DNA from: Octopus sinensis
Taxonomy: Eukaryota
Assembly (NCBI RefSeq): GCF_006345805.1
Contig: NC_043002.1
Location: 61,504,001-61,568,000 of the forward strand
Reading direction: 5' to 3'
Length of the DNA stretch: 64,000 nucleotides
Positions 1 to 64,000 of this stretch are shown here, in pieces. The position numbers were made by a program, and so were the translations under genes. A model generated the notes under the pieces. It was not told where the DNA came from and did no database searches. It saw only the letters and a list, made by a program, of their open reading frames with translations. The first letter of the stretch is position 1; every line of letters starts with the position of its first letter.

Positions 1-377
1 TCAACAAATCTAATTACGATAGACATTTCTTATGGTGATATTTAAAAAAAATTACCGAACTTCATCTTTCTTGATGTTCGCGATTCCTCTGTTCGCCTCA
101 TCTGCAGTTTCCGGGAGAGAACGCTCACAAATATGAAACTAAATATTCTAAGTATATTACATTCTTACTGAAGTTCGTTTTTTTACGTCTTGAATTTTAT
201 TTCAATAAACTATATGGCTTCGTTGTCCGAAACTTCGTAGCGCTTTCAATACTTTTTATGTCGAAAAATAAGTAATTACTACACAACAAAATGTAATATG
301 TAATAGGTCGATTTAATTTACAACTGTTTTTATCATAAAAATAAACACAAGCAAACCACCCAATATTATAATGAAGC

Positions 378-628
378 TGATTTTTTATTGCCCACAAGGG
401 GCAGCGACAGATGAAATACCTAAACGCAGAGAGGGCAAACAAGCACAGACAAACGGATTAAGTCGATTATATCGACCCCAGTGCGTAACTGATACCTAAT
501 TAATCGACCCCGAAAGGATGAAAGGCAAAGTCGATCTCGGCGGAATTTGAACTTAGATGGTAACGGCAGACGAAATACCGCTAAGCACTTCGCCCGGCGT
601 GTTAACGTTTCTACCAGCTCGCCGCCCT
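378..628 (-). mobile_element. tRNA-derived SINE (octopus-type), full length with TSD
   Basis: Minus strand starts AGGGCGGCGAGCTGGTAGAA (A-box-like) and has AAGTTCAAATTCC (B-box-like). Flanked by a 20-bp direct repeat, 19/20 identical (358-377 acccaatattataatgaagc; 629-648 acccaatactataatgaagc). Same body at ~6456-6655 and ~32713-32930. Confidence 0.82.
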
Positions 629-856
629 ACCCAATACTATAATGAAGCATTGACCAGGGTCGTGTACACAGCAAAGATCTGATATATGTCAGCGGAACGC
701 TCACATGCTTCCTCTACAATTCCCCTTTAAGGGTATGCAAACCGGAGGGCAATAAATTTAGCCATAAATCAGATAGTATTAAAATAGTCAGCAATGGCAG
801 TAAGTTAAAATGCTCACATTCTGCAACCGAGGACTTAAATAAGATAGACACTATAG

Positions 857-962
857 CGAAGGAGTGGCTGTGTGGTAAGTAGCTTGCTTACGAACCACAT
901 GGTTCCGGGTTCAGCCCCACTACGTGGCACCTTGGGTAAGTGTCACCTAGGGTCGACAAAAG

Positions 963-965
<3 letters not shown>
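857..965 (+). mobile_element. tRNA-derived SINE head (second family)
   Basis: TGGCTGTGTGG (A box) ... GGTTCAGCCCC (B-box-like) followed by GGCACCTTGGGTAAGTGTC; ends at a (TA)n tract. Confidence 0.65.
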
Positions 966-1024
<59 letters not shown>

Positions 1025-1093
1025 ATGTATATATATATACATATATATATTATATATATATACATATATATATACATATATATATATATATAC

Positions 1094-1140
<47 letters not shown>

Positions 1141-1169
1141 TATATATATGTATACATATATATATACAT

Positions 1170-1240
<71 letters not shown>
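965..1240. repeat. (TA)n microsatellite
   Basis: Direct reading; source of the (IY)n ORFs. Confidence 0.97.
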
Positions 1241-1244
<4 letters not shown>

Positions 1245-1520
1245 GGTGTGTCTATGTTTGTTGATCTGCCCAAACTGCAAAGTAACTTTCATAGGTGAAA
1301 CAAATAATTCTCTCTGCCAACGTGAAAACATGCACAGGCAACATATCCGACAAGAAGAATTGCGCAAGATTCCATTCACTAAGCATCTGGAACTATTGAG
1401 CGACTGAAATTTCAAAATCGTTCTATTGTACAAATGTCCACCGAACGATACGCCATACCGAAAAGAAAAGCAATGGAACTACATTTCATCAAAAAATTCA
1501 CTCCAAAGTTGAATGTTTGA
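1245..1520 (+). mobile_element. Decayed Penelope-like GIY-YIG endonuclease remnant
   Basis: Manual translation: [43 protein letters not shown]...FKIVLLYK...[14 protein letters not shown], with a stop and a frameshift. Parallels the 17267-17845 ORF (LTCSGCQEQYIGET...HRSQI). Confidence 0.65.
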
Positions 1521-2049
1521 AGATAAAGTGGAGAATTTGAATTATTTATTCCAAATGTGGCTCAATTCTACAAATGTTGCGACATATATATGTGTAGCAC
1601 TATAATGCCCTAACTTTACGTATACATATATGTATGTGTGTGTATGCATAAATATATATTTGTTTTATTTTATTTACTGATTCATTTTTCAAATTATTAA
1701 TTTGCAAATATTATACAAACGTATTTTCATGCAGAACAACACTTTATGAAAAAGTTCCCTCCAAATATGAATGTTTGGAAGGGGTATATTCCAAATATAA
1801 CTAAAAGAGGATAAAAAGAAAGAAATGAAGAAAAAGAAAGAAAAAAAGGAAAGAAGAAAGAAGGGGAAAAAGAAGAGAGATAAATAGAAAGCAAAAAGCC
1901 TTTCGGTGATGACCAAACCGCACCTGCTTTTGTTTTTAAGTGGTCACCATCCTTAAACCCATTCCAATACAATGGGAAAAATAAAAAATAATTAAATAAA
2001 TAAATGAATGGTGAATAGGATGGTAGATACCATTCTCTTTCTCTTTCTC

Positions 2050-2081
2050 TCTACCTATCTGTCTAACTATCTATCTATGTA

Positions 2082-2139
<58 letters not shown>

Positions 2140-2225
2140 CCTATCTATGAATCTATCTATCTATCTATCTATCTATATTTATCTATCTATCTATCTATCT
2201 ATAAATCAGCGTATCTACCTAACTA
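2050..2225. repeat. (TCTA)n microsatellite
   Basis: Direct reading. Confidence 0.95.
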
Positions 2226-2564
2226 TATTTCTATCTGTCCATCTACATTGTCTTGGAACCTCACCCCAAAAAACAAAACCCTGTTCTCTTCTAAATAACC
2301 CCCCTCCAAAAATAAAAACATGGGTTTTATACAAATGAACAAGCTGTTTGTACATTCACAAATTGCATTTGACATGTTCTAGAGAGGAATGAAAGTGCTA
2401 ATAATAATGAAGAAATAAAAGGATTTTTCCCCCAAGTTCTGTCGACATTTTTTCTCAATATTCAATTCTGTACATCACACCTAACACTCTATACATACAT
2501 ACATACATACATACATACATACATACACACCACCACACACCACACACACCACACACACACACAC

Positions 2565-2620
<56 letters not shown>

Positions 2621-2858
2621 GTATATGTATATAATGGAGACCTTCTAAATTTGATGATGCCGAGCAGAAAATAACAGAAAATAAATGGCTTATACGCCTG
2701 TGTGGACGTATACCTATGTATGTATTTATAGGTATAAATCACTATATGTACATTTGTTAACAGGATTGACGTTTACGTCGGGGAGAGAAAATAAAAAGAA
2801 AGATAGACCGATAAATATGTAAATATTAACTGTAGAGACAAAAATAAATAAGAAGATA

Positions 2859-3818
2859 CTAGATCGGCAAAGTACTGGAACTGTAAAAGATTTCGTTCGT
2901 TGTAATCTGCAACGAATACAACGTATACCTTTTCATTGTAGTCTGTTTATAACAGATTTCTTTAAAATTGTTGCGAAAGGATTTTCTTACCGCAACATAC
3001 AATACAAAGTTGAAAAAATTATTCATACATGCTAACATATCTAAAAACATGTACATGACCCTATTAGGTTGATTTGGGATTGCCATTACAAAGTAAAAAA
3101 TAGATGTAGGAAAGTTTGTTATTAGGAACAATGAGTTTAGAGCAATGACGACATAAATGGTATTTTTTTACTGCTCTGTGGCATGCCGTTGAACATGCTG
3201 ACCGAGTTCTGGTGGATGGAGTATTTTATACACCAGCAAAAGAGAGCTGATTATTAAAATCATAGCTGGTGTGAATGAATAAAAGGAGAATACTGCACAG
3301 AAGCTATATACTTTGTTTTTTAAAACTACGGTCAGTATAACGGACGTAACAACAACACATACTAGAAGCAAAGTCAGTACAATGTAAGGCCTATAGCGAT
3401 GTGAAGAATGACATCTGGAACATGGGCTTGAAATAGCCAATAGGCGTTCAATAGATATTATAACTGATATCTAAGAGGAATATATAAACATATAAAAAGC
3501 GACGACCCTATATATTTCTCTCCTGAAAATACCTGCATGTGCCGTGTTAGATTGCAAAGTAGATGATAGCCATATGATTCTTGAATAATATAACCATATG
3601 GCAATAAAATCTACAATGGCCAAACAATGGAGATAAGGAACAATTTTAGTCTGATGCATTTTCTTCATAAAAAATAATGCAATGACTGCTAAATTCCCGA
3701 TAGATCTAAATATCAGTAAAAGAATACAGCTATATCGTATAGCTCCCATAACATGTATATTTGTATAGTTTTCTGTGTTGCCACTTTTGTTCGTTGCATC
3801 CATTTCTGTTTTAATAAC
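2859..3818 (-). pseudogene. Old-type class A GPCR pseudogene P1 (two in-frame nonsense codons)
   Basis: ORFs 3471-3830, 3168-3440 and 2859-3131 are in one frame. TAG at 3471-3473 replaces the Trp of YSSW; TAA at 3168-3170 replaces the Ser of EQSK. All seven TMs are recognisable (SIGN, YLHCLAIVD, ISIERL, YSFTP, NFP, NNFFNFVLY, KSFR). Confidence 0.9.
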
Positions 3819-4009
3819 ATTTTCTTCCACTTCATCAACAGGTCAGGCACACGTAGAGCGGCAATAAATAAATGTAACTAATTCCTCTTGTAAAATCTAT
3901 TTCAAAATTTGCCAGGAAATAATATGTCTTGCTTAATATCTATTTGATTAATTTATCTCGAATCCGTGTCAAGCTCGTCCAAATAAGTATATTTATATAA
4001 TATGAAAAT

Positions 4010-4048
<39 letters not shown>

Positions 4049-4049
4049 C

Positions 4050-4410
4050 AAAATGTAACCATTCTCAAGAAGACCTTTGCTCGAAACGTAAAACTACCAT
4101 TCTTTCCTTCCCTGAGAATGTGCAAATACTTTACATGTTACACGTCCTAGCCTTGTTGTTTTTGTGATCTGCAGTATTTTGGAATTGATATATATATATA
4201 TATTTATATATATATATATACTTACGTATGTATCAAAGTGTAAAGACACTCGGGTGTGTAATCAACAAACAGATGTATTAGTTTTACGCTCGGGAAGTGA
4301 GAAGGAATTTTTTCGCTTCCAGCCTACGTTCTTCAACAGAAAGGAACAGAGAAATAAACAGGGAGAAAATATAGAAAAAGGCTTAGTGGCTAGCGATCAA
4401 TCATAGCGAA
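4050..4410. mobile_element. Two short Penelope-terminus-like repeats in opposite orientation, separated by a (TA)n tract
   Basis: 4050-4160 (+) carries ...GCTCGAAACGTAAA; 4215-4410 (-) matches 12640-12820, 15050-15250 and 18690-18870. Confidence 0.4.
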
Positions 4411-4832
4411 TGCCAGACAGAGGGGTCACACAGGAGTGCTAGGAAGAAGGGGATATAATAAAGTAGTAGTGATCCCAAAATGAAGGTACGCATGCGTAAG
4501 TATGTGAGAGCGTATATGTGCGTGTGGAAGGGGGCTGGTAACCTTGATGTGTTGGTGTGTGCACGTGTAGCTGTGTGGATAATAGTGTAGATGCTGGGAA
4601 GTGGTCAGTGCTAGTAAGTGCGGGGTGGTGTTGGTGCTGAGAAGCGATCTGTGCTAATGTGTGCGGGGTGGTGTGATGCAGTGTGGTGTTGTATGGTGGT
4701 GTGTCGTGTGGTGGTGTTGATGGAGGAGGTGAGAATGGGGGAAGCAAGGGTTATTTACTTTCTGCCCATCGAATTCAGAACTACAGAATTCTTCACCCAT
4801 CACATAATTTCCATGATCATAACTTTCAGAAC

Positions 4833-4990
4833 CTATGTATGTATGTATGTATGTATGTATGTATGTATGTATGTATGTATGTATGTATGTATGTATGTAT
4901 GTATGTGTGTGTATGTATATATGTATGTATGTATATATGTATGTATGTATATATATCTATATACATATATATATAGATACATACATACAT
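4833..4990. repeat. (TATG)n microsatellite
   Basis: Direct reading. Confidence 0.95.
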
Positions 4991-5399
4991 GGTACATACA
5001 TGCATATTATCTACATACGTGTGGGTGAGTGTATGTGAGTGTATAAGATTGTATGCATGCAGCTATGTTCGTGTATGTATCCGATTGAGCAGGGAGTTTT
5101 GTACACACGCTAACACCCATATACACGTTTATATGTATATGTATATGTATGAATATGCATATATATATATACCAATATATATATGTAAATGGTTGTCTGT
5201 GTATGTGTGTGTGTGTGTGACCGTTTTATAACAGCCCTCTGTGGTGCCTTAATTCCAATAAAACTCTGCTTGGTATGATGGTTACACTGTACTCTTGGTG
5301 TGATTTTAAGAACTTATAGACATGTGTCTCTCTGGATTGCAAACTTCTGTGTTTCCAGGAACTCGTCTTGACCTCCATAGCGACTTTAATGTTGATTAG

Positions 5400-5950
5400 A
5401 ACCGACCAACTTGTTTTGTTGCCAACGATTACTTCGAATTTATGTATACATACGGAAACCATCGGTTGTTTTCCTGCAAATTGATTCATTACTTTCTCCT
5501 TTCAAAAAGTGAATGAATTCAAATTTTGAAATGTTTAGACGCATACTGTATTTCTCCACCCATTGATATACAACACGTAGATCGGCCCAGAATATTTTTC
5601 TCTCATCTTATCTTTCGTTAAAGATTTGAAGGTTGTTGTCATCACTTCATTTCTGCAGCGGTTGAGTGGAATATATAAATCACAATTAAAAAAAAAAATC
5701 ACTAGGAAGTTCGTAAGCCAGTCCAGTAATCTACCATGGCTCTCAGTTTCGGACAACGTTAAAAGTAATGTGTATAACATCAATTAATGAACTTGCTCTA
5801 AAATCATTAAGAATTTCGTCAATGTCCTGTAGTTGCGGATTTCTTATCTAATCCCTGCTCAACGAACGCCATCCTTGCTGGAATTTACATATTTACTCTC
5901 TCCAGAGCCAGTTATTGTTGATGCCTTCAGACATTCAAACACTTGGTTAG
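5400..5950 (-). mobile_element. Highly decayed LINE reverse-transcriptase remnant (CR1/L2-like)
   Basis: Fragments QQGWRS..., QLQDIDEILNDFRASSLIDVIHITF, HGRLLDWLTNFL and GPIYVLYING align in order with the RT motifs of the 13.4 kb and 61 kb LINEs. Confidence 0.55.
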
Positions 5951-6455
5951 TGGGAGGAAAATGGGAATGGTTGGTAATTAACTGCAAGTGGTGTAAATCT
6001 ATTGGATGATTCAGATGATTGTAGGATGAGAAATGTTTAGATATACTGTCTAACAAAATTCTGAACTGGTCGGCTTGTTGAGAAGTATTTTGGCGTCAGC
6101 ATTCTTTCAGGACACTAAAAGAGAATTTATTAGACAATCTGCTAGAGTCAAATTCCCTGATATTCATTTTCCCTTCAGCAGAACGATATTTGGTTTCATT
6201 TAGTGCTGTGGTGGCGAAAAACTATGGGTGGGTTTATATGAAGTGTGTTGTGTTCTCTAATTACTGACGCTTAGATTGAGGGAATCACTAAAGGTAACGA
6301 AATATTGTTTCTGCAGGATCTCTAGCATTACTTTAGCATCATGTTGATGAATAATTTTAGAATATTGTTTTCACACCCTGGAGAGCAAATATGTTAGACA
6401 AGGGCGTATTACTGGACGCATGAATAAAATACTTTAAGCCTATACTACAACTGCT

Positions 6456-6655
6456 ATTTTCTACTCTAGGCACAAGGCCCAAAGTTTTGGGGGAGGTGGC
6501 TAGTCGATTACATCGATCCAAGAAAGCAACTAGTACATAATTTATCGAACCCGAAAGAATGAAAGGCAACGACGACCTGAGAACGTTCCAAAGATAGAAG
6601 AAACGCCGCAAAGCATTTCGCCCGGTGAGTTAACGTTTCTGCCAGTTCGCCGCAT
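6456..6655 (-). mobile_element. tRNA-derived SINE (same family as 378-628)
   Basis: Shares AGTCGATTACATCGA...CGAAAGAATGAAAGGC...AAGCATTTCGCCCGG...AACGTTTCTGCCAG. Imperfect TSD tatactacaact / tatgctacaact. Confidence 0.75.
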
Positions 6656-6974
6656 TTTATGCTACAACTATTAATAACCCATCTTTCCGATCAGACATTT
6701 GTTGGTGGTCGAATTCCTAGTGTCCTGCACGTCTTATTTTTTCACCTCACGGTTATTTATTACAAATGGTCGTGGATGCAGTAAATGGCAATATAATAAT
6801 TCAGTTACCTTTTATTCAGAATTCGTGCTTCTTTATATTTAGCTATTTCTCTCTAGTCATGCCATATTATATGCTGCTACGCTACGGTTTGTGGATTTCA
6901 GAATGTTTGTAAGAGGCAATTCAGATAAAGAAGATTAGAATCAACTGTCATTTATATATGTATATATATATTAT

Positions 6975-7033
6975 GTGCGTGTGTGCGCACGTCTGCCTGT
7001 GAGTGTGTGTGTGTGTTGTGTGTGTGTGAGTGC

Positions 7034-7071
<38 letters not shown>

Positions 7072-7135
7072 GCGTGCGTGCGTATGTGTGTATGTGTGCC
7101 TGTGTGCATGTGTGTGTGTGCGTGTGCTGTCTTGT
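6975..7135. repeat. (GT)n microsatellite
   Basis: Direct reading. Confidence 0.95.
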
Positions 7136-7210
7136 GTTGTCAATATGAATGGCATTTACGTTTCGGAGGAAAATTAAAAGGAAAGATACATTGATAAATA
7201 TGTAAATATT

Positions 7211-7404
7211 AATTGCAGCGTGGAAGGTGTTTATAAGCCATTTCAAAGCATGCAAAAGCCGTTAGATTCACTTCAACATTTAAATTTAATTTGCCAAAAT
7301 ATTTTCGTCGCTTTGAGACCGCGACATGTTCACTGCAAAAATTCCGTGCTGCACGGCTTTTGCTTGTTTTTAAATGGCTTATAAACACCTTTCACGCTGC
7401 AGTT
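7211..7404. mobile_element. ~195-bp MITE-like element with ~50-bp inverted ends
   Basis: Left TGCAGCGTGGAAGGTGTTTATAAGCCATTTCAAAGCATGCAAAAGCCGT vs right ACGGCTTTTGCTTGTTTTTAAATGGCTTATAAACACCTTTCACGCTGCA. Interrupts the 3' flank homologous to 2770-2860; gtaaatattaa is repeated at 7202 and 7462. Confidence 0.65.
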
Positions 7405-7529
7405 GTGTTCGTTCCAGTACACGATTTCAGATCAGGTTACTTGCTATGCAAGTACATCTCCGTAAATATTAAGTACAGAGATAAAAATATGTAGAAAGAC
7501 ACTTACTGAATCAAGCAATCACTCAGATA

Positions 7530-8425
7530 GCGGAAATTTACATCGTTGTAATCTGCAACGAATACACCGAAATTTTTTGTTCATTGTAGACTCTTTACAA
7601 AATATTTGTTTCGAATCGTCGCGAAATGATTTGCTTACCGCATCATACACAATAATGTTGAAAACGTTATGGATACAAGCTATCATATGCAAGAAAATGT
7701 TTATGGTCTCACTACGCTGGCTTTTGAGTGCGATTACAAAATAATGAATAGAAACAGGAAAGGTTGTTAGCAGAAAGAGGGAGTTTATAGCAATGACGGT
7801 ATAAACAGAATATTGTGACTGCTGTGAGGCATTCCGCTAAAAATGCTGACCGAGTTCTGGTCGATGAATTAAATTATACACCAGCGAAATAGAGCAGATT
7901 ATAAATTCCAGTGCACATGCAATACAGTTCATGCTTTAAAACTACTGTCAGCATTGTGTACGTAACAGTAACAGATACAAGAAGCTACAACAGTGCTTAT
8001 AACGATGTGAAGAATGAAGTTTGTAAAATGGTTGAGAAATAGTTAATAGACGGTCAATAGATGTGGTAACTGTTTTCCGGGAAGAATATTTAAATAAGAG
8101 ATAAAACGAATCCATCACATATTCTATTGTCGAATATACTGATGTATGAATTGTTAGATTGAATATTAGTAGACTGCAAAATTAATTTTGGTAAATACAC
8201 CAAGATAGCAATGAATTCCACATCATCCAAACAAGGAAGATATGAAGTAATTTTCGTCTGACGCATTTTCCTTTGGTGAAATATTATAATGACTGCTAAA
8301 TTCCCGATTGAGCCAAATGCCAATAACAAAACAGAACCATATCCTATAGTTCTAAGAAAATGTATATTTGTATCGTATATTGCATCACTACTGTTGTTCA
8401 TTGTGTTGATAGCAATTTTGTTCAC
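7530..8425 (-). pseudogene. Old-type class A GPCR pseudogene P2 (frameshifts, deletions, stops)
   Basis: TM1-TM3 in ORF 8090-8437 (FGSIGN, RQTKITSYL). Frameshift near 8100, then KYSSRKTVTTSIDRLL...HRPELGQHF*...NSLFLLTTFP...IACIHNVFNIIVY..VSKSFRD. Confidence 0.85.
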
Positions 8426-8644
8426 ATTTTCTTCCAATTAACTGCAGGTCAGATACGTTTGAAGCTGGAATATCTGAGAGTAACTAATTCCTATTATCAA
8501 GTATATTTCAAATTTCACAGAAACATCCATGTCTGGCTGTTTAATATCCTTATATTTCTTTTGTCTCTGATAGCTGTTAAACTCGTCCATATAAATGTCT
8601 ATACAAAGAGAGAGTGACAGATAAATAGTTCGACATGTATGTGT

Positions 8645-8670
8645 GCATGTATATAATATATATATATATG

Positions 8671-8715
<45 letters not shown>

Positions 8716-8742
8716 GTACATATATATATATATGTATATATG

Positions 8743-8799
<57 letters not shown>
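8645..8799. repeat. (TA)n/(TATG)n microsatellite
   Basis: Direct reading. Confidence 0.95.
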
Positions 8800-8802
<3 letters not shown>

Positions 8803-8950
8803 TGGTTAGAGCGTCGAGCTTACGATCGTGAGCTAGTGAGTTCGAATCCAGAACCTGGCTGCGTGTTGTGTTCTTGGGCAAGACACTTTACTTCCCGTCA
8901 TTCCAATTCACTCAGCTGTAGAAATGAGTTGCGACGTCACAGGTGCCAAG
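8800..8950 (+). mobile_element. tRNA-derived SINE
   Basis: AGTGGTTAGAGC (A box) and GTTCGAATCC (B box), followed by non-tRNA body CTTGGGCAAGACACTT. Confidence 0.72.
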
Positions 8951-9009
8951 GTATTGGCGTTGTCTTTCCCTTGGTTAACACTGGTGGCGTGGAGATTGAT
9001 AGAAATGCC

Positions 9010-9125
9010 TATTAAAACTAAAACCATATCAGACAGCTCTAAGAAAATGTATATTTGTGCCGTTTATTTCATCGCTACACTTGTTCATGGCGTCAATTTC
9101 TGATATCGTCATAGTTTCTTCCAGT
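9010..9125 (-). pseudogene. 5' fragment of another old-type GPCR copy
   Basis: Reads MTISEIDAMNKCSDEINGTNIHFLRAV*YGFSF (cf. P2 TNIHFLRTIGYG). Its upstream 9125-9300 parallels 8430-8620. Truncated next to the SINE. Confidence 0.65.
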
Positions 9126-9779
9126 TCATCAACAGGTTACACACTTTTAAAAGCACGAGAAACTAAGTGTAACTAATTACTATTATAAAGCATATTTTGA
9201 ATTTCGTAGAAAATTCCATGGCTGCCGCTAAATATCTGTGTTTCATTTATCTCTAATCCATGTTAAGCTCGTCCATATAAATACATCTCTAAAAATAAAG
9301 ATTGATCGATAGACCGATAGATAGACAGATAGATACATAGATAGATTGATAGACAGAAAGATAAATAGATAGATAACTTTCTTTATTGGTCACATAGGGA
9401 TGGACAAAGAGGAGACAAATACAAATGTAAAGATTTTCTTTTCGAAGATGGAAAAGGAAAAAGAAAAAAAGGAAACAAATGTAAAATTTCGATTAAAAGG
9501 GATCGGAAAAAAAAAGCGATCAAAAGGGATCGTGTATCACAGAAAGAAAAAAAATAGATAGATCAGGGAATAGGCATGTATTATGGCTCTTAAATAGTGT
9601 GGATTTCTTGAAATTTTACCGAAGGATGGTTGGGTGTACTTCTCACACACGAGGATTTACTTGTGATATGTATTCCGCTTACATTTACTGGTGCCTAGTT
9701 GGTGAATATTGGTAATCAAATTCTTTTAATTCTGAGTGGTTTATTGATATCAGGCAGGATTTTTAAATCCCATTTTTCT

Positions 9780-11170
<1,391 letters not shown>

Positions 11171-12581
11171 AAATATATGTGTCTGTGTGTGTATGGGTAT
11201 GTGGATGGATTTATGTATGAATATAGACTACACCCTAGTATAGTTACTTCTCTCTTCCTTTCCTTCCTTTGCATACAAACACGCATTCGTTCACAAACTC
11301 TCACATATATATATATCTTGAAGTGTTTTTTGTTGGAAGAACTTGACCCCAGCACTTAATCTTTGTAAGTCTAGTACCTATTCTATCGTTCTCTTTTGCT
11401 GAACCTCCAAGTTAGGGGTAACTAAGCAGAACAACTTCGGTTGCCAAGTGATGGTGCTGGGGAAATGCAGACACACACGCCTTTGATTCGATATTTGCCA
11501 ATGTATAAGGCGCACTTATTTTTGATTTTCCTCATATAAAATGCTTACCGTTTTTTTGTTGGGGGGGGGGGGCTCCAAATTGCATATTAAGAATCGAATG
11601 CCTTAAGCTAAATTAGCTGAGGTCCAAATGTTCTGTGACACAATAAGCTTAGTAATACACAATTGAAAAAAATTCCAAATATCTAACGAATATTATGTAA
11701 TATTATGTCGACCCCCCACACAAATCTAACGAATATTATGTAATATTTTGTCGGGAGTTATATGGATAGACCACATTTACTTATTATATAATTTTTCATC
11801 AGCATATCTAATCCTAAGCTGATATTATTTTTTACGTTATTCACTGACCGAGATACGCTTACGAAATTTGTGATTATGCACTCCTACAAGCAGAAATAGA
11901 ATTTAAAACTTTAATCTACCTCTCAGTTATATTACAATGATTGAATGGTAACAAATCCATGGCTATAATGTCGATGCTATCACGCTGATGACCCACTAGG
12001 TTTGTAAAAAATGTTATTGGCAAAATTAAGTTGTTTTCGTATATGATATATAGCAGATCTGTTAATTAAACATGAACAGCTACAGGGATTTAACAGATGA
12101 TGAAATTGAAACATAACTCAGTATATGATTAATAAATTCATAGTTTCATAATTTATTCAGTATTCAGTCACAGTAACATAGTTGTGCGCAGAAATATCGT
12201 ACGTTTCATTTTATTAACGTGCGTTAAAATATGTTTCCATAAGTGTTTTACAAAATGTAATTTTAAAATAGCATTGCCTATATGCGAATCTGCGCTATAT
12301 CCATCAGCAAATGGTGTACATATATAAACAAGTATACACATACACACTTCCCGAGAATCAAACTAATACACCCGTCTTCGTCATTTGTTTTTTTTCAAAA
12401 TTCTCTCTATATACATACATACATGACATAATACATATTATATATATACCTATATGCGCGTGTGTGTATGCGTGTGTCTGTGCGTGCGCGAGCATGTAAG
12501 CATGTATGCATGCAAATGTGTACGTGTATGCAGGCGACTGAGCATCTATTTATCTCTATCTCCTTCTCTCTCCCTCTCACC

Positions 12582-12633
<52 letters not shown>

Positions 12634-12639
12634 GCCATG

Positions 12640-12820
12640 ATAGATTGCTAGCCACTGCACATTCTTTATTTTCTCTCCTTGTTTCTTTCTGTGTTCCTTT
12701 TTGTGGAAGAGGGTAGGCTCGAAACGTGAAAGACTTTTTCACTTCCTTCCCGAGCGTTAATCTAATTCATCTGTTTCGTTATCGTTTACACCACCTGTAT
12801 TCGTCTTCTGCTTTATGTGT
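12640..12820 (+). mobile_element. Short Penelope-terminus-like repeat
   Basis: GTGGAAGAGGGTAGGCTCGAAACGTGAAAGAC...TTCCCGAGCG; bounded by (TA)n on both sides; related to 4215-4410 and 18690-18870. Confidence 0.45.
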
Positions 12821-13384
12821 GAATTCTCCCTATATATTTATATATATATATATATATTCGCACACGCACACGAACATACATGCGTATACATATTCACGCA
12901 TGTATATCTATATATACTTTTCATCTGGATATTATATGTCGTGGTCAATATCTTGTTATCATCCAACATATATTTGGCTTGGAAAATATAACCGAGCAAA
13001 ATATTACCAGACAATAACATTTATCAGTTAATATATAACGTTCACTTCACTATCTTTGAAACAGTATTAGAATTATTATGATATGATGACCACTTCAAAT
13101 TGTATAGCATACTCTTTTCTATAATTATAATTAGAAGAAGAATAAAACAATCGCAGTTAAGTGCAACATATATTTTGGAAATTTAATATCCGTCAAAATA
13201 TATGCGCATTACAGAATAATATAAAAATAATTTACGACCATACCGGGCATGTAACTACCAAATTGATGATGTAACACGCATAGAATGTGCAAATTATATA
13301 TATATATAGACGCCAACACACAGACACACGTACACACTCATATATATAAATACACACATATACATACATATAAATATTATCGCG

Positions 13385-14935
13385 GACACACCATTTACTG
13401 CTTCATACATCAGAGCAATAAATTCGATCAAATATTATTCTGCTGTCGGCCCTGATAGATTTCCCGCTAGTCTCCTGAATAAAGGTAGACATCAACTTGA
13501 AGTTCCTGTGATCAACCTCTGGAAAAGTTCTTTAGACAAAGGTTATATACCGAAACAGTCCTTATCCCACTCTGCCATCCCGGGTTTTAAACAGGGAAAC
13601 AAATCGCTCGCAGTGAGTTATCACACAATCTCCCTCACCTCCCATATATTTAATGTGTTTGAGAGGGTGGTAAGATCAAGGAAAGCTGGCTTCCTGGAGA
13701 GCCACAAACTCCTAAATTCAAACCAGCATGGCGTTCGTTGTGACAGGGTCTGTCTTACGCAGCTCTTACATCAAATCGATGATATCCTTAAAGCCTTGGG
13801 ATCAGGTTCGAAATCTGATGTCATATATCGTGACTTTAATAAAGCTTTCGACAGAGTTGACCATAATATTCTACTGTCAAAATTGTCTAATGTTGGAATC
13901 TGTGGAAAACTTCGACACTGGATTGAGTATTTCCAGAAGAACAGAGCATAGCATGTTATGATCGGTAAAGACCAGTCAATACAAGCAAAAGTCACCAGCG
14001 GTGACCCTCAGGGGACTGTCTTGGGCCCGTTATAATCTATTTAAACGATATTTCCAGCGTTATAAAACACATCAATGTGAAAATATTCACTGATGACTCC
14101 AAGCTCCAGAAAAGTATCAATGAAGAAGAAGACCGAAATGAACTCTAGTATGAGCAACTTGCTCTGATTCAAAGGACAGGCAAAAGCAAAATGGAGTTCA
14201 ACGAGGGAAACTTTCAACTGATGCATTTTGGAAGAAAGACTATGTAAAAACGGCTATATTCTGTTCCTTCAAGTGAACCGCTCTTGGCATCTAATAATAG
14301 AAGTAATTGTTGATAACAAACTCAGTTGGAGTGCCCACATCAACAATAAGGTCGATATAGCTCGTAGGATGAGCTACTGGTTCCTAAAAACCTGCTGGTC
14401 AAGCGACCAATATGTCATCATTGCTCTTTTCTCCTTCTTTGTACAGCCATAACACGACTATTGCTGTATCCTGTGGTCTCCACATACAAAACATCTCGAA
14501 AATTGAATCATCCCAGAGGTTATTCACTAAAAGAATTAAGGGCATGACTGATTTCGATTATTGGAATCACCTTAAAGCATTGAAACTCTCCTGCGCCGAC
14601 GTGAGCGATACACCATTTGTAAGCTGTGGAGAATATATCGCCAGCATTGCCCAAACGAATTCAACATTAGCTTCAGAATTCATACAATGATAGGACCACG
14701 AGCCATACTTCCCCTACCCAATTCAGGATCACAACACATAAATACACTACAACAAAAGTTCTTTTCCTCGGCAGGCCCTGCCATATTTAACATTGTCCCG
14801 AAACAGATCAAAGAGGGAAAAGATCCCATCACTATTAAACGGAATCTGGACAAATTGCCTGGATAGAACTGAATGAACAAGAACTCCCTACTCCAATGGA
14901 CAAGGTTGTCTAGGCTAGATTCAATTTGTAGCATA
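13385..14935 (+). mobile_element. 5'-truncated, decayed CR1-clade LINE (reverse transcriptase)
   Basis: ORF 13508-13951: YHTISLTSHIFNVFERVV...QHGVR...CLTQLL...DVIYRDFNKAFDRVDHNILLSKL, then VTSGDPQGTVLGPL and 3' IESSQRLFTKRIKGM. Multiple frameshifts. Confidence 0.85.
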
Positions 14936-15049
14936 ATCCAGAAGTTCTCTTTAGATTTTTATACTCACACACACACACACACATTTATGCATATATAAAT
15001 ACACTCACACATATATGTATGTATATATATATATATATATATAAAGTTA

Positions 15050-15250
15050 ATCCAAACAAGAAAACAAAAAGACAAAAACGCAAGGATGTGGAACAAATAA
15101 AGTATTATTGGACGCTCAGGAAAGAAGGGAAGAAGTAGGGTTTGACGTTTCGAGCGGAGCTCTTCGTCGGAAACATAGGAGAAGGAAAGATCCCGAGAAG
15201 GGAAGACAGAGAAAAAAAATCGCTAGTGATACAGACGAGGTCACGTACTA
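15050..15250 (-). mobile_element. Short Penelope-terminus-like repeat with a hammerhead-like motif
   Basis: Minus strand 15144-15170: CCGACGAAGAGCTCCGCTCGAAACGTC, flanked by complementary GTTT/AAAC. Confidence 0.5.
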
Positions 15251-15459
15251 AAATGCGGAAGTGGTGAAAGTAGATGAAAATGTTTTTTAAAAAACAGGAG
15301 AGCTATATCAAAGACGGAATGGTAAAGAAGGTGTGCGATGATGACAAGTGTGTGTGTGTGAGTGTGTGTGTGTATGGCGAACAACAGACTAGTAGCAGGC
15401 CAGTAGTAGAAAAGGAGTGGTGTGTGGGTACACTAGCAGGTCAAAATGGCAGGTCAAAA

Positions 15460-16110
15460 ACAGGGAGGTATGTGTGTGTGCGTGTATGTGTGCGTTTGTA
15501 TGTGTGTGTGTGTAAGCGTAAATGGATGTATATGCGTGTATCCGTGGGGTTGTGAGTTTTTTTCGCGCGTGTGCGTGCGTATGTGTGCGCATGTTTTGGT
15601 GTGCGTATGTATGTGTGTGTCTGTGCTTATATGTGTGTACGTATGTGTATGTGTGCGTGCACGTGTAGGTATATGTTGTGTGTATGTATATGTGTCTGTG
15701 TGTATGTAGATTAGTGTGTGTTTGTACGTGTGCATGTGTGTGTGCGTGTATTGTATATATATGTAAATGTGTATATGTGCGTGTGTGTGTACGTGCGTGG
15801 AAGTGAATGTATGTATGTATGTATGTATGTATGTGCGTGTGTGTACAAATGTAGGGGTTTATATGTGTGTTTATATGTTTATATGTGTGTATATATATGC
15901 ATGCAAGGACACACTTCACAACTGAAAGATTGATGGAAAAAAACTCTTCCGGTGCGGGCGCATGCGAATCCACAGGCACACACACACACGCACCGACGTA
16001 CGCCCGAACCAAAGCCAACCCCACAGGCATGCATGTATGTATGCATGTGTGCGCGCGTGTGCGCATGTATGTGCGCGCCTGTGCATGCGTGTGTGTATGT
16101 AGGTATGTGT
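15460..16110. repeat. Degenerate (GT)n/(GTAT)n/(GTGC)n low-complexity tract
   Basis: Direct reading. Confidence 0.9.
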
Positions 16111-16358
16111 GTGACGGATCAATACCCAGAAACTGCAGTCCGTGCGTATCACTTAGGTTGACGAGGGAAGAATGACCTCCCTTTGCAAATACCGATAGGG
16201 CACAGGAAGCGTGTCAATAGCCAGCTGGAGATGTTCTCCTGGGGCTACAAGCTACAGTAACATCCACCCTAAGTGGTTAGCCATATTTAGATGGCAAATA
16301 TACCGCACATATACGTATATATATACTTAGACACTAACACACACACACGCTCTCACAA

Positions 16359-16395
<37 letters not shown>

Positions 16396-16659
16396 ATATA
16401 ACTAAATTCAGTTGAATAAGCTACTTAAAGGTGATGCTCCTAGTTTCGGTTAGAATAAAATGGATTGACAACAATTTTTACATGAATACCACTCTTGGTG
16501 CCGAAGTAATGGCAGAAGGATATTTGGGTAATATATACAGTTAATTTACCCTGCTGAACTATTAAGACACGTACATTTAATTAAATATACAGTCAATAAT
16601 ATACTCTGGAGTACATGAAGGCAAGGTTCCGAGGGTGGGGAATTAAAAATAAATAAGTA

Positions 16660-16932
16660 ACAATCGATGGACAGGTGACAATTTATTACAGCCGCTTCTT
16701 ATGAGTTTTTTAATTGATCAATGAACATATAAAACCGCAGAATATGGCGCAAAAGCTAGAGTTGGAATCACTAAATATGTATGTGCCGTGTATTTTACTA
16801 TTTTTGTTTAATGTATAATTCAACTTTTCATCTGAAGAAAAGGGCTTTTTATAATAGGCCTATGTACTCATTTATCAGTTAAGAAATTCGTTAGATTCTG
16901 CTGTAAGGATTTGACACCTGTCCATCAATTGT
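16660..16932. mobile_element. 273-bp MITE with ~23-bp TIRs and TA flanks (Tc1/mariner-type)
   Basis: TA|ACAATCGATGGACAGGTGACAA ... TTGACACCTGTCCATCAATTGT|TA. Confidence 0.65.
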
Positions 16933-17015
16933 TAGTTTTGTGTGTGTGCATATATAATATACATCTGTATATATGTATATATGTGTATATTTATATATAT
17001 ATATATTCATGTATA

Positions 17016-17069
<54 letters not shown>

Positions 17070-17140
17070 ATATTATATATATATACATCTGTATATATGT
17101 ATATATGTGTATATTATATATATATATATATTCATGTATA

Positions 17141-17198
<58 letters not shown>

Positions 17199-17266
17199 CA
17201 TATATATACATGAATATATATATATAAATATACACATATATACATATATACAGATGTATATTATAT

Positions 17267-18631
17267 ATGCACACACACAAAACTAACAACATACCCCTCC
17301 TAAAAAAAGACCACAGAATGAACACAATCCTCCAAACACACACGATCATAAAAAGCAAAAGACAGCCTAGATCCATGAAAAGTCTCCTTACACAAGCCCG
17401 AATTCACTCTTCAACACAGAAGCCGACAGTAAAAAAATGTGGAAGACCCAATTGCGGGATATGCGACTATCTAATTGAGGGATCAGAGTTCTCCTTCAAA
17501 CAGGGACAACGGTTTACAGTGAAAAGCAACTTCACATGTGCTTTGGAGAACCTAATATACTCACTAACCTGCTCCGGGTGTCAAGAGCAGTACATAGGCG
17601 AAACAAAAAATGGGATGCGTAAACGAATGGCCCTGCACAGATCCCAGATAAAAATTCCCCAAAACAGAAAAATAGCTTTTAGCCAACACATAGATACTTG
17701 CGCCAACAAAAAAACACCAAACTTCAGAATTTTCCCCCTCTACCAATTTAGGGACGATACAACCTTGAGACAACGAATAAGTAAAGAAAATCTCTTTATT
17801 ACAAAATACAAGCCACTTCTTAACGGGTCTACGACAAACAATTAATATACCTCAACTTTAGAATAAAAGAAAAAAATATATATACACACACAAATATTAC
17901 ACTCCATAGAATCCATTACTAATCAGCCCCTTCATAGCTATACTTACACCCTTTCATATTCTCCCTTCTCTATTTTTTCTTCTTCTTCTTCATCATCATC
18001 ATTATCATCATCATCGTCGTCATCATCATCACCACCATCATCACCACCATCTTCTCCTCCTTCTTCTTCTTCTTCTTCATCATCATCATTATCATCATCA
18101 TCGTCGTCATAATCATCACCACCATCACCATCATCGTCATCTTCTCCTTCTCCTTCTTCTTCTTCTTCTTCTTCTTCTTCTTCTACTTCTCCACCCCTAC
18201 CCCTTAACTTTGTCACTAATGTTTTTTAGTATAACACCTACGCTAATTCTATAAACAAGCCTGTCAATATAAATATTCTCCTGAATTGAACTGAGACTGC
18301 CAGCCGCCACTGACCATTCAAAATACGACCATCAGGGCACTCCCAGATTCTCCCACCCCCCTTTCCTCACCAGCCTTCTTCCTCTACTACCCTACCAAGA
18401 ACTCACAACGACCTCCAACACTCAAGTGCAAACAAGGGAGTCAGAGAAAGGCAGAATGCCACTTAAATCTGAACACTACTATAGAAATATTCTTTTAAAA
18501 AAACTTTTCTTCTAATTTTTCTAAATTTAATTATTTAATCGTTACAGTTGAAAAGGTCTCAAAATGACCGAAACCGGTACTGAAATGTTCACTATAAAAT
18601 TATTTTAGCATTTACTATTTTTGACTTGTTT

Positions 18632-18635
<4 letters not shown>
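17267..18635 (+). mobile_element. 3' part of a Penelope-like retroelement: GIY-YIG endonuclease ORF (17267-17845) plus 3' terminal region
   Basis: [14 protein letters not shown]...CGRPNCGICDY...FTC..ENLIYSLTCSGCQEQYIGET...R...HRSQI: a GIY-YIG domain with the Cys pairs typical of PLEs. Bounded by (TA)n at both ends; hammerhead motif at 18545-18582. Confidence 0.85.
18545..18582 (+). ncRNA. Minimal type I hammerhead ribozyme (U3-A8 variant)
   Basis: CAG-TTGAAAA-GGTC(TCAAAAT)GACC-GAA-ACCGGT-A-CTG: stem I CAG/CTG, 4-bp stem II, palindromic stem III ACCGGT, predicted cleavage after A18579. Confidence 0.6.
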
Positions 18636-18665
<30 letters not shown>

Positions 18666-18689
18666 CGGGAAGCTTTATGAAAATAAACA

Positions 18690-18870
18690 AAAGACGAAGG
18701 CAGGTGGAATACAAACAAACAATTGTATTAGTATGGCGCTCAGGAATATAAATAAAACAAGTGTTTTACGTTTCGAGCCTATGCTCTTCAACAGAAAGAT
18801 ACTCAGAAAGGAAACACGGAAAGAAACAAGGAGAGAAACAAAAATGCGTGCAGAAGCTAGCGAATCAACA
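18690..18870 (-). mobile_element. Short Penelope-terminus-like repeat
   Basis: Minus strand 18764-18797: CTTTCTGTTGAAGAGCATAGGCTCGAAACGTAAAAC; between (TA) tracts. Confidence 0.45.
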
Positions 18871-19642
18871 TATATATATATATATACATACATACACGCA
18901 CATATATAATGAGGATAATGGGATATATTGCCCTGATAGGTACCGAATTTTCTCTGAAATCGGTTTCAGATGCTGGCTAACGAAAACGCTCATTATGTAG
19001 CACTCCAGCTAATGAGTTGTTAGTCACTAGTAACTTCTCCCGTTGAGTAATACTATGCGTGTTCGTCAAAACTGTATATGTTCCGTAGAGTACTTAATAA
19101 TATTCATGATAATAAGGAGTATAGAGATTTTTCACATCCAGAAATTTTATTTATCAATTACTGATTTATCAATTAGCTCCGGATCTACACAGGTTTCAAC
19201 TGCAGCGACTGCAGTTGAAACACGTGATCTTTAAATGATATACATTTAAACAATTTAAATATAAACACACCACACTGTATAATTTCTATTTATAGTAATA
19301 ATTGAGAAACGAAGGACGCCCCCACTCTCCAAAATAAGCCTAACATATTAGAATACCTTTACATTTATAATAGACCATATGCAATAAGTGGAACAATAGT
19401 CTATTAGAAATTGTCTAACTTTGTTAAGGAATAATATAAATAGAATGTTGAAGCGGGAATACTAACTAGAAATTTATAAACGTGGAACATCCCCATATTG
19501 GGTAATGTATTTTAAAATACTTACATGCAAACACAGATATAGGAATGTAGATTTATGATACATAAATTATTATTAGTACGACAAATATTAATAGATAAGT
19601 AGATACTTACTGAATAGATAAAGTATTGAAATAGCGAAGGTC

Positions 19643-20575
19643 TTAGTGCCTCGTTGTAACCTGGAGCGAATAGACCGTACGTCTGTTTACTGAAGTCTCT
19701 TTACAACATATTTGTTTCAGGTTGTCGCGAAATGATTTGCTTACCACAACATACAACATGAAGTTGAAAACGTTATTGATACAAGCCAGCACATCAAAGA
19801 ACAAGCAGATGGCAATATCTTTTTCATCGAGTAGGAATATTTTCAGGTAATTAATAGATGAAGGAAATGTGGTTAGGATAAAGAGTACGTTTATTGCAAT
19901 CACTGAATAAATAGTACTTTTTGACTTCTCTGAAATGTTTCGTTGCATATGTTGACCGAGGTCTGGTCGATGCAGTATTTTATACAACAAAAGGATAGAA
20001 CTTATTATCAAAATCATCCCTGGTACGAATGAATACATGATGTATACAGCACACAAAAAGTGCGTCTCATTATTTAAAAATACTGCTAGCGTTGTATACG
20101 TAACAGCAACACATACAAGAAGCAGAAGCAGTACTAGGTAAGGTTTATAACGTTGTGAAGAGTGAAATTGTGAAAATGGGCAAAATATTGCCAACAGACG
20201 TTCAAGAGATATGACAACGGTTATCCAGGAAGAATATATAAATAACGAATCAATGAATCCCGTGTATATTTCACTGCTAAAAATATCTGAAAGTGCCGTC
20301 TTAGGTTGAGAAGTAGTTGACAACCATATTGGCTTTGGTAAATATGTCGAAAGCGCAATGAAATCTACGAGTGCTAAACAATGAAGATATGGAACAACTT
20401 TTGTCTGACGCATTTGTTTCTTGAAAAATATTACGAAAATTGCTAAATTTCCGACAGATCCAAATATCAATGAAATTATTGAAACATACGGTATAATTCT
20501 AAGTAAATAAACATCTTTTTCATTTTCTGTCTGACTACTGTTGGTCAATACGCTCATCATTTCTGTTTTGTTCAT
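19643..20575 (-). CDS. Intronless class A 7TM receptor, copy A (310 aa), peptide-receptor-like/Srw-like orphan GPCR
   Basis: Seven hydrophobic segments; GSVGN (TM1), YLHCLALVD (TM2), SSWITVVISLERL (E/DRY variant), YSFVP (TM5), TTFP (TM6), NNVFNFMLY (NPxxY variant), helix 8 SKSFRDNLKQICC; N-terminal NKT/NSS sequons. Confidence 0.93.
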   Translation of the reverse strand: MNKTEMMSVLTNSSQTENEKDVYLLRIIPYVSIISLIFGSVGNLAIFVIFFKKQMRQTKVVPYLHCLALVDFIALSTYLPKPIWLSTTSQPKTALSDIFSSEIYTGFIDSLFIYSSWITVVISLERLLAIFCPFSQFHSSQRYKPYLVLLLLLVCVAVTYTTLAVFLNNETHFLCAVYIMYSFVPGMILIISSILLLYKILHRPDLGQHMQRNISEKSKSTIYSVIAINVLFILTTFPSSINYLKIFLLDEKDIAICLFFDVLACINNVFNFMLYVVVSKSFRDNLKQICCKETSVNRRTVYSLQVTTRH

Positions 20576-21249
20576 ATTTTCTTCTCATTCATCCACCGGT
20601 CAGCAATTGTGGACCACAAAAATAACTAAATGAATCCAATTTCTATTAAATTTTAAAAGATCCCATACGGTTTCACGCGTTGCTCTTTAATAACAATGTG
20701 ACACATCTAATTCGTGTCGAGCGATATCAGATAAATAAATAGATAAAATATGTAGGCAAGGAGATAGATTGGCATGTGCATATTTATATGCATGTGATTA
20801 CATGTGTACAGACATCGTTATAATGAATCCAGCTTCGTTGCTTTTGTAAAATGTACTACTACTTTTGTATTAATTACTGTATTTTAGATAACTGTGTCCT
20901 TCACGTTGTTGATGATGTGGCCATCGAAGACAATCACAATCAGGATCTTAATGATGATGATGACGATGGTGATTGCGAAGTCTATTGGGACAAAGATCAC
21001 TACTATGATGACGATGAAATTGTAAAGATGATTTCACTGGCCGGTTGACGTTGATGTTTTAACATTTTTAACAGCATGTACAACGATAGAAACTATGAAT
21101 CAATATGTCTTTCATTTTACAATACTACTTCCCAGAGGTTTGGACGCTGTTAAGTAACTGCAGTTGATCGGGTGTGGTCTTATTTTATGATTCTGCAAGT
21201 GTTAACAAAATATATTATTTGTTTAATGTACATGTTACACGGCTATTAA

Positions 21250-21750
21250 ATGAAACGACGTTCAAATATTATTACTGTCTCATACGACTTGTGAAACGAC
21301 CAAATGCATTGAACAGGTTCCCTTCGATCTTGTAAGTCATATTTTTTCCTTCGATCCTATAACACATAATTTACAACATGGTAGATATGAATGACTCCTA
21401 CTTTTGTGAGCATGGTTAATGGAATACCGCTCAACGATGCCCCAGTCATAGTAGTCAAAGTCGTTTAAATAGGAACATTGGAGGTGAAATGTTTGCGGTA
21501 ACTTGATGAGGAAAACTATCGCCCATCCACTTCAGATTTACGTAGATCGAGTGAAAATGACCAGATTCATAATAAAATACGTACGGCTTCTCAAAGGGTA
21601 ACTCTCTCAATGCAGGGCTTGAGAAACGACTTCATTGTCACGATGTAATGTACATGATCGATGCAACAATATTACTGGGGAAAAGTAAGGTGACACAGCA
21701 TGGAATTCATCGCTAACGTACGGCGATGAGTTCCTTCATTTTCAGTTGGA
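21250..21750 (-). mobile_element. Decayed Tc1/mariner-superfamily (DD37D/maT-like) transposase remnant, repeated in every unit
   Basis: In order on minus strand: ENEG..., FPQ, LKPCIERV, KPYVF, YLNDFDYYDWGIVER, NLFNAFGRFTSRM (cf. NEG..FP..VKPWI..V..RPYVFQQD..PDLNPLDY..WG..ER..ACxRFxxR). Copies at ~26030-26530, 31830-32315, 38830-39325, 49705-50535 (MITE-interrupted) and 57890-58325. Confidence 0.65.
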
Positions 21751-22199
21751 CCCGACCGCAGTCGTGTAAGTCTGAAAGCCGTGGTATACTAGCCAGACGG
21801 TGTAGGGCAGGCTTTCTTTAGGCCACCTTTTTTAGGCCACTCCCTTACTGGGGCGAGCAGTGCATTGCTAAATGTCTACTCAGTCGTCTGGGACGTTTTC
21901 TTATTCATCCGCTACACCGAGTTCGAAGATTAACAACCAAAGTCCCAAGCCGCCTACATCAGGAATGTGACTGTGACTTCCGATGGCTAATTCCACCTGT
22001 CACTTTTACCGTTGCCCCGTCACTGGAGGACTTCAGTGGAAAGTTGGGGCTGAAATACACAATGTGATATTCCCTACTGAGTGAGATCCAGCAGTTTTTA
22101 AACTTGGTCATTCCAAGTAGAGAATTTATATATAGTGTTGCCAAGACAAAGGATTTTTATTTAAAGTGACCTAAAAATAGGGATGGTATTAGAAGGGTC

Positions 22200-22560
22200 A
22201 AATCGAAAACAGGAAGAGGGGAATGAAGAAAGAAAAAAAAAGAAAGCGAAAAAAGAAGAGAAAGAAAAAATGAGAGAGGAAAAAAAGAGAAGGAGAAGAA
22301 AGTAAGATGAACCTAATAAAAAAATAACAAAATAAAAAATAAAAACAAAGAACTCTGAAAAGAGGAATGAAGGGAATAAAGAAAAAATAGAAAAGAAAAA
22401 TGAAGATATAGATCAGTCAGTGGTCAGTGGATACAATTTAAGAGTAAGAGTGGGAAGAGGAAGGGGTAAAGAGAGAAAGGTGTTCTAGCGTAAACAGATA
22501 GAAGGAATGACAAAAGTGTAGTTGTAGAGTCTAAGTGTAGAGGCAGAGATAGGGGATAGT
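22200..22560. repeat. Purine-rich (GA/A-rich) tract within the repeat unit
   Basis: Direct reading; copies at ~26980-27355, 32980-33360, 39760-40135 and 50810-51180. Confidence 0.85.
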
Positions 22561-22669
22561 AGTATGAAAACTTAAGGAATTTATATGTTTAGCAGTTCAG
22601 TGCTTCGTAATATAATTTTCACATATTGCATTTACACACACACACACACACATACACGCATACACACAT

Positions 22670-22701
<32 letters not shown>

Positions 22702-22982
22702 GTGTGTGTGTATATATATATACACACACATGTATATATATCTGTAAACGTAATATATGACAATTTTTCGATATCCATTTATAGAGATATTGTTTTATAG
22801 GTTTATTGTTCATAATTTTTACACATAATTTTTCTGTATTCTACCTTCTACCCTGCATTTTTCCCTGTGCGTATATAGACGTGTCTTACTCCCTGCTTTC
22901 TTTTACAAATTTTCATGTACTTTTGCCTTCAGTCTTGTTTTTTCTTGTACGTATGCGTCTATAGACGTGTGCATGAACTTTC

Positions 22983-23026
<44 letters not shown>

Positions 23027-24431
23027 TATATAGACGTGTGCGGGTATGTGCATATATAGACGTGCGTGCGTGAGTGCATACGGATATGTGCGTATATAGA
23101 CGTGTTTTACTCTTATGGTTTTTTCATACTTCTTTACACTTTTTTCTGTATTGTTGCCCCTAGCCCCGTTTTTGCTTGTGTTTGTGCGTATATAGACGTG
23201 TGTATGAACCGTTTTGGTTCGCGCGCGTGTGTGTGTGTGTTGAATTGTATATATATATGGTTTTGGGGGAACGGTGTGGGTGAGAATGTCTATGTTTGAA
23301 GTGGAGATGGATGAGTGTATACTTATAGGCGCATGTACGCGGGTGTACGGGCGCGCATGTGTAGGTATGGAGATGCGCTATTCACAAAAACTATGTACAT
23401 TTTACTTTTAATCCCTCCCCTCACTTAGCTGTCATTCAAATAGTTCTTTTGTCTTAATAACGATCATTCACACAATAATTTCCCATTGTTTAACGGTCGT
23501 TTTCATAGAATTTTTTCTAATGGCCGAATAACTAAATGGAGGGCGGTGTGAATTTCCACCCTGACATCCGAAACTCAGAGTTTATTATGGCTACCGAATA
23601 ATTGTCACATATCAAATTTACAGATAACTTCCTCTATTTACAAAATGTCGAGGTCTCTTCGTCTTAATATTTCTATCAATATTTATATATATAATGAGGA
23701 TAATGGGATATATTGCCCTGGTAGGAACCGAATTTCTCTGAAATCGGTTTCAGATGCTGGCTAACGAAAAGCCGCCTTATGTAGTACTCGAGCTAATGAG
23801 TTGTTAGACACTAGTAACTTCTCTCGTTGGGTAATTCTGTGCGTGCATGTTTTCCGTAGATTATTTAATAATATTAATAATGATAAGGAGAACAAAGATT
23901 TTTCACATCCAGAAACTTTATTTATCAATTCCTTAGAGTATATTCTGCGGATCTACACAGGTAAACCATGTGATTTTTGAAAGATATACATTTAAACAAT
24001 TTAGAGAAACATCGCACTGTGTATAATTATAATCATAGTAATAATTGAGAAACGAAAGCCCACCACACTATAAAATAAACCAAACACATTAGAATACCTT
24101 TACATTTATAATGTACCCTATGCAATAAGTGGAACAATAATCTATTAGAAATGGTCTAACTTTCTTAAGGAATATGTAAATAGAATGTTGAACAGGGAAT
24201 ACTAACTAGAAATTTATAAACATAGAGCATCACCATTTTGTGTAATGTATTTTAAAATACTTATATACAAACAGATATAGTTATATATTTTTATGCACAT
24301 GTAGATGAATATATGTATGTCTACATAAGCGGAATGTAGATTGATGATACATAAATTATTATCATTACGACAATTATAAATATATAAGTAGATACTTACG
24401 GAATTGATAAAGTATTGAAACAGTGAATGTC

Positions 24432-25364
24432 TTAGTGCCTCGTTGTAACCTGGAGCGAATACACATTACGTCTGTTTACTGAAGTATCTTTACAACATAT
24501 TTGTTTCAGGTTGTCGCGAAATGATTTGCTTACCACAACATACAACATGAAGTTGAAAGCATTATTGATACAAGCCAGCACATTAACAAACAAGAAGATG
24601 GCAATATCTTTTTCGTCGAGTAGGAATATTTTCAGGTAGATTATAGATGAAGGAAATGTGATAAGGAGAAAGAGTGCGTTTATTGCAATCACTGAATAAA
24701 TAGTACTTTTTGACTTCTCTGAAATGTTTCGTTGCATATGTTGACCGAGGTCTGGTCGATGCAGTATTTTATACAACAAAAGGATAGAACTTATTATCAA
24801 AATCATCCCTGGTACGAATGAATACATGATGTATACAGCACACAAAATGTACGTCTCATTATTTAAAAATACTGCTAGCGTTGTATACGTAACAGCAACA
24901 CATACAAGAAGCAGGAGCAGTACAATGTAAGGTTTATAACGTTGTGAAGAATGAAATTGTGAAAACGGGCAAAATATTGCCAACAGACGTTCAAGAGATA
25001 TGACAACGGTTATCCAGGAAGAATATATAAATAGAGAAGCGATTAAAGCCTTGTATATTTCACTGCTAAAAATATCTGAATGTGCCGTCTTAGGTTGAGA
25101 AGTAGTTGACAACCATATTGGTTTTGGTAAATATGTCGAAAGCGCAATGAAATCTACAAGAGATAAACAACGAAGATATGGAACAATTTTTGTCTGACGC
25201 ATTTGTTTCTTGAAAAATATTGCAAAAATTGCTAAATTTCCGACAGATCCAAATATCAATAATATTATTGAAATATACGGTATAGTTCTAAGTAAATAAA
25301 CATCTTTTTCATTTTCTGTCTGACTACTGTTGTTCAATACGCCCATCATTTCTGTTTTGTTCAT
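24432..25364 (-). CDS. Intronless class A 7TM receptor, copy B (310 aa)
   Basis: Same motifs as copy A; about 27/310 residues differ from A by manual count. Confidence 0.93.
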   Translation of the reverse strand: MNKTEMMGVLNNSSQTENEKDVYLLRTIPYISIILLIFGSVGNLAIFAIFFKKQMRQTKIVPYLRCLSLVDFIALSTYLPKPIWLSTTSQPKTAHSDIFSSEIYKALIASLFIYSSWITVVISLERLLAIFCPFSQFHSSQRYKPYIVLLLLLVCVAVTYTTLAVFLNNETYILCAVYIMYSFVPGMILIISSILLLYKILHRPDLGQHMQRNISEKSKSTIYSVIAINALFLLITFPSSIIYLKIFLLDEKDIAIFLFVNVLACINNAFNFMLYVVVSKSFRDNLKQICCKDTSVNRRNVYSLQVTTRH

Positions 25365-27485
25365 AATTTCTTCTCATTCATCCACCGGTCAGCAATTGTG
25401 GACCACAAAAATAACTAAATGAATCTCATTTCAATTAAATTTTAGAAGACCAGATATGGTTTCACCTGTTGCTGTTTAATAACAGTGTGACACATCTAAT
25501 TCGTGTCGAGCGATATCAGATAAATAAGTAGATAAATTATATAGGCAAGTAGATAGATTGGCATGTGTATATTTATATGCATGTGAATACATGTGTAGAG
25601 ACATCGTTATAATGAATCCAGGTTCGTTTTTATTGAGTTCTACTGCTTTTGTATTAATTACTGTATTTTAGATAACTGTGTCCTTTACGTTGTTGATGAT
25701 GTGGCCATCGAAAACAATGACAATGAGAAATCTAATGATGATTATGACGATGGTGATTGCGAAGTCTATCGGGACCAATATCACTACAATGATTACGATG
25801 AAATTGTAAAGGTGATCTTACTGGCTGGTTGATTTTGATGTTTTAACATTTTAACAGCATGTACAACGATAGAAACTATGAATCAATATCTCTTTATTTT
25901 ACAATACTTCTTCCCAGATGTTTGGACACTATTAAGTAAATGCAGTTGTTCGGGTGTGGTCTTATTTTATGATTCTGCAAGTTTAAAAAAAAAATATTAT
26001 TTGTTTAATGTATATGTTACACGGCTATTAAATGAAAAAACGTTCAAATATTATTACTGTCTCATACGACTTGTGAAACGACTAACTTCATTGAACAGGT
26101 GCCCTTCGATCTTGTAAGTCATATTCTTTCCTTCGAACTTATAACACATAATTTACAACATGATAGATATGAATGACTCCTAATTTTGTGAGCATGGTTT
26201 ATGGAATACCACTCAACGATGCCCGAGCCATATTAGTCATAGTCGCTTAAATAGGAGACATTGGAGGTGAAATGTTTGCGGTAACTTGATGAGGAAAACT
26301 GTCGCTCGTCCACTCAAGATTAATGTAGATCTGGTGAAAATGACCAGATTCATAATAATATACGTACAGCTTCTCAAAGGGTAACTCTCTCAATGCAGGG
26401 CTTGACAAACGACTTCATTGTCACGATGTAATGTACATGATCGATGCAAAAATATTACTGGGGAAAAGTGAGGTAACACTGCACGGAATTCATCGCTAAC
26501 GTTACGACGATGAGTTCCTTCATTTTCAGTTGCGAACCGACCGCAATTCTGTAAGTCTGAAAGCCGTAGTAAACTGGCCAGACGGTGTAGGACAGGCATT
26601 CTGTAGTCCAACTTTTCTATGCCACTCCCTTACTGGGGTGAGCAGTGCATTGCTAAAACTCTACTCAGTCGTCTGGGACGTTGTCTAAATCCTCCGCTAC
26701 CCCGAGTTCGAAGATTAACAGCCAAAGTCCCATGCCGCCTACATCATGAATGTGACTATGACTGCCGATGGCTAATTTCACCTGTCACTTTTACCGTTGA
26801 CCCGTGACTGGAGGACTTCAGTGGAAAGTTGGGGCTGAAATACACAATGTAATATTCCCTACTGAGTGAGATCCAGCAGTTTTTAAACTTGGTCATTTCA
26901 GGTAGAGAATTTATATATAGTGTTGCCGAGACAAAGGCTTTTTATTTAAAGTGACCTAAAAATAGGGATGGTATTAGAAGGGTCAAATCGAAAACAGGAA
27001 GAGGGGAATGAAGAAAGAAAGAAAAAAAGAAAGCGAAAAAAAGAAGAGAAAGAAAAGATGAGAGAGGAAAAAGAGAGAAGGAGAAGAAAGTAAGATGAAC
27101 CTAATAAAAAAATAACAAAATAAAAAATAAAAACAAAGAACCCTGAAAAGAGGAATAAAGGGAATAAAGAAAAAAAAAGAGAAAAGAAAAATGAAGATAT
27201 AGATCAGTCAGTGGTCAGTGGATACAATTTAAGAGTAAGAGTGGGAAGAGGAAGGGGTAAAGAGAGAAAGGTGTTCTAGCGTAAACAGAAAGAAGGAATG
27301 TCAAAAGTGTAGTTGTAGAGTCTAAGTGAAGAGCGGCAGAGATAGGGGATAGTAGTATGAAAACTTAAGGAATTTATATGTTTAGCAGTTCAGTGCTTAG
27401 TAATATAATTTTCACATATTGCATTTACACACACACACACATACATACATACATACACACATACACGCACACTCACACACATATA

Positions 27486-27576
<91 letters not shown>

Positions 27577-27985
27577 TATATATATATATCTGTAACGTAA
27601 TATATGACAATTTTTCGGTATCCATTTATAGAGATATTGTTTTATAGGTTTATTGTACATAATTTTTACACATACTTTTTCTGTATTCTACCATATACCC
27701 TGCAATTTTCCATGTGCGTATATAGACGTGTCTTTCACCCTGTTTTCTTTTACAAATTTTCCTGTACTTTTGCCTTCAGCCTTGTTTTTTCTTGTACGTA
27801 TGCGTCTATAGACGTGTGTATGAACTTTCTGTGCGCGCGCGCGCGTGTGTGTGTGTGTATGTGCTTATATAGACGTGTGCGGGTATGCGCATGTATAGAC
27901 GTGCGTGTGTGAGTGCATACGGATGTGTGCGTATATAGACGTGTTTTACTCCCATGGTTTTTTCATACTTCTTTACACATTTTTC

Positions 27986-29029
27986 GGATCTTTTCTTTTT
28001 GAAGGCCAGATTTTCCTAGTTAACTAAACAATTTGAAACTTCTTATACTGGTAGAATGTGTCAAAAGAAAATATTATCGTAAACAAAATTGAAAACAAAA
28101 TTGTAATTCGTAACTTAAACATAGTTTAATTTTAAGAATTTTAAGCAATGAAATCGCAGCATTCGAGCTCAAATTATTTACCTCTTCTGTCTTCTACATG
28201 TGCTAGAAATAACAGCTATATCTCTTAAAACGATTAATTCCGTCGCCCAATAAAAATATTAACGATATTTTTTGAATATTTTCTTTATTTTTTTTACCGA
28301 AAAGGCTTCTCCCATGGTTTTGAAGGGTCGGAAACAACAAAAACAAAACAATAATATGCTTAAATCGGTCTCGAGTTTGCGCGTGGAGTGTGAGTCGTAT
28401 TGTAAAAATTTGCGAAATATTTTTTCATAATACGGGCGCGCAGGTGTAGGTATAGAGATGCGCGCTTACACGAATACTATGTACAATTTTACAGCTTGTC
28501 GGAAGCTGTGATATAAAAATTTGTTGCGGCAAGTGGCAAAACGTGTATTTTTGCTTGTGTGCGTATATGTATATGTTCGTTTGTATGTGTGTGTACGCTT
28601 ATATATTAATTACTATGTGTGTGTGTGTGTGTCATTGTCCGTTTGTATGTGTGTGTACGCTTATATATCAATTACTATGTGTGTGTGTGTGTGTGTATAT
28701 GTCCGTTTGTATGTGTGTGTACGCTTATATATTAATTACTATGTGCTTGGGCAAATGTGTGTGTGTGTGTGTGTGTGGTGCGTCTGCTATATTTCTTTAT
28801 CAATATCGATAACGCAGCAATGCTGGGATTTCATTGGTTAAAATTCGAAGATGTTGGGATTTCATTGGTTAAAAATTCGTAAAAATTAAACTACGTTTAA
28901 GTTACGAATAACAATTTTGTTTTCAATATTGTTTACAATAATGTTTTCTTTTGACACATTCAACCAGGATACGAAGTTTCAAATTTTTTAGTTAACTAGG
29001 AAAATCTGGCCTTCAAAAAATAAAGATCC
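27986..29029. mobile_element. 1044-bp non-autonomous DNA transposon with ~180-bp TIRs (GGATC ends) and 8-bp TSD
   Basis: Left GGATCTTTTCTTTTTGAAGGCCAGATTTTCCTAGTTAACTAAA... is matched by the reverse complement of the right end ...TTAGTTAACTAGGAAAATCTGGCCTTCAAAAAATAAAGATCC. Flanks CATTTTTC / TATTTTTC; empty site at ~42137 (tatttttc once). Confidence 0.85.
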
Positions 29030-30288
29030 TATTTTTCTGTATTGTTGCCCCTAACCCTGTTTTTTCTTGTGTTTGTGTGCCTTGGATTGTATATATATAT
29101 ATATGGTTTTGGGGGAACGGTGTGGGTGAGAATATGTATGTTTCAAGTGATGATGGATGAGTGTATACGTATAGGCGCAGGTACGTGGGTGTGCGGGCGC
29201 GCATGTGTAGGTATAGAGATGCGCGCTTACACGAATACTATGTACAATTTTACACCCTACTTTTAATCCCTCCCCTCATTTAGGATCACTCAAATAGTTC
29301 TTTTGTCTTAATAACGATCATTCACACAATAATTTCCCATTGTTTAACGGTCGTTTTCATAGAATTTTTTCTAATGGCCGGATAACTGAATGGAGGGCTG
29401 TGTGAATTTCCACCCTGACATCCGAAACTCAGAGTTTATCATGGCTACCGAATAATTGTCACATATCAAATTTACAGATAAATTCCTCTATTTACAATTG
29501 TCGATGTCTCGTCGTCTTAATAATTCTATCAATATTATATATATAATGAGGATAATGGGATATATTGCCCTGGAACCGAACTCGAATTTCTCTGAAATCG
29601 GTTTTCAGATGCTGGCTAACGAAAATCCAGCTTATGTAGTACTCGAGCTAATGAGTTGTTAGACACTAGTAACCTCTCTCGTTGGGTAATTCTGTGCGTG
29701 CATGTTTTCCGTAGATTAACTTAATTATATTAATAATGATAAGGAGAACAAAGATTTTTCACATCCAGAAGCTTTATTTATCAATTCCTTAGAGCATATT
29801 CTGCGGATCTACACAAGTAAACCATGTTATTTTTGAAAGATATACATTTAAACAATTTAGAGAAACATCGCACGGTGTATAATTATAATCATAGTAATAA
29901 TTGAGAAACGAAAGCCCACCACACTATAAAATAAACCAAACACATTAGAATACGTTTACATTTATAATGTACGCTATGCAATAAGTGGGACAATAATCTA
30001 TTAGAAATGGTTTAACTTTCTTAAGGAATATGTAAATATAATTTTGAACCGGGAATACTAACTAGAAATTTATAAACGTGGAACATCGCCATATTGTGTA
30101 ATGTATTTTAAATACTTATATACAAACATAGATATAGTTATATATTTGTATGCACATATAGATGAATATATGTATGCCTACATAAACGGACTGAAGATTG
30201 ATGATACATAAATTATCATTAGTACGACAATTATAAATATTTAAGTAGATACTTACGGAATTGAAAAAGTATTGAAACATCGAAATTC

Positions 30289-31221
30289 TTAGTGCCTCGT
30301 TGTAACCTGGAGCGAATAGACCGTACGTCTGTTTACTGCAGACTCTTTACAACATATTTGTTTCAGGTTGTCGCGAAATGATTTGCTTACCACAACATAC
30401 AACATGAAGTTGAAAGCGTTATTGATACAAGCCAGCACATTAACAAACATGAAGATGGCAATATCTTTTTTATCGAGTAGGAATATTTTCAGGTAATTAA
30501 TAGATGAAGGAAATGTGGTTAGGAGAAAGAGTACGTTTATTGCAATCACTACATAAATAGTACTTTTTGACTGCTCTGAAATGTTTCGTTGCATATGTTG
30601 ACCGAGGTCTGGTCGATGCAGTATTTTATACAACAAAAGGATAGAACTTATTATCAAAATCATCCCTGGTACGAATGAATACATGATTTGTAAAGCACAC
30701 AAAAAGTGCGTCATATTGTTTAAAAATACTGCTAGCGTTGTATACGTAACAGCAGCACATACAAGAAGCAGAAGCAGTACTAGGTAAGGTTTATAACGTT
30801 GTGGAGAATGAAATTGTGAAAACGGGCAAAATGTTGCTACCAGACGTTCCAGAGATATGATAACGGTTATCCAGGAAGAATACATAAATATAAAAGAAAT
30901 GAACGCCTTGTATATTCCACTGTCAAAAATATCTGAAAGTGCCGTCTTAGGTAGGGAAGTAGTTGAAAACCATATTGGTTTTGGTAAATATGTCAAAACT
31001 GCAATGAAATCTACAAGAGCTAAACAATGAAGATATGGAACAACTTTTGTCTGACGCATTTGTTTCTTGAAAAATATTACGAAAATTGCTAAATTTCCGA
31101 CAGATCCAAATATCAATAATATTATTGAAACATACGGTATAGTTCTAACTAAATAAACATTTTCATTATTTTCTATCTGGCTACCGTTTGTCAATACGCC
31201 CATCATTTCTGTTTTGTTCAT
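30289..31221 (-). CDS. Intronless class A 7TM receptor, copy C (310 aa)
   Basis: Same motifs as copy A; intact ATG-to-TAA ORF. Confidence 0.93.
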   Translation of the reverse strand: MNKTEMMGVLTNGSQIENNENVYLVRTIPYVSIILLIFGSVGNLAIFVIFFKKQMRQTKVVPYLHCLALVDFIAVLTYLPKPIWFSTTSLPKTALSDIFDSGIYKAFISFIFMYSSWITVIISLERLVATFCPFSQFHSPQRYKPYLVLLLLLVCAAVTYTTLAVFLNNMTHFLCALQIMYSFVPGMILIISSILLLYKILHRPDLGQHMQRNISEQSKSTIYVVIAINVLFLLTTFPSSINYLKIFLLDKKDIAIFMFVNVLACINNAFNFMLYVVVSKSFRDNLKQICCKESAVNRRTVYSLQVTTRH

Positions 31222-32712
31222 ATTTTCTTCTAATTGATCATTCGGTCAGAAATTGTGGACCACAAAAATAACTAAATGAATCCAATTTCTATTAAATTTT
31301 GAAAGACCAGATATGGTTTCACGTGTTGCTGTTTAATAACAGTGTGACACATCTAATTCGTGTCATGCGATATCAGATAAATAAGTAGATAAAATATGTA
31401 GGCAAGTAGATAGATCGGCATGTGTATATTTATATGCATGTGAATACATGTGTAGAGACATCGTTATCATGAATCCAGCTTCGTTTTTATTGATGATGTG
31501 GCTATCGAAGACAATCACAATGAAGTTATTAATGATGATGATGATGACAAAGGTGATGGTGAAGTCTATTGGAACAAAGATCACTACTATGATGATGAAA
31601 TTGTAAAGATGATTTTACTGGCTGATTGATGTTGATGTTTAAACGTTTTTAACAGGATGTACAACGATAGAAAGTATGAATCAATATGTCTTTCATTTTA
31701 CAATACTTCCTGCTAAAGGTTTGGTCACTGTTAAATAACTGAAATTGTTCGGGTGCGGTCTTATTTTATGAATCTACAAGTTTTAACAAAATATTTTATT
31801 TGTTTAATGCATACGTTACACGGCTATTAAATGAAACGACGTTCAAATATTATTACTGTCTCATACGACTTGTGAAACGACTAACTGCATTGATCAGGTG
31901 CCCTTCGATCTTATAACTTATATTTTTTTCCTTCGATCTTATAACACATAATTTAAAACATCGTAGATATGAATGACTCCTACTTTCCTGAGCATGGTTT
32001 ATGGAATGCCGCTCAACGATGCCCCTGCCATATTAGTCAAAGTCGTTTAAATAGGAGATATGTTAGCGGTAACTTGATGATGAAAACTATCGCCCGTCCA
32101 CTTCAGATTTATGTAGAGTGAGTGAGAATGACCAGATTCATAATAAAATACGTACGGCTTCTCAAAGGGTAACTCTCTCAATGCAGGGCTTGAGAAACGA
32201 CTCCATTCTCACGATGTAATGTACATGATCGATGCAAATATTACTGGGGAAAAGTGAGGTAGCACAGCATGGAATTCATCGCTAACGTTACGGCGATGAG
32301 TTCCTTCATTTTCAGTTGGACCCGATCGCAGTCGTGTAAGTCTGAAAGCCGTGGTATACTGGCCAGACAGCGTAGGACAGGCTTTTTTTAGGCCACCTTT
32401 TCTATGCCACTCCCTTACTGGGTCAAGCAGTGCATTGCTAAAATTCTACTCAGTAGTCTGGGACGTTGTCTAAATCCTCCGCTACACCGAGTTCGAAGAA
32501 TAACAACCAAAGTCCCAAGCCGCCTACATCAGGAATGTGACTATGACTTCCGATGGCTAATTCCACCTACCACGTTCACCATTGCCCCGTCACTGGAGGA
32601 CTTCAGTGGAAAGTTGGGGCTGAAATACACAATGTAATATTCCCTTTTGAGTGAGATCCAGCAGTTTTTAAACTTGGTCATACCAAGTAGAGAATTTATA
32701 TATATATTTCTT

Positions 32713-32930
32713 TACTACCCACAAGGGGCTAAACATAGAGGGGACAAACAAGGACAGACAAAGGGATTAAGTCGATTACATCGACCCCAGTGCGAAACTG
32801 GTACTTTATTTATCGACCCCGAAAGGATGAAAGGCAAAGTCGACCTCGGTGGAATTTGAACTCAGAACGTAACGACAGACGGAATACCGCTAAGCATTTC
32901 GCCCGGGGCGCTTATGTTTCTGCCAGCGTT
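32713..32930 (-). mobile_element. tRNA-derived SINE inserted into this unit only
   Basis: Same body as 378-628; absent at the equivalent site in other units (e.g. 22130, 26915, 50745). Confidence 0.8.
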
Positions 32931-33473
32931 ACAGAGTAAAAGGCCTTTTATTTAAAGTGACCCATAAATAGGGAAGGTATTAGTAGGGTCAAAAAGAAAA
33001 CAGGAAGAGGAGAATGAAGAAAGAAAGAAAAAACAGAAAGCGAAAAAAAAGATGAGAAAGAAAAAATGAGACAAAAAAGAGAGAAGAAGGTGAGAAAGTA
33101 AGGAGAAAGTAATGAAATATTAACAAAATAAAAAATAAAATAAAAAACTCAGAAAAGAGGAATGTAGGAAATAAAGAAAAAAGAGAAAAGAAAAAAGAAG
33201 ATATAGATCAGTCAGTTGTCAGTGGACACAATTTGAGAGTAGGAGTGGGAAGATGAAGGGTTAAAGGGAGAGAAAGGTGTTCTATTGTAAAAAGATAGAA
33301 GGAATGACAAATGTGTATTAGTAGAGTCTAAGTGTAGGGGCAGAGATAGATGATAGTAGTATGAAAAATTAAGGAATTTATGTTTAGCAGTTCAGTGCTT
33401 AGTAATATAATTTTAGCATATTGCATTTACACACACATACGCACATATATATATATTTACATATAAATATTTA

Positions 33474-34145
33474 CAGTACATGGGTAATTATTTTATTTCG
33501 TATATTTTCACTTGTTTCTGGCTTTGGTTTTGTGCTGAGTTTGATTTGAGAACATAATCTTTGTGGAGAATGACGATTTGACGTCTATATCTAGCATGTT
33601 GACTGTGCACTTTTCGTGTTCAGTCCTTAATTGGTATATATAATTATTTTAATCTTCGGATTCTTTTTTAATATGCTAGACCACTGGTTTTAATTGATAA
33701 ATATCAATCTCTACCCTTAATCAATTTTATATAAAATAAATATGTTCTCTAACCGATAAATTGACTGCTGCTAATTATTAGCTGCAGGCTGGTGTTTTCG
33801 GGTCTCAACGCGGCAAAGTAAAGGCATTTGAAAGATACATTCGAATGTAATCGGTTGAACTCCATGCACGCGACAATCCGGTATCGTTTTTGCATCTAGT
33901 CCAGCAAATTACATTCAATACGCACCATGCTGAAGAGGTTACAGTTATCCTTGCGGATAATAATAAACGAAACTGATCAGTACATGGGTAATTATTTTAT
34001 TTCGTATATTTTCACTTCTTTATTGCTTTGGTTTTGTGCTGAGTTTGATTTGAGAATATAATCTTTGTGGAGTATGGCGATTTGACGTCTATATCTAGCA
34101 TGTTGACTGTCCACTTTTCGTGTTCAGTCCTTAATTGGTATATAT
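33474..34145. mobile_element. ~670-bp insertion with ~165-bp direct terminal repeats
   Basis: CAGTACATGGGTAATTATTTTATTTCG...CAGTCCTTAATTGGTATA at 33474-33640 and 33978-34145; sits inside the unit's (TA)/(CA) tract; unique to this unit. Confidence 0.55.
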
Positions 34146-34167
34146 TTAATATATATATATATATAAA

Positions 34168-34294
<127 letters not shown>

Positions 34295-34354
34295 AAATGT
34301 AATATATGACAATTATTCGGTAGCCCTTTAGAGAGATATTGTTTTATAGGTTTA

Positions 34355-35693
34355 CTAGCATTTTTGACCCGTCGTGCCGGGTCATAGTGCTAGTGCATGC
34401 AGATATGTGTATATATATATATGTGTACATATTATATGTACATCTATATATATATACATCTACACATAAAATGCAAAATACAAAGTTATATCTTGATATC
34501 GCTAGTGATAACAATACTAAAATTGTATAACAGACTGGAATTGTAGGCCCGTCCTACGTCCCAGATATAAAGGTGAAAATAAAATATTTGCACTTTGCAA
34601 GGTTGGAGTCGAGTACTCCCTTGCACGTTCCGTAGACTCGAACATTGCTTCTATTCTGGAGAATTTACCACCTCTGGTTAGATATCTTTCATAGTCGCAC
34701 CAAGATAATTTTCGATGGTGATTTCCTCCAGGTGTTCAAATCTTTTTTTTTTCTCTACATTGTATACTTTATAGACAATAGGCTTTTCTTTAATTTAATT
34801 TTTTATTTCGTTTGGTGATGTTATCCTAGATTCACCGTCTTTGTCGGTGATCAATCCGAAATAGGTTTGTATTGCTTCCATTTTAATTTTAATGAGTTTG
34901 CGCACGCCAACGGCTGCAGCGAAATGCATGTTTTGATTTTCTTCTATCGAAGGCATTCTAACAAAAATGCTTTCATGTAAACGGTGAAAATATTGTCAAT
35001 TTACCCAAAAAGAGACGCAATTCAATTTTTAAACAATAACCAAAACTCCTTCTCCCAAAGGGGGGCGGTTACAGTTAACAATTATTTACCAAATGCAACA
35101 CAACAACGTTTCCCTTACGAGGAACCAACAAACGTGATAACAATAGTTAAACAGTGAATCAAAATACAGTACGCAGTTGAAGCTATAGTCCTTATTATAT
35201 AATAGTCCATCTGGACTATTCCATTTCTACACGCTAATTTCATTTTTAATTTATTCCCATTCATGTGAAACCACTTATTCAAGTTCAAGTCATTAATGCA
35301 ATTTTATACCAATTGCTATTTTTCCTTTTGTTATGTTACGATTATATTATATTTTAGTTTGATTTTAATTATTACTTACTACTTATAATTCAATTGTTAT
35401 TATTATCTCTAATTTTTGTTGTTAAAGTGAAAGTATCTGACATAAAATAGAGAAATGCTTTTGTTTCACTTTTTACACGTCATACTGAAATAGTGGAGAA
35501 GATATGATATTGCTATGGGCTCGCCCTAGGCAAGAAGGTGAACATTTCTTTTGCCCATGAAACTACATAGACCCTAAGTAAGGCATGTGTAAAATTTGAA
35601 TGAAATTAGTAGTATAGTTCTCAAGAAGTTTTAGGGAAACACACAGACAGACAGACAGACAGACACACATTCTCAGTTTTATATATATAAATC
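34355..35693 (-). mobile_element. Non-autonomous Helitron H1
   Basis: Minus-strand 3' end ...GACCCG GCACGA CGGGTC AAAAATG CTAG|T. 5' end slightly mutated (GATTTATATATATAAAACTGAG); same insertion site as H2 and H3. Confidence 0.82.
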
Positions 35694-37295
35694 TTGCTCA
35701 TAATTATTACACATATACTTTTTCTGTATTCTACCTTCTACCCTGTATTTTTCCCTGTGCGTATATAGACGTGTCTTTCTCATTGATTTATTTTACAAGT
35801 TCTCCTGTATTTTTGCCTTCAGCCTTGTTTTATTCTTGTACATGTGCGTCTATAGACGGGTGTATGAACTTTCTGTGCCTGTGTGTGTGCTTATATAGAC
35901 GTGTGTGGTTTAGTACATGTATAGACGTGCGTGCGTGAGTGCATACGAGTGTGCGCGTATATAGACGTGATTACTCTCATTGGTTATCATACTTCTTTAC
36001 ACTTTTTTCCGTATTGTTGCCCCTAGCCCTGTTTTTTCTTGTGTTTGTGCGTATATAGTCGTGTGTATAAACCGTTTTGGTTCGCGCATGTGTGTGTGTG
36101 TTGAATTGTATATGGTTTTGGGGAATGGTGTGGGTGAAAATGTGTATGTTTCAAGTGATAATGGATGAGTGTATACTTATAGGCGCAGGTACGTGGGTGT
36201 ACGGACGCACATGTGTAGGTATAGAGATGCGCGCTTACACGAATACTATGTACAATTTTACACCCTACTTTTAATCCCTCCCCTCATTTAGAGATCATTC
36301 AAATAGTGCTTTTGTCGTAATAACGATCATTCACACAATAATTTCCCATTGTTTAACGATCGTTTTCATAGAATTTTTTCTAATGGCCGGATAACTGAAT
36401 GGAGGGCTGTGTGAATTTCCACCCTGACATCCGAAACTCAGAGTTTATTATGGCTACCGAATAATTGTCACATATCAAATTTACAGATAAATTCCTCTAT
36501 TTACAATTGTCGATGTCTCGTCGTCTTAATAATTCTATCAATATTTATATATATAATGAGGATAATGGGATATATTGCCCTGGTAGGAACCGAATTTCTC
36601 TGAAATCGGTTTCAGATGCTGGCTAACGAAAATCCAGCTTATGTAGTACTCGAGCTAATGAGTTGTTAGACACTAGTAACTTCTCTCGTTGGGTAATTCT
36701 GTGCGTGCATATTTTCCGTAGATTACTTAATAATATTAATAATGATAAGGAGAACAAAGATTTTTCACATCCAGAAGCTTTATTTATCAATTCCTTAGAG
36801 CATATTCTGCGGATCTACACAGGTAAACCATATGATTTTTGAAAGATATACATTTAAACAATTTAGAGAAACATCGCACTGTGTATAATTATAATCATAG
36901 TAATAATTGAGAAACGAAAGCCCACCACACTATAAAATAAATCAAACACATTAGAATACCTTTACATTTATAATGTACCCTATGCAATAAGTGGGACAAT
37001 AATCTATTAGAAGTGGTCTAACTTTCTTAAGGAATATGTAAATAGAATGATGAAAAGGGAATACTAACTAGAAATTTATAAACATAGAACATCACCATAT
37101 TGTGTAATGTATTTTAAAATACTTATCTGCAAACATAGATATAGTTATATATTTGTATGCACATATAGATGAATATATGTATGTCTACATAAACGGAATG
37201 TAGATTGATGATACATAAATTATCATTAGTACGACAATTATAAATATATAAGTAGATACTTACGGAATTGATAAAGTATTGAAACAGCGAAATTC

Positions 37296-38219
37296 TTAGT
37301 GCCTCGTTGTAACCTGGAGCGAATACACCATACATCTGTTTACTGCAGTCTCTTTACAACATATTTGTTTCAGATTGTCGCGAAATGATTTGCTTACCAC
37401 AACATACAACACGAAGTTGAAAACGTTATTGATACAAGCCAGCACATTTGCAAACCTGAAGATGACAATATCTTTTTCATCGAGTAGGAATATTTTCAGG
37501 TAAATTATAGATGAAGGAAATGTGGTTAGGAGAAAGAGTGCGTTTATTGCAATCACTACATAAATAGTACTTTTTGACTGCTCTGAAATATTTCGTTGCA
37601 TATGTTGACCGAGGTCTGGTCGATGCAGTATTTTATACAACAAAAGGATAGAACTTATTATCAAAATCATCCCTGGTACGAATGAATACATGATTTGTAA
37701 AGCACACAAAAAGTACGTCATATTATTAAAAAATACTGCTATCGCTGTATACGTAACAGCAACACATACAAGAAGCAGAAGCAGTACTAGGTAAGGTTTA
37801 TAACGTTGTGGAGAATGAAATTGTGAAAACGGGCAAAATATTGCTAACAGACGTTCCAGAGATATAATAACGGTTATCCAGGAAGAATATACAAATATCA
37901 AAGAAGTGAAAGCATCGTATATTTCACTGCTAAAAATACCTGTATTAGGTTGAGAAGTAGTCGACAACCATATTGGCTTTGGTAAATATGTCGAAAGCGC
38001 AATGAAATCTACAAGAGATAAACAATGAAGATATGGAACAACTTTTGTCTGACGCATTTGTTTCTTAAAAAATATTACGAAAATTGCTAAATTTCCGACA
38101 GATCCTAATATCAATAATATTATTGCAACATACTGTATAGTTCTAACTAAATAAACATTTTTATAATTTTCTATCTGGCTACTATTGTTCAAAACGCTCA
38201 TCATTTCAGTTTTGTTCAT
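37296..38219 (-). CDS. Intronless class A 7TM receptor, copy D (307 aa; 3-aa deletion in ECL1)
   Basis: Same motifs; QPNT---GIF in place of QPKTAHSDIF. Confidence 0.93.
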   Translation of the reverse strand: MNKTEMMSVLNNSSQIENYKNVYLVRTIQYVAIILLILGSVGNLAIFVIFFKKQMRQTKVVPYLHCLSLVDFIALSTYLPKPIWLSTTSQPNTGIFSSEIYDAFTSLIFVYSSWITVIISLERLLAIFCPFSQFHSPQRYKPYLVLLLLLVCVAVTYTAIAVFFNNMTYFLCALQIMYSFVPGMILIISSILLLYKILHRPDLGQHMQRNISEQSKSTIYVVIAINALFLLTTFPSSIIYLKIFLLDEKDIVIFRFANVLACINNVFNFVLYVVVSKSFRDNLKQICCKETAVNRCMVYSLQVTTRH

Positions 38220-40214
38220 ATTTTCTTCTAATTGATCCTTCGGTCAGCAATTGTGGACCACGAAAATAACTAAATGAATCCAATTTCTATAAAATTTTGA
38301 AAGACCAGTTATGGTTTCACGTGTTGCTGTTTAATAACAGTGTGACACATCTAATTCGTGTCATGCGATATCAGATAAATAAGTAGATAAAATATGTAGG
38401 CAAGTAGATAGGTCGGCGTGTGTATATTTATATGCATGTGAATACATGTGAAGAGACATCGTTATCATGAATCCAGCTTCGTTTTTATTGATGATGTGGC
38501 TATTGAAGACAATCACAATGAAGTTATTAATGATGATGATGATGACGAGGTGATGGCGAAGTCTATTGGAACACATATCACTACTATGATGATAAAATTG
38601 TAAAGTTGATTTTACTGGCTGATTGATGTTGATGTTCAAACGTTTTTAACAGGATGTACAACGATAGGAAGTGTGAATCAATATGCCTTTCATTTTACAA
38701 TACTTCCTGCTAAAGGTTTGGAGACTGTTAAGTAACTGCAATTGTTCGGGTGCGGTCTTATTTTATGAATCTATAAGTTTTAACAAAATATATTATTTGT
38801 TTAATGCATATGTTACACGGCTATTAAATGAAACGACGTTCAAGTATTATTAACGTCTCATACGACTTGTGAAACGACTAACTGCATTGAACAGGTGCCC
38901 TTCGATCTTGTAAGTCATATTTTTTCCTTCGATCTTATAACACAATATTTAAAACATGGTAGATATGAATGACTCCTACTTTCCTGAGCATGGTTAATGG
39001 AATACCGCTCAACGATGCCCCAGCCATAGTAGTCAAAGTCGTTTAAATAGGAGATATTGGAGGTGAAATGTTAGCGGTAACTTGATGATGAAAACTATCG
39101 ACCGTCCACTTCAGATATATGTAGAGTGAGTGAGAATGACCAGATTCATAATAAAATACGTACGGCTTCTCAACGGGTAACTCTCTCAATGCAGGGCTTG
39201 TGAAACGACTCCATTCTCACGATGTAATGTACATGATCGATGCAAAAGATTACTGGGGAAAAGTGAGGTAGCACAGCATGGACTTCATCGCTAACGTTAC
39301 GGCGATGAGTTCCTTCATTTTCAGTTGGACCCGACCGCAGTCGTGTAAGTCTGAAAGCCGTGGTATACTGGCCTGACAGCGTAGGACAGGCATTTTTTAG
39401 TCCACCTTTTCTATGCCACTCCCTTACTGGGTCAAGCAGTGCATTGCTAAAATTCTACTCAGTAGTCTGGGACGTTGTCTAAATCCTCAGCTACACCGAG
39501 TTCGAAGAATAACAACCAAAGTCCCAAGCCGCCTACATCAGGAATGTGACTATGACTTCCGATGGCTAATTCCACCTGCCACGATCACCATTGCCCCGTC
39601 ACTGGAGGACTTCAGTGGAAAGTTGGGGCTGAAATACACTTTTGAGTGAGATCCAGCAGTTTTTAAACTTGGTCATTCCAAGTAGAGAATTTATACATAG
39701 CGTTGCCGAGACGAAGGCTTTTTATTTAAAGTGACCCATAAATAGGGAAGGTATTAGAAGGGTCAAATCGAAAACAGGAAGAGGGGAATGAAGAAAGAAA
39801 GAAAAAAAAGAAAGCGAAAAAAAAGAAGAGAAAGAAAAAATAGGAGAAAAAGAGAGAAGAAGGAGAAGAAAGTAAGGAGAAATTAATAAAATAATAACAA
39901 AATAAAAAATAAAAATAAAAAACTGGAAAAGAGGGATGAAGGAAATAAAGAAAAAAGAGAAAAGGAAAATGAAGATATAGATCAGTCTGTGGTCAGTGGA
40001 CACAATTTGAGAGTAGGAGTGGGAAGATGAAGGGGTTCAAGGGAGAGAAAAGTGTTCTATTGTAAAAAGATAGAAGGAATGATAAATGTGTAGTAGTAGA
40101 GTGAAAGTGTAGGGGCAGAGATAGATGATAGTAGTATGAAAAATTAAGGAACTTATGTTTAGCAGTTCAGTGCTTAGTAATATAATTGTCACATATTGCA
40201 TTTACACACACACA

Positions 40215-40255
<41 letters not shown>

Positions 40256-40278
40256 TATATATATATATATATTATATA

Positions 40279-40320
<42 letters not shown>

Positions 40321-40382
40321 GTAAATGTAATATATGACAATTATTCGGTAGCCTTTTATAGAGATATTGTTTTATAGGTTTA

Positions 40383-41830
40383 CTAGAATTATGACCCGTC
40401 GTGCCGGGTCATAGTGCTAGTGCATGTATATATGTGTATATATGTGTACATATTACATGTACATCTATATATATATACATCTACACGTAAAATGCAAAAT
40501 ACAAAGTTATATCTTGATATCGCTAGTGATAAAAATACTCAAAATGTATAACAGACTGGAATTGTAGGCCCGTCCTACGTCCCTGATATAAAGGTGAAAA
40601 TAAAATATTTCCACTTTGCAAGGCTGGAGTCGAGTACTCCCTTGCACGCTCCGTTAACTCGAACTTTGCTTCTATTGTGGAGAATTTACCGCCTCTGGTT
40701 AGATATCTTTCATAGTCGCACCAAGATAATTTTCGATGGTGCTTTCCTCCAGGTGTTCAAATCTTTTTTTTATTCTCTACATTGTATACTTTATAGACAA
40801 TAGGCTTTTCTTTAATTTAATTTTTTTATTTCGTTGGTGATGTTATCCTAGATTCACCGCCTTTTTCGGTGATCAATCCGAAATAGGTTTGTATTTCTTC
40901 CATTTTAATTTTAATGAGTTTGCGCACGCCGACGGCTGCAGCGAAATTCAGTTTTGAACTTTCTTCTATCGAAAGCATTCCAACAAAAATTGTCAATTTG
41001 CCCAAAAAGAGACACAATTCAATTTTTAAACAATAACCAAAACTTCTTCTCCCAAAGGGGGACGGTTACAGTTTACAATTATTTAACAAATGCAACACAA
41101 CAACGTTTCCCTTACGAGGAACCAACAAACGTGATAACAATAGTTAAACAGTGAATCAAAAAGCAGTACGCAGTTGAAGATATAGTCCTTAATGTATAAT
41201 ATTCCATCTGGACTATTCCATTTCTGCACACTAATTTTATTTTTAATTTATTCCCATTCATGTGAAACCACTTATTCAAGTTCAAGTCATTGATGCAATT
41301 TTATACCAATTGTTATTTTTCCTTTTGTTATGTTACGATTATATTATACTTTAGTTTGATTTTAATTATTACTTACTACATATAATTCAATTGTAATTAT
41401 TATCTCTAATTTTTATTGTTGAAGTGAAAGTATCTGACATAAAATAGAGAAATGCTTTGTCTCACTTTTAACACGTAATACTGAAATAGTGGAGATGATA
41501 TGATATTGCATGGGCTCGACCTAGGCAAGAATTTGAACATTTCTTTTGCCCATGAAACTACATGGACCCTAAGTAAGGCATGTGTAAAATTTGAATGAAA
41601 ATGGTTATGTAGTTCTCAAGTTTAAGGAAATCGTAGTGGAGAAGATATGATATTGCTGTGGGCTTGCCCTAGGCGAAAAGTTAAAAATTATTTTTTGCCA
41701 ATGACACTTCCCGGACCCTAAGTAAGACATGTATAAAATTTGAATGAAATTAGTTGTATAGTTCTCAACTTTTAGGGAAAAACACAGACAGACAGACAGA
41801 CACACATTCTCAGTTTTATATGTTTAAAGA
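40383..41830 (-). mobile_element. Non-autonomous Helitron H2
   Basis: A|TCTTTAAACATATAAAACTGAG ... ATGACCCG GCACGA CGGGTCAT AATT CTAG|T: TC start, 8-bp hairpin, CTAG end, A/T target, no TSD. Confidence 0.88.
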
Positions 41831-42495
41831 TTGCTCATAATTTTTACACATACTTTATTCTGTATTCGACATTCTACCCTGCATTTTTCCCTGTGCGTAT
41901 ATAGACGTGTCTTTCTCATTGATTTCTTTTACAAGTTCTCCTGTATTTTTGCCTTCAGCCTTTTTTTTTCTTGTACATGTGCGTCTATAGACGTGTGTAT
42001 GAACTTTCTGCGCATTTGTGTGCGCTTATATAGACGTGTGTGGGTTTGCGCATGTATAGACGTGCGTGCGTGAGTGCATACGAGTGTGTGCGTATATAGA
42101 CGTGATTACTCTCATGGTTTTTTCATACGTCTTTACATATTTTTCTGTATTGTTGCCCCTAGCCCTGTTTTTTTCTTGAGTTTGTGCGTATATAGTCGTG
42201 TGTATGAACCGTTTTGTTTCGCCCGTGTGTGTGTGTGTTGAATTGTATATATATGGTTTATGGGGAATGGTGTGGGTGAGAATGTGTATGTTTCAAGTGA
42301 GGATGGATGAGTGTATACGTTTAGGCGCATGAACGTTATGTACGGGCGCGCATGTGTAGGTATGGACAGGCGCTTACACGAAACCTATGTACATTTTTAC
42401 CCCCCTACTTTTAATCCCTCTCCTCATTTAGCGGTCATTCAAATAGTTCTTTTGTCTTAATAACGATCAATCACACAGTAATTTCCCATTGTTTA

Positions 42496-42800
42496 AGAAA
42501 ACAAGGACAAGTCATTCGAAATTTTCTTTCCTCAATCAAGTACCAGATTATCTTCACAATTTCGGCTGATTATACTTGAGATTGCTCTAATCTGGTGAGG
42601 CCCAAGGAAATACTAAGCTAACAGCATTAGGTTCCTTGGAAAAAAGCAGCGAATGCACACAAAAACATAAACAAGGACAGAAAAAACGGACAATATTACA
42701 CAAATTCAATAAAAATAACAGGACATAAAAACAGGTCTCTTTCGACTAAGGACGAATTGAATTAAGCTGGCGTGTGTGGAAATGAAGCCCCACGGCAGGT
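42496..42800. mobile_element. Unclassified interspersed repeat abutting GPCR copy G
   Basis: AAACAAGGACAAGTCATTCGAAATT...TCAAGTACCAGATTATCTTCACAATTTCGGCTGATTATAC...CTGGTGAGGCCCAAGGAAA recurs at 63885-64000. Confidence 0.6.
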
Positions 42801-42802
42801 GC

Positions 42803-42856
<54 letters not shown>

Positions 42857-43689
42857 TGCCGCGTATAAAACAATGTTGATAGCATTATTAACACACGCTA
42901 ACATATCCAAGAATGTAATAAATACGTTGTCACTTTGTGACAGAAAAACCATTAGAAAGTAATGTATAGACACAGGAAAGGTTGTAAACGAAAACAAACT
43001 ACTAGTTGTTATCACTAGGTATACAGAATGTTTTGATTGTGATGTAGATCTTCGTTGAACATTCTGGCCAAGTTTCGAAGGCTGGAGTATTTTATAAATC
43101 ATGAGAATAGACATGAGGAATAATACTATAGCAGGTAGAAAAGAATATAATACGATTGCAACACACAATTTGTATTCATAATTGTTTATAAGAGGCATAA
43201 TCATTGCGTAAATTATAGCAACACAGATCAGAATTGCAAACACTACCATGTAAGGTTTATATCGCCCTGAAGAATAAATTCTAGAAAAGGTATGCAAAAT
43301 TGCTCCCAGCCGTTCAATTGATATGAGTACCGTAATCCAGGAGGAATATATATTAAAAAACAATGACATGATCTCCACAGTTAGACTGGATAATATATTG
43401 GTATCTGGAGCCAATAATTGTAGAGAATAAGATACCCGTATGATTCTCGGAGAGATCAGAAAAATCAAAATCATGTCTACTGAAACTAGACATAGGAGAT
43501 AGGGAACGAATTTATACTTACGCATATTCTTCCTGTAAAAAGTTGCCATGGCTGTTATATTCCCGATAGTTCCAAACGTAAATAGCATTATAGAACAATA
43601 TCTTATGGACGTAATGAAATAAATATTTGCATGATTAACTTCCAGGCTATTGTTGGTCACTGTATCCTTTTAGTTATGTGATTTACCAT
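42746..43689 (-). pseudogene. Divergent old-type class A GPCR copy G: TM1-TM7 open, start out of frame, helix 8 replaced by (TA)n
   Basis: ORF 42746-43660 begins at GTG behind an in-frame TAA (43670-43672); the nearest ATG (43689) is 29 nt upstream. After NNAINIVLYAAV the frame runs through (TA)n (IY repeats) instead of SKSFR. Confidence 0.7.
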
Positions 43690-43738
43690 TATATAATATG
43701 TAGAGTATTCTTGGCAAAACTAAATAAATTTTAACCTT

Positions 43739-43777
<39 letters not shown>

Positions 43778-43860
43778 ATAATATAATATAAATAATATAT
43801 AAATATATGCATATATACATACATATATGTACACACATATTATATATAATATATATATAT

Positions 43861-43938
<78 letters not shown>

Positions 43939-44440
43939 GCATATATGGGTACAATACATAAAAAAAACGCTGAACACAATGAGTAACGAAAACATAAAAA
44001 CAAAAACATAGTAACGAACTTTTTTTCGAAAAACAAATAAAACAGAGAAACGAGACATACTACTTAAAGAATATTTCCCTTCTTCAGTTGTTCCTGTTTC
44101 AACTACGCCGCTTTCGAAGGCTATGACAAGATGCGACTTCGTTGAAACAGCTCTTCCCGCAAAGCAAACTTAATAAAATTTGTATTTTGTTTTTAGGGTG
44201 AAAGTGGTATCATGAACAGAACAGTGAGAACAAAACAGTAAAAAAGAAACGGCGAGGGCTGTTAAGCCAAGACGATAGAAAAATAATTATGAATGCTAGA
44301 ATGACGAGCTGATGAATGAGGCCGTATAAGCACGTTTAGTCTTTACGAAGGTTGTGGGTAGAAAGGTAGATTCTATTTCGTCATGTGTCAGCGACGAGAG
44401 AGTCTACGAAGAGGAGTGAGAGGGAGAGAGAACGGTGAAC

Positions 44441-44476
<36 letters not shown>

Positions 44477-44760
44477 GGCAGGCTTCAATGAACTACTGTC
44501 TGCCAAATCCACTCTCAAGAATTTGGTTGGCCCGAAGCTCTAACAGAAGACACTTGCCCAAGGCTTCTCCAATCGTTAAAATTGCAAATATCTAAATTTT
44601 ATTTTGAAATTTTGCGTGAACTGTCGTTGATTGAAGAATTTATACACATACAGCAATAACTGATCATTAAATTTGTTTTACGTAGAGCATATTCTCTGGA
44701 TCTACAATGTTTCAACTGCAGCGACGTTTTTTTGGTGTCCTGTACCCATATATGCATGTA

Positions 44761-46185
44761 CAGTTGCGGCCAAAATGTTTAGAACGGCATTGTTTTCGTC
44801 AAAAAAGTAGATATAATTTTTTATCAAAGTTGTTTTATATTCTATAATTATCACAGACTATAAATACAATATTAATGTCATTGTCTGAGAATTTGGTGTA
44901 ATTTGAGAGGATAATACAAAAGTTATGGATGATTTAGTGATTTACTGCAAAACCGTTGGCGGCCAATATGATCAGAACGGTTGAAAAAAAAAATCAAAAA
45001 TGACAGAGAATACTGGAATTATTTAATATTTAGTGTGAAGCCCTTTAGCTTCAATCACACTCTGACATCTTCGACTGCATGAGGAAATTAAATTTTCAAT
45101 TTCTTCCTGGATGATTCCATCTTATTCCATTCTTTTTGAAGGGCATTCCATAATTGCTCAGTTGTTTTAGGATTTCTGGCTTTCGAACGTTCTCCTAGAA
45201 TATTCCACACATTTTCAATAGGATTGAGATCTGGGCTTTGAGCTGGCCAATCCATAACAATAACCTTTCAGCTTTGAGGAAGTTCATGACCACCTTAGCC
45301 TTGTGACATGGGGCATGTCCTGCATGAATATGGGTGGTTCGCTTAGTTGAATTTCTCAGCACAGGCAAGACATGATCTTTTACAAGTTGTTTATAAACTC
45401 CTGCATTTAACTTTCCATGTAATCGCACCAAAGGGCCCACACCATCTCCAGATATCATTCCCCAAACCATGACACTTCCTCCACCGAATTTAACACTAGT
45501 CTTAAGGCATTAAGGCAACAATTTTTCACCTACTTTTCTACGAACGTACATTTTCCCATCTGAGCCAAATAGCATAAATTTAGATTCATCACTGAAATGC
45601 ACCGTTTGCCATTTTTCTTAAGACCACAACACATGTTCGGTTCAAAGGTAAGACGACACTTTTTATTCTTGGAGCTGATCAGTGGCTTCCCTGCAGGTGT
45701 TCTTGCTTGTAGGTCATGTTCAACTAAACGACGAGACAGTTTTTCGAGTTAAAGTTTTCTTCAATACAATGCTCATTTTCCGAGAAACAGCTGCAGTTTT
45801 AAATCTGTCCTTTTTACCCAACTTTACCATAGCACGATCTTCTCTCTTGGTTGTTTTTCTTGGCCTACCTGTAAACGTTCTAGCTTCACACGAACCACAA
45901 TCATCGTAGACCTTAAGAATACCGTGTACAACACTTTTTGACTTGTTAACAATCTTTGCAATAGATCCAGTACTTAAATTATCCTTCCTTCGAAGCTTAA
46001 TAACCTGCTGACGAATTGGTAACGGAGTAAGTGGCATTATATTAACAAAGTACACTGCAAATATTCTTACTAATGTTTAGTAAACGAACCGTCACGTAAA
46101 CAAATCCAAAACATTAGAGTTCGCCGATTAAATATACTAAAACACAGAGTAAAAGCAACCGTTCTGATCATTTTGGCCGGAACTG
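44761..46185 (-). mobile_element. Tc1-family DNA transposon, full length but frameshifted (transposase remnant 45023-46037)
   Basis: TA|CAGTTGCGGCCAAAATGTTTAGAACGG ... CCGTTCTGATCATTTTGGCCGGAACTG|TA. Protein fragments: HTH region with GRPRKTT, FSDESKF, GGGSVMVWG, APCH, WPAQSPDLNPIENVW, SVIEAKGLHTKY*. Confidence 0.92.
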
Positions 46186-46301
46186 TATATATACTTGTAG
46201 AGGTAGGTACGTACATATATGCATGTATACAGGCATATGTTTTATTTATTAATTTATTATATGACGGAACGCACGCATCCATTTCTAAGTAAGATTATTC
46301 T

Positions 46302-46412
<111 letters not shown>

Positions 46413-46659
46413 AATATAAATATGACAATTATTCGGAAGCCATTTATAGAGATATTGTTTTATAGGTTTATTGCTCATAATTTTTACACATGCTTTTTCT
46501 GTATTCTACCTTCTACCCTGCAATTTTCCCTGTGCATGTATAGACGTATCTTACTCCTTGTTTTTTCTTTACAACTTTTCCTGTATTTTTGCCTACAGTT
46601 TTGTTTTCTCTTGTACATGTGCGTCTATAAACGTGTGTATGAACTTTCTGTGCATGTGT

Positions 46660-46708
<49 letters not shown>

Positions 46709-48103
46709 CGTATATAGATGTGTGCAGGTATGCGCATATATAGACGGGCGTGCGTGAGTGCATACGGATGTTTGCGTATATAGACGTGTTTTACTCCCAT
46801 GGTTTTTTGATACTTCTTTACACTTTTTTCTGTATTGTTGCCTCTAACCCTGTCTTTTCTTGTGTTTGTGCGTATATAGACGTGTGTATGAACCGTTTTG
46901 GTTAGCGCATGTGTTTGTGTGCGTTGGACTGTATATATGGTTTTTGGGGAATGGTGTGGGTGAGAATGTCTATGTTTCAAGTGATGATGGATGAGTGTAT
47001 ACGTATAGGCACATGTACGTGTGTGTACGAGCGCGCATGTGTAGGAATGGAGATGCGAACTTACGCGAATACTATGTGCGTTTTTATCCCCTACTTTTAA
47101 TCCCTCCCCTCATTTAGCGATCATTCAAATAGTTCTTTTGTCTTAATAACGATCAATCACACAATAATTTCCCATGGTTTAACGGTCGTTTTCATAGAAT
47201 TTTTTCTAATGGCCGGATAACTGAATGGAGGGCTGTGTGAATTTCCACCCTGACATCCGAAACTCGGTGTTTTATCATGGCTGCCGAATAATTGTCACAT
47301 ATTAAATTTACAGATAAATTCCTCAATTTACAAAATGTCGAGGTCTCGTCGTCTTACTATTTCTATCAATATTTATATATATAATGAGGATAATGGGATA
47401 TATTGCCCTGGTAGGAACCGAATTTCTCTGAAATCGGTTTCAGATGCTGGCTAACGAAAAGCACCCCTTATGTAGTACTCGAGCTAATGAGTTGTTAGAC
47501 ACTAGTAACTTCTCTCGTTGGGTAATTCTGTGCGTGCATATTTTCCGTAGATTACTTAATAATATTAATAATGATAAGGAGAACAAAGATTTTTCACATC
47601 CAGAAATTTTATTTATTAGTTCCTTAGAGCATATTCTCCGGAACTACCCAGGTAGACACGTGATTTTTGAAAGATGTACATTTAAACAATTTAGAGCAAC
47701 ACATAGCACTGTGTATAATTATAATTATAGTGATAATTGAGAAACGAAGGCCCACCGCACTATAACATAAATCAAACACATTAGAATACCTTTACATTTA
47801 TAATGTACCCTATGCAATAAGTGGAACAACAATCTATTAGAATATGTAAATAGAATGTTGAACAGGGAATACTAATTAGAAATTTATAAACATAGAACAT
47901 CGCCATATTGTGTAATGTATTTTAACATACTTATATACAAACATAGATATAGTTATATATTTGTATGCACATATAGATGAATATATGTACGTCTACATAA
48001 ACGGACTGAAGATTGATGATACATAAATTATCATTAGTACGACAATTATAAATATATAAGTAGATACTTACGGAATTGATAAAGTATTGAAACAGCGAAA
48101 TTC

Positions 48104-49036
48104 TTAGTGCCTCGTTGTAACCTGGAGCGAATACACCTTACTTCTTTTTACTGCAGACTCTTTACAACATATTTGTTTCAGGTTGTCGCGAAATGATTTG
48201 CTTACCACAACATACAACATGAAGTTGAAAACGTTATTCATACAAGCTAGAACACTAAAAAACAAGTAGAGGACCATATCTTTTTCATCGAGTAGGAATA
48301 TTACCAGGCAATTAATAGATGAAGGAAATGTGGTTAAGAGAAAGAGTGCGTTTATTGCAATCACTGCATAAATAGTACTTTTAGACTGCTCTGAAATTTT
48401 CCGTTGCAAATGTCGACCGAGGTCTGGTCGATGGTGTATTTTATACAACAAAAGGATAGAACTTATTATCAAAATCATGCTTGGTACGAATGAATACATG
48501 ATGTCTACAGCACACAAAAAGTACGCCTTAATATTTAAAAATACTGCTAGCGTTGTATACGTAACAGCAACACATACAAGAAGCAGAAGCAGTACTAGGT
48601 AAGGTTTATAACGTTGTGAAGAATGAAATTGTGAAAATGGGCGACATATTGCCAACAGACGTTCCAGAGATATGACAACGGTTATCCAGGAAGAATATAT
48701 AAATATAGAAGAAATGAAAGCATCGTATATTTCACTGCAAAAAATACCTGAATGTGCCGTGTTAGGTTCAGGAGCAGCTAACAACCAGATTGGTTTTGGT
48801 AAATATGTCGAAAGCGTAATGAAATCTACAAGAGCTAAACAATGAAGATATGGAACAATTTTTGTCTGACGCATTTGTTTCTTGAAAAATATTGCAAAAA
48901 TTGCTAAATTTCCGACAGATCCAAATATCAATAAAATTATTGAAACATACAGTATAGTTCTAAGTAAATAAACATTTTTAACATTTTCAATCTGGCTACT
49001 GTTGGGCATTTCGCACATGACTTCTGTTTTGTTCAT
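48104..49036 (-). CDS. Intronless class A 7TM receptor, copy E (310 aa from ATG 49036)
   Basis: Track start 49057 is GTG; the ATG aligned with the other copies gives 933 nt; all motifs intact. Confidence 0.92.
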   Translation of the reverse strand: MNKTEVMCEMPNSSQIENVKNVYLLRTILYVSIILLIFGSVGNLAIFAIFFKKQMRQTKIVPYLHCLALVDFITLSTYLPKPIWLLAAPEPNTAHSGIFCSEIYDAFISSIFIYSSWITVVISLERLLAICRPFSQFHSSQRYKPYLVLLLLLVCVAVTYTTLAVFLNIKAYFLCAVDIMYSFVPSMILIISSILLLYKIHHRPDLGRHLQRKISEQSKSTIYAVIAINALFLLTTFPSSINCLVIFLLDEKDMVLYLFFSVLACMNNVFNFMLYVVVSKSFRDNLKQICCKESAVKRSKVYSLQVTTRH

Positions 49037-49917
49037 ATCTTCTTCTAATTCTTCCACCGGTCAACAATTGTGCACCACAAAAATAATTAAATGAATCCAA
49101 TTTCTATTAAATTTTAAAAGACACCATACGGTTTCACGTGTTGCTGTTTTATAACAGTGTGACACATCTAATTCTAATTCGTGTCGAGTGTTACCAGATA
49201 AATAAGTCCATAAATTATATAGGTAAATAGAGAGATCGGCATGTGTATATTTATATGCATGTGAATACATGTGTAGAGACATCGTTATCATGAATCCAGC
49301 TTCGTTTTTGTTGATTGAGTTCTACTGCTTTCGTATTAATTACTGTATTTTAGATAACTGTGTCCTTCACGTTGTTGATGATGTGGCCATCGAAGACAAT
49401 CACAATGATGTTATTAATGATGATGATGGTGATGGCGAGGTCTAATGGAAAATATCACTAATATGATCTTCTTCACTTCCTTCTCTCTCTTCCCTTTTCA
49501 CTTTACTGGCCGGTTGATGTTGATGCTTTAACATTTTTAAAAGTATGTAGACCGATATGAATTAATCAATATTACTTTCGATTACAAAGAGTTTACAATA
49601 TTTCCCCCTAAATGTTTGGACACTGTTAAGTAAATGCAGTTGTTCGGGTGTGGTCTTGTTTTATGATTCTGCTTGTTTAATGTATATGTTACACGGCTAT
49701 TAAATGAAACGACGTTCAAATATTATTACTGTCTTATACGACTTGTGAAACGACTAACTGCATTGATCAGGTGCCCTTCGGTCTTATAACTCATATTTTT
49801 TCCTTCGATCTTATAAATGATTTTTACAACATGGTAGATATGAATGACTCCTACTTTTGTGAGCATGGTTAATGGAATACCGCTCAAAGTTGCCCCAGCC
49901 ATAGTAGTCAATATCGC

Positions 49918-50505
49918 GGATCTTTTCTAAAAGATTGACAGCATTTCTACTTAACTAAATAATTTGAAACTTCGTATACTGGTAGAATGTGTCAAAAGAA
50001 AACATAAATTTCATTAGTTTTTTTGAGAAAATTGTATTTTGTAACTTTTACGTAGTTTAATTCTTCGAATTTTAACCAATGAAATCCCAGCATTTGAGCT
50101 CAATTCATTTGCTGCGTCTAAGTAAACAGCACACACACACACGCACACGTCTTATTCATCGTTATTCATCGTTAATATATTTATTGGGCAACGAAATTCA
50201 TCGATTTAAGAGATATAGCTCTTATTTCTAGCACCTGCAGAAGACAGAATTGATAAGGATGAATAAGACGTGTGCGTGTGTGTGTGTGTGTGCTGTTTAC
50301 TTAGACGCAGCAAATGAATTGAGCTCAAATGCTGGGATTTCATTGGTTAAAATTCGAAGAATTAAACTACGTAAAAGCCACAAAATACAATTTTCTAAAA
50401 AAAAACTATTCAAATTAATGTTTTCTCTTGACACCTTCTACCAGTATACGAAGTTTCAAATTATTTAGTTAAGTAGAAATTCTGTCCATCTTTTAGAAAA
50501 GATCC
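49918..50505. mobile_element. 588-bp foldback MITE (GGATC ends, ~240-bp TIRs, 8-bp TSD), related to 27986-29029
   Basis: GGATCTTTTCTAAAAGA...TTAACTAAATAATTTGAAACTTCGTATACTGGTAGAA mirrored at 50259-50505. Flanks AATATCGC / AATGTCGC. Short core matches the reverse complement of ~28190-28265. Confidence 0.87.
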
Positions 50506-51297
50506 AATGTCGCTTAAATTGGAGAGATTGGAGGTGAAATGTTAGCGGTAACAAAGTCCCAAGCCGCCTATATCAGGAATGTGACTATGACTTCCGATGG
50601 CTACATCCACCTATCACTTTCACCATTGCCCCGTCACTGGAGGATTTCAGTGGAAAGTTGGGGCTGAAATACACAATGTGATATTCCCTACTGAGTGAGA
50701 TCCAGCAGTTTTTAAACTTGGTCATTCCAAGTAGAGAATTTATATATAGTGTTGCCGAGACAAAGGCTTTTTATTTAAAGTGACCTAAAAATAGGGATAG
50801 TATTAAAGGGTCAAATCGAAAACAGGAAGAGGGGAATGAAGAAAGAAAGAAAAAAATAAGCGAAAAAAAAGAGAAAGAAAAAATGAGAGAAAAAAGAGAG
50901 AAGAAGGAGAAGAAAGTAAGGAGAAATTAATAAAATAATAATAAAATAAAATATAAAAACAAAAAACCCTGAAAAGAGAAATGAAGGGAATAAAGAAAAA
51001 ATAGAAAAGAAAAATGAAGATATAGATCAGTCAGTGGTCAGTGGATACAATTTGAGAGTAGGAGTGGGAAGATGAAGGGTTAAAGGGAGAGAAAGGTGTT
51101 CTATTGTAAAAAGATAGAAGGAATGACAAATGTGTAGAAGTAGAGTGAAAGTGTAGGGGCAGAGATAGATGATAGTAGTATGAAAAATTAAGGAATTTAT
51201 GTTTAGCAGTTCAGTGCTTAGTAATATAATTGTCAAATATTGCATTTACACACACACATACACATATATATATATTTACATATATATATTACATATA

Positions 51298-51343
<46 letters not shown>

Positions 51344-51351
51344 ATATATAT

Positions 51352-51404
<53 letters not shown>

Positions 51405-51409
<5 letters not shown>

Positions 51410-53057
51410 GAGTTATTACCTTTTGTTAACAATTAACACAGATAAATAAATAAATAGTTACCAGGCCAGCAAAAATAAAGGTTGAAACTTCGTGTTTACG
51501 TTGAATATTTTGAATAATATGAATAAAAAATGGAGTTAACGCAGGTTTAAACAAGTATTTTTACTTTCTACATATGTTTCGAAAATTCCACTGATACTAT
51601 TCAAAAGAATAAAAGGTATAAACAATGCAATCTTCTCTTCGGGAAAGTGAAAAAACGAAACTCGTCAATACGACATTTTAGCAAAAAATGATGGATTCGT
51701 ATAGCGATAGACAGAACGCTATTAATATTGTTTAAAAAAACCTTATATGATATAACGTCATAAGTAGCTAACAGAAAGAGTAGGGATATTAATAGTGAAT
51801 GTTAAATATAAGGAAATTAAAAGTTTAAACTATATATAATGATAGAGACTACTTATATGCACTAAAAGTATGTTTCTGCCAATGCTTACATCTGTATGCT
51901 CGTTCTATAACCGTGTTTACTAGAGTATTTTTAGAAAAAATAATGAAAAATAGCTCAGAATTGCAGAGAAGACAGAATTTCTTGCCTTTGTCATATGGTA
52001 TCGAAATTGAGAGGATCAACCATTCTAAATGAAATTGTTCATTGTGGTCTTTTAAATCCCAAATCAGTTTGCTGAGACCGGTACTATTCCGTTTATTTCT
52101 ATCCCTAAATGTTGAGTATGGATAGAAATTCTTTTAGATAACTCTAACGATGTGCTTCCAATGTAAAATCGTACTTTATTACGAGTACTGATTATACACT
52201 GGTATATAGAATTTTTAATCTTAGAGTAACTTGACATAAATTTAATTCTATTGGAATTGACTTCAGATACAATAACCTTGTTATTAATATTTCTAGAGGG
52301 TTGGATGGTATTAGCTAAATTAATGTTAGTATTAGTAAATGTATTAATATTTAACAGTTTGTTATTATGAGAAGATATAATTTGCAAGAGATTTTTTGTG
52401 TTTGAAAAACCTATCCTAACCTTATGTGAATTAATTATAGAGTAATATCTGGAATTGTTTGGAAAATTCCTAGCAATAGCTTGACGAAACAGCAGTGGGA
52501 GATTAGATTTAATTTGTCTCCCGTAAGGAATTATTAACCAAATATTTTTACTAGTATTCATAGCGTAATTACTTTTGTAAATTCTATAATGTAGATAAGA
52601 TTTCTAGTCGTAAAAGAATTATTGATAACAAACATAACTTACGCACCGATACAAAGCGAATGAAGGCATATAACCCTTATTTATTCCCCTTTTACCGATC
52701 TAAAAGTAAATATAACACCTTCAAAAATAATTACGCTATCATTATATATAGTTTAAACTTTAATTTCCTTTATATTTAACATTCACTATTAATATCCCTA
52801 CTCTTTCTGTTAGCTACATATGACGTTATATCATATAACGTTTTTTTAAACAATATTAATAGCGTTCTGTCTATCGCTATACGAATCCATCATTTTTTGC
52901 TAAAATGTCGTATTGACGAGTTTCGTTTTTTCACTTTCGCGAAGAGAAGATTGCATTGTTTATACCTTTTATTCTTTTGAATAGTATCAGTGGAATTTTC
53001 GAAACATATGTAGAAAGTAAAAATACTTGTTTAAACCTGCGTTAACTCCATTTTTTA

Positions 53058-53064
<7 letters not shown>
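51405..53064 (-). mobile_element. Truncated Penelope-like element (GIY-YIG remnant 52064-52561) with a ~330-bp inverted duplication
   Basis: KNIWLIIPY...KSNL...FRQAIARNFP...KVRIGFSNTKNLLQII...SIYQCII...FYIGST...KRISIH. 51517-51845 is the reverse complement of 52736-53064. Inserted in the unit's (TA)n tract. Confidence 0.8.
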
Positions 53065-53130
<66 letters not shown>

Positions 53131-53197
53131 ATATATATAAATGTAATATATGACAATTATTCGGTAGCCCTTTATAGAGATATTGTTTATAGGTTTA

Positions 53198-54673
53198 CTA
53201 GAATTATGACCCGTCGTGCCGGGTCATAGTGCTAGTGCATGTATATATGTGTATATATATATATATATGTACATATTACACGTACATCTATATATATACA
53301 TCTACACATAAAATGCAAAATACAAAGTTATATCTTGATATCGCTAGTGATAACAATACTCAAAATGTATAACAGACTGGAATTGTAGGCCCGTCCTACG
53401 TCCCATATATAAAGGTGAAAATAAATTATTTCCACTTTGCAAAGTTGGAGCCAAGTACTCCCTTGCACGCTGCGTAGACTCGAACTTTGCTTCTATTGTG
53501 GAGAATTTACCGCCTCTGGTTAGATATCTTTCATAGTCGCACCAAGAAACCTTTCGATGGTGCTTTCCTCGAGGTGTTCAAATCTTTTTTTTTTCTCTAC
53601 ATTGTATACTTTATAGACAATAGTCTTTTCTTTAATTTAATTTTTTATTTCGTTTGGTGATGTTATCCTAGATTCACCGTCTTTGTCGGTGATCAATCCG
53701 AAATAGGTTTGTATTTCTTCCATTTTAATTTTAATGAGTTTGCGCCCGCCGACGGCTGCAGCGAAATTCATTTTTTGACTATCTTCTATCGAAGGCATTC
53801 TAACAAAAATGCTTCCTTGTAAATGGTGAAAACATTGTCAATTTACCCAAAAAGAGACACAATTCAATTTTTAAACAATAACCAAAACTCCTTCTCCCAA
53901 AGGGGGACGGTTACAGTTTACAATTATTTACCAAATGCAACACAACAACGTTTCCCTTGCGAGGAACCAACAAACGTGTTAACAATAGTTAAACAGTGAA
54001 TCAAAAAGCAGTACGCAGTTGAAGATATAGTCCTTAATGTATAATAGTCCATCTGGACTATTCCATTTCTGCACGCTAATTTCATTCTTAATTTATTCCC
54101 ATTCATGTGAAACCACTTATTCAAGTTCAAGTCATTGATGCAATTTTATAACAATTGCTATTTTTCCTTTTGTTATGTTACGATTATATTATACTTTAGT
54201 TTGATTTTAATTATTATTTACTACATATAATTCAATTGTTATTATTATCTCTAATTTTTATTGTTGAAGTGAAAGTATCTGACATAAAATAGAGAAATGC
54301 TTTTGTTTCACTTTTAACACGTCATACTGAAATAGTGAAGAAGATATGATATTGCTATGGGCTCGCCCTAGGCAAGAAGTTGAACATTTCTTTTACCCAT
54401 GAAACTACATGGATCCTAAGTAAGGCATGTTTAAAATTTAAATGAAATTGGTTATGTAGTTCTCAAGTTTTAGGAAATCGTAGTGGAGAAGATATGATAT
54501 TGCTGTGGGCTTGCCCTAGGCAAAAAGTTAAAACTTAATTTTTGCCGATGACACTCCCCGGACCCTAAGTAAGGCATGTGTAAAATTTGAATGAAATTAG
54601 TTGTATAGTTCTCAAGTTTTAGGGAAACACACAGACAGTCAGACACACATTCTCAGTTTTATATATATAAAGA
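53198..54673 (-). mobile_element. Non-autonomous Helitron H3
   Basis: A|TCTTTATATATATAAAACTGAG ... ATGACCCGGCACGACGGGTCATAATTCTAG|T; same site as H1 and H2. Confidence 0.88.
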
Positions 54674-56275
54674 TTGCTCATATTTATTACACATACTTTT
54701 TCTGTATTCTAGCTTCTACCCTGCATTTTTCCCTGTGCGCTAATAGACGTGTCTTTCTCATTGATTCCTTTTACAAGTTCTCGTGTATTTTTGCCTTCAT
54801 CCTTGTTTTATCTTGTACATGTGCGTCTATAGACGTGTGTATGAACTTTCTGTGCGTTTGTGTGTGCTTATATAGACGTGTGTGGGTTTGCGCATATATA
54901 GACGTGCGTGCGTGAGTGCATACGAGTGTGTGCGGATATAGACGTGATTACTCTCATGATTTTTTTCATACTTCTTTACGCTTTTTTTCTGTATTGTTGC
55001 CCCTAGCCCTGTTTTTTCTTGTGTTTGTGCGTTTATAGTCGTGTGTATGAACCGTTTTGGTTCGCGTGTGTGTGTGTGTGTTGAATTGTATATATATATG
55101 GTTTTGGGGAATAGTGTGGGTGAGAATGTCTATGTTTCAAGTGAAGATGGATGAGTGTATACTTATAGGCGCATGTACGTGGGTGTACGGGCGCGAATGC
55201 GTAGGTATGGAGATGCGCTTACACAAAAACTTTGTACATTTTTACCCCCTACTTTTAATCCCTCCCTCACTTAGCGGTCATTCAAAGAGTTCTTTTGTCT
55301 TAATAACGATCAATCACACAGTGATTTCCCATGGTTTACGGTCGTTTTCATAGACTTTTTTCTAATGGCCGGATAACTGAATGGAGGGCTGTGTGAATTT
55401 CCACCCTAACATCCGAAACTCAGAGTCTTATCATGGCTACTGAATGATTGTCACATATCAAATTTACAGATAAATTCCTCTATTTACAAAATGTCGAGGT
55501 CTCGTCGTCTTACTATTTCTATCAATATATATATAATGAGGATAATGGGATATATTGCCCTGGTAGGAACCGAATTCCTCTGAAATCGGTTTCAGATGCT
55601 GGCTAACGAAAAGCCCCCTTATGTAGTACTCGAGCTAATGAGTTGTTAGACACTAGTAACTTCTCTCGTTGGGTAATTCTGTGCGTGCATATTTTCCGTA
55701 GATTACTTAATAATATTAATAATGATAAGGAGAACAAAGATTTTTTCACATCCAGAAACTTTATATTCAATTCTTAGAGCATATTCTCCGGATCTACACA
55801 GGTAGACCATGTGATTTTTGAAAGATATACATTTAAACAATTTGGAGAAACACATCGCACTGTGTATAATTATAATCATAGTGATAATAGAGAAACGAAG
55901 TTCCACGTCACTATAACATAAACCAAACACATTAGAATACCTTTACATTTATAATGTACCCTATGCAATAAGTGGAACAATAATCTATTAGAAATGGTCT
56001 AACTTTCTTAAGGAATATGTAAATAGAATGTTGAACCGGGAATACTAATTAGAAATTTATAAACATAGAACATCACCATATTGTGTAATGTATTTTAAAA
56101 TATTATATACAAACATAGATATAGTTATATATTTGTATGCACATATAGATGAATATACGTATGTCTACATAAACGGAATGAAGATTGATAATACAAAAAT
56201 TATTATCATTACGACAATTATAAATATATAAGTAGATACTTACGGAATTGATAAAGTATTGAAACAGCGAATGTC

Positions 56276-57208
56276 TTAGTGCCTCGTTGTAACCTGGAGC
56301 GAATACACATTACGTCTGTTTACTGCAAACTCTTTACAACATATTTGTTTGAGGTTGTCGCGAAATGATTTGCTTACCACAACATACAACATGAAGTTGA
56401 AAACGTTATTCATACAAGCTAGAACACTAAAAAACAAGTAGAGGACCATATCTTTTTCATCGAGTAGGAATATTACCAGGCAATTAATAGATGAAGGAAA
56501 TGCAGTTAGGATAAAGAGTACGTTTATTGCAATCACTGCATAAATAGTACTTTTTGACTGCTCTGAAATTTTCCGTTGCAAATGTCGACCGAGGTCTGGT
56601 CGATGCTGTATTTTATACAACAAAAGGATAGAACTTATTATCAAAATCATCCCTGGTACGAATGAATACATGATGTCTACAGCACACAAAATGTACACCA
56701 TTTTATTTAAAAATACTGCTAGCGTTGTATACGTAACAGCAACACATACAAGAAGCAGGAGCAGTACAATGTAAGGTTTATAACGTTGTGAAGAATGAAG
56801 TCTTGAAAACGGGCAAAATATTGCCAACAGACGTTCCAGAGATATAATAACGGTTATCCAGGAAGAATATATAAATATAGAAGAAATGAAAGCATCGTAT
56901 ATTTCACTGCTAACAATATCTGAATGTGCCGTCTTAGGTTGAGAAGTAGTTGACAACCATATTGGTTTTGGTAAATATGTCGAAAGCGCAATGAAATCTA
57001 CAAGAGATAAACAATGAAGATATGGAACAATTTTTGTCTGACGCATTTGTTTCTTGAATAATATTGCAAAAATTGCTAAATTTCCGACAGATCCTAATAT
57101 CAATAATATTATTGAAATATACTGTATAGTTCTAAGTAAATACACATTTTTATAATTTTCTATCTGGCTACTGTTGTTCAATACGCCCAGCGTTTCTGTT
57201 TTGTTCAT
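56276..57208 (-). CDS. Intronless class A 7TM receptor, copy F (310 aa; possible 317 aa from in-frame ATG 57229)
   Basis: Track start 57250 is GTG; ATG 57208 aligns with the other copies; all motifs intact. Confidence 0.92.
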   Translation of the reverse strand: MNKTETLGVLNNSSQIENYKNVYLLRTIQYISIILLILGSVGNLAIFAILFKKQMRQTKIVPYLHCLSLVDFIALSTYLPKPIWLSTTSQPKTAHSDIVSSEIYDAFISSIFIYSSWITVIISLERLLAIFCPFSRLHSSQRYKPYIVLLLLLVCVAVTYTTLAVFLNKMVYILCAVDIMYSFVPGMILIISSILLLYKIQHRPDLGRHLQRKISEQSKSTIYAVIAINVLFILTAFPSSINCLVIFLLDEKDMVLYLFFSVLACMNNVFNFMLYVVVSKSFRDNLKQICCKEFAVNRRNVYSLQVTTRH

Positions 57209-58679
57209 ATCTTCTTCTAATTCATCCATCGGTGAACAACTGTGGACCACAAAAATAACTAAATGAATCCAATTTCTATTAAATTTTTAAAAGATCCCAT
57301 ACGGTTTCACGTGTTGCTGTTTAATAACAGTGTGACACATCTAATTCGTGTCGAGCGATATCAGATAAATAAGTAGATAAAATATGTAGGCAAGTAGATA
57401 GATCGGCAGGTGTATATTTATATGCATGTGAATACATGTGTAGAGACATCGCTATAATGAATCCAGCTTCGTTGCTTTTGTATTATGTACTACTGCTTTT
57501 GTATTAATTACTGTATTTTAGATAACTGTGTCCTACACGTTGTTGATGATGTGGTCATCGGATCTTAATGATGATGATGACGATGGTGATGGCGAAGTCT
57601 AATGGAAAAGATCACTAATATGATCTTCTTCACTTCCTTCTCTCTCTTCTCTTTTCGCTTTACTTGCTGGTTGATGTTGATGCTTTAACACTTTTAAAAG
57701 CATGTAGAACGATAGAAAGTATGAATTAATCAATATTATTTTCGTTTACAAAGAGTTTACAATACTTCCTCCCAAACGTTTGGACACTGTTAAGTAACTG
57801 CAGTTGTTCGGGTGTGGTCTTATTTTTATGATTCTGCAAGTTTTAGCTAAATATATTATTTGTTTAATGTATATGTTACACGGATATTAAATGAAACCAC
57901 GTTCAAATATAATTACTGTCGCTTACGACTTGTGAAACGACTAATTGCATCGATCAGGTGCCCCTTCGATCTTATAACCATAGATTACACTCTGGTATAC
58001 ATGACTGTTTCCTAATTTTGTGAGCATGGTTAATGGAATACCGCTCAACGATGCCCCAGCCATAGTAGTCCAAGTGGTTTAAATCAGGAGACATTGGCGG
58101 TGAAATGTTAGCGGTAACTTGATGAGGAAAACTATCGACTCAGATTCATAATAAAATACGTACGGCTTCTCAAAAGGTAACTCTCTCAATGCAGGGCTTG
58201 AGAAACGACTTCATTGTCCCGATGTAATGTACATGATCGATGCGAAAAATATTACTGGGGAAAATGTGACGTAGCACAGCGTGGAATTCATCGCTAACAT
58301 TACGACGATGAGTTCCTTCCTTTTCAGTTGAAATGGAACGCAAACGTGGTAAACTGGCCAGACGGTGTATGCAGGTTTTGTTTAGGACACCTTTTCTAGG
58401 CCACTCCCTTACTGGGTTGAGAAGTGCATTCCTAAAATTCTACTCGGTCGTCTGGGCCTTTGTCGAAGTCCTCCGCTACCCCGAGGTCGAAGAATAACAA
58501 CTAAAGTCCCAAGCCGCCTACATAAGTAATGTGACTATGACTTCCGATGGCTACCTCCGCTTGTCACTTTCACAATATCCCCGTCACTGGAGAACTTCAG
58601 TGGAAAGTTGGGGCTATAAAAACAAAACCATATAGGAAGATCCTTACTGAAACGATGAAATACTTAAATATCGAAAGCC

Positions 58680-59605
58680 TTACTTTGTTGTAACCTGTAC
58701 TTCTGTTCACTGAAGTTTCTTTACAATAAATTTGTTTAAATTTGTTACGAAAATGATTTGCTTACCGCAACATCAACTATAAAGGTGAAAACAATATTGA
58801 TACAAGACATCATATTCCAAAACATGGATAGGATTTTATTTCGTTGTATTTCTTTTATTGAGATTACAATGTAATACATAGAAGCGGGAAAGCTTAACAG
58901 AAAAATTATGTTTATAGCGATGACGACATAAACACAATATTTTGACTGCCTTGTGGCATTCTGTTGACAATGCTGATGGCGGTCTGGTCGATGAAGTATT
59001 TTATGTACAGGGCAAAATAGAGCTGATTATTAGAAGCATAGCTGGTGTGGATGAATAAATAAAGAATACAGCGCAGAGAATATACAATTCTTTCTCCAAA
59101 ATTACAGCATTGCGTACATGACTGTAACAGATACTAGAATCAACAACAGTACAATGTAAGGCTTATAACTTTGTGAAGAATGACGTCTGGAAAATGGGCA
59201 AGACATAGTTAAAAGACGTTCAATAGATATTGTAACTGACATCCAGGGAATAATATTATATATTATATATATATAATATAGAAAAATTGAAGTTTATATA
59301 TATTTCCTTCTTGAAAATTCTTTAAGTGCCGGATTGCATTGAAAATTAGTTGAGTGCCATATCAATTGTGCGAAAAACAACCACATAGCAATGATATTTA
59401 CATGAGCCAAACAATGAAAATATGGAACAATTTTAGTTTGACGTACTTTCTTCCTGCAAAATACTGCAATGAGTGCTAAATTTGCGATTGATCCAAAAGA
59501 CAATAAAAAAATTGAAACATATCTCATTATCTAACGAAAAAATACATTTGTGTCATTTATTGCCTGGATGCTATTACCCATTGTGTCCCTTTCTGTTTCG
59601 TTCAT
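58680..59605 (-). pseudogene. Old-type class A GPCR pseudogene P4 (frameshifts, stops, small TA insertion)
   Basis: MNETERDTMGNS...; FGSIANL; RQTKIVPYFHCLA; PWMSVTISIERLL; YKPYIVLLLILV; HRPDR; LSCINIVFTF; VAVSK. Broken by indels. Confidence 0.85.
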
Positions 59606-60324
59606 ATTTTGTTCCAAAAATCTTCAGGTTAGACAATCTTGAAGCAGGAAAAAGTAAGTGTAACTAATTCCTGTTATAAAGCTTAGATATGTTGGTGGAT
59701 AAATAGATGGGAAGTACATATGTATACATACATAATGAACATATATATATATATATATATATTTGTATATGCGTATGTATAAAATTGCATAGACGCACGC
59801 TGTTATAAGGAGGGTAGCTGAGAACTGTATATATTATTGTAATTTATCGATTGTGTTGTTGATGCTGACAGCGATTACGTTGATAATGTGATGCCTTTTG
59901 GAATTGGGATTGAAATGAGGATGACCACTACAATTCCTACTAAAAATATATTAGTGTTTATACCTGTTTGATGTGAATGTTCTAAACTTTTTAACAATAT
60001 GTATAGTGGTATGACGAGGGCGCTATAAATGGGCAAATATCACTTTAAATTACACAAATGGCTACAATATTTCCTCTCTCGGCTACTGTTCATTCACTGT
60101 AAAGTTTCCACTGTGATATTATATTAAATTTGAGCCAGTTTCAACAAAGTATTTCTTTTTCTAATTCACCGCTATTGAAATAACTTAAACTGTATTAAAT
60201 GTATGTACTGACTATAATAATGGATTAAACTTCACGTGTGGGATCCAAATCAACGACAGAAAGTTCGAAAGTTCTAATCAAGAAATATAATTTATATGAT
60301 TGCGGTAATGTTCTGTTTGTACTT

Positions 60325-61954
60325 GTTACTTAGTTAGTTAGTTAGTTAATTATTTGGTTCAAAAAGCAAAAAGCAAGGCCATGTAGGGGGACATGGAGTT
60401 ATGTACAGGATGGTGTTCATGTAAAGAGTTGAGGTCACTTGTGGTCAAGGGGGACTTTGAACCGAGCGGTCGTCGGCATCTTTACTATCTCGTCCGGCAG
60501 CTTATTCCACGGATCCGCAACCCGGACGGAGAAAGCGCCTCTCCTTCGATTGAATGACATCGTCGCAGATAGAGCTTTTCGTAGTGACCCCGCAGCCGAC
60601 GTTCTGGAGCAGTAGTGAAGAACAGCTCTTTCGAGAGGTTACACCTTCCGCTTATGATGTTGTGAGCAAGAATGAAATCACCACGGCGTCGTCGTTTTTC
60701 GAGAGAATAGATGTCGAGCGTCTTCAGCCTTTCTTCATAAGACAAATGCTTGGGATCAAGAACCATGCGGGTAGCCAGCTTCTGGACTCTTTCGAGATGC
60801 TGTATGTCTTTGAGGTGATAAGGAGAAGAGGCTTGAATCCCGTACTCCAATATGGGTCTCACCAGCGTGACATAGAGCGGTAGGAATATGGCAGCTGTGA
60901 GCATTCCGAATGACCGTCGAATCAAGAACAGAACTCCGCGTGCTTTGTTGGCAGCATGGACGCACTGGGCCGAAGGCGAAAAAGAAAGAATCCACCATGA
61001 TACCCAGGTCCTTTACCTGGTCGGTCCTCTCCAGCAGCAGACGACCCGGCTCGAAATCAAGTTGAGTTGCAGGAGGAGAGCCAACAGGCAGATGGCAGCA
61101 CATTGACACGTTCAGACACAGGTCCCATTCATTAGAACATATCCAAATTTGGTGGTGGCATCGACGAAGATCCTCTATATCACCGCGACGAGCGATCAGT
61201 TTGACATCATCGGCAAATAAAAGGGTATGTTGCGTGAGGTCGTCGGGCAAGTCATTTATGAAGACTAAGAACAATAAGGGCCCAAGCACTGAACCTTGAG
61301 GTGCACCACTGCTCGCCCTGGAGACGTCGGACAGCGAACCATTAACTTGGACTTGGAAGGAGCGATCTGAGAGGAAGGCACCAACCCATCGTACAATATC
61401 CGGATGGAAGCTATATGCTTGAAGCTTGACAAGTAATAGGCGGTGGTTTACCGAGTCAAAAGCTTTGGCAAAGTCCAATAAAACGATGTCAACAGTATCA
61501 CCATCATCGAGGATGCGCGTCACCAATTCTTCCATTACCAGTAAGTTGGTCAAGCATGATCTCTTCGGCACGAAGCCGTGTTGGGAATCAGAGATAGAGG
61601 CTGTGTTTTGGAGGTGGAGCATCATATTTTCTTAAGGATGGTTTCAAACATCTTGCTGATTATTGAAGTCAGGGAAACCGGTCGGTAGTTAAGCGGGTCT
61701 TCGCGGCTCCCTTTTTTGAAAATTGGGCAGATTATCGCTGTTCTCCAGTCCGCAGGTATAATATTCGTTGCCAATGACATATTGAATAGACGTGTTAAAG
61801 GCTCGCAGATGACCGAAGCCAACGCTTTGATAACCCGCGGGTGTATGCCGTCAGGGCCGTGACACGTGTTGACATTGAGGCCTTGAATAACGCGTTCGAC
61901 TTCGTCCTGCGTGATGACCAATCTAAGCATTGGAGTGTTAACTACGGATGTCAC
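60325..61954 (-). mobile_element. 5'-truncated CR1-clade LINE (reverse transcriptase), frameshifted
   Basis: GPDGIHPRVIK...WRTAIICPIFKKG...NYRPVSLTS; QHGFVPKRSCLTNLL; LDFAKAFDSV; GAPQGSVLGPLLFLVFINDL; FADD; LERVQKLATRM...LSYEERL...RRRRGD...RGH. (TAAC)n-like tail at ~60325-60345. Confidence 0.92.
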
Positions 61955-61986
61955 GATATTATAAAATAAAATGAGCCTATATATAT

Positions 61987-62019
<33 letters not shown>

Positions 62020-62033
<14 letters not shown>

Positions 62034-62980
62034 CGAGAGTTAGTATGTGTGCGCGCGTGTGTAGTATGTTACTTATTCATTCCAAAACCGAGTTCCCGAT
62101 TTTGACATATTGGGTATCAAATGCTTCAGTACTATTTCGGTTACCAACTAAACTTTATTTTCATTCCTTATTTGCGTTACAAAAGTTTATCATTATAATC
62201 TTTTCCATAAGTCACCTTTCGTAAAAATTATATACAACGTCGACGAAGACGCCACGTTTTATATATGAGTGTGTACCTTAAAAGACATCCATCATCACGA
62301 CACACACATTCACTCACTAATTTTCTCTCTCTCTCTCTCTCTCTCTCTTTCTCCCTCTTGTACACCTGCGCACACGGACACAGCACAGATACAGACACAA
62401 ACGCACACGTCCATTTCATATTCACCTACATACATCTTTCACTTTCTCATCTCTTTCACCTCCTGCTCTTTCTTCCATTTTCGCTTTTTCTTTTCTTTCA
62501 ATTTGTACTCTCTTCAAAGCATAATGAAATAATTTTTTTTACAGAATGAGCAAGAGAAACGCAGAATGAGAAAAAGACAGTGAGACAAGAGAAAGGAATA
62601 GAGACAGAAAGCAAACTTCTATTGAATAAGATAAAAGATAAAATGGGATATGAGGTGAGAGAGAAATGCCGATGTTTATACCCTATGTATGATATATAGT
62701 TAAAAGTGAAAGAAAACCTGCAGAAAATTAATACTGTATGTATTCTCTTAAATGTACGTCCAGTTAAATGTGCCTTCAAACACCTCCTGTTCCCAGGGCG
62801 ACTGTTCTCAGCTATGACAATCAACAAAGCTCAGGGTCAGACTTTAAAAGATGTGGGTCTCAATTTACGAATACCTTGCTTTTGTCATGGACAACTATAT
62901 GTCGCATGCTCTTGAGTTAGCAATGGAGATGACTTGTATGTTTATTGTACCAACACTGGACTTACGAGAAACCTAGTCTG
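62020..62980 (+). mobile_element. Helitron-derived remnant with a Pif1-like helicase C-terminal fragment (~62790-62930)
   Basis: [38 protein letters not shown] matches Helitron helicase motifs V/VI (TINKSQGQ..HGQLYVA.SR). Element boundaries uncertain. Confidence 0.7.
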
Positions 62981-63884
62981 CGAGAAGCATTGTCGGCTTC
63001 ACTTAACATATGTTGAAGTGTGCAGTGTACCAAAACATTAGAGATCGTGTTTTTCACAATGTAGGAGCTTTCTTTCCATGTACCTTACTTCCAGCAATAC
63101 AGATAATTCTGCGTCCTCATATGTCATCCAATTGTGCACACCCGTTAGTCTAGGTCCTTTTGGAGGCAAATTTAGGATTTCACTCTAATCCAAACTGTCA
63201 TTCTACATGTTTTTGATGCAAAAATTCCAGCATTGTTCATCACAAAATGACCGAAAAACATGTTTAGCCATTTCTTCTCCTTTAAAAGGGAGGCTAAGCG
63301 ACTCTCATTCATGTTTTGAATCTGGCGGTATTAACATTAGCGGCCTAACGCCGTTGTATGGAAAGAGTCGTTCAAATGTTTTAGTACGTTCGGATTATTA
63401 CAGAAAATCCATTCTGATGAGGAATATGGTTAGTAAAGTTTATATTTTTTAATATTCTTTATGAAAAAGACTATTTCAGAAACGCACGTCTATGGATAAT
63501 CGGATATTGATTGATTTTCGTTACGTTACCCTCTGCCTGTGTGAATAACCTTCAAGTATTATGGTTTCTCTGGATGACCATTTTTAAATTAGAAGAAATG
63601 GCTAAGATTTTTGGCTGCTTTTCTGAACTTCGGTGTGTGGTGAGGCAATTCTTTTGCTGAAACCTTTTTATTAGTATTACTAAAATTTACCATATGACGG
63701 TCCTGTTTTCATACCGAATTCTACTTGGTGAAATTTATTGATTATTTCTTAATAATTAATTTTACCCTTTGTTACTATATATATATATATATATATAATA
63801 CAAAATGGGACTAGAACTCAAAACATCCGGACAGTCAGGTGATGCAAAAATGGGACAACAAAACATCCATATTGGTGATACAAA

Positions 63885-64000
63885 GAAAACAAGGACGAGT
63901 CATTCGAAATTTCCTTTCTTCAATCAAGTACCAGATTATCTTCACAATTTCGGCTGATTATACTTGATATTGCTCCAATCTGGTGAGGCCCAAGGAAAAC
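63885..64000. mobile_element. Second copy of the 42496-42800 repeat, running off the window end
   Basis: Near-identical to ~42499-42612. Confidence 0.6.

What the first reader, a model, noticed from the sequence alone, without database searches (positions are those of the whole stretch)
19643..57208. Recently expanded cluster of 'lidless' orphan GPCRs: almost no ECL2 and no TM3-ECL2 disulfide
Seen: six intact, intronless ~310-aa receptors in which R3.50 to P5.50 spans only 59 residues. TM4 (LVLLLLLVCVAVTYTTLAVFL) joins TM5 (FLCAVYIMYSFVP) through ~5 residues, and position 3.25 is Ser in all six young copies and in G. Established: rhodopsin and beta2-AR span 80 residues here and most class A GPCRs have the C3.25-ECL2 disulfide; melanocortin receptors are the best-known exception with an open pocket. 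The TM motifs (SxWxTVxxSxERL, NxxxNFxLY, SKSFR) place these in the FMRFamide-receptor-like/Srw-like group, expanded as candidate chemoreceptors in molluscs. Inference: a lineage-specific receptor family with an open orthosteric vestibule, possibly chemosensory. Cys5.40 and Cys7.43 are kept even in the divergent copies P1 and G and may have an alternative structural or sensing role.
Basis: partly seen in the sequence, partly recalled or inferred. Interest (0 to 1): 0.85.

Follow-up and report, generated by a model that had tools for sequence, protein, structure and literature searches.

The report
Octopus receptor genes lacking the lid loop
This octopus-type DNA holds a tandem array of ten related cell-surface receptor genes, six intact, whose family has lost the loop and disulfide bond that normally cover a receptor's ligand pocket; the architecture is real, kept by selection and rare, but what the receptors sense is unknown.

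Summary
The minus strand carries ten copies of a class A GPCR: six intact single-ORF genes of 307-310 aa and four decayed copies. In every copy whose frame can be followed (the six plus G and P1), R3.50 to P5.50 is 59 residues. A usable AlphaFold2 model (pLDDT 77) joins TM4 (144-167) to TM5 (170-201) through two residues, N168-N169. Position 3.25 is Ser and no ECL2 cysteine exists.

A profile search of 1.84 billion proteins shows this state is derived. The parent superfamily (W3.41, ERx, TTxP, NFxxY; Pfam Srw/7tm_1) has a median spacing of 78. C3.25 is present in 114 of 125 relatives with spacing above 62, and in 0 of 20 with 62 or less. A sister group is intermediate (63-70, disulfide mostly kept).

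The six genes are young (dS 0.07-0.13) and under selection. Indels are about 30 times rarer than in the flanks and there are no stop codons. Amino-acid changes concentrate in the extracellular half (omega about 1.2 against 0.44).

All named close relatives are uncharacterised Octopus bimaculoides proteins. The chemosensory role, the open pocket and expression remain inference. Verdict: a new variant of a known kind, of moderate interest.

The parts
19643..20575 (-). Copy A: intact single-ORF GPCR gene, 310 aa
   Evidence: ORF; Pfam Srw 6.6e-13 and 7tm_1 1e-08; AF2 7TM model with pLDDT 77
20060..20074 (-). Codons for N168-N169-E170-T171-H172 of copy A: the whole TM4-TM5 connection. Only N168-N169 are non-helical in the model.
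20273..20275 (-). Codon for Ser101 of copy A, position 3.25, where the parent superfamily has Cys
24432..25364 (-). Copy B: intact, 310 aa, 91% identical to A
30289..31221 (-). Copy C: intact, 310 aa
37296..38219 (-). Copy D: intact, 307 aa. It has one in-frame 9-bp deletion in ECL1, the only indel among the six coding sequences.
48104..49036 (-). Copy E: intact, 310 aa from the conserved ATG at 49036. It has an unpaired Cys at 3.24.
56276..57208 (-). Copy F: intact, 310 aa from the conserved ATG at 57208
42746..43660 (-). P1: an old divergent copy (42% identical to A) lying inside the young array. The ancestral ATG is lost, a stop lies just upstream, and the end of TM7 and helix 8 are replaced by a TA-type microsatellite (IYIYIY...). 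Probably a pseudogene. It keeps the 59 spacing.
2898..3812 (-). G: a 55%-identical copy with two in-frame stops (at the W3.41 codon and in ICL3). Pseudogene. Spacing 59, Arg at 3.25.
7573..8410 (-). psi1: a frameshifted copy, about 44% identical
58687..59605 (-). psi2: a copy with a frameshift and stops, about 42% identical
18902..23146 (.). Tandem duplication unit around copy A. It aligns at 83-92% to the units around B-F, non-coding flanks included.

Best explanation
This is a tandem array of an octopod-lineage subfamily of class A GPCRs. The subfamily belongs to the FMRFamide-receptor-like / Srw-like / GPR139-related supergroup. During its history it deleted about 20 residues of extracellular loop 2 and lost both cysteines of the TM3-ECL2 disulfide, so TM4 and TM5 now form a tight helical hairpin.

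Shown here:
- The deletion lies in ECL2. ICL2, TM4 and TM5 have normal lengths.
- The state is derived, with a sister group of intermediate length.
- The state is old. It is shared by clusters only 30-40% identical to each other.
- The six young copies are kept as open reading frames by selection. Their intracellular, G-protein-facing half is constrained. Their extracellular half changes at about the neutral rate or faster.

Inferred:
- With no lid and no tether, the pocket is shallow and solvent-exposed, as in melanocortin and MRGPR receptors.
- The copies signal through G proteins. R3.50, helix 8 and the intracellular loops are conserved.
- The copies differ in ligand specificity.

My committed reading is that they are receptors for a diverse set of small or peptide ligands. 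These are most likely external chemical cues (contact or water-borne). A diversified endogenous peptide set is the main alternative.
For: - Gene integrity: six complete ORFs. Indel events run at 0.36 per kb in the coding sequences against 10.7-13.5 per kb in the flanks, at similar substitution levels (92% against 88-92% identity). In a neutral simulation the chance of no stop codon is 0.05-0.18 per copy.
- Differential constraint: 47% of extracellular-half positions vary among the six copies against 18% of intracellular-half positions (Fisher p = 4e-7). Omega is 1.21 (bootstrap 0.69-2.06) in the outer half and 0.44 (0.27-0.75) in the inner half. Helix 8 shows 0/13 variable positions, ICL3 0/6 and ICL1 1/9.
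- Architecture: the spacing is 59. The AF2 model has pLDDT 77 and pTM 0.77, TM4 at 144-167 and TM5 at 170-201, with pLDDT 85-87 across residues 161-180. The fold is generic class A, with TM-scores of 0.65-0.74.
- Derived state: relatives have a median spacing of 78 and usually C3.25. The insertions in relatives map between A residues 155 and 180.
- Phylogeny: in an NJ tree the short clade is one group, with a 63-70 sister group that contains O. bimaculoides proteins.
- Superfamily assignment: Pfam Srw and 7tm_1. A profile of the family and its wider relatives (alignment A2) finds GPR139 as the second-best solved match, and GPR139 shares the NFxxY and W3.41 motifs with the family. The literature places FMRFamide-type receptors as sister to GPR139/142, with aromatic or amidated peptide ligands (PMC8557429).
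- Analogues: MC4R has an ECL2 of about 4 aa and no disulfide (PMC6685040). MrgD has a short ECL2, lacks C3.25 and C45.50, and has a shallow exposed pocket (PMC9287403).
Against: - There is no expression, ligand or signalling evidence. The one relative's contig that I read in full is genomic, bounded by (AT)n.
- Overall dN/dS of 0.4-1.1 is also what relaxed constraint gives. The bootstrap interval for the outer half includes 1.
- Four of the ten copies are already dead.
- Gene conversion between copies (mosaic flank identities) may distort dS.
- The open pocket was not measured. The roughly 18-residue N-terminus or ECL1 (which has a short helix at 94-99) could partly cover it.
- The tree is an unsupported NJ tree.
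- The taxa behind the unnamed Logan and ENA relatives are unknown, so 'octopod-specific' rests on the named subset only.
Confidence: 0.55

Rival explanations
1. The genes encode endogenous neuropeptide or transmitter receptors. On this reading the array serves a diversified set of internal peptides, for example amidated aromatic-ended peptides as for FMRFamide-type, myoinhibitory-peptide and proctolin receptors. It does not sense external chemicals.
For: The supergroup's characterised members are peptide receptors (PMC8557429). The closest solved structures by profile and by fold are peptide and amine receptors. Ritschard et al. found cephalopod class A expansions nested among neuropeptide-receptor clades and expressed largely outside the brain, in testes and gills as well as nervous tissue. 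The best-known lidless receptors, the MCRs, bind peptides.
Against: Six paralogues at dS of about 0.1, with the ligand-facing half changing at or above the neutral rate, is unusual for conserved peptide-receptor pairs. No matching expansion of a peptide precursor is known to me. Birth-and-death turnover (4 of 10 copies dead) is typical of chemoreceptor arrays.
Confidence: 0.27
2. The array is decaying under relaxed selection. On this reading the six ORFs are intact only because they are young, and the short loop has no present function.
For: Pairwise dN/dS is 0.37-1.12. Coding-sequence identity is about the same as flank identity. Four neighbouring copies are pseudogenes.
Against: Indels are about 30 times rarer in the coding sequences than in the flanks, and the single one is in frame. 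The neutral expectation of no stop codon is 5-18% per copy, or about 1e-6 for all six if treated as independent, which overstates the case because the copies share history. The intracellular half has omega 0.44, with an upper bound of 0.75. The ECL2-less design persists across clusters only 30-40% identical to each other.
Confidence: 0.1
3. The receptors are ligand-independent or constitutively active, or they act as accessory subunits. On this reading loss of the ECL2 lid and tether removes the normal restraint on activation, as suggested by the high basal activity of MCRs and MrgD.
For: MrgD, which has a short ECL2, shows high basal activity. MC4R signals without ligand and has an endogenous inverse agonist (abstract listed). 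The octopus family also lacks W6.48 (TTFP) and P7.50 (NFxxY).
Against: TTxP and NFxxY are features of the whole superfamily, including members with a long ECL2. They are therefore not linked to the loop loss. Diversification of the extracellular half is hard to explain without ligands.
Confidence: 0.06
4. The short loop is an artefact of reading the ORF, and transcripts splice an extra ECL2 exon into the TM4-TM5 junction.
For: None found.
Against: The ORF is continuous, and the model folds it as a confident TM4-turn-TM5 hairpin. The same 58-61 spacing occurs in 16 independent 50%-identity clusters from other assemblies. Any insert would have to interrupt a helix-turn-helix.
Confidence: 0.02

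Closest known systems
FMRFamide-receptor-like / Srw-like class A GPCRs (Pfam PF10324 7TM_GPCR_Srw), expanded in molluscs and other Lophotrochozoa
   Same: Both Pfam models are matched: Srw above its gathering score in all six copies, and 7tm_1 in five, with copy C just below. The copies share SSW (W3.41), ERx, TTxP, NFxxY and an F-R helix-8 motif with 4698 relatives found by the family profile. Like these relatives they are single-ORF and in tandem arrays, as described for lophotrochozoan lineage-specific expansions (PMC11886862).
   Different: The superfamily norm is C3.25 plus one or more ECL2 cysteines and an R3.50-P5.50 spacing of about 72-98. PMC11886862 describes the ECL2 of these expansions as long, 25-30 residues. 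This clade has spacing 58-61, a 2-residue loop and no cysteine at 3.25.
Vertebrate GPR139 (solved, e.g. PDB 7vug) and GPR142
   Same: GPR139 is the second-best solved sequence match of the superfamily profile (E = 3e-38). It shares NFFLY, W3.41 and the absence of Cys at the 3.25 column. Counted in the printed alignment, its spacing is 69, which is already short. The literature places GPR139/142 as sister to the protostome FMRFamide, MIP and proctolin receptor supergroup.
   Different: GPR139 still has an ECL2 of about a dozen residues. It is a single conserved gene, not a diversifying tandem array.
Melanocortin receptors (MC1R-MC5R)
   Same: ECL2 is about four residues, the TM3-ECL2 disulfide is absent, and the extracellular vestibule is large (PMC6685040; PMC9287403).
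   Different: There is no close sequence or fold affinity: MCRs are not among the top matches. MCRs have Met at 5.50 and an ECL3 disulfide. The octopus family keeps P5.50 (P185) and has no extracellular cysteine pair. The resemblance is convergent, not membership.
Mas-related GPCRs (MrgD, MRGPRX)
   Same: ECL2 is short, C3.25 and C45.50 are absent, and the ligand site is shallow and solvent-exposed (PMC9287403). From my own knowledge, not checked here, MRGPRs are also a lineage-specific, tandemly expanded sensory family.
   Different: MRGPRs have a compensating C4.64-C5.33 disulfide. The octopus proteins have no cysteine at the TM4 end or the TM5 start (AVFL-NNETH-F). The two are unrelated within class A.

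Membership tests
Class A (rhodopsin-like) GPCR, Pfam 7tm_1 | Seven TM helices plus helix 8, and a Pfam 7tm_1 score above the gathering threshold | tested here: met
   7tm_1 scores are 32.6-39.7 bits against a cut-off of 30.5 in five copies; copy C scores 30.1. The AF2 model has seven helices plus H8. Foldseek TM-scores to solved class A receptors are 0.65-0.74.
Class A (rhodopsin-like) GPCR, Pfam 7tm_1 | Anchor residues N1.50, D2.50, R3.50, P5.50, P6.50 and Y7.53 | tested here: met
   N43, D71, R126, P185, P238 and Y275 are conserved. W4.50, W6.48 and P7.50 are replaced (L, T and F), as in the whole superfamily.
Class A (rhodopsin-like) GPCR, Pfam 7tm_1 | C3.25-ECL2 (C45.50) disulfide, present in more than 90% of class A receptors (PMC9287403) | tested here: not met
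   Position 3.25 is Ser in A-F and P1 and Arg in G. There is no cysteine in the 2-5-residue loop.
Srw-like / FMRFamide-receptor-like supergroup | Pfam PF10324 score above the gathering threshold | tested here: met
   44.6-52.6 bits against a cut-off of 22.2 in all six intact copies. P1 fails.
Srw-like / FMRFamide-receptor-like supergroup | Shared motifs W3.41 (SSW), E/D-R-x, T-T-x-P and N-F-x-x-Y | tested here: met
   The motifs are present in the window copies and in nearly all of the 150 best profile hits.
Srw-like / FMRFamide-receptor-like supergroup | Phylogenetic grouping with experimentally characterised FMRFamide, MIP or proctolin receptors | not tested
The GPR139 link comes from the profile search and from the literature.
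Melanocortin receptor family | Very short ECL2 without the TM3-ECL2 disulfide | tested here: met
   comparator from PMC6685040
Melanocortin receptor family | Met instead of Pro at 5.50, an ECL3 intraloop disulfide, and sequence relatedness | tested here: not met
   P185 is kept, ECL3 has no cysteine pair, and MCRs are absent from the best fold and profile matches.
MRGPR family | C4.64-C5.33 disulfide replacing the canonical one | tested here: not met
   The TM4 end, turn and TM5 start read ...TLAVFL-NNETH-FL..., with no cysteine before C175 (5.40).
Animal chemoreceptor (functional class) | Expression in chemosensory cells and activation by external chemicals | not testable with these tools
   No transcript data are available. 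The only contig of a relative that I read is genomic. Accession searches in the paper library found nothing.
Animal chemoreceptor (functional class) | Birth-and-death tandem array with diversification of the ligand-facing surface | tested here: inconclusive
   The array has ten copies, four of them dead. Outer-half omega is 1.2 against 0.44 for the inner half, but the outer interval includes 1.

The most novel reading that the evidence does not exclude
Octopods carry a third, independently evolved 'lidless' class A GPCR architecture, after the melanocortin and Mas-related receptors. It arose stepwise: ECL2 first shortened with the disulfide kept, then both were lost. It now serves as a fast-evolving chemoreceptor family in suckers, the olfactory organ or skin, complementing the known ionotropic chemotactile receptors of octopus. 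A second short lineage in the same superfamily (P0054, P0113, P0120) would suggest that this superfamily is predisposed to lose the lid, perhaps because W3.41 packing stabilises the bundle without the disulfide.
Probability: 0.2. Interest if true: 0.7.

Novelty: new variant of a known kind. Interest (0 to 1): 0.45.

Why it matters
ECL2 and its disulfide to TM3 are among the most conserved extracellular features of class A GPCRs. They shape ligand access, selectivity and activation. Natural families that dispense with both are few: melanocortin receptors, MRGPRs and, in part, GPR139.

This octopus clade offers a new natural experiment with built-in controls. It has a long-loop parent, an intermediate sister and a loop-less clade within one superfamily, so one can ask how a 7TM bundle stays stable and activatable without the lid.

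For cephalopod biology it flags a specific, selectively maintained and rapidly diversifying receptor array. The array is a candidate for GPCR-based chemosensation, which surveys have considered reduced in cephalopods (PMC11886862).

It is not a new kind of molecule. Close relatives are already annotated as uncharacterised proteins in O. bimaculoides.

Tried and rejected
- The first structure prediction, with 12 close sequences, was too weak to use on its own (pLDDT 54).
- The word-indexed protein search found only 5 hits with one sequence and 21 with a profile. The exhaustive representative search was needed instead.
- An exact look-up of copy A in public assemblies found nothing.
- Contig look-ups for P0001 and P0005 gave 1.2-1.5 kb Logan contigs from one run, SRR11869391. 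The P0001 contig, which I read, is bounded by (AT)n and so is genomic. Neither look-up gives expression evidence or a taxon name.
- The P0169 locus gave no useful context.
- The run accession and the O. bimaculoides accessions appear in no paper or supplement in the library.
- A single-sequence PDB search gave only marginal hits.
- An apparent 360-bp palindromic dispersed repeat turned out to be (TA)n microsatellites.
- The 225-aa ORF at 15389-16066 is translated low-complexity repeat, not a gene.
- I considered a TM5-TM7 disulfide or a sensing role for C5.40 and C7.43. I rejected it as a family feature because of poor conservation. The distance between the two residues in the model could not be read, because coordinates are not exposed.
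- I considered membership of the melanocortin family and rejected it (see the membership tests).

Full report
**What is in the window.**
All the receptor genes are on the minus strand. ORF listing and tblastn find ten related copies.

Six copies are intact single ORFs:

| Copy | Coordinates | Note |
|---|---|---|
| A | 19643-20575 | 310 aa |
| B | 24432-25364 | 310 aa |
| C | 30289-31221 | 310 aa |
| D | 37296-38219 | 307 aa |
| E | 48104-49036 | 310 aa from the conserved ATG |
| F | 56276-57208 | 310 aa from the conserved ATG |

They are 82-91% identical to A in protein.

Four copies are decayed:

- G (2898-3812) is 55% identical and has two in-frame stops.
- psi1 (7573-8410) is frameshifted.
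- psi2 (58687-59605) has a frameshift and stops.
- P1 (42746-43660) is 42% identical and sits inside the young array. It has lost the ancestral ATG, a stop lies just upstream, and the end of TM7 and helix 8 are replaced by a TA-type microsatellite.

The whole 5-8 kb unit is duplicated, flanks included, at 83-92% identity.

The nearest named protein is from Octopus bimaculoides (66% identity). The window's own proteins are not on record.

**The observation.**
All six intact copies pass the Pfam gathering score for 7TM_GPCR_Srw. Five also pass it for 7tm_1, and copy C falls just below.

- The E-R-L motif puts R3.50 at residue 126, and P5.50 is P185. The spacing is therefore 59 in A-F, G and P1.
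- Position 3.25 (residue 101) is Ser in A-F and P1.
- The TM4-TM5 junction reads ...TLAVFL-NNETH-FLCAV....
- A first AlphaFold2 run on 12 close sequences was poor (pLDDT 54). A second run on 27 sequences gave pLDDT 77 and pTM 0.77. It has TM4 at 144-167 and TM5 at 170-201, with pLDDT 85-87 across the junction.
- By DSSP the loop is two residues, N168-N169. ICL2 (132-143), TM4 and the first 15 residues of TM5 have ordinary lengths, so the missing 20 or so residues are ECL2 itself.
- The fold matches solved class A receptors generically (TM-scores 0.65-0.74: orexin, MCH, somatostatin, opioid, adrenergic). It has no special affinity to melanocortin receptors.

**Is it unusual, and is it derived?**
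A profile of the family was searched against 1.84 billion representative proteins. It found 4698 relatives. I aligned the best 150 to the family HMM.

- Nearly all share W3.41 (SSW), E-R-x, T-T-x-P and N-F-x-x-Y, so those motifs define the wide superfamily.
- Among the 145 relatives with both anchors, the R3.50-P5.50 spacing ranges from 58 to 98, with a median of 78.
- The extra residues in relatives fall between A residues 155 and 180. They usually contain a cysteine.
- C3.25 (allowing one column either side) is present in 114 of 125 proteins with spacing above 62. It is present in 0 of 20 with spacing of 62 or less (Fisher p = 5e-17).
- In an NJ tree without support values, 17 of the 20 short proteins and the eight window copies that could be placed form one clade. 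Its sister group has spacing 63-70, mostly keeps the disulfide cysteines, and includes O. bimaculoides proteins XP_014770947 and A0A0L8GGA3.
- The history therefore looks stepwise: about 78, then 63-70 with the disulfide, then 58-61 without it.
- A second small short lineage (P0054, P0113, P0120; spacing 62, no C3.25) lies elsewhere in the tree. This points to recurrence.
- Members of the short clade are as little as 30-40% identical to each other, so the design is old and has survived many duplications.
- Every named member is an uncharacterised O. bimaculoides protein. The unnamed ones come from Logan and ENA assemblies whose taxa I could not determine.

**Are the six genes functional?**
- Pairwise dS is 0.07-0.13 and dN/dS is 0.37-1.12.
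- Substitution identity in the coding sequences (92%) is about the same as in the flanks (88% upstream, 92% downstream).
- Gap events run at 10.7-13.5 per kb in the flanks against 0.36 per kb in the coding sequences. The one coding indel is an in-frame 9-bp deletion in D.
- I placed each copy's observed number of substitutions at random on the consensus. The chance of keeping the ATG and gaining no stop was 5-18% per copy. The reading frames are therefore maintained by selection.
- Amino-acid variation is not uniform. 47% of extracellular-half positions vary against 18% of intracellular-half positions (Fisher p = 4e-7). Helix 8, ICL3 and ICL1 are almost invariant.
- Omega is 1.21 (bootstrap 0.69-2.06) for the outer half and 0.44 (0.27-0.75) for the inner half.
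- This shows purifying selection on the G-protein side. On the ligand side it shows neutral-to-positive change. Positive selection is not proven.
- Mosaic flank identities suggest gene conversion or unequal crossing-over, which may bias dS.

**How it most likely works.**
Three things are shown: the receptors have the full class A signalling core, they have no ECL2 lid and no TM3 tether, and their outer half is diversifying.

The rest is inferred by analogy with the two known lidless families. These are MC4R (ECL2 of about four residues, no disulfide, large vestibule; PMC6685040) and MrgD (short ECL2, no C3.25 or C45.50, shallow solvent-exposed site, low-potency ligand, high basal activity; PMC9287403). 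By that analogy the octopus pocket should be open and shallow, with fast ligand exchange and possibly raised basal activity.

The supergroup's characterised members bind peptides ending in amidated aromatic residues. Its vertebrate sister GPR139 responds to aromatic amino acids and to peptides (PMC8557429). In the profile search of solved structures GPR139 is the second-best match. It shares NFFLY and W3.41, lacks Cys at the 3.25 column, and already has a spacing of 69. The alpha1A adrenoceptor, the top match, has a spacing of 72 (counted in the alignments). Aromatic amino acids and short amidated peptides are therefore reasonable first ligands to test.

Whether the cues are external (chemosensory) or internal (peptidergic) cannot be decided here. 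I give the external reading a modest edge because of the birth-and-death array and the pattern of diversification.

**Comparison with the literature.**
- Cephalopod-specific class A expansions in tandem clusters, with signs of positive selection, are known (Ritschard et al. 2019, PMC6408891).
- A 238-genome survey reports that lophotrochozoan lineage-specific class A sets, cephalopods included, lack the TM3-ECL2 disulfide. It describes their ECL2 as long, 25-30 residues (PMC11886862).
- I found no paper that describes a near-absent ECL2 in a cephalopod or mollusc receptor family. None mentions the accessions of the O. bimaculoides relatives.
- The genes and the general category are therefore known. 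The loop-less architecture and its stepwise origin appear to be undescribed in the library searched.

- G is a pseudogene and has Arg at 3.25.
- There are ten copies, not eight.
- Cys5.40 is conserved in only 3 of 17 short-clade clusters and Cys7.43 in 9 of 17. The superfamily norm at 7.43 is Tyr. A special conserved role for the two cysteines is not supported.
- The rhodopsin and beta2-adrenoceptor spacings of 80 agree with my memory but were not recomputed here.

**Verdict.**
This is a new variant of a known kind, with interest 0.45.

Noticed in passing
window 13508-13951 (+) and 17267-17845 (+): A reverse-transcriptase fragment (RVT_1, E = 3e-7) and, 3.3 kb downstream on the same strand, a GIY-YIG nuclease-like ORF (E = 2e-4, just under the Pfam cut-off). 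Together they suggest a degraded Penelope-like retroelement in the 12-kb gap between psi1 and copy A.
   Followed up: partly
window 60756-61625 (-): A 289-aa ORF with an RVT_1 domain (E = 6e-22) lies in the only GC-rich stretch of the window (45% GC at 60-62 kb). It is a retroelement remnant next to psi2.
   Followed up: partly
window 965-1242, 8650-8799, 9780-9985, 16950-17268, 34139-34290, 43742-43946, 46304-46423, 51264-51406: Long (TA)n microsatellites recur between the gene copies. A TA-type repeat has overwritten the 3' end of P1 (IYIYIY..., about 42780-42850). The Logan contig of a relative, L001, is also bounded by (AT)n. They may mark breakpoints of unequal crossing-over.
   Followed up: no
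window 41487-41776 and 54333-54623: Two arrays, each of two 149-bp units with nearly the same consensus, lie about 1-2 kb on the low-coordinate side (3', gene sense) of P1 and of F. They could be a dispersed element or part of an older duplication unit.
   Followed up: no
flanks of copies A-F (600 bp 5', 700 bp 3'): Similarity is mosaic. The 3' flanks of B-F are 93-96% alike, while A's is about 85% to all of them. The 5' flanks pair C with D at 95.7%. The coding sequences pair A-B, C-D and E-F. This suggests gene conversion or staggered unequal crossovers.
   Followed up: partly
copies A-D, residues 169-171 (in A: window 20063-20071, minus strand): The mini-loop carries an N-x-T glycosylation sequon (NET or NMT) in A-D. 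It is lost in E (IKA) and F (KMV). It lies so close to the membrane that its use is doubtful.
   Followed up: no
proteins P0054, P0113, P0120 (representative library): This is a second lineage of the same superfamily with spacing 62 and no C3.25. It does not group with the octopus short clade in the NJ tree. ECL2 loss may therefore be recurrent. The taxon is unknown.
   Followed up: partly
window 45720-46055 (-): A 111-aa ORF has a weak match to the paired-box helix-turn-helix (E = 1e-3, below the cut-off). It may be a remnant of a Tc1/mariner-type transposase N-terminus.
   Followed up: no
window 15389-16066 (-): The 225-aa 'ORF' is a translation of CA/TA-rich low-complexity repeat (HTHTHT..., IYIY...). 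It is not a gene.
   Followed up: yes

What the first reader, a model, noticed from the sequence alone, without database searches (positions are those of the whole stretch)
19700..56950. Paralogue differences land on canonical ligand-pocket positions
Manual alignment of copies A/B/C/D/E/F by generic numbering: 3.29 T/K/K/D/D/D; 3.33 D/A/S/S/S/S; 3.37 I/I/M/V/I/I; 5.43 Y/Y/Q/Q/D/D; 6.55 Y/Y/Y/Y/C/C; 6.57 K/K/K/K/V/V; 7.35 C/F/F/F/Y/Y; 7.36 L/L/M/R/L/L; 7.39 D/N/N/N/S/S. Several are charge reversals. Intracellular motifs (KKQMRQTK, ISLERL, YVVVSKSFRDNLKQICCK) are essentially invariant. Established: 3.29, 3.33, 5.43, 6.55, 7.35 and 7.39 line the class A orthosteric pocket. Inference: diversifying selection on ligand specificity with conserved G-protein coupling.
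Basis: partly seen in the sequence, partly recalled or inferred. Interest (0 to 1): 0.72.

Follow-up and report, generated by a model that had tools for sequence, protein, structure and literature searches.

The report
Young tandem GPCR paralogues, cephalopod genome
Six recently duplicated receptor genes sit side by side in a cephalopod genome; their cell-interior half is conserved and their whole outward-facing half varies at about the neutral rate, which is the ordinary pattern for such receptor expansions and does not prove selection on the ligand pocket.

Summary
They are a picked subset: 99 of 310 aligned codons differ among the six copies.

The genes are intact, intronless class-A (peptide-receptor-like, Srw-like) GPCRs. 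They lie in a ten-member head-to-tail array with four degraded or divergent relatives, in a cephalopod genome.

Supported:
- The extracellular side is more variable than the intracellular side (45% vs 21% of codons, odds ratio 3.1). Omega is about 1.1 outside and 0.5 inside.
- Indels are excluded from the reading frames, so the genes are maintained.

Not supported:
- Pocket specificity. An a-priori list of 40 pocket positions is no more variable than neighbouring outer-helix residues (p=0.27).
- Variability shows no helical periodicity. The N-terminus, ECL1 and C-tail vary as much.
- Four of the nine sites ride on one E/F-specific block whose synonymous divergence is also raised.
- Only one of the nine positions is a true charge reversal.

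Site models nominally favour positive selection (p about 3e-7). The copies are heavily reticulated by gene conversion, and the calibrated p ranges from about 0.02 to 0.33.

Positions 3.29 and 5.43 remain plausible specificity sites. The overall pattern is already described for cephalopod and lophotrochozoan GPCR expansions.

The parts
19643..20575 (-). Copy A: intact 310-aa class-A GPCR ORF. Pocket residues T3.29, D3.33, Y5.43, D7.39.
   Evidence: (Pfam 7tm_1 35.5 bits, Srw 49.1 bits)
24432..25364 (-). Copy B: intact 310-aa paralogue, 91% identical to A.
30289..31221 (-). Copy C: intact 310-aa paralogue, 87% identical to A.
37296..38219 (-). Copy D: intact 307-aa paralogue. It carries the only indel among the six, an in-frame 9-nt deletion in ECL1.
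48104..49036 (-). Copy E: intact 310-aa paralogue, counted from the ATG of MNKTE.
56276..57208 (-). Copy F: intact 310-aa paralogue.
20261..20263 (-). Codon 105 (generic 3.29) in copy A. One of the two reader sites with at least three nonsynonymous changes on any tree (T/K/D).
   Evidence: top 3% entropy in 12 wider-family homologues
20042..20044 (-). Codon 178 (generic 5.43) in copy A. The second robust multi-hit reader site (Y/Q/D).
   Evidence: top 8% family entropy
48227..48454 (-). Codons 195-270 of copy E (ICL3 to TM7).
   Evidence: 13 of 14 EF|ABCD informative sites fall at codons 201-266; pS 0.127, pN/pS 0.88
56399..56626 (-). The same E/F-specific block (codons 195-270) in copy F.
42746..43660 (-). 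Copy G: an older paralogue (40-42% identity) embedded in the array. TM7 runs into a microsatellite, and there is no helix 8 or tail.
2898..3812 (-). Degraded family member (55% identity to A), split into three ORF fragments by in-frame stops.
7573..8410 (-). Degraded family member (44% identity) with a frameshift.
58687..59605 (-). Degraded family member (42% identity) with a frameshift and stops.
18902..58615 (-). Head-to-tail array of 5-8 kb duplication units. Non-coding flanks are 85-94% identical between units, about as diverged as the coding sequence.

Best explanation
This is a tandem array of young, intronless, orphan class-A GPCR genes in a cephalopod genome. The genes resemble peptide receptors and nematode Srw receptors. 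Pairwise dS is about 0.07-0.13.

The array evolves by birth and death. Units of 5-8 kb were duplicated head to tail, some copies decayed, and the survivors exchange sequence by gene conversion.

Purifying selection keeps all six reading frames open. It also holds the cytoplasmic half (ICL1, the ERL motif, inner TM halves, helix 8) nearly constant, presumably because all copies use the same transducers.

The whole extracellular half changes at or slightly above the neutral rate. This half includes the N-terminus, ECL1, the tops of TM3, TM5 and TM7, and the pocket positions within them. Amino-acid differences therefore pile up across the outward face. Some fall on canonical pocket positions because those positions lie in that half, not because they are singled out.

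A few sites, 3.29 and 5.43 foremost, are plausible ligand-specificity switches. Selection for new ligands is inferred, not shown.
For: Shown:
- Family identity. Pfam 7tm_1 and Srw score above their cut-offs. The family profile hits GHSR, GPR139, NTSR1, GALR2, KISS1R and TRHR at E about 1e-37. The best named relative is an Octopus bimaculoides GPCR at 66% identity.
- Array. There are ten family members, all on the minus strand, six of them intact.
- Neutral yardstick. Flanks change at 0.27-0.32 per nt on the tree, matching the synonymous rate of 0.28.
- ORF maintenance. There are 40 gap runs in 1570 flank columns against one in-frame gap in 930 nt of CDS, P=1e-9.
- Overall omega is 0.80-0.85.
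- Regional omega is 0.30-0.50 inside, 1.06 in outer TM halves and 1.35-1.39 in N-terminus plus ECLs. Extracellular versus intracellular OR is 3.07, p<1e-4.
- Gene conversion. 44% of informative site pairs are incompatible against 16% in a simulation without recombination. The PHI-like test gives p=0.007-0.04. Homoplasy is similar in flanks (13%), synonymous sites (17%) and nonsynonymous sites (22%). Sixteen informative sites follow an alternating ((A,C,E),(B,D,F)) pattern.
- Pocket charge by copy.
- Positions 3.29 and 5.43 are hypervariable in the wider family.

Inferred: shared G-protein coupling, and ligand divergence.
Against: - ML site models on one tree and on four partitions still prefer a class with omega of 3.8-6.3 (2dlnL 24-30).
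- The tops of TM3, TM5 and TM7 reach omega 1.5-1.6 (p=0.006-0.02, chosen post hoc). The a-priori set TM3+5+6+7 gives 1.28-1.33 (p=0.03-0.07).
- My best-matched reticulation null reaches the observed count-based LRT in only 1.6% of replicates. Some genuine positive selection is therefore not excluded and may be present.
- The pocket list comes from my own knowledge, not from a structure of this protein. The AlphaFold model was unusable (pLDDT 43.6).
Confidence: 0.7

Rival explanations
1. One reading: diversifying selection acts specifically on orthosteric-pocket residues to create six ligand specificities, while G-protein coupling is conserved.
For: - M1a/M2a, M7/M8 and M8a/M8 all give 2dlnL of about 30. 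The four-partition version gives 23.9.
- Positions 3.29 and 5.43 have posterior above 0.9 and need at least three nonsynonymous changes on any tree.
- Seven of the 24 multi-state columns lie on the pocket list, against 3.1 expected (p=0.023).
- The pocket list is more variable than the rest of the protein (OR 1.94, p=0.04).
- Pocket net charge spans -2 to +2.
- The calibrated null gives p of about 0.016.
Against: - There is no enrichment over neighbouring outer-TM residues (p=0.27 for variable columns, p=0.18 for multi-state columns) and no helical periodicity (p=0.6).
- Pocket-list omega is 1.12-1.23, not significantly above 1.
- The highest-posterior sites include N- and C-terminal tail codons.
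- The tree-free test gives p=0.33. Five sites have at least three changes, against 5.4 expected under near-neutrality.
- M2a over-predicts amino-acid state diversity: 11.5 columns with four or more states against 2 observed.
- Four of the nine sites sit on one block with raised dS and pN/pS of 0.88.
- E and F share all nine states yet differ at 41 other residues.
Confidence: 0.25
2. Pure relaxation: the six copies are redundant, the ligand-facing half has simply lost constraint, and the copies are on the way to the pseudogene state already reached by four neighbours.
For: - Extracellular omega is statistically indistinguishable from 1 (1.07-1.17).
- Coding divergence equals flank divergence.
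- Four degraded or truncated relatives lie in the same array.
- The tree-free site test is non-significant.
- Canonical microswitch residues are already missing: S3.25, T6.48, F7.50 and L3.51.
Against: - All six frames are intact although 24 gap runs would be expected at the flank rate (P=1e-9).
- About 30-45% of codons are strongly constrained, and ICL1 and helix 8 are invariant.
- The missing microswitch residues are family-wide, not recent losses. F272 is at least 90% conserved in 62 homologues.
- Omega of 1.5-1.6 at the tops of TM3, TM5 and TM7 exceeds the neutral rate.
Confidence: 0.2
3. Mosaic artefact: the apparent pocket divergence mainly reflects segments imported by gene conversion from older paralogues. 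On this view one event, not many substitutions, explains the clustered differences.
For: - 13 of 14 EF-specific informative sites lie in codons 201-266, where synonymous divergence is raised.
- Incompatibility is pervasive and the PHI-like test is significant.
- Reticulation alone inflates the LRT critical value to 10-11.
Against: - This explains only the TM6-TM7 states of E and F. It does not explain 3.29, 3.33 or 5.43, which differ among A-D as well.
- No donor copy for the block is present in the window. G and the degraded copies are only 40-55% identical.
- Breakpoint partitioning improves parsimony only slightly (217 to 206 steps; the one-breakpoint permutation gives p=0.48).
Confidence: 0.15

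Closest known systems
Cephalopod-specific class-A GPCR expansions (Ritschard et al. 2019, PMC6408891, groups 1 and 2)
   Same: Both are class-A receptors related to molluscan neuropeptide receptors and expanded in cephalopods. Both are partly arranged in tandem clusters and show elevated omega. In that study no individual site reached BEB 95% either.
   Different: I did not show that this array belongs to their group 1 or 2. The best O. bimaculoides protein is only 66% identical. Here the copies are much younger (dS about 0.1), and gene conversion among them is demonstrated.
[quoted passage not shown] 2025, PMC11886862)
   Same: Both show tandem arrangement with truncated and pseudogene members. 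Both show higher variability in the extracellular segments of all TM helices and in the ECLs. Both lack the TM3-ECL2 disulfide in cephalopods. All of these are seen here (S at 3.25).
   Different: They describe ECL2 of 25-30 residues. Here ECL2 is about three residues (my topology). A chemosensory role is as untested here as it is there.
Nematode Srw chemoreceptor family (Pfam PF10324) and FMRFamide/peptide-receptor-like GPCRs
   Same: The Pfam Srw model scores 49-53 bits against a cut-off of 22.2. The NFxxY-type TM7 motif is shared across the 62-sequence family.
   Different: The best-matching stretch covers only residues 170-292 (TM5 to helix 8). The phylum is different, and no orthology is implied.
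Vertebrate peptide receptors with solved structures (GHSR, GPR139, NTSR1, GALR2, KISS1R, TRHR)
   Same: These are the closest solved structures by profile search (E 2e-37 to 1e-33). The TM anchors align without ambiguity.
   Different: A single copy barely hits the PDB (E 0.003). Here 3.25 is Ser, 6.48 Thr, 7.50 Phe and 3.51 Leu, and ECL2 is almost absent.
Vertebrate odorant, TAAR and vomeronasal receptor arrays (analogy; own knowledge)
   Same: All are single-exon class-A genes in tandem arrays that evolve by birth and death with gene conversion. Variability is concentrated toward the ligand side.
   Different: They are not homologous as a subfamily. In those systems the pocket-site selection has structural and functional backing, which is absent here.

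Membership tests
Class A (rhodopsin-like) GPCR, Pfam PF00001 | Profile score above the curated cut-off | tested here: met
   Copies A and E score 35.5 and 38.4 bits against a cut-off of 30.5. Copy G scores 22.2, below the cut-off.
Class A (rhodopsin-like) GPCR, Pfam PF00001 | Seven transmembrane helices plus helix 8 | tested here: met
   DSSP on the model gives helices 19-52, 61-87, 94/102-136, 144-166, 170-202, 220-248, 253-278 and 280-290. The model itself is low-confidence (pLDDT 43.6). The topology agrees with the profile alignment to GHSR.
Class A (rhodopsin-like) GPCR, Pfam PF00001 | N1.50, D2.50, R3.50, P5.50 and P6.50 anchors | tested here: met
   N43, D71, R126, P185 and P238 are invariant in the six copies and at least 90% conserved in 62 homologues.
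Class A (rhodopsin-like) GPCR, Pfam PF00001 | Canonical microswitches: full E/DRY, CWxP with W6.48, NPxxY with P7.50 | tested here: not met
   The motifs read ERL (L at 3.51), TTFP (T at 6.48; A in copy F) and NFMLY (F at 7.50). F at 7.50 is family-wide.
Class A (rhodopsin-like) GPCR, Pfam PF00001 | C3.25-ECL2 disulfide | tested here: not met
   Position 3.25 is Ser101 in all six copies. The only nearby Cys is C175, at 5.40. This absence is reported for cephalopod expansions.
Srw-type serpentine receptors, Pfam PF10324 | Profile score above the curated cut-off | tested here: met
   The copies score 49.1 and 52.7 bits against 22.2, in two stretches. The best stretch covers only residues 170-292.
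Lophotrochozoan/cephalopod lineage-specific class-A GPCR expansion | Tandem genomic arrangement with truncated or pseudogene members | tested here: met
   There are ten members on one strand within 57 kb: six intact, one truncated and three broken.
Lophotrochozoan/cephalopod lineage-specific class-A GPCR expansion | No one-to-one orthologues in other species | tested here: inconclusive
   The best hits among 5.8 billion proteins are 52-66% identical, and none is closer. The source species is unknown, and its own proteins are not in the collection.
Lophotrochozoan/cephalopod lineage-specific class-A GPCR expansion | Extracellular TM segments and loops more variable than the rest | tested here: met
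   OR 3.07 (p<1e-4) for the extracellular versus intracellular side. OR 2.69 (p=0.001) for outer versus inner TM halves.
Genes with site-specific diversifying selection (M2a/M8 criterion) | LRT for a class with omega above 1 is significant | tested here: met
   2dlnL is 29.8 (M1a/M2a), 30.4 (M7/M8) and 29.6 (M8a/M8) with my own codon-model code on the tree ((A,B),(C,D),(E,F)).
Genes with site-specific diversifying selection (M2a/M8 criterion) | The signal survives recombination | tested here: inconclusive
   Four partitions give 2dlnL 23.9. The count-based LRT of 13.9 is exceeded in 3 of 192 matched reticulation-null replicates. Tree-free counts give 2.2, p=0.33.
Genes with site-specific diversifying selection (M2a/M8 criterion) | Selected sites cluster on the ligand cavity in 3D | not testable with these tools
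   No confident model was obtained and no coordinates are returned. The proxy tests are negative within the outer TM halves (p=0.18-0.27), and no helical periodicity is seen.

The most novel reading that the evidence does not exclude
The array is a newly born chemoreceptor-like subfamily in which selection has re-tuned the electrostatics of an unusually open pocket. The pocket is open because ECL2 is about three residues long and there is no TM3-ECL2 disulfide. The re-tuning runs from acidic (A: D3.33 and D7.39; E/F: D3.29 and D5.43) to basic (B/C: K3.29). Gene conversion between alternating units shuffles these pocket residues combinatorially, so recombination is part of how new specificities are generated rather than only a nuisance for the test.
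Probability: 0.15. Interest if true: 0.55.

Novelty: new member of a known kind. Interest (0 to 1): 0.3.

Why it matters
Cephalopod GPCR expansions are candidates for lineage-specific sensing, but none has a known ligand. This array offers a compact natural experiment. It holds six intact receptors about 8% apart, with an invariant transducer face and a small set of charge-changing differences (3.29, 3.33, 5.43, 7.36, 7.39) that could guide deorphanisation and swap experiments.

There is also a methodological point. In tandem arrays that exchange sequence, standard site-model p-values can be wrong by several orders of magnitude (3e-7 nominal here against 0.02-0.33 calibrated). A hand-picked list of variable pocket residues is not evidence of selection.

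As biology, the pattern is the expected one for such families.

Tried and rejected
- AlphaFold2 with the 11 admissible sequences gave pLDDT 43.6. I used it only for helix boundaries and ran no fold search.
- A single-sequence PDB search was too weak to be useful (E 0.003), so I replaced it with a 62-sequence profile.
- Two literature searches for a citable list of pocket positions failed. The 40-position list therefore rests on my own knowledge.
- Word-indexed homologue searches returned only 5 and 8 proteins. The exhaustive representative search gave 4545 hits, but these are unnamed.
- Looking up copy B's protein in public assemblies found nothing. P0001 sits on a 1.2-kb Logan contig without context. 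The species is not identified beyond cephalopod, probably octopod.
- Parsimony breakpoint partitioning barely helps (217 to 206 steps, one-breakpoint p=0.48). The conflict is fine-grained rather than a few clean breakpoints.
- Site models with 8 and 12 equal partitions gave rising LRTs. I reject these as artefacts of noisy local synonymous rates, and the 12-partition fit did not leave its starting values.
- The first recombination nulls, with random donor-recipient conversions, under-represented shared conflicting sites: 37 informative sites against 64 observed. I replaced them with a matched two-tree mixture.

Full report
**What is in the window**

The sequence is AT-rich (GC 30-45%) and rich in microsatellites. 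It carries retroelement fragments: an RVT_1 reverse-transcriptase ORF and a GIY-YIG ORF. It is eukaryotic.

Six intact ORFs of 307-310 aa lie on the minus strand:
- A 19643-20575
- B 24432-25364
- C 30289-31221
- D 37296-38219
- E 48104-49036
- F 56276-57208

They are 82-91% identical to copy A. They match Pfam 7tm_1 (35-38 bits, cut-off 30.5) and 7TM_GPCR_Srw (49-53 bits, cut-off 22.2).

A tblastn inventory shows ten family members, all on the same strand. The other four are:
- G, an older copy (42746-43660, about 41% identical), whose TM7 runs into a microsatellite.
- Three broken copies at 2898-3812, 7573-8410 and 58687-59605.

The closest named protein is an Octopus bimaculoides GPCR (UniRef A0A0L8ICK4) at 66% identity. 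Only 5-8 close relatives exist in the word-indexed collection. A profile of 62 homologues hits solved peptide receptors at E about 1e-37: GHSR, GPR139, NTSR1, GALR2, KISS1R and TRHR. The window is therefore a cephalopod lineage-specific array of orphan class-A receptors.

**Checking the observation**

I used N43=1.50, D71=2.50, R126=3.50, P185=5.50, P238=6.50 and F272=7.50 as anchors. The profile-to-GHSR alignment confirms them. With these anchors, each of the nine residue strings and each of the three invariant motifs is exactly as stated.

The selection of sites is the problem.
- 99 of 310 aligned codons vary in amino acid, and only 28 vary synonymously alone.
- Only 3.29 is a true charge reversal. 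The other three reversals are in the N-terminus (codon 20), ECL2 (170) and ECL3 (251).
- ICL2 and ICL3 are not invariant.

**Neutral yardstick and constraint**

The duplication units are 5-8 kb. Their non-coding flanks are 85-94% identical, as diverged as the CDS.

On the tree ((A,B),(C,D),(E,F)), flanks show 0.27-0.32 changes per nt. This equals the synonymous estimate of 0.28.

Flanks carry 40 gap runs in 1570 columns. The CDS carries one, and it is in frame (P=1e-9). All six genes are therefore maintained.

Whole-gene omega is 0.80-0.85, and pairwise values run from 0.37 to 1.12.

**Where the changes are**

| Region | Omega |
|---|---|
| ICLs plus helix 8 | 0.30-0.35 |
| Inner TM halves | 0.41-0.50 |
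| Outer TM halves | 1.06-1.07 |
| N-terminus plus ECLs | 1.35-1.39 |
| C-tail | about 1.15 |

Variable codons number 60 of 132 on the extracellular side against 38 of 178 on the intracellular side (OR 3.07, p<1e-4).

I tested a 40-position pocket list fixed in advance from my own knowledge of class-A ligand contacts.
- 18 of the 40 positions vary, with omega 1.12-1.23 (not significantly above 1).
- The list is enriched against the whole protein (OR 1.94, p=0.04).
- It is not enriched against other outer-TM residues (OR 1.42, p=0.27).
- Multi-state columns behave the same way: p=0.023 overall, 0.18-0.23 within the outer half.

Variability comes in contiguous runs (105-111, 254-258) with no helical periodicity (p=0.6).

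The tops of TM3, TM5 and TM7 reach omega 1.5-1.6 (p=0.006-0.02, chosen post hoc). The a-priori set TM3+5+6+7 gives 1.28-1.33 (p=0.03-0.07).

**Site models**

I wrote my own GY94/F3x4 implementation. It gave the following:
- M0: omega 0.85.
- M2a: 40% of sites at omega 0, 52% at omega 1, 7.6% at omega 6.3.
- 2dlnL: 29.8 for M1a/M2a, 30.4 for M7/M8, 29.6 for M8a/M8.

BEB-type posteriors above 0.9 fall on codons 8, 11, 19, 29, 105 (3.29), 178 (5.43) and 300.

**Recombination**

The copies conflict strongly with any single tree.
- 44% of informative site pairs are incompatible, against 16% in simulations without recombination.
- A PHI-like test gives p=0.007-0.04.
- Of 64 informative sites, 32 fit ((A,B),(C,D),(E,F)). 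Sixteen fit an alternating ((A,C,E),(B,D,F)) pattern, for example codon 68 ASASAS. Sixteen fit neither.
- Excess homoplasy is alike in flanks (13%), synonymous changes (17%) and nonsynonymous changes (22%). That pattern points to gene conversion rather than convergent selection.

Many high-posterior sites are exactly such conflict patterns, for example 11 TNTNPN, 300 TNTMKN and 8 SGGSCG.

The tests behave as follows once this is taken into account.
- A count-based analogue of M1a/M2a gives 2dlnL 13.9 on the fixed tree. It gives 2.2 (p=0.33) when each site is allowed its own best tree.
- On any tree, only five sites need three or more replacements (19, 100, 105, 178, 300), against 5.4 expected under near-neutrality.
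- M2a also over-predicts state diversity: 11.5 columns with four or more residues against 2 observed.
- In neutral-plus-purifying simulations whose reticulation matches the observed split counts, the 5% critical value rises to 10-11. The observed 13.9 is exceeded in 3 of 192 replicates.
- Four-partition ML still gives 23.9. Finer partitions were unreliable.

The calibrated evidence for any omega>1 class therefore lies between p of about 0.02 and 0.33.

**The E/F block**

Thirteen of the 14 sites that separate E/F from A-D lie in codons 201-266.

In codons 195-270, synonymous divergence between the groups is 0.127, against 0.079 within A-D. pN/pS there is 0.88.

They are not independent hits.

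E and F share all nine reader states but differ at 41 other residues. These are concentrated in the first 100 codons, where pN/pS is 1.44.

- Positions 3.29 and 5.43 are multi-hit on any tree. They rank in the top 3% and 8% of entropy among 12 wider-family homologues.
- D7.39 is conserved in 9 of those 12 homologues but is kept only in copy A.

These are sensible targets for experiments. They are not proof of selection.

**Comparison with what is known**

Ritschard et al. 2019 described cephalopod class-A expansions in tandem clusters. They found branch-level omega above 1 and no site with BEB above 95%.

Nath et al. 2025 described lophotrochozoan lineage-specific class-A expansions. These show tandem arrangement, pseudogenes, higher entropy in extracellular TM segments and no TM3-ECL2 disulfide in cephalopods.

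This array shows all of those features. It differs in its near-absent ECL2, and it adds a documented case of pervasive gene conversion. I class it as a new member of a known kind.

**Verdict**

- The conserved inside and variable outside are supported.
- Pocket-targeted diversifying selection is unproven.

Interest is modest.

Noticed in passing
window 42746-43660 (-): Copy G is about 41% identical to A-F but shares the distal 3' flank of the duplication unit. Its ORF leaves TM7 (LYAAV) and continues into an (AT/AC)-type microsatellite read as IYIYIY, so helix 8 and the tail are missing. It is probably a truncated pseudogene.
   Followed up: partly
window 2898-3812, 7573-8410 and 58687-59605 (all -): Three further family members are broken by in-frame stops or frameshifts (55%, 44% and 42% identical to A). 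They bracket the intact array, which is a signature of birth-and-death evolution.
   Followed up: partly
codons 8, 11, 31, 68, 147, 172, 173, 230, 242, 300 of copies A-F: Residues alternate along the array, with A, C (and sometimes E) against B, D and F; codon 68 reads ASASAS. The 3' flanks of B, D and F are mutually close (4.9-6.4% divergence). This suggests duplication of a two-gene unit followed by homogenisation between neighbours, or the reverse order.
   Followed up: partly
window 51517-51845 and 52736-53064: Inverted repeat arms of 329 nt are 98% complementary and 890 nt apart. They enclose a 165-aa ORF (52064-52561, -) with a weak GIY-YIG-like YIGST...R..H motif. This is probably a recent mobile-element insertion between E and F.
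   Followed up: partly
window 17267-17845 (+) and 60756-61625 (-): A GIY-YIG-domain ORF (suggestive of a Penelope-like element) and an RVT_1 reverse-transcriptase ORF lie at the edges of the array.
   Followed up: no
residues 101, 127, 153, 236 and 272 of all six copies: Canonical class-A residues are replaced: C3.25 by S, Y3.51 by L, W4.50 by L, W6.48 by T (A in copy F) and P7.50 by F. ECL2 is only about three residues. F7.50 is at least 90% conserved across 62 homologues, so this is an old family trait rather than decay.
   Followed up: partly
90 nt upstream and downstream of each of copies A-F: The immediate flanks are about 90% conserved. A GTAAGT lies about 35 nt after the stop codon, and a pyrimidine-rich stretch ending in CACAA/CACAG lies about 35 nt before the ATG. 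The coding exon may be flanked by UTR introns. F has an in-frame upstream ATG (MDELEED...) where E has GTG.
   Followed up: no
window 15389-17376 and many other places: Long (CA)n, (TA)n and (TATG)n-type microsatellites produce spurious long ORFs such as 15389-16066 and 16891-17376. They recur between the array units.
   Followed up: no
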